This document shows positions 1 through 64,000 of a DNA stretch of 64,000 nt, one piece after another. The position numbers and the translations under genes were made by a program. The notes under the pieces were generated by a model. That model had not been told where the DNA came from, did no database searches, and saw only the letters and a list, made by a program, of their open reading frames with translations. Each line of letters begins with the position of its first letter. Position 1 is the first letter of the stretch. The stretch is taken from positions 133,384-197,383 of the forward strand of contig WELA01003365.1 of assembly GCA_009602735.1 (NCBI GenBank). The letters are read 5' to 3'. This stretch comes from Mesotaenium endlicherianum. Lineage: Eukaryota.

Positions 1-895
1 AGGGGGGCCGGGGGGGGGGGTGAAGGAGTGAGTTGCACCACTTGTGGTGTTGGAAGGCACCGGGGGACGCGGCAATAAGAGAACGGAGGGGAGGGGAGGG
101 GAGGGGAGCCATCACGCCTCTTGGGGTGTGCGGGCCAAACCTGGAGCCACGCTCGTCGAAGCCTGGGGAGGGCCGCCGCCGCCCGGGGCCCCCTCATGCC
201 GTGGCTCCTCATCCTTCACCAGCACCAGGTCCCCCTCAACGACACTTGTCGAACCTGCACAAGGCGGCATGCCAGGGCCCGCAAAGGATCACGTATTTTG
301 GTCATTGTTCTTTTCTCCCTTTTCCCGCTCTTGCACCAGGCCCCGCGCCAAAGTGCCCCCCGAGGAAGGAGCAGTTTTCCAGCAGTCAGGCACCGTGCTC
401 TCAGGTCTCAGGCCTCAGCGTCTCAGGCCCCATGCTCGAAGCCCTCTGCACCTCAGCAACCTCCTCTGCCAACTGGACCTGTCAGGCCTGCCTAAGTCGC
501 TTTCGCGTGAAGGCTCGCTGATCTCGTTTTTCATGTTCAGGATTTCTGATGACTCTGACCGGCAGAGGTGGGCGTTGTGATGTCCCGCGGGCAGTTGTCA
601 GGCCTGCCAGGGCCCCTCAGAACCGTATGCGGGCGTCCTTCTCAACAGGACGCACAACCCGTGTGGGATACGATGGGCAGATCGAGTGAGAGAGGCAGAA
701 GCCAGGGAGGAGAGAGGGCACCCGATGTGGCGCGGCGCCAGGTGGGGTGAGCTGGCAGAGGGGGAGGAGGAGGGAGGGAGCGGGGGAGGGAGGGCGGTGG
801 GGACTGGGCGTCAGCCCTCCAGCTGGCAGAGAGAGAGGAGGGAGGGAGGAAGGGAGGGAGGGAGAGAGGCAGGGCCCGGAGAGCCAGCTGCTCAC

Positions 896-3566
896 CATAC
901 TTGCGGATGCGGTGGCTGGCGGCGTGGTTCCACAGGTAGCTCTGGTAGCTGTGCACGTACCTGCGCCCGCCCCCTCGCTTCCACGACCCCCGCACATGAG
1001 ATTTCGTTAAAGCGAGCGGATGTGACAATGAGAGAGAAAACATACTTGGCAAATGTCTTATATAGCACCCATAGCGTCTTAGTGAGAGAGTCACATGCAG
1101 CTCCTCCTAAGTTGGAAACACGCATGCATCACTTGTAGGAGCGTTGCATGCTTCAGCAAGGGGTGAGGCCATAGGGAGGTAGGCAATGAGAGTGTGAGTC
1201 TGAAAAAAGTCATATGCACTTGATAAAAGGGGCAACGTGCACTTCATCAGCGAGAAAGTCACATCACACGCCGCAGGAGGAGCAGGCAGACGGATTGGCC
1301 GGCAGATTCTGGGTCTCAGGCAGCCAGGTCAGCGTCCGGCAGTCGCGGGGAAACCACAGCTGCCAGCCACGTGCAGCTGCCAGGTGGAGTGCTGCGCTAT
1401 CTGGCCCTAAGGCCAGATTGAGTGGTTCCATGGGCAGCACGCGGGCAGGCGGCAACAGCAGAAGGGGGAGGGAGGGGGAGGGAGGGAAGGGTGCGCTCAC
1501 AGCATGCGCATGGTGCGGGGAATGCGAGCCAGCGCCCCCACCAGGCTGCTGGGGTTTGCCGACAGCCCCATGAGCTGCACCACCCCCCATTTGGAAAAAG
1601 ATGCTACTTTTCAAGGCATAAATACTTAGTGACAAATAAGATGAAGCTCCCCTTGAAGGAGCCTGTGCACGATGGTCTCACACATAGAGACAAGCACGTA
1701 GGATCCCGGAAAACTCTAAACCGCCACCTGTCCGCTCCCACCATGGGGCCGCTGGGACATCTGGGAGAGAACAAACTTCCTTCCCTCCCTCGGCCTCCTA
1801 CTTTAACAAAGCACGCGAGCGACGATGTGCAAATTGCCCCTGAGGAATACAGAGCGTCACCTCCGCCTATCGCCCGCAGCTCTCGCACGGCTGCATGCGG
1901 CGAGGCTGCCCGCCGTGGGGGCTGCCAAACGGGAAGGCTAGCGCGGGAGCTGCTAGAAACGGGCCAATCGCACGGGTTCTGTGTGTCCACCACGCCTGAG
2001 ATACGACAAGAAGACGTGCAGAGGGCCCTTCTTGCGCGCTTGCTCCTCTTATGCAGGGCAGGGGGGGCTGCATTCATCCAACTCGCTCGAGGGTCGTGAG
2101 GCAAACAGGCAGCAGAGGGGTGAAACTTTGGGGCAGGGAGGGGGGGGGGGGACAGGTGGTACGCACGATGGAGCGCTCGGCCACCAGGAAGTTGGGCATG
2201 CGGGCGAGCGCCAGGTTGGGGTCGGCCGTGTCGCGCCACAGCTGGCGCGCCTCGGCGACATCTGGCGCCTGTGATCCTTTTCTGGTCAAGGCCTTCTCCC
2301 CCATCCCCAGCGGTGCAGCAGCGTGCCATCTTAATATGCCACATACTCAGCTCTTTATGCCACATACAAACCATCTCTTCTCTCTGTCCCCCTCTCACTC
2401 ACCCCGTCCCTCGATGTGCTTGTGTGTGCACACGGGCGCAACGAGAGAGAGCCACGCCAGGTTGCAGCCAGGCCCTCTCCATGTCGCAAGAATGAACCTC
2501 CCCGAACCAGACCTTCTCCAGAATTACACCACCTCTCTCCCTTTTTTCCTCCCTGCCTCCCCCCCCGCCTTTTCCCTGCTCTCCCCCTCTCCGCCTGTCC
2601 CCCTCCACACCTGACACTTGGCAGCAAGCCCCTCATCCTGCACCAGCTATGCAACCAAGACTCTCAACCCGCACAAAACCCCAAACCCCGCCCTTCAGTC
2701 CCGCACTTCCCCAGGGGCACCCTTGCTCAGAAAAGCAATTCGACCCCCTGATACTCCCTCCCCGTCCCCGCTTTGAGGCGGGCTCAGGCCAGCGCCCGTC
2801 ACACGACTGGGCTTACCATACAACGGCGCAACAGAGTGGCTGGACAGCAGGGCCTGAGACTTCGGTTCTTGTCGTCTGCAGGTGGCACCGCAGTGAGTGC
2901 GCATGGAAAGAGGAGAGGAGAGGAGGGGAAGATGAGGAGGAGGATGCGACGGCGGCGGAGGAGGAGGAGGAGGATATCTCCCTCGCGGGGGCTGAGGATG
3001 AGGTTGATGGCGGCCTGCCACTTGCCGCGCAGCAGGCACTTGCCCACCTCGTGGGTGCCCACGTTCCCGCTCCCAAACCTCTGCAGCCACAGGTCCGCAG
3101 TCCCCCCCAGGATCAGCCTTGCTCACACCACTGCCGCCGCCTCTTTGGTCAGGGGGGACGAAATGGCCCACAGCTTTTCCTGAAGGAATTCTCCCCAACT
3201 GGGAGGAGAAACGGTACTCTATCCTTTGAGCACCTCCCCAGCAACATGAAAAAATTCAAAGACCAGCAGTGCTTCCCCAGGACGCCTCCGCCTCTCTGTA
3301 TGCCTTTTCCCTTTCTCACTCTTTCTCTCTCTGGCGGCGTCCCAGACAAGGCAGAGGGAGGCCGCTGCTGGAGCGCCACCCTCAGCTCCCTCAGCGACGA
3401 CGAGAGGCAGAAGCAAGAAAGAGAGGGAGGCGGAGAGGGAGAAAGCAGGATAGAGGGGACTCGCACCTGCAAGCCGAAGTAATTGATGAAGCCGCTGGCT
3501 TTGAGCCCCTCGGCCGCCTGCGCTATTACGCTCTCGCTGGGAGCCTCCACGCCCCTGCTCTCGGCC

Positions 3567-3660
<94 letters not shown>

Positions 3661-6600
3661 NCCCCGTTCTCTGAGAATTGCAGCTGTGCAGCTGGTGCGG
3701 GCGGGTGGAGCAGAGGAAGAGAAGGGAGGGCCTGCCAGAGGGGCCAGCATTGCTTTCTGTAAAGCACTGGCCATCTCTGAGCCAGGCAACGGGCACCAGG
3801 CGCCAGGTGGCAGGTGCCAGTGCCAAGTTTCCAGGCGATGCAGTGCCAGGTGGCAGGTGCCAGGTGCGAGGTGTATAGAAAGTGAAGCGAACTGGATGCC
3901 CCCCTTTGCTCTCTCCATGCGTCCGCCGTGAGGGAGGGAGCCCCGCGCATGTCGTTGCCAGGGTCCAACAGTGACGCACAGGTGTACTGCAGATTGCAAG
4001 CGTTCCCATCATATTAAAGGGGTCACAGAGCATGGGGCAATGACCCTTTTGAATTCAGGGGCCGAATTGCGATACTTATCCGATTGCGCAAGTGATCAAT
4101 GTTCTTAAAAGTCAGTTTACGGTGGCCAAATTAATCCTGCATATGTGACCATCTTGGTGAGCATCATTGTACTTGCAGGTGCAGGGGCCCTTGAGTCATG
4201 GAGTGACGCCAGACAGGTAGATTGACAGCGGTATTTCCCACCTTTTCATGATCAGAAAGAGCGATTTTCAGCCTTTGACTATAAAAAGAGTCTTCATCAG
4301 ACCTGTACAAGGTCAACTGAGTTCTTGTGAAGTAATGGGAGCCCCGCGACAACTTTTATAGAGGCACAAAGTAAACACTTCAATGAATGCGACATGCCAC
4401 AGGCCAAGCAGGAAGGAAATCCATATCGCGCGAGAGCGTTAGGGCCATGTGACACCATATCAAACCGTAAAGTTGTCCGGCCCTTAAGTCCATTTTCACT
4501 ACTCGCAGTTGCAATTGAATATTCGCGGTTGCGATTGAATACTGTACAGCTCAATCGCAGGGTCCAACAGATTAGCTGCACGTTTCACAGTCGAACTGCA
4601 AAAAACAGTATTGCAAGATGGGCGGGGTTGCAACTGTTTGCCTCTGGCTGTCGTGGACTGGCCCTTGGCCCCAGGCGTCGCAAGGAAAATCAGTGAAACG
4701 GAAATTTTTGTGGTCCGACTGCGAGCTGGGGGAAGAAGGTCATCGTTTTGGAGAAAAATCGCGGCAGTTGGCACCCATGTCACAGAGGGCCAGCGGGGAG
4801 CTGCCACGTGGCGGCGCACCTGAGCGTGATCACAAAGTGGTTGCCGCCCAGCTGGCCGAGCACCAAATTTTCGTCAACGTACCTGGCAGCACCCGTCGGC
4901 AGAGAACCCAAGTCGGGTTAGCAATTAGCAGAAAATAGAAGCACTGGTGAAGATGAGGGCCATGCATGTCCACACACACCCATGCACGCACAAGCCCCCA
5001 ATAAGCGGCATACAAGCTCCCATGGGACTCCTGGTGCAAGGGCCCGTGCCAAGCCGAGCCAGTGACGCGCCGGAGAGGAAGCCCACGGAAGGCGCGTGAG
5101 CAAGAGAGAGCGAGAGAGGGACAGGGGATAGAGGGGGGGGCAGAGGTTAGGGAGAAAGAGTGGTGAGGGAGACGCGCACTGACTGGACACACACGCACAA
5201 ACGCAGAGAGGGAGAGAGAGGGAGAGGAAGACATGCTCCAGACGACTGCACCAAGCCCCTCCTTGGCAGGGCCTTCTGATTCGCCTGGACCGACACTGCA
5301 GGACTGATGCAGATAGGCTTACACTAGTACCAAAAATTTGGGGTGTAAAGCGTCGATTTGCACGCCAGGTTCACGGTTCTTGCAAGTTGGGCAGCCAGAG
5401 CCACGTGTGTGCGCTTCCCGTATCTTTATAGGCAAGGTCACATCTTCTGAAGAAACCCTAAACTGTCTGAGGATGGCAAAGCAGAACTATGTCTTTTCCA
5501 CCCCTCCAGAGGTGGAAGCAGCAAGGGATGTGCGGACAGTTCAATCCAACCACTCCAACTGGGGCACGCTCACGAGCTCGTGCGCTTGTGCGTGCGTCTG
5601 GGTGTACGTGTGTGTGCAGGTGTGTGTGCGGGTGTGGGTGTGGGTATGGGTGTGGGTGCATGCGCATGTGTGCCTATGTGGCCGTGTGCAAGAGCGCACA
5701 GGCGCATGGGTGCGCAGATATGGCTGGCGAGGAGATGTCAGACGTCAAGCAAGAGGGCGCCGCTGCTGCTGCTGCTGCTAGTGCGGAGCACGCACTTAAA
5801 GTCGCCGACCTTGACGCCGTAGAGCCGCTTGTTAAGGCCCGCCAGCCTCTCTGCCGTCTGCCTGAAAACCGTCACCTGCACTTCCCGCCATCCCCACCCA
5901 TCGCCCCCAGCCCCAGCCCCAGCCTCACCTAAGAGGTCAGGCAGAGCCCACGCTGCCTCCAGGCCTCGGCCATAGCCTCCTCACTGGAGGCAGGCAGAGC
6001 GCGCCTGTCCCCGAGTCCAAGCTCTGCTGCTGCTTCGGCAGGACCCTGCCCCGAGCCTGCCCCGAGCCTGGGCTCTGCCTGGCACACACATGTGCGTCTG
6101 CGTAGGCGCGGACAGCTGGAGGCTGGAGCTGAGCCCCCACTCGTGTGACTTACAGGGGTCTAGGCCCTAGGGGGTGCTGATGGCTCCTGGAGCACGAGAC
6201 AATGGGAGCAGCGACGGGAGCAGGGCGCACCCTGGCTTGCTGTTGGATATACCACGCTGTACAGTGAGAGGACAGGGGTAGGGTAGGTCGATGCCTGCTA
6301 GCTGCGCGGGAGCCCGTGCCAGCCGGCGCCTTCCATTTCTGTGCGCTGACTTTTTCTGCGCAAGCTCCAGTGAGAGCACTGGTGTCTGAAGCCGCCTCTC
6401 TCCAGCATGCTACGACAGAGAGGCATAACCAGCTGACAGCAGCCGGACACGCAATGCAGACAGAGCCACGGGAAGAGAAAGAGAGGAGGGGGGCCGGAGG
6501 AGAAGCTGTAGCTTGCCTGCTGAACGGTGACGGCGCGCTTGTCCTTGGTGCCAGCGAATCCAAACGACTTGGACTGAGCCCGCGCGCACACACACACACA

Positions 6601-9600
6601 CACACGCACACACACACACATACACACGCACGCACATGTATCAGCACTCAGAAAGCAATGTTGGGAACCTGCATCGCACACAAGCGTCATGACGAGCCAT
6701 GTGGCAGGGTCCTGATCCACAGAGCTCCAGCACAGCGCTCTGCATAGACTTTCAGAAGGCCATGGGGTTGACCACAGGGACATGCGAGAGAAGCGCCACC
6801 AGGTTCCAGTAAGCTCGTTTCTGCCCAGCACAGCTGGCCCTCTCGGCCGCGCTTTTGGTTGCACAAGCCAGGCGGGATCACGACATGGCAAGCAAAGGCA
6901 CAGTGCCCAGACCCTGGAGCTCAGCCGTGCTCAGCGCAGGGGATCCTGTGCCGCGCGTATTTTATTTCACAGGCAGGGCATGAGCATAGCATGACCTCTG
7001 GGGGCCAGCTATCTGACGGTCAGCCTCCGCTCCCATCCCAGCCTCAGCTGCAGGGCCGGGTCGTGACGGCTCCCTATCTGACTCTAGAAGGCACACCAGA
7101 TGGAATGGATGGGAATCCGGCAGAAGGAGAGAGGCTCGTCGCCTCAGTACGCAAGCGAGTGCTTTGAGTATCATCAAGCACGTGAAGCTAACACGAACGT
7201 GCGCAGCCTCGTCAACGCGACTAGTTGCACGGCAGGTGTGCGGGATGTGATCGGGCCGCTGGCAGGAGGTACCTGCAAGTTGAGGGCTCTCCCGATGACG
7301 TTGAGGGCGTCCTGCGTGTCCTTGTTCTCCTTATACATGTGGAACCTGCGCGCACGCCCCGCCAGGGGAGGGAGAGGGGCATGGGAGTTACTGGCAGCAG
7401 CAGCAGCGGCAGCCTGATCTAGACTGCCGAAGCTCAGCTGCAGGCCAGCGTTGCCAATTGGCGGCGGAACAGAGAGTGGCGTCAATATGGCACCGGATGT
7501 CTCGCCACGTGTCCATAGATTAAGCCACGGCCTTGGGAGTCCTCCAGCTGGCATGCTGACCTTTGACTGAACTTGCTACCAGGCACCACACTGAGAGCAG
7601 ACAGGCAAGGCAGCACAGGCAGCGCCCCGAAGACAGCCAGCCACAGCACTGCCGCAGATGTCCCCTCCTTCTTGCAACGCACTCCTGAACCCACAGGCTC
7701 GCACACATGCACAAGATGCTCACAGACGTTCCAACACACACACACACACACATACACATGGAGAAGGGCTGCGTGGGGCTGAGGGCGGGAGGGGAGGCGA
7801 CCGGGAGGAAGGGGAGAAGAGCCTCGACGAACTCACTGGAGAAATTTGCCCCTATCTGCGGGCCAGGAGCTGGGGGCCCGCCACTCCCCGGCGCCCCCTC
7901 CGTCCCTCCCGCGCTTCTGGCCCTTCCCCGCGCGGTTGTCGCGCCGGTTGGCCCCCCCGCCCCCGCCCCTGCCCTGGCCCGTGATGTGCGGGTAGAAGCG
8001 CAGCCGAATGCACTTCTCCCCAAAGGGGCCCTCGTCCACCGTGTCCGACACCAGGAAGGGCGCGTGCGCCTTGAAGAAGTTGTGCGTGGCCTGCCGCCGG
8101 GATGGGACGTGCGTTTCGCCGTGTCGCCGGCAGCGCGGCCCGTCCCGCCCAGGAGCCAGGAGGCAACCGAATTCGAGCAAGCACGCGCACTTCAGTGCTC
8201 AGCCCGGCTGCAGAGAGGACCATCCCTCGGCAATCCCCCGTCCCTCAGTCCCCCCCCNACCCCCCTTCTGGAGTCAGTTGAGACTTATAAACCCATCAAG
8301 TGAACATAGTGAGCTTTGCGAAGAGACAGGTGGGAAATAACGATCCGTTTGCCCGCAGGGGCCAGCGCTGAAGAGCGGAGGCTCCCGAGCTGCTTCCTCC
8401 TGTTGCCAGGTGGAGGTCCCATCGAGCCTAGCCCATGAGGAACCTTTCGAGCCTGCGGGTCCGGCCTTGGAGACCAGGGCTCTGGGCTTAAGGGCCAGGA
8501 TTTAAGGGTCAGGGCTCAAGAGTCAGGGCCTAAGGGTCAGGATTTACAATTTGGGTTTAAGGGTTGGGGTTTACGGGTCAGAATCGAAGGGTTCGGGTTT
8601 GAAGGCTGGGGTCCCAGGGTGGAGGTTCCAGCTCGAGTAGGTACAGGCAGCGGGCGTGGGCAGGCTTCCCACCTTCTCATCCACAGCCAAGGTTGCGGAA
8701 GAAGACGGCTCTTACTATGTCCAGCCGAGTGTGCGCCTTCAAGCAGATTGAGCGACGAGAGCAATCAGTGCTCACTCCTCAGAGCTTCACCTTCTAAGGA
8801 ATCCGCGTGGTCAGGGAGCGTCACCCTTTTGCAGCAGGCTGCCACGTGGCGCGGACGGTATGCCAACCAAGAAGAGGGAAGCTGACTGCCTGCTGACCCA
8901 GCCAGAAGTTTACTGTCTTTGTCTTTTCTATATTTTCTGAATCTTCAGAATGTGATGCAGTCCCGCCAGTGCCCCAGTCAGGCCAAGAGGGCAAGAGGGC
9001 AGGAGGGCCAGAGGGCAAGAGGGGAGCTCATGAAGGGGCGAGAGGGGGAGCGCCACTAACCGCACGATGCACTTTATCAGTGTCCGGCTCGAGCAGCAGC
9101 GGCTTCAGACTCTCGCCCTCTCCCCTCCCCACCTGCTCCAGGAACGCCCTCACCTTCGCAACCTCGCCCTCGCTGGCCAGCTTCGAGAACTCTGCCATGG
9201 CTGCCGCGAGCAGGGCCTCGTTGGCGGAGGGCGAGGCACTCTGCTCCTCGGAGGATGGCTCAGCAGGGACCTCGCCCTTGCGCGCTCTTCCGAAGTCGGG
9301 TGGCAGAAGAGACGCCACCTGGTCCTCTGCAGCTGCCATTGGCTGCGGAGCACGCACTCGCACACGCACACAATGGAAAGTGCACACACACCGACGAGTG
9401 CGCACTCATGACAGGAACGTGCAAACCGTGTAAGCTCCATGTTGAGTACTTCTCAGATTCTTGAACAACCCCCTTAAGGTGCCAGCTCATCTCCGTGGCC
9501 TACTTTGCAGAGCTCAAGAACATACTGCGTTTGCCTCGGCCTCAACAGCACGCAGCAGTGCCTTCCACAATGCTTCACGACAGAGACCCGTTGTCAGCTA

Positions 9601-10638
9601 TCAATGACTAGCTGCTGACTAGCTGCTGACTGCCAGCTGGCCTGACCAGGGCACTTGCACGTGCTATATACGAAGAATAGACCCCACAAAAGAAGCATGC
9701 TGAAATGGTTCCGCGGCTGTTGTCCCCCACCAAAGAGAACCCAAGATAGTGTTGTGGAAGATGCCGAGTCTGTCTCGTGTTGTAGCTTCTCATTTTCAGA
9801 GCATATATGTATATATATATAAACACATATACATATATACAGTCGTCCCAGCCACCAGCAAGCAGTTTCAGAGCAATGCAGAGGTCTTAAAAAGATGGAT
9901 GACCTGGGGGGGAGGCTTTAAGGTGGTGAGGTGGACAATATTGCCGTCGCGATCCACCTCATTGACGAGAAAATCTGTGAACCTGCACCCGATTCTTTGA
10001 GTTTTAGAGTAAGTGTGAAGGCATGGACTCTCGCTAGGAGCCACCCTTCTTCAGATTTGAAAGCCAGGCTCCAGCCGTATACTGAGCGAGTAAGAAACTT
10101 ATCTCCTGGAAAGCAATAAGTAATTACCTCGTTTAAGCTTGTATTGGCCTCATAACTAGGCCTTCCTCCAAAAGAGGTCACAATTTCAAGCTCTAGCCCA
10201 CTCAGACACACTCGCAAACTGAGCTGATGTATGCTTGCCATACCTTTGTTTCAGTACCCCGCGGAAACCTGGGTGATCATTAGTGTTGCAACTGATCCCG
10301 ACTGCCTCTTCAGTTGCCATTCGTTCTATCTCCTCACTCTGAACGATAGCACTTTGCGTGATGCAGGCCTGTGCACGTGGTCGTACAAGACGTTTTCGCG
10401 CCAGTAGTGACAACTTCGACTCGTCAGCGAAGAGTCGACTGGAAGAACTTAACCTTTGAGAATGTGCCAAGTATGAAACCTTCTGCTGAACAACTAAATT
10501 GGCTCTAAAAGCTTTCTCTCGGAAGATAAGCCTGCTTGGAGACAGGACTAGCCGTGGAGAAGCTAAGCCTTTTGTTCTGGACTTTGAGCCATGGGTGGAA
10601 ACTGTGAGGTAAGAGAAGTTGTGAGCTAAGCTACTCAT
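896..10638 (-). CDS. PUS7: TruD/PUS7-family multisubstrate pseudouridine synthase; multi-exon, 3' end not resolved and probably outside the window
   Basis: Exons with family motifs: 10320-10244 (MATEEAVGISC..GFRGVLKQR), ~9988-9904 (FTDFLVNEVD), ~9340-9060, ~8110-7840 (HNFFK..W..DRGKFL), ~7345-7273 (FHMYKENKDTQDAL), ~6577-6518 (FGFAGTKDKRAVTVQ, catalytic Asp), ~5876-5798, ~4882-4820 (LGQLGGNHFVITLR), ~3554-3467 (GFINYFGLQ), 3080-2978 (RFGSGNVGTHEVG), 2270-2167, 960-896 (YVHSYQSYLWNHAAS). In-frame upstream ATG at 10638. At least one exon between 2167 and 960 was not located. Confidence 0.93.
2271..2977 (-). other. U12-type (minor spliceosome) AT-AC intron in PUS7
   Basis: Minus strand: donor |ATATCCTC at 2977, branch site CCTTGAC at 2291-2285, acceptor AC| at 2271. 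Splicing gives in-frame SPREG-E-APDVAEAR. Confidence 0.88.
3569..3665. repeat. poly-C/poly-G tract in a PUS7 intron
   Basis: About 95 consecutive C containing one N; length probably unreliable. Confidence 0.8.
8480..8620 (+). repeat. degenerate 7-mer, telomere-like (TTTAGGG-like) intronic repeat
   Basis: Units such as ttaaggg, tcaggg, tttaaggg, tttacggg, ttcggg in tandem. Confidence 0.5.
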
Positions 10639-10704
10639 CAGGCCACCTCTCAGATGATGCTTTAAGAGCACGAGCTCATTCGACACAAGGGACATACAAT
10701 GCAC

Positions 10705-11294
10705 TTAAGTATGGTGCTTATTGGGCTGCTCGTGCTTCATATAAGCTACATGCGGGACTGATGCAGAGGGGGTTGGACTCCAGCACCCTTGTTTTTCTGT
10801 TTGGATTTGATCCACGAGTGACGAGGTTCATATTCGTACTCGAGAAAGGGGAATTTATATCCGCCCTTTTCGTGGCCAACGCAGCCCAAATGCGGACTAT
10901 ACCATATATTCTTATTAATTCTACGACAAACTCCGAATCTCCGCTGCTAAATGAACAAATCCTGAGAAAACAATTAATCTTTTTCCGTCATGCTATTTCA
11001 TCTTGGCCAGTCACCGGAATATATGCGGTGGAAGGAACAGTTGACTTCAAAAATAAAAAAATGCACATTAGGAGAAACTTGGCTGTCAGTGCAGTTTCTC
11101 AACGAAGCATACAGCAGCTCTTAATCTCATTATATTATATTGCTTATTTCAAGGAAGGATGAATATGTAACGTCTTACGGGTTTCCGTTCCACCATTTGT
11201 GAGGCCGCAGATTTTCTCGAGTTTCGAGTTAACAACTGAAGGTCACAATTACGTGTATAAGCGTCTAGTTAATCTGGTCATTTTTACTTCTGCG
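10705..11294. promoter_or_regulatory. probable bidirectional promoter between PUS7 and the FYVE-ankyrin gene
   Basis: About 0.6 kb, relatively AT-rich, between two head-to-head start codons; site II-like TGGGCT/AGCCCA motifs present. Confidence 0.5.
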
Positions 11295-14200
11295 ATGGCT
11301 ACTATAGTGGATCCCCCGCCATTCGAAGAGGCCATGAATTGTTACATTTGTGGCTCCACTTTCAGCACCTTCAAGAGGAGAGTAAGCATTCTAAGTTGCT
11401 GGCCTTAAAAGCTTCTCCTATTGACTGCTTGATTGAGTTAGGGGACGGCAATGTGACTCGGAAAGAAATGGCTTCACGTCAGTACTTGATAGGAGATGGA
11501 CAATTTCATGGGCACGGGCCCTTCACTCGACTGACGAGTTGCAAAGTTGCGTTCTGATATGTTGATGTTGTTGATATGTCAGCACCATTGCCGCTGTTGT
11601 GGACGAACTGTCTGTGCTGAACACTCCGCTAGCACCAAGGTACTCCCAGCACCGACCTACAACTCGGCTCTACGCATGTGCATGTGCATGAACAGATAGA
11701 TACGCCTGCACGCACCTGCATAAACAAATGCACATAACTACATGTGCATCTTCAAAGAACCTGTGGTTGTACACGATACGTCCATAAACCGTGTGTGTTG
11801 AAGGGGGAAAACGTATACAACAGGAAATATGAAACTAGGATTGCACATCAAGAAGCTTCTTAAGCCCCCCTGGTTTTCCCAACGCACTGCTTCAGCAGCT
11901 TCACTCACGGAAAGGATCCCTTCTTGATGCAGCTCATCATCATGCACACACTTGTCAGCTAGGCCAGACTGTTTTCGAAAGGACCCTCTAGCGAAAGTAC
12001 ATCCACTCCTGGGTACGCCTGCCGAAATTTCTTCACGCAATAGGGTGGCCTCTCTCCGTACCAAATAAACAAATTAGGCAAAAGTGCGAATACTCAGACA
12101 CTTGGTCAAGGGGCTCCTCTTCCCCCTCCCCCTTGCTTTGCTTCTGGGCCAAAGGAGCTTCGAAAAGTACTCCAAGGAACACGAATTATTCGAGTGAGTT
12201 TGCGTAACTTGAGAAGTTATTTGAGGTCTTCTTGACGACACGCCCCTCTGGTGCCTGTTCAGACACTCCCCCAGTTTGGGCTCAACTTCCTCGTGCGCGT
12301 CTGCGACGAATGCCACAAGGCCCCCGCCCCGTGAGTCCGAATCTCGCTCGAACCCCTCCGCGTCGTTTCTTCACTGCAATAGTTCGCTGCACTTGAAGGA
12401 GGCCGCCCCAGCATCTCTGGCAAGCCCGTCGAGCATCTCGCACCAGACTCAGCCAGTCTCCCCGAAGCTGTCGATGTGTTTCCTCACACGACAGCCGTGA
12501 AAGGCGGGAGCCACACGACCAGCCTACCTGCACATCGCCAGCTGGTATCTGCACTAGCTGTGCACTAGCTGTGCAGTCGTGTTGTGCGCGCAGTCAGAAA
12601 GCACATGCATGCATCTCATCCACATGCATGAATGTGGTCGTACCAAGGGACCTAGATGCCTTGCCTGCTCTACTCCGCAAGTCCGCAGTCCCACATGGCT
12701 CCTGCCCACGCCTCAGTATCTGCCCCATTGATGTCCATATGCCCCACTGGACTGTATCCGCCCCGTTGGACCGTGATATTCATCTGCCCCAGCAACATTT
12801 TTCTGCCCCATTGGTACTTATGCGCCCCATTATTTGTGTTTCACATTCCCAATCATACATTGTTTTTGCGGGCGAGCAGAGTCCCTGCAGCAGAGCCGCC
12901 AGCGGGGCACAATAGAGACAGCCCTAAGCCCAGGGGTGGTCCCGCCACCTCAGCCACGCCTTCTTCCAGCAAGGCAGAGCCGGAGGACGAGGAGGAGGAG
13001 GAGGAGGAGGAGCAGCAGCAGCAGAAGGCCGCCAGGCGTGGTCCTCTGCAGGTGGTGCAGCCAGCTGTGCCAGCCTTCGACTGCACGTGTGGCATGCCCC
13101 TGTGCATCTGCGAGGCCCCCGCTGCTCCCCCCCCGCCTGCACCCCAGGTCTGCGACTCTCAAATCCCTCCCTCCCCACACTTGCCAGCAGTCTATACTCC
13201 CCAGCAGCAGTGCAAAGTGGCTGCCTCTGCGCTCCGCACCCGCCAGTGAGCTGTGACTCTCAAGGTAGCGGCAGCGCTCGCTCCCACTGCTTGCCGGCTG
13301 GACTGTCTCCCGCAGCACGGGGGGCTGCTCTGCTTCCGCGCTTGTCAGCTGCTCTGCGGCTGCTCTCTCGGATGCTCTTCTCAGAAAGCGGCAGCTCGTG
13401 GCAAAACGGCGTGCACGCGGGCCTGCTCGGTTGCACGCCCACGCAGCTCAGAATGAACGAGACTGATTGCGACACACCCCTAGCTGAATTAGATAATCAC
13501 CCACCGGAGATAGGCGTCATCGGGTCCTATTGTGTGCCCACCCACGCTCGGCTCCCTGCAGGCTGTGGCTGCAGGTGTGGCGTCGGCTCCAGCAGCAGCG
13601 TCTGCCTCGCTGGCGCCCAAGCGAGCAGCTCCCGTAGCCGCAGCTGCGGCAGCAAGGCCTGCAGCAGTGACTAGGACAGCTCCCCCCGCAGGAGGCCCCT
13701 CGGGCATGCCCAGGTATGGGCCGCCAGCGAGCCTGTGCCCTTGCTGTGTGTGCGCTCTCTCTCTCTCCGCTTCTTCTTCTACCACAGCTGTGGACGTTCC
13801 CTTCTTGCCTCTTGTGCTGTTCCTTCTTGCCTCACTTCTTGCCCCCTTTTTTTCCCCTCAACTTTCCCCTCTACCCCCACCCCCACCCACCCGCCCTGCC
13901 CCTGCCCCCGCCCNNNNNNNNNNNNNNNNNNNNNNNNNNNNNNNNNNNNNNNNNNNNNNNNNNNNNNNNNNNNNNNNNNNNNNNNNNNNNNNNNNNNNNN
14001 NNNNNNNNNNNNNNNNNNNNNNNNNNNNNNNNNNNNNNNNNNNNNNNNNNNNNNNNNNNNNNNNNNNNNNNNNNNNNNNNNNNNNNNNNNNNNNNNNNNN
14101 NNNNNNNNNNNNNNNNNNNNNNNNNNNNNNNNNNNNNNNNNNNNNNNNNNNNNNNNNNNNNNNNNNNNNNNNNNNNNNNNNNNNNNNNNNNNNNNNNNNN

Positions 14201-17200
14201 NNNNNNNNNNNNNNNNNNNNNNNNNNNNNNNNNNNNNNNNNNNNNNNNNNNNNNNNNNNNNNNNNNNNNNNNNNNNNNNNNNNNNNNNNNNNNNNNNNNN
14301 NNNNNNNNNNNNNNNNNNNNNNNNNNNNNNNNNNNNNNNNNNNNNNNNNNNNNNNNNNNNNNNNNNNNNNNNNNNNNNNNNNNNNNNNNNNNNNNNNNNN
14401 NNNNNNNNNNNNNNNNNNNNNNNNNNNNNNNNNNNNNNNNNNNNNNNNNNNNNNNNNNNNNNNNNNNNNNNNNNNNNNNNNNNNNNNNNNNNNNNNNNNN
14501 NNNNNNNNNNNNNNNNNNNNNNNNNNNNNNNNNNNNNNNNNNNNNNNNNNNNNNNNNNNNNNNNNNNNNNNNNNNNNNNNNNNNNNNNNNNNNNNNNNNN
14601 NNNNNNNNNNNNNNNNNNNNNNNNNNNNNNNNNNNNNNNNNNNNNNNNNNNNNNNNNNNNNNNNNNNNNNNNNNNNNNNNNNNNNNNNNNNNNNNNNNNN
14701 NNGGGGGGGGGGGGAGGGGGGAAAGGGAGAGGGGCCTAGTAAGGTCAGAGCCGGGTCCAGAGACCCATGTGACGACGAGCGTGCACTCGCTGCGCCCACA
14801 TCCTGCAGCAGCGCACGTGCGTGTGAATGCGAACCTGTGGAGTGGAGCCCGCGCTGGAGCTGGCAGCGAACTCAGAGAGCTAAACCCTGAGAAAACCCTA
14901 AGCCCGACCCTACTGCCCCAGCATGCCCTCTGGCTCATGGGCTCATGCTTGCCTCCCCTGGCGCGGAGAGAGGACGCGCAACCGAAGCCCGGCATGAAAA
15001 GCTAGCTAGCCGAGGAGGGGTTCTGCGATCAGCCAGAGGCACCCCTGCCTACCTGGAGGTGCTTGTGCTGGAGCCGGGGCTGGAGCTGAGGCTGGGTCTG
15101 GGGGCTGGGGCTGAGGTTGGTGCCGCGGCTTGAGCCGGAGGTGGGGCTGGGGCTGGGGCTGTGGCTGTGGCTGGGGCTGGAGGTGGACCAGGGAGAAACT
15201 GTGGGCAGGAGGGACCTGCCACCGTGTGACTAGCCAGAGGCGCACCTGGAGGTGCTCGGAGCTGGGGCTGGGGCTGGGGCTGGGGCTGGGCTGGAGCTGG
15301 GGCCAGAGGCATAGGTGGACCAGGGCGTGACTGACCGGCTGACGCCTGGACGTGGCTGTGCAGCTTGTTCTTCACGAGCGGAGGGCTGTCGTCCGTCGCG
15401 CCGCGCACGCCCTCGCAGCAGTACGAGGCAACCGGCGAGGTGAGCTGGCACGGGCGCATGGGCTCCCTGTTGGGGGCAAGTGATTGGCTTGCACGCAGTG
15501 CCTACGTGGGGCAGGGGCCCCTCTTGCCGCGCTCTCTTCATTCAGACCTCGCATCCCTCCTCGCTCAACTTAGCGCTCGCGCGGTCGCTCGCTCTGTGAC
15601 AGCCACGCGCAGGCGCACAAGCAACAGCTGGCACGTCGCCGTGCCGATCGTGGCTTTTTCCTACGTGGCTGGTTGTGCTCTGGAGAGGTTCCTTGCGACA
15701 CACACATGTTCACACACACACACACACACACACAAACAATGCGCGCGCGCGGGCACGCGCGCGTGGCACTCAGTACTGAACGGGCGGATATGGTGTTGGG
15801 TGTGGCAGGGGATGAAGGAGGCCGTGAAGAACGGCGACGTGGAGGCTGTGCAGAGCCTGCTGGCAAAGGTACCCTCCCTCTCCACGCCTTCATGCCAGAC
15901 CGGCAGCCAGTTCCAACGCCAGTGCCAATGCCGATGCCGATGCCGATGCCGATGCCGATGCCAGCGCCAGTGCTGCAGCAGATGCCGCGGCCGATGCCGA
16001 TGCCAACGCCAATGCCAGCGCCACAGCCGATGCCCATGCCCATGTTGATGCCCGTAGAACTGACTATTTTCAAAGCCGCATCGCCCCAGCCGATAGCAGA
16101 GCCAGCGGAGATGCCAATGCTGCCTGCGGGGCAGAACACACTTGTTGGTACTCTGATGGGGTGGGGCATCCTCGCATGCCCTCCTCCGGGTTTGCGCTCG
16201 TCCAGCCTGCGGCGGTGACCAGCATCGCCTGCCCGGCTGGCGCAGAAGGTCCTGCATCGCATGTTTACTTTAGTAAAGAGAATTTGGGATGGCCGATCGG
16301 CGCGCACAAGGGGCACGCAGGCTTTGGCTTTTCAGGATCGAGACTGCCGCCATCCGACGGACGACACGTGGCAGCACGAGCGCGAGTTTCTGGGGATGCA
16401 AGCTCTAGAGGACTGTGTTCCGATATCATCCCCAAGGGGGGGGGGGGGGGGAAAGGAAGGGGGNNNNNNNNNNNNNNNNNNNNNNNNNNNNNNNNNNNNN
16501 GGGGGGGTAAAGGAAGGGGGGGCCCGCTCTGGCCTCACTCTCTTTCTCTCGTCTGGCTGTGTGCAGAAAGTGGACCCCAATTACCAGGACAAGCAAGGCT
16601 TGCCGCTGCTGCATATTGTGAGTGTGCTATCGCCACTGCTCCTGCCAGCTGGCTTGCTCGCAGCGACGCTCTGCAGCGCAGGCCTGACGGGGGGGGGAGG
16701 CCGCGGCTGCGCATGTGCCATGCTTCGCTACCGCCCGCTTCCCCGCCTCCCACTTGCACTTGCAAAGTCTGTGCTGTTGTGCTCTTGCTGCTATGTGCCA
16801 GATTCGCCTGCTTCCCTTGCGGGCAGACCTTTGCCCCTCCGCTTTGTGCCAAACTCCTCCGCTGTCCTTGCAATAGACCCCTGCCCCTCCCCTGTTTGCC
16901 GAGCTTCCGTGCGTGCTCCTTGTAAAGAGCCCCTTGCATGAGCTTGTGCCTCTGTGCTTGCGCCACTTCTCGGCCCCCCCCGCTTCCCTGCTCCCTTTGT
17001 GAGCAAGCCCCCGTTTGTGGCCACACCTCTCGCGCAGGCTGCCCTCTTCAACCAGACGGAGATCACGTTCCTGCTGATGAGCGCTGGGGCCAATCCGGCG
17101 GCAACTAATGCACAAGGTGAGCCCGCCTCCCAACGACAGGTCTTGCCTACCGCCTTCGGGATGCCTCTCCTTGCAGCCTAACATATGCTCTTTAATGGCT

Positions 17201-17490
17201 GACGTGCTTCTTTGAAGATGCATAAGTAGGGCCTAATCTTGATGCTGAAAAGTAAGAGTATCTCGTTTGAAGTTTGCCCACGTGGTATGCACGTGGTGTA
17301 TGAACGTGGCGGATGCACGTGGTGCCCTGGAGGACATGTGGGGACTGTATGAGGTTAGGAGCGCATGATGGGGCATGACAAATAGCCTGTGCTTTTATTT
17401 GCAACTGCAGGTGAGACCGCGCTTGATTGTGCACCTGCAACCCTACAGCACAAAATGCAGGAGAAGATAAAGCTAGATGGTTCAACCTAG
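11295..17490 (+). CDS. plant FYVE zinc-finger + C-terminal ankyrin-repeat protein; multi-exon, spans N gaps
   Basis: Exons 11295-11381 (MATIVDPPPFEEAMNCYICGSTFSTFKRR), 11583-11639 (HHCRCCGRTVCAEHS), 12263-12330 (LPQFG..VRVCDEC), ~12880-13147 (CTCGMPLCICEAP), ~13561-13712, 15364-15438, 15809-15868 (GMKEAVKNGD), 16567-16617 (VDPNYQDKQGLPLLH), 17038-17117 (AALFNQTEI), 17411-17490 (GETALDCAPATLQHKM..stop). GT-AG boundaries. Confidence 0.9.
15060..16050 (+). repeat. intronic hexamer microsatellites (GGGCTG)n at ~15060-15305 and (GCCGAT/GCCAAT)n at ~15915-16050, plus (CA)n
   Basis: Seen directly; they generate the spurious QP, MP and CR repeat ORFs in the ORF track. Confidence 0.85.
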
Positions 17491-20400
17491 CACCTTGGTT
17501 TGTTTGGTACCAAACATGATCTTCTTCAGATGCAGCATATATGGGGCACTTAATCACCAGCCTTCATTCGAGGGAAGGGGTGTCGAATGGATTTAACCTT
17601 TTGGTAGCGTAGACAGTGTGCATGTGGCTTGTGGCACAAGTGTAGTATCGTTAAAATGTTTTGACGGCCAAAAAATAATGTACATACAAATTGAGGAAAC
17701 TACAAGCTCCACAAGGAGTTTGTACCTCAGAGATGTAATTTTTTGGCATACAATACTTCATCCCGAGGGTTGTGATGACAACTATCAGATCGTATTGAGT
17801 GGGACTACTCAAGACTGTGCCTGCATTGTAGTTGTCTTGGCATGATGGCATGGCAATTTGGTGGCACCATATGTGTGAGCTTGTAATTCATGTATACATA
17901 GTACTACTTAATGTTTAGAATTTGCCATGTTCAAGATTGGACTCAACTTTGAAGTTACGAGTTCTAGATGTTGCTTTCAAGAGAATGACTGAAGCATTTT
18001 TGAAGTAAATAGAGAGTTGAAATTGAAACTTTACATTGTATTTCTCAAACTTATGATGTAATAAATTGTTATATAACAAATGGATTATGGGAAGCAAGAA
18101 TTGTTCGGTTGGCAAATGTGGATAAGCCCACTAATTACGACCAACGGAACCCTAAGTGTAAGCAACAAAAAAAGATAAAAAAATTGTCTGGAACGCTTAC
18201 AAAGTATGATGGTGATTGATTATTCCACATATAAGATCATCAAGAAAAGTAGTACTGATTGTTCAGAGAGCGAGAAGAATCTCATGCTCTTTGCAATACC
18301 TAATATTTTGTCTGACGGATATATAGAAATTTATGCTCGTGCTTTCGGGAAAACAAGCAACATTACTACTAAGTTCTAACTAGTCATAACGTTCACATGA
18401 GTCTTTGATTGCACACATGTAAAGTCCGCCTTAAATTTATTCTCTGAAGTTTGCTGAGTTGAGTTGGTGAAGTTGATTGCAACCTTCATGATTTCTTGAC
18501 CAGAGTAGCGCCATCCTTCCTATGGTTCCTGACCTCAAATGTTCTCAAATGTTCCTATGCCAGAACGCTGGACCTAGTCTTTGTATATGGACCGCGGCCA
18601 TGGTACAATACGTCGCAATACCACGTACTTGCATGATAATTGTGTTCGTCCAAAATCAAGAAAATGTAAATCTGTGGACCTTGGAACATAGTTGCACGTG
18701 TGAGACTATGACTACGACTAGATATATACAAAAGGGTTAGTGATTGCTGCTGCTTGCAAGCAGTCGTGCTCACATCAACATTGATCCACTAACTTTTCCG
18801 TAAAGCTTGCAATCGACGCACATATTTTGCTCCCACCTCTTGCGTACTAATTTGCATTGATTTTGCCACGTGTTCGTACCCCACAACTAGGTTTAAGCAT
18901 CACATTTTGTCCAGTCAAGTGGTATCAACACACTCTGATTGACGTTGTTTGCAAAGTTGCGACACGTTGATAAGCCCAACTTCTCATTTGTCATTTTTCC
19001 CCTTCAATGAAGAAGACTACTTGCATTCAATGACATCAATGAAGGAAAGAGGGCATGAAAGAGGCGATAGTAAATGCTAAGCATTAACAATCACACTATA
19101 TCAACAAAGATATGCTACTCACGTATTGTTGACCAATAGACTACAACAACATTAAGACGTTTGACACACACAGTATCACGGTTATCACTTTAGTGAAACT
19201 ATTATTCTATCAATATAATTGATGTCGTCCAAATGTACCGATACAAGATACATTGGCTTTGTCAAAAAATGATTGAAGTCAAAACACCCAAACAATGAGA
19301 TCTCCATCTGTTTTTCCAACGGTAAAAGCCAACCTCATATAATAGGTTGAACAATTTGGTGAGAAAAACGTTTATGCAAAAAAGCAATTGCGGGTATAGA
19401 GGGTGTTTGCCGTGGACAACATATGGCAAGAGAGTACTAAGGTACTTTGAAACTGACAATTGTCTACAACAAGGATGACGAGGTACGGTGGGAAACTCAA
19501 CTTCAAATGGTTTGATTTTTGGGATTATTAGCATCATGGCTTTCTTCTGCTTCTGCATGCATGCAAAAAAATATGTAATGGGGGCATTTCAGAGATTAAA
19601 ACTTTTGTTAAAAATTGATATATTAGCACCCATTTCCTAAAATGCATACATCGGCATAGTCAAACCGACGCAACAAATCCCACCCCATCACTAACAAACG
19701 TGTAGGAAGTGGCGTGACCTTGTATCTAACGTGGGAATTCCCACTTTTGAAATACGGGTTTTAAAATCTATGTGGCAAGTACTAATCTAAATAAAATGTG
19801 ATGAAGGTGAGAGCACGTGAAGCCAAAAAATGTTAACATGTTTAATGAATACAACAGCAAGCTTAAAATGAAGAATCAAATCAAACGATGATGTAAAGTA
19901 CTCTTTTCATCCTACTCTGAATAATGGAATTTATTTCTATAGTTTTTTGAATGAGTTGGTTCATGCCGTTTTGTGACTTGCACATTTTTCGGATGGAAGT
20001 GCATCAATATTATTTTACGTGCTTTATAATTTATATGTATTTATGTGCATGTTTTTAACGCACGTGTTCACAACATAAAGTCATTGCTAACCACAATCAC
20101 ATGATGCTACATTCTTGAAGTGCAAGATGCTCATTTGCGTTTTAAAAGTCGTCAATTTATGTAAGATCCTATATAAAACATCTACATAAGATCTTTATAT
20201 GGATGTGATTCTTATATCCATATCTATAATTCTTGGAGCAAATACGAAAAAACTTATAGTTGCCAACTTCTAATGAATAAAATACTGGTTAAATACTTGT
20301 TGCAGAAGAGACTCAGGTTTCAGTAGGGAGCATGAGGAGGGGCAAAGCTCATGTGAAGGCTCTTATCTATCGTGGATGAGAATGCAAGCTAGCGGCCAAA

Positions 20401-21192
20401 GTATTTGCAACTACTAGACTATGTTCTTGATCAAATCGCTTCCGTTAATTTTGTAGGAATAAATGATAAAATAAATATAATTACTCATAACATATTATTT
20501 GAACATTTACGCCAGATCTTTTGGAAATTTTCATGAGCTAATCGGCTCACTCTCACGCGAATGCGAGTTAAAAGTACCAAGTAAAATTGAAGTGTATATT
20601 GTCAAGGTCAAACCTCAATTGGAAAATCTTTGAAGGTCGTCAATTAACCAATATTTGATTTCCTTTTATCAATGCAAGACTTGAGTTAGATGGCATTATC
20701 TGCATGAGAGTAAAGTGTATCTCTTATATACATCGTGAGGAAGACCACTGTGAATATAAGAGACAAAGAATGATGCTTCAGTAGATTGAATACATTAGTA
20801 TTGCCCATTGGTTCCAACATTCAAACATATTTGGTTTTGCAAGTGGATAATTGTGAAAGCTTGCAAAATTGGCCCTCATGAATCACCTTCAAACATAATC
20901 AATAAGAGTGTGCGTTAGAGCCTCCTACGTACGCTTAATAAAATGTTGCTACAATGACCAGCCACCATGGTTGCTTGAGCTTGTGTGCTCTAATCGTAAT
21001 CCTTCAAACCATGGCATGCCATAGCTGCGAACCCGTATTCGCTCAACCACTTGCTCTCGATTGACCAAGTCAAGGCTCTCCCAAAGATAGGCTTCATTAG
21101 CCCGCTAAATATGCCTTATTATGACCCTGCTTTAATTAGTGCGTCATAGTTGCATCATGGCGACCATGGGTGCTTAGAAGTGCTTATTAATG

Positions 21193-21949
21193 GGGAAAAA
21201 TACAAATTTACCATCTATTTGCGCCACTACTCCAGATTTACCATCTATTGGTGCAAACTAGCCAGAATTACCCAGATTCTGCCAATTTGGACAAAAATAC
21301 CACTTTTCTGTTTTGCTGCTTCCTCACTGTATACTTTGCACTGCAAGTATTGCCGAGCACTTTAAGTTATTTGTCGTATAAGTCGTGCAAACTATCTTCA
21401 CACGAGCATCTTCTGACAGCCTTTTTTAAGCAAAAGAGAAAAGTGAACATGTGGCCAATTTCAGTGACCATTACGAACACCTATATTTAATGCTTTCGAA
21501 ATTCTAACAGATTTGCAAGCATAAAATTTTACAACTCTTTATCATAAACCCTAAATCCCGAAGAGTACAGCGTTACCTTCACAGGCCCAAAGGTTTTCTT
21601 CGGCCCTCCCCTCCAATCCTTCAACTTTCGGATTCAATTTCAAATTAATGTACCTTCAAAAACTTTGTCTAAAAAGCCAAGATTCTTTCCTCGAAAAGAG
21701 AAATCCTACATTGTAAGCAACGACTCCCCCTCGTTCATTCGTGTCAAGTCGTACTTACACGAGTTTACCAACAGGACCTAGCTATAAGTAAAGCCATTGT
21801 TCTCATTACTATATATCCTGAGGCGTTCGAGACGAAAAAGTGGTATTTTTGTCCAATTTGACAGAATCTGGATATTTATGTCCAGTTTGCACCAATCTAT
21901 GGTATATCTAGAGTAGCGGCGCAAATTGATGGTAAACAAGTATTTTCCC
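21193..21949. mobile_element. Mutator-like (MULE) non-autonomous MITE
   Basis: Imperfect TIRs of ~115 bp (21193-21308 and 21834-21949) starting GGGAAAA; exact 9-bp TSD TTATTAATG at 21184-21192 and 21950-21958; no coding capacity. Confidence 0.9.
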
Positions 21950-22279
21950 TTATTAATGCTAGTGCTCATGCCCCATGATGCTCAAGCCTCACGAGTCGCG
22001 ACCTGCTTACGATCTGCTCTCAACTGCTCACGACAGCGCTCCAGTATGTGGTGTGTATTTGTGGTCGTCAGTAAGGCGCCCCTCACGTAACTTTTGTGAG
22101 GGGGAAATCAGTAAGGGCCTCGCACGTGCGCGCTGGTAGGGTCGTTGTGGTCGGATCGTTTTTCCGTACTACGTTCTGCCGTACTAAGTCAATTTGTACG
22201 ATTGATGATGGGCCTTATGGAATGAGTTAGGCCGAACATTTATTTCGGTTCTGAATGTTTGAGTTTCACAGTTTTTGTC

Positions 22280-22596
22280 ATGGCGAAGTTGTTAGAGAAG
22301 GTTAAGCGGAAGTATGTGGCATATAAGAAGCCATAGAACGTAGGACTTGAGGAACATCTAGGAATTTTGAGCTCGAGTGAAGGCATTGCTGTTGAACGCC
22401 TTAAACCCACTCCGAAGATAGAAGTGTCTGTCACTATTACGCATGATAGAGGAAACATAACAGATGCAGAGTTTGCGAAGCTGGGAGAGAATCTAAAGCA
22501 GAATCATATTGGGAAAGGGCTTTTTGGCACGGAATCAGGAGGCACTTATTACCATGAACACGCGCAAGGTGTACTTCAGATTCATGCGAAGTCGGT
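22280..22596 (+). pseudogene. Replitron Rep transposase fragment 1 (RCR motif I and HUH motif II)
   Basis: ATG 22280, premature TAG 22334-22336, then EVSVTI (motif I) and GTESGGTYYHEHAQGVL (H-x-H-x-Q-G). Ends at TSD TCGGT. Confidence 0.85.
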
Positions 22597-24031
22597 TATA
22601 GTGATTTGAGTTATTATACATTAGTTTGCATATTAGTTTGCATATATTTTAAAGTTTTCAAATATATTTGGAGTAGTATTGTGTGGATTCAAGTGTGAAT
22701 AGGTACTCTAGTGACTTGGTTCATGTCCTTTGAACCTTCTAAGGCATTTTCGAAGTTAGAGGAAAGACCTAGAAGAACTCCACGTGGCAAAAGTAAAATG
22801 TGCCATTTTTAGGTCAAAAGGACATGTGTACATTATTCTAGAAAGAGGTGGCAAGTTTTGGGATGTGTTGGGTGCCAACACATCAACATACACCTTCCTA
22901 GAAATTACTTATGTAGCAAGGATATAAACAAGAGCTGGAACATAGAAAAACATTCCAGAATCACTCTTATACTTGCCAGAATCCAGGTTCACATTAACTT
23001 TCAAGAAGCCATCTCTTTTTCAAGAAGCTACCACTTGTGTTCAAAGATCCTTGTCTTGAATAGATAAAGTATTATATTTCACTAAGTACTTTATCTATCT
23101 GTTTCACTACAATGGTATCGGAGCTAGGCACTTTGGTAGCACAAGAAGATGGCCGATCCTCAAGACCAACAGCAAGCTTTCGAAGAAAGCCCTTCCTCTC
23201 CAAGAGACCCTCCTACAACGCCGATGGGAGAGCCCACTTGTAATGAATCAGTATATTAGTAGATATAATATTCATTTAAATATAATAGTTAATTAAGTTC
23301 AGCCTGCTGAACTTTAGTTAGTAGTTAGTCTGCTGAACTTTACATAATTATCAGTTTAATGATTCAGCCGGAAGCAGCAGGCTGAAGTCCATATAAGTCA
23401 GCTTGCTGACCCATTCTTTGACAGCCAGCTGACTTCCGTACTCGGTAGCAGCGAACTGCCTTGACATACACCTAAGTACGATATGCTAGATGAACGGCCA
23501 GATGACATCCCTATGATGGATGGCGATTCGGGATGATGGGAGATGGCGGTGGATTTGGTTAACCGAGGTCCTACCAACGTGGTTAACTCCCGGGTAGGCG
23601 GTGCCATCGCACTGACCGTTGAACAGTAAACTCATTCCATGTACATATGCTAGGCATTGCTCTCGAGTTCGGCATTCGGAAACGAGGCCAACTCTCTTGT
23701 ACAGCTTACTGAGAGAGATCTGAATCCAAGGCGAGAAGCCATTGATACGCACTGTCTTCTAACCTTGCTTATGTATGAGTTTACTGATTTGCATTATTGA
23801 TGCTAGTTTACTCGCATTTGACTTACGAGTATTATTCACTGCTAGTGTGTTGTCCTTTGCCGTTTAACCAGTTAACGGAAAATACCATAAAGATTACTTG
23901 CTGATATAAAGATCTTTATTAATTGTTAATCGCTTATTTGGTAAGTCGATTCATTTCAGTGGTATCGGAGCAGTTATCACAGTCTTCTTTGTATGGTAAG
24001 GACAAGGTCTCAAACTAGCAACTCCTGAGAC

Positions 24032-25483
24032 ATGGAGAACCAGGATAACGAGAATGTCGAAAACCAGGCAAAAAGCCATGTAGCGGAAACCCGTACCTAT
24101 TCTGAAACAGTAGCAGACACTGCAGCTAGAGAGGCTGCAGATGAGGCAACTACTATTGCCGCAGTCGCAGCACAGCAAGCTGAGGAGAAGAGAGCCAGAT
24201 TAGAAGTTGAACAAGTAGCAAAGGCCGCTGAAGATACAGAAAGGAGGGAAGGACAGCCAGCTGACGAGCGCACTGTTGAAGAACTTATGGCATCAAGGGC
24301 CAATGTTCTGAACCCACCTCCTGCTGTACAACTCAATGTACCCCTAGGTCAAATACGTGACCGGCTGAATGCGGCAGGAATTGCTGCTGCAGGAGCAAGA
24401 GGGATTGTTGAGGACACTACTCAGCGAGTAGATGCCAATGCTGCTGCTGCATTTGCTAATCTACCACCCCAAAATGTAGACTTGGGAGCATTGTTCGTTC
24501 AGATGCAGTCGCAAATGGCGACCATGTATCAGTCCCAGCAGGAGGACAAAAGAATCATAATGTCCCTACTCCGGGACAGAGACCAACTGGGGTCTCACAC
24601 CACTAGTGGTGGTGGCCGAGGGCCTAGTAAGCCCAAGCCGAAACCTCCTCAGGACTATGATTCTGAGGGAAACAGAAAATATTACCTGATCAAGTTTCTC
24701 GCGGATGTTGAGCAGTGGCTGGAGAACTACCCAGAACTGCAAGATCACGAGAAGGTCAAGCACATCGGTGCGCTACTAAAAGGCAGTGCCGCAGATTGGT
24801 GGCTTTACCGGAAAGGAGAGCGTAAGGCTCGGCAACTCGGTGACCCTACGTGGGTAGAGTTTGTTGAGAAGTTGCATGAGAAGTTTGATGTCATCAACCA
24901 GCAGGAGAAAGCTATCTATGCGATGATCTCCCTGACACTGAAGCAGACCACATCAGTTGCTGAGTTTGCTCAAAAGTTCCAGGAGAACATGATGAAACAG
25001 TCAGACTTGCCAGAACGGTATAGGATAGCATACTTCAGGTATGGCTTGAAATCCGAAGTCTCTGGCCATTTCGCTGAGAAAAAGTATGAGAAACTGGCTG
25101 ACTTGATCCAGGATGCTGACGCCTGGGATCAGCAGCAGTTCAATCACAAGCGCCACAGTAACGCTTTGGTGTCTAAGATTGTCAAAAAGCCCCACGGTTC
25201 CTACAATGCAATTGAAGGAGACCGGGCTGAGGATAATCAGGGTGACGAATATGAGTATGAGTACAATGCTATTCAGTCTATAGGTGGAGGTGGTTCCTCT
25301 CGAGGTGGCTATGGAAGGGGTGGTGGTAGAACTAAGCCGAGACCAGCCTCAGCAAAATCCACTTGCTACCATTGTCAGCAGAAAGGCCACTACAGAGAAA
25401 AGTGTCAGTCAAGCACCTGCCCAAGGTCGAGAGAAAAGACCAGCCTTTCAATGACAGCAACAGTCAGTAATGCAGTCTACTGA
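24032..25483 (+). CDS. gag: Gag of element B
   Basis: 483 aa; retrotransposon capsid-like LKGSAADWW..LKQTTSVAEF; CCHC knuckle CYHCQQKGHYREKC. Confidence 0.9.
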   Translation: MENQDNENVENQAKSHVAETRTYSETVADTAAREAADEATTIAAVAAQQAEEKRARLEVEQVAKAAEDTERREGQPADERTVEELMASRANVLNPPPAVQLNVPLGQIRDRLNAAGIAAAGARGIVEDTTQRVDANAAAAFANLPPQNVDLGALFVQMQSQMATMYQSQQEDKRIIMSLLRDRDQLGSHTTSGGGRGPSKPKPKPPQDYDSEGNRKYYLIKFLADVEQWLENYPELQDHEKVKHIGALLKGSAADWWLYRKGERKARQLGDPTWVEFVEKLHEKFDVINQQEKAIYAMISLTLKQTTSVAEFAQKFQENMMKQSDLPERYRIAYFRYGLKSEVSGHFAEKKYEKLADLIQDADAWDQQQFNHKRHSNALVSKIVKKPHGSYNAIEGDRAEDNQGDEYEYEYNAIQSIGGGGSSRGGYGRGGGRTKPRPASAKSTCYHCQQKGHYREKCQSSTCPRSREKTSLSMTATVSNAVY

Positions 25484-25684
25484 CTGTGAGGATGCTAGAG
25501 ATAGTGAGTCGTCACTAGCTGCCCTCGTAGCAGGTATTATGGGTCCTGCTGAATTGGATTCACTATGCATGCCTGACAAACAGATAAAGGAGACCATCAG
25601 CAATATAGACGTCCAGAGAGCGCACACTCTGGATGCTCTTGTTCCGCTTGATGTCCAACATTTCTTTGCTACATCAGAAGAACA

Positions 25685-28600
25685 ATGCGAAAGTCAGGAA
25701 AGACAGTCCCCCCTATATTACTGCATTGCATGATTGCAGGTAGGAAGGTGAGGGCATTTGTTGACGGAGGGGCGTCACATACTTTTATCCACAAGGACTT
25801 AGGTAAGCGGCTAAGGCTGCCTACTGTCACCCAAGGGAATAGAAAAATATTCCTTGGAGATGCCTCAAGTATCCCGGGAGGAGTTATAACCAAGCCTATT
25901 GAGGTCCAGTTAGGTTCTGGCATTGCAGTTCTAACTGAAACGCTTACATTTGAGGTACTCAACACTGGCTTTTATGATCTCGTGCTAGGCAGGTCCTGGC
26001 TTAATAGACATCAAGCTGAAGTGTGTTGGAGCAGAGGTACAGTTAAAGTGAGAGGAGCCAGTGATGGGCAGACTGACTTGGTACCCACCAGTGCTCTTCC
26101 TCTTGTCCTGTGTGGATGGCAAATGAAGGAAAAGAAGAGGCTTCCAGAAGGATGCAAGTTGCTGAATGTACTGGAGTTCCTCAAAAGCTGGAACCCGAGG
26201 GAAGACAGAATGTTCTGTCTGCTGCTAAGAGAGGTACCTCCTCAACCTGAAGAAGTGGTGGAGAAAAAGGTAAGCCCTCCGGAACACCCTACTGCTGCAA
26301 CCATTGTTGCTCAGTACACGGATGTGTTTAATATGCCTCCAGGACTACCCCCTAAGCGGGAAGTAGATCATCTCATTGATTTATTACCTGGGAGTCAGCC
26401 ACCTTGGCAACGCACGTATGGCTTGTCTTATGTGGAGAGCGAGGAGTTGAAAACACAGATTGCAGAGCTTGAAGAAAATGGTTATATTTCTCCTAATGAA
26501 TCACCTTACGGCGCACCCATCCTATTTGTTAAGAAAAAGGATGGCAGTATGCGGATGTGTGTGGATTACAGAGCCCTGAACAGAATTACAGTAAAGAACA
26601 AGTATGCTTTACCCAGAATCGAGGACTTGCTTGATACCGTGTCTGGTGCTAAGGTGTTCAGTAAGATAGATCTCAAGAGTGGTTATCATCAAATCAGAAT
26701 TGCTGAGGGGGGTGGACACAAGACTGCTTTCCGCACACGTTATGGACACTATGAGTTCAACGTGATGCCATTTGGATTGACTAATGCTCCTGCTACCTTC
26801 AGGGGTACTATGAATGACATTTTCAGACCGTATTTGGATAAGTTTGTGCAAGTTTTCCTGGATGATATTTTAATTTTCTCTAAGGATGAAGCTCAGCACA
26901 CTGAACACTTAAAGAAAGTCCTGGACACTCTGCGGAAAAATCACTTGTACGCTAAAATGAGCAAGTGTGATTTCTTTAAGGAAAGTATTGAATTCTTAGG
27001 CCACGTTGTCAGTAAGGAGGGCATCAGTGTGGATCCTAAGAAAGTCCAGACCATAAGGGACTGGCCAGTACCACAGTCTGTCTCTGAAGTTAGATCCTTC
27101 CTCGGGTTGGCTAACTACTATAGGAGATTTATTGAGAATTATTCCACAAAGGCCAGTAAACTGACTGACCTTACTAAGAAAGACATCGGGTATGTGTGGG
27201 GGGAAGAGCAGCAGGCTGCCTTCCAGACCCTTAAAGATGCCCTTTGTTCTGCCCCAGTGCTAGCCGTGTATGACCCCAGCAAACCGGTGCAGGTGGTTAC
27301 TGATGCCTCTGATTTTGCCATGGGTGCTATTTTGTTGCAGCCTGCTGACAAAACCACAAAGGATGGTAAGGTACGGCAGGAGTGGCATCCTGTGTTGTAC
27401 GAGTCTATGAAATTTACTCCAGCGGAGATTAATTACTCAGTGCATGATAAAGAGCTGCTAGCCATCATTCATGTACTCAAACAGTGGATAATATACTTAC
27501 ATGGTAAAGCTTTTAAGGTGATTACAGATCATCTAGCTCTGACCCACTTTCTGAAGAAGTCCAAGCTGTCGAGGAGAGAGAACCGCTGGAGCCAGATGCT
27601 GGAGCAGTTCCAAGTCCGGATCGACTACAAACCAGGGAAGTTGAATCCTGCTGATGCACTCTCTAGAAGACCTGACTTGCAAGAAAGGAACTTTAGTCAG
27701 CATGCTGTAGATAAAGTCCTGTGTGCACTCACTTCACTAAAGGTGAAAAAGTCCTTCTTAGAACAACTTAGGAAAGCCTACCTTTCTGACCCGACATTTG
27801 AGCCCAGCCCCACTACTGGTGTGTGTCGTGCTACTGCACTCGGGTATAAGCTGAAGGGAGGGGTCTGGGTGACTGAAACCACTTCAGGCAGGCTGAAGCT
27901 GGTCATTCCTAATAACTTGGAAATAAGGTCTCTCTTACTGAGTCAAGCTCATGACAGTCTCCTGGGTGGACATTTGGGGCAGGCCAAAACTGTTGGCAAA
28001 CTGGCAAAACATTATCATTGGAAGGGGTTACCCCGGGAGGTCTTGAAATATGTCAAGTCCTGTGACCAGTGTCAGAGAAATAAGTCTCGGCACACACCAC
28101 CCGGAGGTCTCTTGCAACCACTGCCCATCCCAGCTGGACGCTGGGAAACTATATCCATGGACTGGGTGGTCACAGTGCCACGAACTGCTAATGGGCATGA
28201 TTCGATATTGGTAGTCGTGGATAAACTGACAAAAATGGTCATTTTCATCCCCACAACTGTCAAAGGAACTGCACTCGAAACAGCGAGACAGTTTTACAAC
28301 CATGTAGTATGCCAAGATGGGCTACCTTCTAATATCATCTCAGACAGAAACTTAAAATTCACCTCTAAGTTCTGGAGAGCTTTAATGGGGTTAATGGGAG
28401 TCAAACAGCTGCTCAGCACAGCAAACCACCCTCAGACTGATGGGCAGACTGAAAGAAGTAATTGAGTTCTGCAGGAGGTGCTGAGAGCATATATTAACCA
28501 AAAACAAGATAATTGGGATGACCTGTTGCCTCAAATTCAGTTTGCGGTCAACTGTGCGGTGCACGCGTCAACGGGCAAGACTCCTTTTGAACTCAGCCAA

Positions 28601-29254
28601 GGTAGAGTTTCTAAGTCTCCTTCAGATGTACTGGGGAAGTCTTTAACTTGCCCTGAAGGGATTGACAACCCGGTCTCCCTCCAGTTAACGCAGGAGTTTG
28701 CTGACACCCTGTTAGAAGTCCAACGAAACCTGCACAAGGTCCAAGAAAACCAACAAAAATACGCTAATCAACACCTTCGGGAACTGATATTTTCCAAGGA
28801 GGATTTAGTCAAACTGCATTCTTAGCACCTGTACCTCCCTGGTGTGGTCAAGAAAAAGCTTGGCCCTGTCTGGGTCAGTCCATATTCGGTGGTACGTCGT
28901 ATTGGTCAGAATGCTTACAAACTGAACATGTCAGCTGAATACAAGGGTCACCCGGTCTTTAATGTCGCCTTCCTGGAACCATACATCAAAGGTGATACAC
29001 TGTTCAGAGGTCGGTTACCTGTCCAACCGGGACCGGTCCCCGCTGTCCGGGACGGCGACCCTGAGGAATATGAGGTCGATGAGATTTTAGACGCTCGCTC
29101 GGTCCGTCGATCGTCTAAATATGTCATGAAATACCTCATTCGATGGAAGGGTTACGATGCCTCTGGGGACACTTGGGAATTTAAGGACCACTTGACCAAT
29201 GCCAAAGGGGCGTTGACACGGTTCCACCTTCGGGCCGCTGGAGTCCCTCCATAA
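25685..29254 (+). pseudogene. pol: Pol of element B (PR-RT-RH-IN-chromodomain) with two in-frame stops
   Basis: [31 protein letters not shown], chromodomain YEVDEILD..YLIRWKGY..TWE. Stops at 28463-28465 and 28823-28825, same frame throughout. Confidence 0.93.
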
Positions 29255-29520
29255 CTGTCATTTCAGTTGACAAGGGAAGGTGACAGGCGATCCTGTCTCC
29301 ATTTAAGTTGGAGGGGAAAATATATGACAGTTAGTGAGCGAGAGCGATAAAAACACACTCATACGTTTATGTGTAGCGCATCGCAACTACGTCAACTTTT
29401 AGCAATCATCCTGTAAGGTAAACAGCAGCAAATGCACTATACTAATACTAACATACTTCCTGCAATCCCTATGACAAAGGTCCATACCCTACTAACTTGT
29501 GCCCTGGTTACATGCACAAG

Positions 29521-31197
29521 ATGGCGCCCACCACACAAAAGCAGGACAGAAAGCGCAAGGCGGAAGAAGCTTGGAGGACAATGGAGCAATACCAGAAGGA
29601 GCTGGCGGCGACGTCCCTCACCAGGAGAGAACAGGAAAGGCTCCGCAGACAACAAGAGGCGGCAGAAGAGGCACAGAGGAAGAAGGATCAGGAAGCGGAA
29701 AACCTCAGAAAGGCTGAGGAGGAGAGACAGAAGAAACAGCAAGAAGAAGCGGCAGCGGCAGAAGAGGAGAAAAGAAAAAAGATTGAAGCGGACAGACAGA
29801 AGAGCTTGGCCACTTACAGGTATACTGTGGTGGGTGGCCAAAACTTCGATAACCTGAAGGAAGCATTGCTGGCAGCCCAGGAGATCAACAGGCTGGAACA
29901 GACAACACTGCTACAGAGGGAAGGAGCTGCAGCAATGGATAGGTACATCGAGACACACACTGGTGTGGTCCTCTACGAAGATTATGCCAAGATGGTGGGC
30001 TATACAACAGAGCAGGCCCGGTATTTCGCAGATGATTCAGAGGACAAGCCGGTCCCCATACCGGGAATAGTGGGAGATCAGAGACTCATCCGGATGGTGA
30101 GCATGCGGCCCGATAGCTTTAAGGATACGGTATTCTACCTCACACTCCTGCCAGCTTACAATGAAGTTGAGAGAAGGAGCTGGGAGTACTTGGCCAGGGA
30201 AGCAGGACAGCAGATGTTCTCTCCCCACTGGTTCCCGTGTAAACTGAGGAAGGCTGAGCACGGACCCCAGTACTACCAGCAGCCAACAGACTGGAGGTGG
30301 ATGACCGTCACAAATAAGAAGCAGGAGTGTGACCGAGCCCAACCGGATGACTTCCACTATGGCCTAGACGGCTATCTCATCCTACCACCTCACATTGCCC
30401 CTTGGGACCCCAGGCTGAATGGATGCCTGAGCAATATGAATGCAGAGACCAAGGAACATAGGAGGAGGGGAAGAGAGTACTTCTCTAAGGGAAAGCATGC
30501 CTTTGTCAAATGGGCAAAGAATGCAGGCCGGATAGATATCAGTAGGCTGAAGGCCAAGCAACCTCCAGCGCGCCCTAAGAAAGGGAGGTCGGTAGACTAC
30601 TCCATGTCTACTAGGGAGCAGGACGACTTAGTGGACGAGACCCCTACTCTCTCCGAGGAGGAGGATAAGGAGGATGAGGAAGAGGAACAAGGCAGAGGAG
30701 AAGCATCAGCAGCAGGTACTCAAGATACCCAGGGGCAAACAGGGGCGACTCCTAAAGAACCACAATCAGGTATTTGGAATGTGATCCCCGTTATGGCGAC
30801 AACTGGACCCCGCGCTCGCTCCCCCAGCCCACCTGCCCAAGCAGGGGAAGAAGTTGATCTGACTGTATCGGGCAGCAGACACAGGCAGAAATCCCAAGAG
30901 GACAGGGGTGCCAGGAGAGCGACACGCGGGTGGGCCAGAGGTATGCCAGCCTCCCCCTCTGCTCAGGGGCATGTACCTCTAGCCAATGTATTTCAGCATC
31001 CTACTGGAATGCCTGTCTATGTGGGCATCAACACCCAAGTGGTTGAAGAGCAGGCTACCATCCTTCGTTCTCCTCGAGGTCCAACTTTAGAGCAAACCGG
31101 GTTCTTTAGAAGGCCAGAGGGCTGTCCAGATCTAGGTCCAGATTTCCGTCTCCTGATCCTGAAGCCCAAGGAACAACCCCTTAAGGTGACAGGCTGA
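29521..31197 (+). CDS. unknown 558-aa ORF3 of element B (charged coiled-coil N-terminus, Trp/Tyr/Cys/His-rich core, disordered C-terminus)
   Basis: Uninterrupted sense ORF between the pol stop and the PPT/3' LTR; no family recognised. Confidence 0.75.
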   Translation: MAPTTQKQDRKRKAEEAWRTMEQYQKELAATSLTRREQERLRRQQEAAEEAQRKKDQEAENLRKAEEERQKKQQEEAAAAEEEKRKKIEADRQKSLATYRYTVVGGQNFDNLKEALLAAQEINRLEQTTLLQREGAAAMDRYIETHTGVVLYEDYAKMVGYTTEQARYFADDSEDKPVPIPGIVGDQRLIRMVSMRPDSFKDTVFYLTLLPAYNEVERRSWEYLAREAGQQMFSPHWFPCKLRKAEHGPQYYQQPTDWRWMTVTNKKQECDRAQPDDFHYGLDGYLILPPHIAPWDPRLNGCLSNMNAETKEHRRRGREYFSKGKHAFVKWAKNAGRIDISRLKAKQPPARPKKGRSVDYSMSTREQDDLVDETPTLSEEEDKEDEEEEQGRGEASAAGTQDTQGQTGATPKEPQSGIWNVIPVMATTGPRARSPSPPAQAGEEVDLTVSGSRHRQKSQEDRGARRATRGWARGMPASPSAQGHVPLANVFQHPTGMPVYVGINTQVVEEQATILRSPRGPTLEQTGFFRRPEGCPDLGPDFRLLILKPKEQPLKVTG

Positions 31198-32022
31198 AAA
31201 GACAGTCAGTAAGGGAGGCTGGTCAGGGTCAGTTCCTTTATTTAAGGCTTTTGCAGTTTAATATTGTCGAGGTGACAACAAGTTAAGTTGGAGGGATTGT
31301 AATGAATCAGTATATTAGTAGATATAATATTCATTGAAATATAATAGTTAATTAAGTTCAGCCTGCTGAACTTTAGTTAGTAGTCAGTCTGCTGGACTTT
31401 ACATAATTATCAGTTTAATGATTCAGCCGGAAGAAGCAAGCTGAAGTCCATATAAGTCAGCTTGCTGACCCATTCTTTGACAGCCAGCTGACTTCCGTAC
31501 TCGGTAGCAGCGAACTGCCTTGATATGCATCTAAGTGCGATATGCTAGATGAATAGCCAGATGACATCCCTATGATGGATGGCGATTCGGGATGATGGGA
31601 GATGGCGGTGGATTTGGTTAACCGAGGTCCTACCAACGTGGTTAACTCCCGGGTAGGCGGTGCCATCGCACTGACCGTTGAACAGTAAACTCATTCCATG
31701 TACATATGCTAGGCATTGCTCTCGAGTTCGGCATTCGGAAACGAGGCCAACTCTCTTGTACAGCTTACTGAGAGAGATCTGAATCCAAGGCGAGAAGCCA
31801 TTGATACGCACTGTCTTCTAACCTTGCTTATGTATGAGTTTACTGATTTGCATTATTGATGCTAGTTTACTCGCATTTGACTTACGAGTATTATTCACTG
31901 CTAGTGTATTGTCCTTTGCCGTTTAACCAGTTAACGGAAATTACCATAAAGATTACTTGCTGATATAAAGATCTTTATTAATTGTTAATCGCTTATTTGG
32001 TAAGTCGATTCATTTCACCACT

Positions 32023-35000
32023 CAAGAAAACCTGCAACAACAAGAAGCACCACAAGGAGGAGCACACCCTCCTCCAGCGCCGATGGGAGAACCTACTCAA
32101 GGAAATCTGCAACAACAAGAAGCACCACAAGGAGGAGCACCGTCAAATCCCGTGGCAGCCGCTATAGCAAAGTTGACCCCACCACAAGGAGTTCCCGCAA
32201 ATGAGTGGGCAGCCTTCCTAATGACCGTCCACAACCAAGTGGGCTTGGCCACCTATGAAGCAACCGTGCAAGCGTCAAGAGAAGCTATGGCTGCCATGGT
32301 TGCCCCTATTGCAAGCAATGCTCAAAATCCAGGCTCAGCTCAAGCGCCTTCACAAGAGCCAACGAGAGCAAGGAAACTCATCAAGCCCGGCAAACCCGAT
32401 ACTTTCAACCCCGGGAAAGGTGCCAACCTAAATTTATGGCTCTACCAAGTGAAGACATACCTCACATTCCTTGAAATACCCGAGGAGGACTACGTTCCCT
32501 TTGCCGTTACCTTACTTAGAGGAGCAACAACATCATGGTGGCGTAACTATCAAGCGGCTATATATCAAGCTATGGCGCACCCCATGCTCGGCCAAGAGCC
32601 CCCACCATCATATGCAAGATGGGCAGATTTTCGTGAGGCCCTCAAGAAGCAATTCATGCCCATCAATGCGGAGAAGATTGCCCGAGGAAAGCTCCACCAT
32701 CTCAAGCAAACGACGTCCGTTCAAGAGTATACATCCAGATTTCACGCCCTCACTCTTGAGATCCCCAATATGTCTCTCGAGGAGAAGATTGACCGCTACA
32801 TCTTTGGCCTCAAACCCAAGGTGGCAAAGGAAGTGGAGTTACGCGACTTGACGGAATTCTCAAAGGTCATTGAAGTTCAAAAGGTGGATACCTTGGATTT
32901 CAAGCACACCGTGCCTTCATCTTCACGGGTACCGGCGACGCGGGTGTACGCAGCTTCTTCCACATCTGAATCTGGACCCACACCCATGGAAATTGGATTT
33001 ATTAAAAGGGACCCCGCGGTTGCCCGGATGAGTGGAAGACCCTCCAATGACACTTATGATGCAAGAAACCAGCAAGGAGTGAACGCAAGACTCTCCCCGA
33101 TTGAAAAAGAAGCTCTCATGACGGCTGGACTATGCTTTTATTGCAAAGGTGGCATACCACCAGGCCACTCCACCTTGTGTATGCAACTAGGAAAGGTCCT
33201 CGTGCACGCTTCCACTCGCGGGTGAGGGTGCGTGAGTGTGTATGGGCGCACTCCCCGCACCCTTCCCCCTTTCACTCCCCGGCTGAAAAAGTAGCTCTCA
33301 TGACGGCTGGACTATGCTTTTATTGCAAGGAAAAGGGCCATCGTGCACTTTCATGCCCCAAAAAGTTGTCAAAAAACGGACAGCGCCGGTAGGCCAGGAG
33401 CCTACCACCCCAAGACCCACTTCACGAGAAGGCAACACGCCAAGTGAGGTGGAGACCCCCGTTGAAGACGACGTTCCAGCCCCAATGAGTTTGAGAGGTT
33501 ACCTTGGAAAAGAGAAGGTCCACATCTTGGTGGAAAGCGGAGCTCAAGGTAACTTCATTGCTGCAGATTTTGCCACCAAGCACGGAATTACTATGCGAAC
33601 TCTTGACCACGACGAGGAGATTATGATGCCCGATGGATTCTCCTATACTACCCCTTCCAAGAAGACGTACCCCTTGGCACTCTCTATCAAGTCCTTCAAG
33701 GATAGAGTAGTGTTCTCCCCCATGCAATTGGGCAAGTACGACGTCATCCTAGGGACGCCTTGGTTGACCAAGCACAACCCCCAAGTTGATTGGAGGACCG
33801 GTACTATCAAGATCAAGAATGACATCACTTCAAGAATCTGTATTTTGCGCGCAATCCAGAATATCCAGACCCAAGACATCGAGAAGCCGGCACACGAGAT
33901 ACTATTGTCCGCCCTCCAACTCAAGAGACTTGTGAGGAAGGGACACGAGCTTCTTTTGGCCTTGATCACGCCAAAAGACATCAAGAAAGACATCGAGAGT
34001 CAAGAAGGCAGCCCCGTTCCCAAGGAGATACAAGAAGTCTTAGAGGACTACAAAGAAGTGTTCTCCCCGGAATTGCCCAAGGGCCTACCCCCCAAAAGAT
34101 TCGTAGACCACAAGATAGAGTTGGAGCCCGGAAGCAAGCCCATCTCTCGGCCTACGTTCAAAATGTCATACACGGAGCTAGACGAAGTCAAGAAGCAAAT
34201 CAAGGAGCTACTGGAGCATGGCTTCATTCGACCTAGCAAGTCGCCATTTGGAGCCCCGGTGCTATTTGTCAAGAAGAAAGATGGTACCTTGAGGATGTGT
34301 GTGGACTATCGCGCCCTCAACAAGATCACCATCAAGAATCAATACCCGCTGCCGGGCATGGATGAGCTCATGGACCGGCTGGTTGGAGCCAAGTACTTCA
34401 TGAAGATGGACTTGAGAAGCGGCTACCACCAGATTCGCATCACTGAACCTGACATAGAGAAAACGGCATTCAGGACAAAATATGGACAATTTGAGTTCAT
34501 GGTCTTGCCATTTGGACTCACCAACGCGCCAGCAACTTTCATGACTATGATGAACACCATATTTCAGCCCATGTTGGACAGATTTGTGGTGGTATTCATC
34601 GATGACATCCTTATCTACAGCAAGACCCTTGAAGAGCATGTGTAATGAATCAGTTCATTATTTATTTAATTAATTGCATATGTAAATATAACACTAAATA
34701 AGTATTATGTCTATATACTCACATGTGCGAGTTCATCTAAATGAATGTATGTCGATGTAATGCGAGTATACTTACTTTGTCAAAAAGGTCAGCAGGATGA
34801 CTATTGTACCATAGTGTAGTCTGCTGACTTTGTTGAAAAGGTTAGCAGGATGACTTTTATATCATAGTGTAGTTTGCTGAGATTTATATATCAATTATAT
34901 ATAGGATATAATATCAGTAGGTTGACATATAGTAAGCTTGCTTGATATTAGTCAATATACTTAGATTCAGTACGCTGAGGATAAACATATTCATTTAGAT

Positions 35001-37150
35001 TGTTATTTGTAGATTGGCACATGTGACCGAAGTATACTGAAAGTCGGGAGGTCGACTGAGATTCGGTAAACCGATTTCCTACCAATGTGGTTAAGTCCTG
35101 GGTAGGCGGAGCCGTCGTCAGTCAACTAAACAGTAAGGACTTCAGTCAACCGACCAATTAATATGGTCGTTATACCTACATCCATGGGTCCCAACTTAAC
35201 GGGTTTCCCACAAAACGGCGCAACCTGCGCCGCGGTCATCCAGGTGGTCACTAGCAGGCTGGAATCTCGTGGTCCCTCATTCTGCACAGTAGGATTTACA
35301 GTCGGATTTCTACTTGCAAGTCATGTGTGCACTTTTGGGTTCGTTCTAATGACCAGCCTTCACGGAAATTGACATGGCTGCTTCGTCTGCGCTCCAAATG
35401 GGACGAACTAGGACTTTTCAGAAAGGTCTCGTCAAGATGCATCTGTTGCCGTTAAGTTTGCTCAATTTGCAGTGCTATTGGCAGAGCTATGCCCTCTGAC
35501 ATTTCGGGGTCACACAGCGGACAGATTCTATGGTTTTGCACCTAAGTAAGTGGGATGTGTTTTAGCTACATTATGGTCATCTCAATGAGAGCACCTTTGC
35601 TCTTCAGTCCCCTGATGTTGTGCATGTGCTATACATGCTTGCATGCCTAGTAGGCAAGAGGCCATGAGTTTCTAAAGGAGAAGCTCAAGTTCTCAAGCTC
35701 GCCTCTTACTTGTGCCTCGTGTTAGTGTGCAACTATGGCACACTACGGTAAATGAGTCAAGGGGTGTAGATGAGTAAATGGAATTCATTATAAGGGCGAA
35801 GATCACTCCCCGATTACACACGCTTCCACCTATCTGTGATCTTATATATTTAAGTGAAATATATTAATCTTGAATAAGCAAGATTCATTTCAGCATGCGA
35901 GACACTTGAAAGAAGTCCTCGAAGTATTGAAGCAAAACAAACTATTTGCAAAGGAATCAAAGTGCGAGTTTGTCAAAGAAGAAGTGGAGTTCCTAGGTCT
36001 CCACGTGACTGCTGATGGCATCAAGATGGACCCCAAGAAGACCACGGTGGTGGAGGAATGGCCAACCCCCACGACCAAGAAAGAACTCCAATCATTCCTG
36101 GAATTTGCGAATTGGAACAGGAGATTCATCCAGAGCTTCTCGCACATAGCAGCCCCTCTCACGAATGTCCTCAAGAAGGACAAGCCATATGTTTGGACCC
36201 AGAAAGAGGAGGAAGCATTCCAACAACTGAAGCAAAGACTGACGACATCCCCGGTGCTCACACTCTCAAGTCCAAACCCAGATTGGCCCTTCCACGTCAT
36301 CACCGATGCATCTTCCTATGCAATTGGAGCAATCCTACTTCAAGACCAAGGCAAGGGACTGCAGCCCATCGCCTACGAGTCAAGGAAGCTAAATCCAACC
36401 GAGCAAAATTATACAACAACGGAGCGAGAGGCATTGGCGATTGTACATGCCTTGAAGGTTTGGCGCTGCTACGTTGAAGGACACAAAGTACTGGTCACCA
36501 CGGACCACGAGGCGTTAAAGCACCTCCAGACGCAGCCGTATCTCTCAAGGAGACAAGCAAGATGGAGCGGATACTTGCAACAATACAACATCACGATTCA
36601 GTACCAGCCCGGCAAGACAAACCCGGCTGACCCCCTCTCAAGACTGCAATTAAACGCAGTGATGACATTGCTGAAGACAGATCTGGAAGCTGGATTTTCA
36701 GCCGCCTATGAAAGAGACCCTTACTACAAGAACGGAGAAGCAGCCTTGGACCCATACAAGAAGCAAGAAGGCAATTATTGGGTGAGGCAAGACACGGGCC
36801 AGAGATGTGTTCCTAATGACTTAGACCTCTGGCTCTTGCTTCTACGAGAAGCACAAGACAACCCTCTTGGAGGACACTTCGGAATCCTAAGAACCACGGG
36901 CGTTCTAGCCAGTACTTATTGCTGGCCAGGCATGTCTAAGCAAGTCAAGGAATACTACAGGAGCTGTGATACATGCCAAAGAATCAAGCCATCATCGCAA
37001 AAGGCGGGAGGACTCCTCCAACCACTACCAATCCCCGAAAGACAATGGACGAACATCTCAATTGACCTTATCGTGGACTTGCCCGTGACACCTCGAGGCC
37101 ATAATGCAATACTCACGGTGGTGGACGGACTTACCAAGATGGCTCATTTT
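32023..37150 (+). pseudogene. gag-pol of element A1 (gag, protease, RT, RNase H, truncated integrase)
   Basis: ORFs 32083-33225 (gag, CFYCKEKGH knuckle), 33314-34645 (protease with VESG instead of [15 protein letters not shown]), 35893-37150 (RNase H TDAS, integrase zinc finger). Split by the solo LTR at 34641-35892 and truncated in integrase. Confidence 0.92.
34641..35892 (+). mobile_element. 1252-bp solo LTR (family D, distantly related to B) inserted in the RT of A1
   Basis: TGTAATGAATC..GATTCATTTCA termini, TSD GCATG at 34636-34640 and 35893-35897; RT reads EEH-ARHL across the excision. Confidence 0.92.
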
Positions 37151-38543
37151 CTTGACCCGGTAGATAAAGTGTAGTGAAACAGATAGATGAAGTACTTAGT
37201 GAAATATAATACTGTATCTATTCATGACAAGGATCTTTAAACACAAGTGGTAGCTTCTTGAAAGAGAGATGGCTTCTTGAAAGTTAATATATGTCTGGAT
37301 TTTGGCAAGTACAAGAGTGATTCTTCCATGTCTTTCTATGTTCAAGCTCTTGTCTATATACTTGCTAAATAAGTAGTTTCTAGGAAGGTGTATGTTGATG
37401 TGTTGGCACCCAACACATCCCAAAACTTGCCACCTCTTTCTAGAATAATGTACACATGTCCTTTTGACCTAAAAATGGCATATTTGACTTTTGCCACATG
37501 GAGTTCTTCTAGGNCGGAGTTCTTCTAGATCTTTCCTCTAACTTCGAAAATGCCTTAGAAGGTTCAAAGGACATGAACCAAGTCACTAGAGTACCTATTC
37601 ACACTTGAATCCACACAATACTACTCCAAATATATTTGAAATCATTAAAATATATGCAAACTAATATATAATAACTCAAATCACTACATCACCCCCCCGC
37701 CAGAAAAAGCGACGTCTCGGCGCGTCAAGTCAGGTCTTACACATGTGGAGCAGACTAGTCAACAGCTTCAAGTGACATCCCACACATGTAAAGAGGATTA
37801 GTCCAAGGCGCCAAGTCAGGTGCTACACATGGAAGGTAGACTAGGCAAGGTCGTGGGTGGTGTGACCTTATTGGCTAGCCTACTCCTTGATGATAAAGAA
37901 AATTGTGCAAGTTGGCCCAGAATCTGCCACGAATTCAAAAATTCATAGCGTCCACACAACTGCTCCAAAGCTGAAAATTTGAGTGCCAGGCGGACCGCGT
38001 CAGAGAACTCTACTGAGGTACTGAACTCTACCGGGTCACCAAATTTGAGAGCATTCTAAACTTTGGAGTGTCGTTGAGAGCTGAGAGAGTAGGCACTCCT
38101 CCAAATCTGTGCAGAAACTTCTGAGAGTCATAAGTCCTATTCTTTTCCAAATTCTGCAAACTAAGTCTCAAACTGGGCGCTGTAAGATGTTCTACCAGAG
38201 TCTTGAGTTTCAGAGCATTCCAAGATCAGGGGAGGGCACAATGTCAGAAGGCATATTCTGCCCTAACAATGCCAGCAGCTTGACCCCCTGCTACTTAGAG
38301 CATCATATCTCTCTCACCAGTGCTCCATATTGAGCAAACTTGGACTCTAAATGACCGGCTACTTATGGACTACAGCCAGGTAGATTTTCAGAATTTATTT
38401 TGCAGAGACCTATCACCAGTAGCAATTTTAGTTTTCTGTCCAGAAACTGTGAGAAGAGAAGAGTGTCTAATGTCAATTTTTCCTCTTCTTTTCTTGCAGA
38501 CTGCCTCCAAGGGGTCTTCTGCTGCTTCTTGATGGTGGCAGGC

Positions 38544-39775
38544 TGTAATTAATCAGTATATTAGTAGATATAATATTCATTTAAATATAATAGTTAATTT
38601 AGTTCAGCCTGCTGAACTTTAGTTAGTAGTTAGTCTGCTGAACTTTAGTTAATAATCAGTCTGCTGGACTTTACATAATTATCAGTTTAATGACTCGGCC
38701 AAAAGCAGCAGGCTGAAGTCAACTTAAGTCAGCTTGCTGACACATTCTTTGACAGCCAGCTGACTTCCGTGCTCGGTAGCAGCGAACTGCCTTGATATGC
38801 ATCTAAGTACCACCTGCTAGATGAATGGCCAGATGACATCCCCATGATGGATGGCTATTCGGGATGATGGGAGATGGCGGTGGATTTGGTTAACCGAGGT
38901 CCTACCAACGTGGTTAACTCCCGGGTAGGCGGTGCCATCGCACTGACCGTTGAACAGTAAANNNNNNNNNNNNNNNNNNNNNNNNNNNNNNNNNNNNNNN
39001 NNNNNNNNNNNNNNNNNNNNNNNNNNNNNNNNNNNNNNNNNNNNNNNNNNNNNNNNNNNNNNNNNNNNNNNNNNNNNNNNNNNNNNNNNNNNNNNNNNNN
39101 NNNNNNNNNNNNNNNNNNNNNNNNNNNNNNNNNNNNNNNNNNNNNNNNNNNNNNNNNNNNNNNNNNNNNNNNNNNNNNNNNNNNNNNNNNNNNNNNNNNN
39201 NNNNNNNNNNNNNNNNNNNNNNNNNNNNNNNNNNNNNNNNNNNNNNNNNNNNNNNNNNNNNNNNNNNNNNNNNNNNNNNNNNNNNNNNNNNNNNNNNNNN
39301 NNNNNNNNNNNNNNNNNNNNNNNNNNNNNNNNNNNNNNNNNNNNNNNNNNNNNNNNNNNNNNNNNNNNNNNNNNNNNNNNNNNNNNNNNNNNNNNNNNNN
39401 NNNNNNNNNNNNNNNNNNNNNNNNNNNNNNNNNNNNNNNNNNNNNNNNNNNNNNNNNNNNNNNNNNNNNNNNNNNNNNNNNNNNNNNNNNNNNNNNNNNN
39501 NNNNNNNNNNNNNNNNNNNNNNNNNNNNNNNNNNNNNNNNNNNNNNNNNNNNNNNNNNNNNNNNNNNNNNNNNNNNNNNNNNNNNNNNNNNNNNNNNNNN
39601 NNNNNNNNNNNNNNNNNNNNNNNNNNNNNNNCATTTGACTGACGAGTATTATTCACTGCTAGTGTATTGTCCTTCGCCGTTTAACCAGTTAACGGAAAGT
39701 ACCATAAAGATTACTTGCTGATATAAAGATCTTTATTAATTGTTAATCGCCTATTTGGTAAGTCGATTCATTTCA
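38544..39775 (+). mobile_element. family-B LTR insertion in A2 (solo LTR, or a collapsed element across the N gap)
   Basis: B-LTR start at 38544 and end at 39775, TSD CAGGC on both sides, Ns at 38962-39631. Confidence 0.85.
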
Positions 39776-39780
39776 CAGGC

Positions 39781-42700
39781 ATCCTCTCTGAAGTCTTCGG
39801 GCTTCTAGTAGAGAGACTTGGGGCTGGTCCAAGATGGGGGTTGGCGGCATGGAAGCGCTTCCACTTTCTCTGAACTTTGTCAAGGTAGTGCGTCGCCACC
39901 CAACTATTCTCCGAATCTGGATATCCTTTCCACTTGATCAAGTATTGCTGCTGTCTCCTGAAATTTCTCATAGCCACTATGTCTTCCACTTCGTACTCCA
40001 AATGATCATCCACTATTGTTGGGGCTGGTGGGGTTGTCACACGTCCTGGGAACTTGTTGTCGGGTTGCACATATGGCTTGAAGAGGGAAGCGTGGAATAC
40101 GGGGTCGATGTGCATAGTCTGGGGAAGTTCTAGCTTGAAAGCAACGGGGTTGACTTGCTGGATAATCTTGAAGGGTCCCAAATACTTGGGAGAGAACTTG
40201 CTGCCGGCAGGCCTATTGTTCAGGGAAATATTCTTGGATGATAGTAACACGTTGTCACCCGCTCTGTACGTAATTTCTCTTCTGGATCTGTTTGCCACTC
40301 TTGCTTGAGCATCTTGTGCGTGTTGTAGAGCTTTCTTCGNTGCTTTCTTGGCTGCTGCAAGGGCTGCTTCTAATGTCTCCAAAAAATCTGTGGCTGCAGG
40401 TACTTCATGAAGGCCAGCCGTGAAGCTCGGCGGCGTGGTTGGATGGAAGCCATAGTTGAGGAAGAATAGGGACTCTTGGGTAGAGGCTCGTTGTGTTGTT
40501 GTAGGCAAACTCCAGGGGTGTCAAGTACATGTCCCAATCTTGCTCCAGAGTAGACACGTAGGCCTTTAGAGAGGTCTTTAGGGTACGATTCATACGCTCG
40601 GTTTGCCCATCTAATTACGGGTGGTAGGCAGTGGACATATCCAGCGATGTACCCAAGTTCTTGGGGAGATTTTCCCAAAAATGGCTTGTGAATCTTGGAT
40701 CTCTATCCGACACAATTCTTGATGGTAGTCCATGGAGTCGGAAGATGTTGTCAAAGATGAGTCTTGCAAGTTGTGGTGCTGTAGCCTTAGTCGTCGTGGG
40801 AATAAAATGAGCCATCTTGGTAAGTCTGTCCACCACCGTGAGTATTGCATTATGGCCTCGAGGTGTCACGGGCAAGTCCACGATAAGGTCCATTGAGATG
40901 TTCGTCCATTGTCTTTCGGGGATTGGTAGTGGTTGGAGGAGTCCTCCCGCCTTTTGCGATGATGGCTTGATTCTTTGGCATGTGTCACAGCTCCTGCAGT
41001 ANGTAGTGTTCCTTGACTTGCTTAGACATGCCTGGCCAGCAATAAGTACTGGCTAGAACGCCCGTGGTTCTTAGGATTCCGAAGTGTCCTCCAAGAGGGT
41101 TGTCTTGTGCTTCTCGTAGAAGCAAGAGCCAGAGGTCTAAGTCATTAGGAACACATCTCTGGCCCGTGTCTTGCCTCACCCAATAATTGCCTTCTTGCTT
41201 CTTGTATGGGTCCAAGGCTGCTTCTCCGTTCTTGTAGTAAGGGTCTCTTTCATAGGCGGCTGAAAATCGAGCTTCCAGATCTGTCTTCAGGGATACCATC
41301 ACTGCATTTAATTGCAGTCTTGAGAGGGGGTCAGCCGGGTTTGTCTTGCCGGGCTGGTACTGAATCGTGATGTTGTATTGTTGCAAGTATCCGCTCCATC
41401 TTGCTTGTCTCCTTGAGAGATACGGCTGCGTTTGGAGGTGCTTTAACGCCTCGTGGTCCGTGGTGACCAGTACTTTGCGTCCTTCAACGTAGCAGCGCCA
41501 AACCTTCAAGGCATGTACAATCGCCAATGCCTCTCGCTCCGTGGTTGTATAATTTTGCTCGGCTGGATTTAGCTTCCTTGACTCGTAGGCGATGGGCTGC
41601 AGTCCCTTGCCTTGGTCTTGAAGCAGGATTGCTCCTATTGCATAGGAAGATGCATCGGTGATGACGTGGAAGGGCCAATCTGGGTTTGGACTTGGGAGTG
41701 TGAGCACCGGGGATGTGGTCAATCTTCGCTTTAACTCTTGAAATGCCTCTTCCTCTTTCTCGGTCCATGTATATAGCCTGTCCTTCTTGAGTAGATCTGT
41801 CAGGGGGGCTGCTATGTGCGAGAAGCCTTGGATGAATTTTCTGTACCAATTGGCAAATCCCAAGAATGACTGGAGTTCTTTCTTGGTCGTGGGGGTTGGC
41901 CATTCCTCCACCACCGTGGTCTTCTTGGGGTCTATCTTGATGCCATCAGCAGTCACGTGGAGACCTAGGAACTCCACTTCTTGTTTGGCAAACTCGCACT
42001 TTGACTCCTTCGCAAATAGCTTGTTTATCTTCAATACTTCAAGGACTTCTTTCAAGTGTCTCGCTTGCTCTTCAAGGGTCTTGCTGTAGATAAGGATGTC
42101 ATGGATGAATACCACCACAAATCTGTCCAACATGGGCTGAAATATGGTGTTCATCATAGTCATGAAAGTTGCTGGCGCGTTGGTGAGTCCCAATGGCAGG
42201 ACCATGAACTCAAAATGTCCATATCTTGTCCTGAATGGCGTCTTCTCTATGTCCGGTTCTGCGATGCGAATCTGGTGGTAGCCGCTCCGTAAATCTTCGT
42301 AAAGTACTTGGCTCCAACCAGCCGGTCCATGAGCTCATCCATGCGCTGCAGCGGGTATTGATTCTTGATGGTGATCTTGTTGAGGGCGCGATAGTCCACA
42401 CACATCCTCAAAGTACCATCTTTCTTCTTGACAAATAGCACCGGGGCTCCAAATGGTGACTTGCTAGGTCGAATGAAGCCATGCTCCAGTAGCTCCTTGA
42501 TTTGCTTCTTGACTTCGTCTAGCTCCGTGTATGACATTTTGAACGTAGGCCAAGAGATGGGCTTGCTTCCGGGCTCCAACTCTATCTTGTGGTCTACGAA
42601 TCTTTTGGGGGGTAGGCCCTTGGGCAATTCCGGGGAGAACACTTCTTTGTAGTCCTCTAAGACTTCTTGTATCTCCTTGGGAACGGGGCTGCCTTCTTGA

Positions 42701-44576
42701 CTCTCGATGTCTTTCTTGATGTCTTTTGGCGTGATCAAGGCCAAAAGAAGCTCGTGTCCCTTCCTCACAAGTCTCTTGAGTTGGAGGGCGGACAATAGTA
42801 TCTCGTGTGCCGGCTTCTCGATGTCTTGGGTCTGGATATTCTGGATTGCGCGCAAAATACAGATTCTTGAAATGATGTCATTCTTGATCTTGATTGTATC
42901 GTCTCTCCAATCAACTTGGGGGTTGTGCTTGGTCAACCAAGGCGTCCCAAGGATGACGTCGTACTTGCCCAATTGCATGGGGGAAAACACTACTCTATCC
43001 TTGAAGGACTTGATAGAGAGTGCCAAGGGGTACGTCTTCTTGGAAGGGGTAGTATAGGAGAATCCATCGGGCATCAGAATCTCCTCGTCGTGGTCAAGAG
43101 TTTGCATAGTAATATCGTGCTTGGTGGCAAAATTTGCAGCAATAAATTTGCCTTGAGCTCCGCTATCCACCAAGATGTGGACCTTCTCTCCTCCAAGGTA
43201 ACTTCTCAAACTCATTGGGGCTGGAACGTCGTCTTCAACGGGAGTCTCCACCTCACTTGGATTGTTGTCTTCCCTTGGGGTGGTAGGCTCCTAGCCTACC
43301 GGCGCTGTCCGTTTTTTGACAACTTTTTGGGGCATGACAGTGCACGATGGCCCTTTTCCTTGCAATAAAAGCATAGTCCAGCCGTCATGAGAGCTTCTTT
43401 TTCAGCCGGGGAGAGTCTTGCGTTCACTCCTTGCTGGTTTCTTGCATCATAAGTGTCATTGGAGGGTCTTCCACTCTTCCGGGCAGCCGCGGGGTCCCTT
43501 TTAATAACTCCGATTTCCATGGGTGTGGGTCCAGATTCGGATGTGGAAGAGGCTTCGTACACCCGCGTCGCCGGAATCCGTGAAGATGGACGCACGGAGT
43601 GCTTGAAATCCAAGGTATGCACCTTTTGGGCCACTTCAATGGTCCTTGAGAAGTCCGTCAAGTCGCGTAATTCCACTTCGTCTGTCACCTTGGGCTTGAG
43701 GCCAAAGATGGAGCGGTCAATCTTCTCCTCGAGAGACATGTTGGGGATTTCAAGAGTGAGGGCGTGAAATCTGGATGTATACTCTTGAACGGACGTCGTT
43801 TGCTTGAGATGGTGGAGCTTTCCTCGGGCAATCTTCTCCGCATTGATGGGCATGAATTGCTTCTTGAGGGCCTCACGAAAATCTGCCCATCTTGCATATG
43901 ATGGTGGGGGCTCTTGGCCGAGCATGGGGTGCGCCATAGCTTGATATATAGCCGCTTGATAGTTACGCCACCATGATGTTGCTGCTCCTCTAAGTAAGGT
44001 AACGGCAAAGGGAACGTAGTCCTCCTCGGGTACTTCAAGGAATGCGAGGTACGTCTCCACTTGGTAGAGCCATAAATTCAGGTTGGCACCTTTCCCGGGG
44101 TTGAAAGTGTCGGGTTTGCCGGGCTTGATGAGTTTCCTTGCTCTCGTTGGCTCTTGTGGAGGCGCTTAAGCCGGGGCTGGATTTTGAGCATTGCTCGCAA
44201 TAGGGGCAACCATGGCAGCCATAGCTTCTCTTGACGCTTGCACGGTTGCTTCATAGGTGGCCAAGCCCACTTGGTTGTGGACGGTCATTAGGAAGGCTGC
44301 CCACTCATTTGCGGGAACTCCTTGTGGTGGGGTCAACTTTGCTATAGCGGCTGCCACGGGATTTGACGGTGCTCCTCCTTGTGGTGCTTCTTGTTGTTGC
44401 AGATTTCCTTGAGTAGGCCCTCCCATTGGCGCTGGAGGAGGGTGTACTCCTCCTTGTGGTGCTTCTTGTTGTTGCAGATTTTCTTGAGTGGGCTCTCCCA
44501 TCGGCGCTGGAGGAGGGTGTCTTGGAGAGGAAGGGCTTCCTTCGAAAGCTTGCTGTTGGTCTTGAGGTTCGGCCAT
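39781..44576 (-). pseudogene. gag-pol of element A2 with stops and frameshifts; chromodomain integrase
   Basis: Fragments 44597-44166, 44060-43296 (gag), 43251-42247 (PR/RT), 42205-40985 (RT with FIHDIL, RNase H), 40893-39781 (integrase; YEVEDIV..YLIKWKGY). Confidence 0.92.
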
Positions 44577-45349
44577 CTTTTTGTGTGAAAGGGGCAAAGT
44601 GCCCTAGTGGAAGCGTAGTGACTCACAAGGAAAGGAACTAGTTGCAATCATACTAAAGAGTGCAGCGGCATATCACTAACAAAGCTTAGGAAAAATACTC
44701 AACATTTTGAGTAGCAAGAAACTGCTCACAAATGATGTAGGATGAAAGGCCTTGTCATTACAAACCCGTAGACATTTACAGAAGTGAAAACTGATAAGAA
44801 ACAAAGAAGTTATGCCTTTTTATAATTTTCTGCCTAAGTGCTCCCCACTAGGAGGAAGCTACGGATTTTATTAAGTGTTCGTCAAATCGTCCCTTCCAGA
44901 ATATTCGTGAGTAAGCCAGATCAGTCTAATCTGACGTGTCGGGCCGAATTGACGTCCACATACATGCATCGACATTACTAGAATATTCTATCTTAGACGC
45001 GCTAGGCTAAACCGAAACTTCTTGGTAAATCGACCTAGTCGGCACTCCGCGTCAGCCGAACTTACGTGAAGGTTCGAGTTCATTCTAACGGGCCAGNTGT
45101 GAAGGTTTGAGTTCATTCTAACGGGCCAGATCGCTCGACGCTGTCGGTCAATCCGACGGTCGCGCTCACCGCGAATTAAGGACAGTCGTCAACCGACCTC
45201 AAAACTAATTAAACTTCGGAAATCCATAACTCTCTCAATACTTGACCAAATTCGATGAACTTTATATCAAAATGACCACAAAAATGCACTCTACACTACT
45301 ATACAATCAAAACATACTTTCATGATACTCAAAAATGCACTTCATAAAC

Positions 45350-48300
45350 CTATGACCTTACATCATCCCCCTTCTCAAGATGCGACGTCCTCGACGCATT
45401 CTGCAGATAACGTCTCAACTTACTCTTACAATGAGTCAAGTTGGCCTCTGGCTCCCAAGTGTTGTCGTCCGCATGGTAGCCTTTCCACTTGACCAGATAC
45501 TCTTGGACAACTCGTTGACCTCGCTTGACTCGTCGATCGTCGACAATCGCCTCCACTTCATACTGCAATACATCATCGATCTCGACCGGTGGTGGCGGNG
45601 CAATACATCATCGATCTCGATCGGTGGTGGCGGTGTAGGTAGTCGTCTAGGATGTCCTTTATTCGGGTCAACGTATGGTCGCAAACAACTAACATGCAAC
45701 ACATCATGGATACGCCATCCTGAAGGAAGTTCCAACTTGTAGGACACTAGATTCACCTGCTTGAGCACCACAAAGGGACCTGTAAACCGTGCCCGCAATT
45801 TCCTCTTGCCTGTGAAAGGTAGGTTCTCTGTACTTTGTCGCCCACATAGAATGTCACTTCCCTCCTGTGCTTGTTAGCATGCTTGACCTGCTCCTCCTGT
45901 GCCTTCCGAATACACGTCTTCGCCATATCCCAAGTCTTGGCCATCTGTTCCATAAAAGCTTGTGTAGTAGGAACCTGAGTCTCCTTGGCCTTCTCCAACA
46001 AGATGTTCCCTGGATGATATACTTCTCTCCCATAAACCATAGCGAATGGTGACTGCTTGGTCGATCCCTGCATGCTGTTGTTGTAGGCAAACTTCAGTCC
46101 TGGCAACTTCTTGTCCCACTCTGAAGGGTCCTCCATTGTGAAACTCCTGAGCACCTCTTGCAGAGTTCTGTTGAGCCTCTCACTCTGCCCGTCTGTCTGA
46201 GGATGATAGGAAGTGCTCATACTCAGCTTGGTCCCCATCAAAGTAAACAATGACCGCCAAAAGTTGCTAGTAAACCTTGGATCCCGATCTGAAACAATCA
46301 CCTTCGGCAACCCATGTAGCCTAAAAATATGATCAAAGAATAGCCGTGCCACATCTGCTGCCGTAGAAGTCTCCTTCATGGGAATGAAGTGAGCCATCTT
46401 GCTGAGTCTGTCAGACACTACCCATACTGCATCGTGCCCTTGACCACTGACTGGTAACGATGTGATGAAGTCCATAGCAATCTGCTCCCAAGGATACTCT
46501 GGAATAGGCAGGGGCCGCAATGTACCTCCCTTCTTTTGATTTGGTGTCTTGTTTCTCTGGCACGCATCGCAACTCCTGATCCACTCCTCGATGTCCTTGT
46601 CCATATTTCTCCAGTAGTATTCCCGCTTCAGCACGCTTGCCGTCTTCTCGCTTCCAAAGTGTCCAGCATATAAGCAGTCATGATGCTCCGCAAGTAGTAA
46701 GTCTCGTAGCTCCTTGATGTCAGGTACCACCACTCTCTTGGAATCACCATAATACCATATGCCGTCCTTCTTCTGCATACTCGAGTTGGACTCAGCTGCT
46801 CCACCATCAACGAACTCTGGGTCCTCCTCATAACCTCTCTGAAGCTTCTTCTTGAAGTCCATATTTTCCTTAATGACTGAAACAGCTGCAAGGTCACACC
46901 TCTTGGATAAAGCGTGTGCAGGGTTGATCTTCCCAGGTAAGTACTCAATCTTGTGGTCAAACTGTTGCAGAAACTCCATCCACCTTGCTTGTCTTGGTGT
47001 CAACGTTGGCTGCGTCATAAACTTCTCCAAGCTCTTGTGGTCGGTCTTGATGAACACCTTCCGTCCGTCCACATAACATCGCCAAATCCTCAAAGCCTGG
47101 ATAATAGCCAACATCTCTCGCTCGTGTGCTGCATAGTTCTGCTCCGCAGGACTCAACTTCCTGCTCTCATATGCCACAGGCTGTAATCCTTTGCCCTGGT
47201 CCTGGAGAAAAATGGCCCCCACTGCGAAATTTGATGCGTCCGTGATGATGGTGAAAGGAATCTCTGGACTGGCAATTGCTAACACAGGTGCCTGTGTTAA
47301 CAGCTCTTTAATCTTCTCGAAGGCTTGCTGCTCCTTGTCACCCCATAGCCACTTCTCCTGCTTCTTCAACATGTCCGTGAGCGGTGCACACACCTTGGCA
47401 TATCCTCTAATGAAACGTCGGTAATAATTCGCCATGCCGAGGAAACTCCTGAGTTGATGAATATCAGCAGGTACAGGCCAATCTCTGACTGCTTGCACCT
47501 TCTTCTGCTCCACCTTGACTCCTTCAGCTCCCACTACATGTCCAAGAAATTCGACTTCATTGAGACAGAAGTCGCACTTGCTCATCTTCCCATACAGCTT
47601 CTGATCTCTCAAGACCTCCAACACCTTCCTCAGATGTCCCACATGCTCTTCCAAGGTCTTCCAAGGTCTTCCAAGGTGCGTATTTCCAGGAAATACGCAC
47701 TTGAACTCCTCCAACAGCGCCTTAATTTGGGCAGGCATCTCAGCAGGCTCCTTCTCTTGAGCAGTTGGGCTCTGCTCCTTTTGAGCAAGGGGATCAGACA
47801 CCACTACTTGCTCCTCCAGCGATGTACATTCGCCCAGGCTGTTGAGATTCACGCTTGCTCCATCTGATGACCTGGCCAGGGCCACCGAAGCAAGGTACAT
47901 CTCCTTCACCTGATTCGCCCTGCATAGCTTCTTAACTTGCAGGCTCGACAGAAGACAGTTACTTGTGGTCGTATCTACCTCCACCTGTTTCGCTGTCTCC
48001 ATTCGACCATCACGCCCTTGGACTTTCACTTGTCCTGTGCTCCAGTGCACTTGAGGGTTGGCTTTTCTTAGCCATGGTCGGCCCAATATCACCTCATGGT
48101 GACCCAACTCTGCCTGCTCCATAACTTCAGTACTCTGGTGCCCCGCTACTTCCACGTGAATAGCTTCCGTAGGTGCACCACACTTGAGTCTCTGCCCATT
48201 TGCCAAAATTGCCTCCTTAGGCTCATAATGCTTCTGCACAGGGATTCGCCACTCTTTCACCAGCTTCTTGTGCACAAAGTTTGCACTTGCGCCACTGTCG

Positions 48301-48470
48301 ACCATACACTTCGCATTGTTGCCGTCGACCACTCCTTCCACGATGATAGGCTTGTCAACGTCTCGTCCTTTGCTTCTCGGCAGGCTCCTGGGGATAACCT
48401 CCTTGTGAGTTCTCGTCTTCACGCCAGTAGACACCCCAGAACGACTTACTGGCGTCCTCCTTTTTCCTGT
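45350..48470 (-). pseudogene. pol: Pol of element E: protease, RT remnant, RNase H, integrase, chromodomain
   Basis: MVDSGASAN; jumps from EEFKCVFP to KTLEEH so the RT core is missing; [15 protein letters not shown]; frameshifted tail with [20 protein letters not shown]. Confidence 0.9.
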
Positions 48471-49477
48471 TGTTGAGGTTGCTTCGCCTTCACATGACAA
48501 TCTCGAGCCAGATGTCCAAGCTTGCCGCAACTATAGCAAGGTCCTCTCGGCTTGAAATTCTCCTGCTTGCGCTGGTACTGCACAAGTCCCAACTCCATGG
48601 GTACTGGACCTTGAACACTCGTGTTTGGCGCTTGAGATCCAAAGTGTCGATATCCTCCAAAGTTGTGGCTGCCCCACTGCCTCTGACTATACTTCACAGC
48701 GTCGACCCTTGTTGCCAATGTCATCATTTCTCCAAGACTGGTAGCGTCCTTGAGCGCCACTTCCTTGGCCACAGTTGGCTTGAGTCCCCTCTTGAACTTG
48801 TCCATCATCTCTGACTCGTGCATGGATGGACATTGAAGCACCAGCTCGTTGAAGCGCGAAACATACTCCTGAACGCTTCCTCGCTGACGAAGGCGCACCA
48901 ATAGATCTCGAGCGGTAGCCTCGGGCACAATAGGTTGAAATTGCCTCTTCAAGCCTTCAAATAGCTGATCAACAGTAGCAGGAACTCCAGACAGCTGCTC
49001 TTCTCGTTCATACCAAGCTCCAGCACTCTTCTGCAGCAAAGTTATGACAAAGGCAACTTGCCTGTCGGGCGTGAGTGCAGAGTACTCCATGAATTTCCTC
49101 ACTCCAAAAATCCATTGATGAATAGGCGGCGATCCACGCTCTCCAGTATAAACTTCAGGCTTAGGCGCACGCACTCTTGATGCGGGTGGAATAACTGGTT
49201 GCACCACTGGGTTAACATGAATTGGTGGTACAACGGGTGCAGGTGCCGAACTCGTCGAAGCGGCGTTCCCCATAACAACTCGCACCATTCTCTCCACCTC
49301 CGCGCGCATATTTTGTTGAAACTGGGTGTAGACTTCTTCTCCAATTGCATTTGCCATTTGCCTTAGCATTGCCTGCATTTCTTGTTGCTCTCTAGTCATC
49401 GTTGGTGCTGCCTGTTGCCCCGCGCGCTCAACATGCTCGACATGTTCGCCTCCTCCAGCTGCCGGCTGCGACTCCAT
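48446..49477 (-). CDS. gag: Gag of element E
   Basis: 343 aa; LRQRGSVQEY, GPVPMELG, CYSCGKLGHLARDC. Confidence 0.9.
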   Translation of the reverse strand: MESQPAAGGGEHVEHVERAGQQAAPTMTREQQEMQAMLRQMANAIGEEVYTQFQQNMRAEVERMVRVVMGNAASTSSAPAPVVPPIHVNPVVQPVIPPASRVRAPKPEVYTGERGSPPIHQWIFGVRKFMEYSALTPDRQVAFVITLLQKSAGAWYEREEQLSGVPATVDQLFEGLKRQFQPIVPEATARDLLVRLRQRGSVQEYVSRFNELVLQCPSMHESEMMDKFKRGLKPTVAKEVALKDATSLGEMMTLATRVDAVKYSQRQWGSHNFGGYRHFGSQAPNTSVQGPVPMELGLVQYQRKQENFKPRGPCYSCGKLGHLARDCHVKAKQPQQQEKGGRQ

Positions 49478-50888
49478 AATATAATATGCAAACTAGCCCT
49501 GCTCCGATACCAGATGAAAGGGGCAAAGTGCCCTAGTGGAAGCGTAGTGACTCACGAGGAAAGGAACTAGTTGCCATCATACTAGAGAGTGCAGCGGCAT
49601 ATCACTAACAAAGCTTAGGAAAATTACTCAACATTTTGAGTAGCAAGAAACTGCTCACAAATGATGTAGGATGAAAGGCCTTGTCATTACAAACCCGTAG
49701 AAATTTACAGAAGTGAAAACTGATAAGAAACAAAGAAGTTATGCCTTTTTATAATTTTCTGCCTAAGTGCTCCCCTCTAAGAGGAAGCTACGGATTTTCC
49801 TAAGTGTTCGTCAAATCGTCCCTTCCAGAATATTCGTGAGTAAGCCAGATCAGTCTAATCTGACGTGTCGGGCCGATTTGACGTCCACATACATGCATCG
49901 ACATTACTAGAATATTCTATCTTAGACGCGCTAGGCTAAACCGAAACTTCTAGGTAAATCGACCTAGTCGGCACTCCGCGTCAGCCGAACTTACGTGAAG
50001 GTTCGAGTTCATTCTAACGGGCCAGATCGCTCGACGCTGTCGGTCAATCCGACGGTCGCGCTCACCGCGAATTAAGGACAGTCGTCAACCGACCTNGGTC
50101 GCGCTCACCGCGAATAAAGGACAGTCGTCAATCGACCTCAAAACTAATTAAACTTCGGAAATCCCTAACTCTCTCAATACTTGACCAAATTCGATGAACT
50201 TTATATCAAAATGACCACAAAAATGCACTCTACATGAATGTACAATCAAAACATAATTTTATGAAACTCAAATATGCCCTTTATAAACCTATGACCTTAC
50301 ATTGTGCTACCAAAGTGCCTAGCTCCGATACCACTGTAGTGAAACAGATAGATGAAGTACTTAGTGAAATATAATACTTTATCTATTCAAGACAAGGATC
50401 TCTGAACACAAGTGGTAGCTTCTTGAAAGAGATGGCTTCTTGAAAGTTAATATATGTCTGGATTTTGGCAAGTACAAGAGTGATTCTTCCATGTCTTTCT
50501 ATGTTCTAGCTCTTGTTTTATATACTTGCTACAAAAGTAATTTCTAGGAAGGTGTATGTTGATGTGTTGGCACCCAACACATCCCAAAATTTGCCACCTC
50601 TTTCTAGAATAATGTACACATGTCCTTTTGACCTAAAAATGGCATATTTGACTTTTGCCACGTGGAGTTAATCTAGGTCTTTCCTCTAACTTCGAAAATG
50701 CCTTAGAAGGTTCAAAGGACATGAACCAAGTCACTAGAGTACCTATTCACACTTGAATCCACACAATACTACTCCAAATATATTTGAAAACATTGAAACA
50801 TATGCAAACTAATATATAATAACTCAAATCACTACATAAAGTATTATATTTCACTAAGTACTTTATCTATCTGTTTCACTACATCGGT

Positions 50889-51168
50889 TGCCGTGGTCAT
50901 AAAAGAGCTGAAGAGATTTATGAGGTGGAGTGCAGGGCCTTGGGGTAGGACGACTGCGGAGGGCAAAGGGATTTGGGTGTTGACAAGGCTACTCTTCAAA
51001 AAGGTCTGCACACCTTCGTGGGTATGTGTGGTTACCGTACCAAAGATTTGCATATAAATGCTAATTTCCTACTTTTGAGGAAAGGCGTCACTGACGAGAT
51101 GATGGCGAAAGGTGGTGATATGTATCTGGCCCTTGGTGATGTAAAGGACAAAAATCGGGTAGGAATTG
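50889..51168 (+). pseudogene. Replitron Rep transposase fragment 2 (catalytic tyrosine motif III)
   Basis: Continues in frame from fragment 1 (KSV-AVVIKELKRFMRW), one frameshift, then KGLHTFVGMCGYRTKD (YxxK) and G..Y..LG..KDKNRV. Confidence 0.85.
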
Positions 51169-51915
51169 TGTAATGAATCAGTATATTAGTGGATATAATA
51201 TTCCTTTAAATATAATAGTTAAATAAGTTCAGCCCGCTGAACTCTAGTTAATAATCAGTCTGCTGGACTTCATATCTAATATCAGTTTAATGACTCGGCC
51301 GAAAGCAGCAGGCTGAAGTCAACTTAAGTCAGCTTGCTGACACATTCTTTGACAGCCAGCTCACTTCCGTACCTGGTAGCAGCGAACTGCCTTGATATGC
51401 ATCTAAGTACGACACGATAGATGAATGGCCAGATGACATCCCTATGATGGATGGCTATTCGGGATGATGGGAGATGGCGGTGGATTTGGTTAACCGAGGT
51501 CCTACCAACGTGGTTAACTCCCGGGTAGGCGGTGCCATCGCACTGACCGTTGAACAGTAAACTCATTCCATGTACATATGCTAGGCATTGCTCTCGAGTT
51601 CGGCATTCGGAAACGAGGCCAACTCTCTTGTACAGCTTACTGAGAGAGATCTGAATCCAAGGCGAGAAGCCATTGATACGCACTGTCTTCTAACCTTGCT
51701 TATGTATGAGTTTACTGATTTGCATTATTGATGCTAGTTTATTCGCATTTGACTTACGAGTATTATTCACTGCTAGTGTGTTGTCCTTTGCCGTTAAAAC
51801 AGTTAACGAAAAATACCATAAAGATTACTTGCTGATATAAAGATCTTNGATTACTTGCTGATATAATGATCTTTATTAATTGTTAATCGCCTATTTGGTA
51901 AGTCGATTCATTTCA
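51169..51915 (+). mobile_element. family-B solo LTR inserted directly in the Replitron Rep gene
   Basis: TG..CA termini, near-identical to the B LTRs, TSD AATTG at 51164-51168 and 51916-51920. Confidence 0.95.
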
Positions 51916-51920
51916 AATTG

Positions 51921-52261
51921 ACATTAACTCGTTGTATAAGAGAGTTCGACATTACTGGGTATTCAAATTGAGGAAGGATAGGGAGCGTTATCCCAACACA
52001 ACTTCTGTCCTGTTTCACATGATTAAATCTGGGAGGTACTACCCTCGAACCCATCTCACAACACAAGGTGGCAGGGGAGTGAATCTCGCCAAAGATGAGG
52101 CCATGTTTATCATGATGACAAGGCCGCAGGACACCAGGATAGAAGATACTTACGTGGTTTTTTTGAATTATGATGGGCCTGTTCCTGACATGAGGGGAAG
52201 GAGGTATTACCATTTACGAGGTGCTGTGCTAGGTGAGAATTGCGAGAGGCAGTGCCTGTGA
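51921..52261 (+). pseudogene. Replitron Rep transposase fragment 3 (C-terminal domain)
   Basis: In frame with fragment 2 after removing the solo LTR and one TSD (NRVGI-DINSLYKRV..LFHMIKSGRYYP..GRGV..P..VVF); stop at 52259-52261. Confidence 0.8.
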
Positions 52262-52541
52262 ATGTTGACGAGAGGGGGGGGCATCCTGAAGGGGAGCTGC
52301 CTCAACCATGGATAGATCATGTAGAAGTCGTTTAGGTTTTGGCACTGTAGCAGTGCGTGGTGTCGTTTACTTCGACGATTTTGTACCACATGCTGTTATA
52401 AATCCTGTTTTTTTGTCGCTATGTTGCATTTGCGTGCTGATGTTTCGTTTTGTCTTTATCGTTCGGCGCTGCTTGTGAGGGGGAACTTGTCGGTCCCCTC
52501 ACAAACATTGAATTACGATCGAGTAAGGGGAGAGAAAGAGA

Positions 52542-53104
52542 ATGTAGTGTAGTTTGTTGTCGTCAGTAAGACGCCCCTCACGTAGTGAGGGGAAATCAGT
52601 AAGGGCCCTCGCACGTGCGCGTTGGGTTTCCTTGTCTTTTCGGCGTGTTCGGGATTGTTCGAGACTATTCGAGACAGGTTCGAGACCCTTTCGACGTCGG
52701 TGCTCAGTTTCCCTGGGGCGGGCCGGCGCGTGATAAATGCTGGGTGTGACATCGGAATTGTCATTTTAATTCTTGTGTGTTTGTGCAAGGGCGTCGGACG
52801 ACGACTGATGGGCCATGGCCGCAGGCGAGAGGGGAGCGGGGGGGCGCACCAGGTCGAGGTGAGTTGTGTCGACCCTCCCTCGTCTTTTTTAGTGTTTGAC
52901 ATGGCGCGGGGCCTCTTCTTGCTTGGCCCCGCCTTGTTTTTTGTGATAGTTCATTTTGTTAATTTTGTTGTGAAGGCGACGGTCACCGTCGATGTCGTCG
53001 ACGTTTCAAGTTGTGTCGTGCACTTTTAGGTTTGTCGTCATCGGTAGGGGGCGTCCGTGAGGGGAACTTTGTCGGCCCCCTCACAAAAATTGACTTCGAT
53101 GCAT
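52542..53104 (+). mobile_element. probable non-autonomous Replitron-related unit in tandem with the Rep-coding copy
   Basis: Begins with a copy of the left-end motif (52542-52625, similar to 22046-22136) and ends with a copy of the right-end hairpin (53057-53100, similar to 52475-52520). The ~430 bp interior is unrelated to Rep. Confidence 0.65.
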
Positions 53105-54395
53105 AACGGTTACCAAAGACATACGTCCCCTAAAATTGTCCGATGAGAACTTGAGAAGGTGGCAGACATCACCTTCCGAAGGACAAAACGTACCAGGCGG
53201 AAGTGCGCGAACTACGCTCAATTATTTCCTACGTGAGGGGCGCTTCACGAACCCGCACAAATAATGTAGGGCAACCACAGAGTTTCAAACTTCCACCTGA
53301 ACCATAATGACTCAACATGGTGGCCACGTCGATTGGACTAAAAGCGACGCAGTTTTCATCGCCAAGTCCCACGCCATATACCGAGCTGAGGTTGTGTATA
53401 TACGAGTGACTATTACCTGGCCGTTCGATAAAAATCTAGGGCCATTTCTTTAAATAGAGATGCGGGGATCAATTTCCCATATCATTTTTGATGTTTGAAG
53501 GCAATCATGTGTGGTTGCACGCAATCGTGTAAAGTATGATGTTCTGGCAAATCTGAAGCCAAATCCAGAATTTGAGCACGACGAATTGGACCGGCGGTGA
53601 ACATGCACATTGTACAGAATATATTGTACAATCTGGTACAATCAAGTTTCATGACGTCTGTCATTTCTTGACTGCCACCTGTGGCGCTTCGTGCACCTCT
53701 CCTTTACCAGGGCCTTGGCCTCTAGTACCCTCTAGTACTATATCACACATTTCCCTGGCTTCCAAGGTGGCGGTGTTTGGCCCTCGGTCATCTGGCTTGC
53801 TTTGGCCGGTTCTGAATTTCAAGCACTCCCGGTTTTTGACCGAGGCCAACGCAGATGCGAAAGGCGCAGCCACATCACTGTTTCATTAGGAACACCCCTT
53901 GAGCGTGCGGGTGCTATATCTCGAGAGAGGACAAAGCGTACTCTACTCTTGTTTTAGTTATTGTGAAAAATGACCTTGAAACTCATGTTGTGAATCAGAC
54001 GTCTTATCATATATACTTCAGCAGGGAAGTCTCATTACCGTCTAGGCTTACGTGCTACATGCTATTCTCCATTGCGATTCTTCCAATCATCAGATTGGCA
54101 TCGGTTGAATCATCAATAATTCGTGCTGAGGCGTGAATGCTTTGCCACGACGAGTGAGGATTACCCCAAGTTTGCGAGTTCAGGGTTTGTCCATATGATA
54201 ACATACTGAAATTAGAACTTTAATTGCCCCTAATCTGTTTTGACTTTACCTTGACGAATCAGACGGGCCAGGCATAGAAGTACGTCCGTGTTGCAAATTT
54301 GTTTTAGGCTAGTGAAAACCCGCCGCGAGAAGGGAGTTGAAAAAGGACAAGGACAGCCCAGCATAGGATAGTGTGAACTTTGAAGGGGACTAGAG

Positions 54396-56186
54396 ATGAT
54401 GAAGGTTCAGCATCCCGATGGAAAACTTGGTCAGCCCGACATTGTGGCAGCCCCAAGAGAAGGTAGCGTAAGCAAAGATAGATGGTTGGGAAGGTTCTTG
54501 TTGGGTCTTAGCTTGCAACTTTAAAATCGTAGGAAGACGTCTGTTCTCCAGCGGCTAGTGTCAACCTTTTCTGCCGTAGGGTTTTCGCGCTTCTTTGGCT
54601 GCTGGGTGGCTGATGAAGACAATAGATCTACACATGTGTTCCTGGTTGTATGCATTTCTTTGATCGTTGAATCTCTATCTTCTGGTGAGTTATCACATTG
54701 TGCGATCATGGTACTTGCTGCTATGCCACATGAGGACGTAGGACGTTTCATCCGAGGCCCATTTCGTACTCCGACGAAATCTGTTTGCAGGCCAAGGAAT
54801 GTGAGGGCTGCTTCTTAAGACCTGGAGGAAGCTGCGTCCTCATATAGGTCAATTCAGATGTCTTGGGGGCAGTCTCCCAGTTAAGCGGGATTGCATCGGT
54901 TCTGATAACCTTCTGGGAAATGTGTTGGCCAACGCTCTTTTCATGTGCAGAGAGCGATGCAGATGCTCAGCGTGTTCCTCAGATGAAGAATCCGCCAAGG
55001 CCACCTCGGCCTGCTAGCGATGTAGCATCCGCCGAAGGGAAGAAGGAGCTAACTGATACTCAGCAGCCGGCCCAGTCGCAGCAGCCAGTACAGGGCCCAG
55101 TAGCACCAACAAGGAAGAGAGGCTCCAATTCTGCTGACAAGGAGCACAAGCGCCTGAAACGGTGCGGTACCATTGGCCCACCTTGCAGAAGTTGCTCCTT
55201 ATAATGTATCACATACTTATACTTGCAAGCATTCCCCACATGCATCTTCTGGTACATGTCTGCTCGTGGTAAGGCATTCATTGTGCTGCATTCGTGCGTA
55301 TTTTACGTTGACATGCGACCTAGCAGCAAGAGGGTGATTCTGACGGTCTTAGTTGCTTGAGAACATGAGGGCCTGCGCGTGCACTGCCGCACAGGCGATG
55401 CAAAGCATAATGTTTGCGTATTCTTCATAGAAAGTATGTTCTCAATTCCTACTCGGTGCAGCTGTGCATTCCCTTCCTTCATCTTTGAATGTGCATGCTC
55501 AGGTACTTCTGTGGCGAGTCTCAAGTGACTGCTTGGTTTCAAGTTTGCGTTGCCTGTGACCTATATGTGGCTTCACTGGCTTGGCTCTTAGTTCAGTGCA
55601 TCTGACATTTCACTTTTTGTGTGAGAATTGCAGTAGTCGTGATGAGCCAATTCGCTTTGGTAATAGCGGGGAAGCCGTTTGGTTGATTTCCGTCGTCTCT
55701 GGTTGCTGCTGTTGTGGGTGTGTGTGTGTGTGTGTGTGTGTTTGTGTGTGCTCTGCAGCTTGTTGCGGAACCGCGTGTCAGCCCAGCAGGCTCGGGAGCG
55801 CAAGAAGGTGTACTTGACTGATCTAGAGGTGCGCTCCAAGGAGCTCGAGCAACGCAACGCTGAGCTGGAGGAGAAGGTCTCCACCCTGCAGAGGGAGAAT
55901 TTCATGCTTCGGCAGGTAATACTTCATCTCAGCTTGGGGTCTAGGGCCACCAGCATGTCCGGCGTTGCTGTCACATCTGCTGCTTTTCATGCTGTTCTCA
56001 ATGAACTGTTTTCTGAAGCTTTGTGACCACCTCTTACTGCTTGTGCGCTTGAATGCTGCAGGTGGTTCACACTTAACTGTAGGCACAACATTTCCCTTCT
56101 TCCAATATGCTCATCCCTGTGTTGCCAATGGCTTGGTCTTGCAGATTGTGAAGAACACGGCCCTGAAGAAGACTCCGGAAAGTTGA
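54396..56186 (+). CDS. HY5: HY5-like bZIP transcription factor, 4 exons (first exon tentative)
   Basis: Exons 54396-54462, 54951-55161 ([15 protein letters not shown]1-binding VP motif; [14 protein letters not shown]), 55759-55915 ([29 protein letters not shown]), 56145-56186 (IVKNT..stop). Confidence 0.93.
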
Positions 56187-57858
56187 AGTGTAGCCCGAAA
56201 TTAGCATCCGCATTGTCACCCGCTTATTTGAGACAAATGGCAAATTGCACTTGTTGTAAGCAAGGGGTATTATTGTTAAGTTTGCAGATCTGCAAGAGCA
56301 GATTTTTAAGACCCATTGCAGCAAAGTAGGTTATGGGTCGATATCGATTGCAACTTCTTAGTGCTCTGCATGAAGAGCATCAGGTGCAGCCTAGTGGTAC
56401 TTGAGGGACATATTATCCTCAGGTCATGCGACGTATTTATAGGCTTATAGCGCATGTAAAATTTGCGAGGGACTGACGTGTCCATTGTACACCCAATCAG
56501 TCAGCCTATGGAGCTAGGTATGCATAGGAGGAGACTGAGGAGTAGGTATTAAACGTGCCTAGTATATAATTTGCTTGCCTTCTATGTCTCGTAGTAAGGA
56601 CTTTGTTTCGCCACTTTTTAGCAGCCAGGTTCATGCCGACGTGCTGTTCTAAGAAATGGCAGGCCTAATGTTGCGTGCAGCTTGCTTCCCTCGTTGCACA
56701 GGTGGGCCTGTAATGAAAGATAATCAGCTTTTATGCTGGTTCTACTATTTTCTTTTTCGTTGTTTGCAGACAGCTGAAGTATGTGGATCAGAATCGATTG
56801 TAATCTAGGAAATTCGCCGTGTATTTTGAGTTGCTCATTGCATTCCGCCATTATATTCTTTAGAGGTTTCAATATCTCCGGTGGTTCTGCAAGGGTGCCA
56901 TTTAGTGCACTTGTAAATGATTACCGCAGCTGTGCAGTATTCCATGAGTTTTTAATTTCGTAAGAGATTCCATTAGAGGATGAGGCCACCATGGCAAAAA
57001 CAAAGTGATAGTGAAGCAGGTGACCAAATTCCTGACTAACAAAAGCTTATTAGCCTTGCAAATGATGCTTTTGATAAGTTCAGAGGTGAAAATATCCTAT
57101 TTGCAATTAACACTTGCAGAGACATGAATAAGAGTCTGGCAGTAAGGCATGCACCTTGTATCTGCTACCAATTCGCGCTAAGTTAGTGACCTGTACCTAA
57201 CAAACCATTTATGACTCCTACTGCTTCTATGAAGTGATTTCTGTATCCAATAGCACTTTATTGACCAGCAACAAGTAACACATGATCATACTCCAATCTC
57301 AACACAACGTTGGCAGATGCCACATACAGTACCAATGTGACATAATGCAGCTCCGCACACCTGGGAGCTGGAAGCAGACCTCTGTTGGAACGCACTCGTC
57401 AAGAGTCTTAGCAGAACTTTGTGATCCAAAATCGGCACATTCGGGTCTAATAAAGGGAAACCTCTGTTGAAGATGCCAGTGATACTTTTTCGGGTTGAAT
57501 ATGTAACAACCCCACTCTATGACGACTATGTTGCTCCGGTGCGACCAACGTGGTGCCAACACCGTCCACAAAGCAGGACAGGCAGGGCCCTAATGGACAT
57601 AGCTCTATGGCCTCTTCACAAGGCACATGTACAGGAGAGGCTATGCCATCCCTTGACGCACAACTGAAATGGCAACCTGCGCTGCTGACACCTGGCGTCA
57701 GGCATATGCTAATATGGAAGGGGTAAGCACTGGGTTAAACAAGGCCCACGACCTCTGCTCCTTGCTTTACCATAAAAGTAGCGCCCAAGAAAAGCGAAAA
57801 CCCTCCCTTGATCTCTCCCCCCCCCCTCCCCCCCCCTCTAAGAGAAATGATTCCAGGC

Positions 57859-60676
57859 CTACTTCCTGGCATACGTAATGTTCATGGGGTTTGTCGGCGT
57901 TAGCTTGAACCCTTGCAAACCAGACATGGCAATCGTGGCCTGATTCTCGTCTCCAAACTCGACGAAGCAGATGTCCGGCTTTGCGTCGATGAGACGCACG
58001 TCTTGGAAGCCTGGGAACTGCTGGAACAGCTGCACAAGAAGCTCCTTGGTTCTGTCGATGGGTAGGCTCTGCACAAATAGGAGGTTGTTGGGAGGAGCAG
58101 GCGCTTCCGGGACCACCGGTCGCGGAGGCGCGGCGTATGTCGTCTCGGCAGCCTGCCACACATGCACCACAACCGCCAACTCAGACTCAATAAGGTGGCC
58201 CTTCTGGCCCTTGTGGAGTCCTAATAAGGAGCAACAACGCAGCAGGGAGCAGAAAAGAGGGGTTTTGGAAAGAGGAAATGCGGGATTCCTAGTGATGGAT
58301 GTGAAGTTTCACAACATAGGCACTAGCTCCCACAGAAAGTGAAGCGTGCCATAGGATGCTTGCAGTAGGAACACATAGGCTACAAATACATCACCCCATC
58401 TATTTTCAGCACCCAAAGCTGATATGCCAAACAATCACACCACCAACTTAATTTCATCACACTCAGCAAAGCATTGAGGGAAGGGACAAAGCTCCAGTTT
58501 TTGGACCTTGCTTGTATGGTCAGGTCTGATGAGGGCCATACATGAAAGAATATAGAGAGGACAACCCTTACCGGGGGAGCGCCGCCATAGGGTGCCATGA
58601 ACGGCGCCTCTGCTTGAGTGGCTGCTTGCTGTGCTTCTTGTCTTTGTCGGGCTGACGAGAAAGGTCCAGACAAGCCAGCAATTCGAAAGCTTGAGGGGAA
58701 GGGCAGGAAAAATAGACCAAGAAAGTGATTGAACGGAAGAAATTTTCTTCACGAGCCTAAGCCTAGCATTCGCTTGGACTGCAAGTGTCAAACCTTGGAT
58801 GCTACTTAAACCTGGGCACCAATAAGCCATCACCCTCATGCACACCCCTGGCGTCTCCATTGTAATAGAGGCTAGTCAAAGCACGCATGCCATATTGCCA
58901 GCTCACAAGAAACGTCAGACTACATGTTTCTACAAGAAAGCAACACCTCTATGCAATGCACTTAAGGTTAAAATGATGTTGACTTCGGTTCACCCCAAGA
59001 ACAAAGGGCGCAAGCAAGTAAAGAACAACCATAAACCTTACCAAGATACCCAAGCAGACAACAGCTCCGCAAAAATTATACATGCTTCTACAGCAAAGAG
59101 GAGATGAACATATCCAACGGCTGAATCAAAAGAGGGGGTCAAAAAGCTTTACAAAGAATGATAACAGAAAAGACTAAGTCCACCTTTTATCCCCTCCCTT
59201 CAACAATCGTCTCATGTCCTAGCAATTGGTAAAACACAAAGAAGCCATATCACCGATGATGGTAGGCAGTAGTCACTGACCTTTATCAGCAGCCTTCTTC
59301 TTCTTATCTTTCGGCACAAAAGTTCCCTTAGCTTTCGCTACAGCGTCAGACTCCTGCCTTGCATATGATATCCTCTACTCCAAACCAAACAGCGGTTTTA
59401 CAGCAAGACCATAACACAATGAGAGTAAGAAGCTAAGCCATGCCAAAGTATTATCTGCAGCACGTATGATCGTCTAAGACACAACGAGCATCCATGATTA
59501 CTCTAATCTCCATCCCCAGACATCCTGAACAAGTCACAAGCACGCGAGTGGCTTCATGATACATTTAGCTTCTCCAACATGGTTGTTACCAGTACTGCTG
59601 ACAATAGTTAGTCTCTTTCGCAAATTTGCCGCATATAGCCTTGAAGGTTCTCGTCCAAGGCATTGTGTTCTTTGCTACACCTACAACCAATGCCCTGAAC
59701 ACATACATACGGCGTTCACACGTTCTCCCTCGTAGCAACAACTCCAACTCTATGATGTAATCAGCATACGATGATGCCCAGGCGGTTCGATCACCAAAAA
59801 GGGGTAATAGATGACAGCATTTATTAAGCACTGCCATCTGACAGCATCAGCCCATCACATATACCAGGGTTGGGCAAGTTAAACAAGGAAAACAGCTGAA
59901 GTCCATGATGATAAGCGACCTACGGCTGAACTGCGTGTGGTCTTTTTTTGGTGAATAGGGTACGTGGTCTTCATTTCCGTTAAACAATGTGCAAGGTCAC
60001 ACAATATGCAACGTCACCAAAATGCAGCACGTCGGCAACCCCTCAGTGTCACACCTTAAGAGATGTATTTTGACTTTCACTACCCATAAGTATCCACTTC
60101 GTCAAGCTAGAGACAAGAATGGCCAGGTTTATGAGCAAATTATATGATAGGTCACCTCATCAGCATGTCATAATGAATATGCTGTTAATCAACCACAGCA
60201 AGAGATATGATAAGCAAATTACCATGGGCTTGTCATAGAAAGGGAACCCCTGCATTTGGCGCAAAGCATTTGTAGCAGCTGTGACATCGTCAAAGACCAC
60301 CCATGCCTGCCCTCTAAGCTTGAGACTCTTTGCCGCGACAATATCCAGTATTTTCCCAAACTGGGAGAAGACAGCGTATAGGGACTTCTTAAGTTCTGCA
60401 TGAGGGCCAAGAGCATCCACAAATAAGCTGAGAAGCTCTCACCATATTGACACAGGCTCATAAACGTAGGCAGTGTTTAGTGAAAGGTCTGATCCTGAAT
60501 CTGGTCGAGATATGCAGACTGATGCTAGCTGGAAGAAGACTTTAAATGTAAGCTATCCGTCAGGATGAGCAAAATGCATATAAGTTGATTAACTTTCACC
60601 CACCTTCTTTGTTTATTTTTTCGTTCAAGTTGTTGATGTATATACTCTGGTTTGGAGGTATGTCAGTGCGCATCAT
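57859..60676 (-). CDS. U1A/U2B''/SNF-family two-RRM spliceosomal protein
   Basis: Exons 60676-60604 ([17 protein letters not shown]), 60395-60223 ([35 protein letters not shown]), 59374-59281 ([13 protein letters not shown]), ~58652-58572, ~58152-57859 ([26 protein letters not shown] stop). Confidence 0.93.
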
Positions 60677-61074
60677 CTTGCTGACCCTCTGACCCCCAAC
60701 AAGAGGCAGCGATGCCAAGCACTTAAAGTAGCTCAAGGACAACGCCTTAAAGAACGGTGCCTACTAGATTATTTGTAGATGTCAACTCCTTATTTTCACT
60801 CAAATTGGTGCCAAGCTGCTCGTTTTCATCAGTGCTTTGTTGCTGGAGCTGTGTCCGTTGTTGTGCTCGAGGTTTTAAGACTTCACATGTGACTCTTCCG
60901 TCGGGAAAACGGGGTACTGGTAGCTGATTAATGCGTAGCATTCGCTTCTGGGTCCAGTTACGCGAACTGTGTGTCCTTTATGGCCCTTTACGAAGTTGCG
61001 CATAATAGGCCCCAAAGGTACCGACGCGAATGTTGCCGAAAGCTGTCCGAATCAGTCCGGATTGCTGCGAGTGC

Positions 61075-61225
61075 CTCAGGGCCCAGACTGCCCTAGACCA
61101 CCCCAGACCCTCCAACTGAGACCCAAGCCACCCCAGACTGCCCCAGACAGCCCAGAGCAGCCCAGAGTGGCCCAGAGCAGCCCCGGTATGCCCGAGCTGT
61201 GCCTGGGTGTCACCCGGAGCTTCGG
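61075..61225 (+). repeat. degenerate ~10-nt tandem repeat (CCCAGA core)
   Basis: cccagactg, ccctagacca, ccccagaccc, cccagagcag, cccagagtgg etc., in the intergenic region. Confidence 0.6.
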
Positions 61226-62433
61226 GTGATGACAGGCCTTCCGTAAAAACGGGAGGCTTTGCCAGGCTTTGCACTTCCTCGCAGTTCCTCGTTTCTAGAA
61301 CAAAAATATTACCGGGCTTAATGGGATGGCAACGTTAGGGTATATATAGTATAGTGAAATTCATCCAATATGAGTTGACGCTCTTATCATAATAAGTAAT
61401 TTCGCCAACTCTGCCAATCGTCGCGTAACAGTTTGTGATTGAACACGCACGTACCACCGAAGTGCATCAGAGCATGTCTGGCTGTCTGGCGCATGAGGGA
61501 GATGCTCAATTCAGCTCAATTGCATGACCTGCTCTAACCTGCTCGGCATGATTTAGCAGTACTTTTCTTACATCAATTAAAATTAAAACAGATCACGGAT
61601 TTAATACCAAGGAGACCAAACATGAAATTTCGACGCTCAGTGTGTAAACATTGATATATAGATATAACTTCGCTTAATAATTTTGGTAGCACTCTATACT
61701 AAACTGACTCACAACAAACTCTTTATTGAACTCATATATTGAACGGCGATATATGTTCACGTTTCAATAGCCCAGGCTATATTGGGCCTCTACTCGCCAC
61801 CAACGTATTTGGAAGCCATCACGCTCATGCCACAGCTTTTTCTTTGATGTCGCTCTGCTCCAGCTGTAACATAATTAGGAGGGCATAAATTGTTTACTCC
61901 TTCAGCAAATATTTGTTAAATAGCCGTTGAGTCACTAAAGAGCGTCTTGAAAAAATCTCATACAATATTGTGCAATATCCAACTTGACAGATTTGCATTC
62001 ATGCAATCAAGACATTAAACTTGAAGAATGAGCATAGCGTCAGGGGAAGATAGCGTTCAAATTAAATCAGACACTTTCTCTCCAGGAAACAGCGCATCAA
62101 CGTCTTCTTTGCCCTCAACTTCTCACCAATACACACGGGATCAGGTACTCAATTCGTTCTCGGTCATTTCTTAAGACATCTGTGTGTCACTCTAAAGATC
62201 TATGTGCAACCTTAATCACTATCAATTCCAGGAACTTCAGTTGCCCATCCATGCAGGACGCGCTTGTATAGCTCCCCTCGACTTCAGCCGCTTTTAGTTA
62301 TTGTGAGGCGCTTGCTTGAGTGGCAATTGCATGAGTTGGAATCTGTAGGACGCCTTTGACCACGAAGGATTGGATTCTATCAGATTCTCTCTTTATCTGT
62401 TCAAGAAAGTGAATTAGGTGACAAGGTTGTGCA

Positions 62434-63694
62434 ATGGAGGCCCTAGGAGCCAGTAAGTACAAAATCATCGTGTACTTCAGCAGTGCTGGTTGCTGCTTCG
62501 ATCACGTCACCTTTGTTCGCATGTCAATTCTTGACTATTTTTCACAATAGTTTATTTCTCCTGAATAGGGTGGTAATTTCAAAAGCAGAAAGCTCTTATC
62601 GTACGTGATCATATATGACTCTGGGAGGCACAATGCTGATGCACCACTTCTCTTTTGTCAGGCACAAAGCGTGGAAGGTCAGCAAAGACAACAAGGTATG
62701 CAAGATCAACTGGAGATGGAAAGTTCAGGACAGGTTCAGGTGCTGCACGTATGGACCTATGCCATTATTTCTTTGGCACAGAGGCTCGTCACCCTAGCCA
62801 AAGGCTTCCCCCAGCCTATTGGAAATTCAGTCCCAGCACTAGAGAGTGTTGCCAAGCGCCTTGCAAGTCCAGTCATCACTCCCATCCACAAGTATGGCCC
62901 CAGCTTATTGGATGCGGCTGATGCCAAGGTACATACGTTCCTTCCTAATTGGTCCTTTAAGTTTCTACTAGGCACACCCACGAGAGCGACATGACATGTG
63001 ATGGACACATTCTGAAGCTGACATAGGGAGGGTGTGGTTGTTCCGACGACAGTTGTCATCACTCCTTCATCTTGGCGGTCCTCCAGTGGTGCAGCTGGGG
63101 AAAATCTTTGAGGGCCTGCCCTCCCGAGTGAGCAGGACTGCTGATAAGCTCTACGAGAATTTCTCCACGCCCGGCCGAGGCCTTGTTGGCGCTGTGGCTG
63201 ACACCTGGGTGGAGGTTGAGCCTTCTGTGACGGAGGATGCCCAGGCAGCCATCACTGCTCTGAACAGCATTCCTCTTGTCTGCCTCTCAACACCCCTGCT
63301 AAAGATGGCCATGGCTGCAGCCAGACCTGTCTCCAGCTTGCTTCATAGAGTCAGTCGTGTTGGACCCGAAGTAAGCAAGGAGGAGACGAGGCAAGAGATG
63401 CCCACTGGCAAGGGTGTTGATGGTGATATGGCTGAGGCTGATGAGCAAGTAACCAAGCAGGCTGGTGTAGTAGCAGGGAAGGTGCAAGCTCTTGAGGAGC
63501 CTTATGAAGTGAAAGAGAGCGTAGGCGCTGAGAAAGCGGCACTTAAAGGAAGTGAGAGCAAGCAGCAGCAGCAGCAGCAGGAGATTGAGCCTGAAAAGAA
63601 GGAGAAGGGCAAGGCAAAATGGAAGGGCAAGATTCCAAAGAGGAAGTCCCTCGATGGTTCTGTAGTGTTTGATTTGCTGGAGAAAGGTTGGTGA
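62434..63694 (+). CDS. probable REF/SRPP (lipid-droplet-associated, LDAP-like) protein; exon structure approximate
   Basis: Exon ~62662-62928 (AKGFPQPIGNSVPALESVAKRLASPV..LLDAADAK|gt) resembles the REF domain pattern as recalled; last exon ~63095-63694 has amphipathic then charged segments; candidate ATG 62434. Confidence 0.5.
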
Positions 63695-64000
63695 AGGTCG
63701 CGCACTTGAGTGGAGGTGTTCCAGCTGCTCAAGGTGACCTGAAGTTGAGTTTGTCTTTATTGTGTTATCGTCTTTCTGTCGGTCCGGCTTCTTGAGGCGT
63801 TTGCCCACCCGTGCCGAACCTGGCTATGAGTTTATGCATGTACAGTTGAAGTGAGGGACGAGAGGAAGTCTATATTTGACTTGTTTTTCTCATCAGTATA
63901 AGTGAAGTCACCAAGGGGAACTGTTGGAATGTGCAATATGGAAGCTCAGGTATGTAGGACTATATATGTGGCTAAGGGGAAGCGTGCCCAGTAATCTGGC

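Follow-up and report, generated by a model that had tools for sequence, protein, structure and literature searches.

Can three short open reading frames, scattered over a 30-kb span of retrotransposon DNA, be the remains of a single gene? The window analysed here is a 64,000-nt stretch of contig WELA01003365.1 from Mesotaenium endlicherianum (assembly GCA_009602735.1). A first-pass annotation, made from the sequence alone, had proposed that three of its reading frames join into the gene of a Replitron transposase. We put a probability of about 95% on the following reading: the locus is a dead copy of a Replitron whose helicase-less Y1/HUQ transposase gene was split in three by LTR retrotransposons, and it represents a new, compact (~1.44 kb) family of Replitrons that is not in the literature searched. 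That literature contained nothing on this locus, nor on Replitrons together with Zygnematophyceae genomes. Table 1 lists the features.

Table 1. Features of the split Replitron and its insertions, in window positions.
Feature	Position	Strand	Remarks
Replitron left end	22046..22136	+	conserved from ~ATGT (22046); probable terminus, ~±10 nt
Transposase piece 1	22280..22596	+	ATG start; translation; covered by contigs of relatives
Ty3/gypsy A1, holding all nested inserts	22597..50883	+	TSD TCGGT; PBS
Chromodomain Ty3/gypsy B1, inside A1	23239..32017	+	TSD CCACT; LTR pair K2P 0.018
Solo-LTR-like insert, inside A1	34641..35892	+	TSD GCATG; family-B-like ends
Chromodomain Ty3/gypsy A2, in A1 3' LTR remnant	37170..50836	-	TSD TAAAG; K2P 0.033
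Family B solo LTR, inside A2	38544..39775	+	TSD CAGGC; includes 670-nt N gap
Ty3/gypsy C, inside A2	44586..50301	-	TSD TTGTG; LTR pair 92.4% (BLAST)
Transposase piece 2	50889..51168	+	1-nt loss near 50995; motif III
Family B solo LTR, in Replitron	51169..51915	+	TSD AATTG; 91.6% to B1 LTR
Transposase piece 3	51921..52261	+	helical domain 2 and stop
Replitron right end	52473..52528	+	hairpin and AGTAAGG (52522-52528); probable terminus
Non-autonomous copy, 568 bp	52542..53109	+	head to tail, 13 nt past Replitron right repeat

One gene in three pieces

The pieces meet at two target-site duplications (TSDs), both exact as originally described: TCGGT at 22592-22596 and 50884-50888, and AATTG at 51164-51168 and 51916-51920. 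LTR ends adjoin both (TA..CA, a decayed TG..CA, and TG..CA). The piece lengths sum to 317 + 280 + 341 = 938 nt, and with one unknown base added they give 312 codons plus a stop, in agreement with the ~312 codons first estimated. Could unrelated fragments have fallen into this arrangement by chance? Piece 1 alone is without any database match, which would suit that idea. However, uninterrupted relatives, which had been named as a possible source of refutation, do join the three segments. Two sequencing runs, X5 and X6, each yielded one contig (3314 and 1390 nt) that contains the three pieces in the same order and with base-exact spacing. Across the first join (22594 to 50996) there are 110 letters in the relative and 109 in the window; across the second (51168 to 51984) there are 63 in each. 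The second joint is also present in a 446-nt X1 contig, and homology is continuous through both joins. A chance join is refuted by the uninterrupted relative, and we give it a negligible probability.

The copy is indeed dead, with one stop and one 1-nt loss. The stop, at 22334-22336 in piece 1, is the sole internal stop of the joined frame; the relative has G at 22334 and hence no stop there. The frameshift had been placed at 50930-50990. It is real, but it lies at the edge of that range: the joined frame opens with one unknown base added anywhere in 50946-51056, and homology, together with the relative's aligned piece starting at 50996, places the missing base near 50990-50996.

The motifs are largely as first read. 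Motif I (22424-22441) has the SUTU form (S-V-T-I, residues 50-53) and aligns with motif I of a Replitron, L002. A conserved Glu at 22532-22534, a putative metal ligand, aligns with a Glu of the same protein. Motif II is not the HUH that had been claimed; it reads H-A-Q (22559-22567) and aligns with the H-I-Q of L002, making it HUQ. Motif III is GYxxK at 51030-51044, with a single Tyr (51033-51035) aligned with Replitron homologues. Piece 3 is an adjacent helical domain 2, the C-terminal domain already noticed, and the helicase is absent as stated: the frame stops at 52261, with no Walker A and no helicase family matched.

Is the joined gene a Replitron?

Replitron identity was upheld by a Pfam match and by alignments of the joined frame to Replitrons. 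First, piece 3 matches Pfam Replitron_C (PF21860) above its cut-off (E 9e-8, 32.9 bits, cut-off 27). The Rep-domain model Replitron_HUH (PF21859) was scanned with the separate pieces; piece 2 matches positions 83-127 of 128, the expected place in the model, at a score below the cut-off (E 0.025, 15.4 bits against 28.5), and piece 1 has no score. Second, the joined frame aligns with the spliced L002 Replitron at 77 of 261 residues (30%; E 2e-29, residues 39-288), for a splice model selected under GT-AG and motif constraints that two models fit. This alignment takes in motifs I-III and domain 2 and runs through both joins in the right order. Third, a protein of Adiantum capillus-veneris (KAI5064566.1) is identical at 60 of 188 positions (E 1e-22, residues 98-284). 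In a single comparison, piece 1 matches an L002 exon at 12 of 37 positions (E 9e-4). Fourth, a profile of three outside homologues scores the joined frame at 119 bits, whereas 500 shuffles reach 7.8 bits at most. When the window was divided into 1898 six-frame pieces, the profile ranked piece 3 highest (64.8 bits), followed by the two frames of piece 2 (29.6 and 5.7 bits); piece 1 goes unscored because the N-terminal columns were dropped.

Broader searches returned less. Three of the four matches of piece 3 among 1.84 billion proteins are Replitrons, and the top match of the representative search is an unrelated fibronectin-repeat phosphatase. Piece 1 alone has no match in Pfam, NCBIfam, PDB sequences or the Atlas; none of four pieces matched NCBIfam; and word-based protein searches gave 61 candidates for piece 3 and 111 for piece 1, none of which passed. 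Structures predicted for fragments only were of low confidence (pLDDT 50 and 54) and had no PDB match at E 0.001 that would show the Rep fold, a five-stranded sheet with three helices. Weak bacterial DDE-transposase look-alikes of piece 3 in the Atlas (0.91-0.93) were set aside for low recognition and fewer than 170 shared features.

The probable ends of the element

The Replitron extends past the span first given to it, from ~22046 to ~52528, or about 1.44 kb without insertions; the first-pass annotation had noted neither its terminal structures nor the short copy beside it. Short direct repeats lie near both ends (AGTAAGG at 22070, 22110 and 52522); the exact termini are inferred. At the left end, the repeats at 22070-22076 and 22110-22116 flank a hairpin with an 8-bp stem (22079-22103). 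The right hairpin (52473-52504) has a 10-bp stem that contains the left hairpin's stem word, with the arms in swapped order. On its two strands together, the window has 15 occurrences of AGTAAGG, which is thus weak evidence alone. CCCCTCAC occurs nine times in the 64 kb, all within 22079-22103 and 52475-53240; 2.37 occurrences are expected in the 64 kb, and none of 100 shuffles reaches nine. A 23-nt left-end motif occurs twice in the window, as against none of 100 shuffles. The left end matches 52547-52625 at 86%, and the right end matches 53025-53100 at 75%. X1 depth climbs from ~61 to 19,000-43,000 over 22052-22097, and other copies diverge upstream.

Do these units belong to the transposase gene? 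They could be a separate, high-copy miniature element that flanks it, with the true ends elsewhere. Summed depth is ~100 times as high over the left unit as over the gene, some contigs diverge directly after 22116, and none of the three end words is in the published Replitron consensus file. Folding is likewise unremarkable, at the level of shuffles, in three of the four terminal stretches (z -0.60, -1.83 and 0.46), the one exception being 52536-52628 (z -3.74). However, other copies, 11-17% diverged, also have the left unit ahead of the gene: an 845-nt X1 contig spans 22058-22289, and the joint from 22116 to 22280 is seen in X1 and X6 contigs. The right hairpin has the same stem word, the same pair of hairpins bounds a 568-bp neighbour, and depth falls to that of a single copy immediately beyond the two outer ends. 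A separate miniature element is therefore unlikely, and we take the units to be the probable ends of the Replitron.

A further possibility is that the locus is a Rep fragment of an endogenous CRESS-DNA virus or a pCRESS plasmid, and that the hairpin served as a viral origin. Direct repeats on either side of a hairpin do recall a rolling-circle origin. The nonamer of the CRESS origin stem-loop has the pattern NANTATTAC, but this is in neither hairpin, and its sole match lies inside the coding region. Nor does the frame have a fused SF3 helicase motif, while domain 2 passes Replitron_C. Viral-contig scans gave one 12-residue match (L001) and nothing else, piece 1 has no plasmid match, and the locus is multi-copy with non-autonomous derivatives. 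The Y1 and HUQ motifs are common to circoviruses, and Replitrons are themselves weakly linked to CRESS Reps (PMC10288648). A viral or plasmid origin is nevertheless largely refuted, and we consider it very improbable.

A neighbouring short copy

The 568-bp non-autonomous copy beside the Replitron has the same left unit (52542-52625) and an unrelated, non-coding interior. On the right it has a hairpin at 53057-53084 and TAACGG, a degenerate form of the repeat, and depth drops to single-copy level past 53107. Relatives that share its left unit and interior are present in X5 and X6 contigs. The copy has no match in Pfam or in Rfam (scanned over 52200-53400), and no tRNA genes were found. The transposase gene, too, is multi-copy, with several X1 contigs 11-17% different from the window. 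RNA reads were absent on pieces 2 and 3 in X9 and on piece 1 in X12; the LTRs and the left unit did have RNA reads (X9, X12).

Comparison with known systems

How does this element compare with others? Replitrons were, as the first-pass annotation said, recently described, but they are not confined to the green lineage, since stramenopiles and cryptophytes have them too (PMC10288648); they are reported to be absent from hornworts. The element shares with published Replitrons (Craig 2023, PMC10288648; PF21859, PF21860) a Y1 Rep that has SUTU, Glu, HUQ and GYxxK, next to a helical domain 2 and with no helicase. Like them, it has short direct repeats close to its ends and is multi-copy, with non-autonomous derivatives. 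Its size (~1.44 kb) is near that of Replitron-1_sTam (1329 bp; PMC10288648, Dataset S1). It differs in being only ~30% identical to the relatives compared, in having two direct repeats that flank the left hairpin and one stem word at both ends, and in conserved sequence that continues ~24 nt beyond the left repeat; for Replitron-1, the text of the founding paper describes one right-end hairpin (PMC10288648). Dataset S1 of that paper has no zygnematophyte genomic consensus. From the analysis itself, the host was judged to be a green-lineage species outside the seed plants and probably an alga of the Zygnematophyceae; in an HY5 tree it fell into no supported group.

CRESS Reps (PCV2) and RepB of pMV158 are also Y1 Reps, with HUQ in circoviruses, and next to the nick hairpin of pMV158 lie two direct repeats of 7 bp, according to PMC10288648. 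In contrast to these, the present element has no SF3 helicase, no capsid was seen, the hairpin loops lack the nonamer, and it is integrated and multi-copy. Helitrons and IS91 are likewise copy-and-paste HUH transposons with hairpins near their ends, but they are Y2 enzymes, Helitrons having a fused helicase (PMC10288648), whereas here there is a single Tyr and no SF1B helicase such as Helitrons carry, nor any other helicase.

How might the transposase have worked?

In an intact copy, the transposase would likely have attached to the hairpin-and-repeat ends and used its single tyrosine to nick single-stranded DNA, and new copies of the element would have been made at other sites. Judging from the family (PMC10288648) and from HUH chemistry, Glu, His and Gln would coordinate a metal ion, and the Tyr of GYxxK would attack the DNA. 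The family (PMC10288648) also suggests that the enzyme was multimeric and reliant on host replication for single strands. The same enzyme may have moved many short copies in trans, among them the one that now lies 13 nt from the right end. The hairpin-and-repeat ends, as they appear in the sequence, likely mark the sites of binding and cutting.

A more specific model is offered tentatively, as we think it more probably wrong than right. The left end may be a plasmid- or virus-like rolling-circle origin in which two 7-bp direct repeats enclose a hairpin, and a third repeat and a hairpin of the same stem may close the right end. In that case the enzyme would read the one stem word that the two ends share, would drive short non-autonomous copies in their hundreds, and would favour sites beside its own ends for insertion. 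The parallel with the pMV158 nick locus was raised in the founding Replitron paper as speculation only, and the same paper counts circular intermediates, terminal sequences and structure among the unknowns of Replitrons (PMC10288648). If the rolling-circle-origin reading is true, it would allow the Replitron mechanism to be modelled at the level of sequence, and in a lineage without a curated genomic family. In any case, the locus offers a compact, intronless Replitron family with well-conserved end motifs. Autonomous-type and non-autonomous copies adjoin, and variation among the many short copies can show which bases matter.

The nest of LTR retrotransposons

All seven LTR insertions delimited in the 30-kb span have exact 5-bp TSDs. 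A1 has Pfam matches to gag, protease, RT, RNase H and integrase. It has lost the integrase end and the greater part of its 3' LTR, and the remnant of that LTR equals the end of the 5' LTR at 51 of 51 sites. A2 is of the same family. The insert at 34641..35892 is linked to family B by its end sequences only; BLAST does not match it to the LTR of B1 at E 1e-5. The solo LTR at 51169..51915 is missing from the relative's contig.

The Replitron is the oldest element of the nest, as had been suggested, because all seven insertions lie inside it. Was it also the seed of the nest? After this copy was silenced, chromodomain Ty3/gypsy elements likely accumulated inside it, and B1 and A2 carry chromodomains, which have been proposed to direct integration to heterochromatin (PMC3350952). 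The relative apparently also has a family-B LTR elsewhere, near the equivalent of 52119 (X5 contig). On the other hand, only two of the seven insertions are in Replitron DNA directly, the other five being in LTR elements, and Ty3/gypsy elements often nest and insert into members of their own family (PMC6911290). The chances are even that the nest has nothing to do with the Replitron and reflects ordinary LTR-into-LTR nesting after one chance insertion; this concerns the seed claim only.

The cluster resembles nested plant Ty3/gypsy (chromovirus) clusters in its TG..CA LTRs, 5-bp TSDs, solo LTRs and chromodomains, and in same-family nesting (PMC6911290). It is unusual only in having a Replitron as the outermost host. 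The dead, nested state is by itself ordinary genome history, and annotation at the level of ORFs misses genes split in this way. LTR divergences and nesting order disagree at one point: C (0.074) lies inside A2 (0.033).

The transposase gene

The split gene is a dead Replitron transposase in three pieces, and we put the probability of its Replitron identity at about 95%. What supports this assignment? First, piece 3 passes the Pfam Replitron_C model (32.9 bits, cut-off 27). Scanned as a single piece, piece 2 reaches 15.4 bits in its second frame against the end of Replitron_HUH, under the cut-off of 28.5, and piece 1 alone has no match in Pfam, NCBIfam, PDB sequences or Atlas. Second, homologues align with the joined frame in order across both joins. 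Against 1.84 billion proteins, piece 3 had four matches: three with Replitron domains and, at the top, an unrelated repeat protein. A metagenome scan using these protein matches led to one locus, L002, an intron-bearing Replitron. With the L002 exons spliced by a hand-made model and X placed at the breaks of the joined frame, residues 39-288 align with 77 of 261 positions identical (E 2e-29); an Adiantum capillus-veneris protein aligns with residues 98-284 (60/188, E 1e-22). The domain match and the alignments through both joins uphold the Replitron assignment made in the first-pass annotation. Third, a profile of three outside homologues, which spans residues 98-287 only, scores the joined frame at 119 bits, versus a maximum of 7.8 among 500 shuffles.

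The joined frame has motif I, the Glu, motif II and GYxxK. Motif II had been read as HUH, but it is H-A-Q, i.e., HUQ, which PMC10288648 gives as the typical Replitron form. A search for a Walker A motif found none, in agreement with the earlier statement that there is no helicase. Structures predicted for protein fragments reached pLDDT values of 50 and 54, and none matched a PDB entry. The L002 transposase gene (L002:1562-3435, on a metagenome contig) has four predicted introns.

Joining the pieces

The proposed three-piece join holds, given exact TSDs and an uninterrupted relative with the pieces in order. The TSDs are TCGGT (22592-22596 and 50884-50888) and AATTG (51164-51168 and 51916-51920). 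Together the pieces amount to 938 nt, or 312 codons once one unknown base is added, with one internal stop in the joined frame at 22334-22336. Contigs and reads from public sequencing runs were compared with both gene regions (four runs per region), and contigs of runs X5 and X6 were matched between the two regions by length and depth. Single contigs span all pieces in X5 (3314 nt) and X6 (1390 nt), covering piece 1 as far as 22594 and picking up pieces 2 and 3 at 50996 and 51984. This relative is ~83-88% identical to the window copy. It has 110 letters at the first joint versus 109 in the joined window, and 63 in both at the second; this spacing indicates that the pieces join as proposed and that the window copy lacks one base. 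The frame break reported earlier is therefore real, but homology maps the lost base near 50990-50996 rather than to 50930-50990. The relative carries G at 22334 and so has no stop there.

The stop and the frameshift confirm that this copy is dead; with two interruptions as well, it is inactive. RNA reads from X9 (~6% of the run) include none on pieces 2 and 3, and those from X12 (~13%) none on piece 1; the LTRs and the left unit did draw reads in these runs. The relative is at single-copy depth in run X1. Its contig depth is 71.4 in X5 and 14.5 in X6, where window-identical contigs of unique DNA have 2.1 and 2.4; transcription or chromatin enrichment may account for this.

Features of the window
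Feature	Position	Strand	Remarks
Foldback element	21186-21957		772 bp; 122-bp arms at 84%, TTAA at both outer ends
Replitron left unit	about 22046-22136
Piece 1	22280-22596	+
Element A1	22597-50883		Ty3/gypsy, inserted in Replitron gene
Piece 2	50889-51168	+
Solo LTR	51169-51915		inserted in Replitron gene
Piece 3	51921-52261	+
Replitron right end	52473 to about 52528
Short copy	52542-53109		568 bp
HY5-type bZIP gene	about 54930-56190		~1.8 kb from nest's right edge
Exons	57770-60420	-	resemble U1A/U2B''-type RNA-binding protein, second domain divergent
Exons	62640-63694	+	resemble REF/SRPP-like protein

Element ends and a non-autonomous neighbour

The Replitron ends and the adjoining short copy, both missed at first, are more useful than the gene join. 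The stem word CCCCTCAC occurs nine times in the window (2.37 expected; 0 of 100 shuffles reach 9), always within 22079-22103 and 52475-53240. At the left end, a hairpin with an 8-bp stem lies between AGTAAGG at 22070 and AGTAAGG at 22110. The right end has a 10-bp-stem hairpin (52473-52504) with its arms swapped, followed by AGTAAGG at 52522. Depth in X1 is ~61, the single-copy level, through 22028 and climbs to 19,000-43,000 across the left unit; outside the first repeat, other copies share ~24 nt before their sequences part. In other copies, too, the gene has the left unit upstream of it. The restored Replitron is ~1439 bp long. The end motifs should not be over-read, since three of the four end stretches folded no better than shuffles and the window holds 15 copies of AGTAAGG.

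The short copy, which is non-coding, starts 13 bases past the right repeat. Its left unit is 86% and its right end 75% similar to the Replitron's, its interior is unrelated, and depth is back at the single-copy level beyond 53107. Relatives of this unit are present in X5 and X6, marking it as a non-autonomous family member, placed head to tail. As summed contig depth does not translate into copy number, the estimate of hundreds of short copies alongside several with the gene is rough. The ninth stem word (53225-53250, minus strand) has a left-unit-like context and single-copy depth, and is possibly a decayed third element end. Inside the left unit (22056-22137), three X1 contigs jump back by 73-79 nt, which indicates left ends in tandem at other places in the genome.

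Proposed mechanism

By analogy with the Replitron family and HUH chemistry, Glu, His and Gln would hold a metal ion and a single Tyr would nick single-stranded DNA, with multimers supplying a second Tyr, host replication providing the single strands, and movement by copy-and-paste. The anatomy suggests that the shared stem word and repeats are the binding and nicking sites and that short copies were mobilised in trans. In PMC10288648, a resemblance to the pMV158 origin, where two 7-bp repeats adjoin the nick hairpin, is floated as speculation; the left end here has the same layout. An origin-like left end combined with insertion next to its own ends is a reading that we think less likely than not. 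Replitrons are a known group, and the excerpts of the literature searched hold no published description of the particular family represented here. In the parts available, PMC10288648 lists one transcript and no genomic consensus for zygnematophyte Replitrons, and reports none found in hornworts.

The LTR nest

Seven LTR insertions were delimited, all with exact 5-bp TSDs. A1 contains element B1 and one solo-LTR-like insert; A2 lies inside the remnant of the A1 3' LTR and itself contains element C and one solo LTR. All four coding elements are Ty3/gypsy, with chromodomains in B1 and A2. The nesting makes the Replitron the oldest element, as previously claimed. Against the 40 matches listed out of 115, the window copy has at least 12 substitutions of its own over 237 nt (5.1%), above the per-lineage LTR divergences (0.9-3.7%); the LTR clock is noisy, because C (0.074) sits inside A2 (0.033).

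The Replitron itself is a candidate cause of the nest. Chromodomains have been proposed to direct integration to heterochromatin (PMC3350952), and in an X5 contig the relative seems to bear an LTR of the B1 family at another site. However, only two of the seven insertions struck Replitron DNA directly, and LTR elements commonly nest in any case (PMC6911290).

Before A2 entered the 56-nt remnant (37161-37169, 50837-50883), A1 had already lost the end of its integrase and the greater part of the 3' LTR. Within A1 gag-pol (33093-33328), a 128-nt insert (33147-33274) has a copy of a 54-nt stretch on either side; its terminal word resembles the LTR end of C, and BLAST gave no match to the C LTR.

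Surrounding DNA

The foldback element, ~90 nt left of the Replitron, is MITE-like. Over 52 bZIP residues, the HY5-type gene agrees with Sphagnum at 48-49 positions, with Spirogloea at 48, with Marchantia and Coleochaete at 47 and with the hornwort Nothoceros at 42. Two signature residues occur jointly in 9 of 97 matches, Spirogloea being the only named organism among the nine. A HY5 tree placed the sequence in no supported group; a zygnematophyte alga is the favoured but tentative host. ORFs scanned in the two exon regions farther right had no corresponding Pfam match. Positions 18000-22000 have 35-41% GC. Positions 1-17200 are mostly 55-65% GC and contain CA microsatellites as well as N gaps; exon fragments there resemble those of a pseudouridine synthase gene and of an ankyrin/FYVE protein gene.
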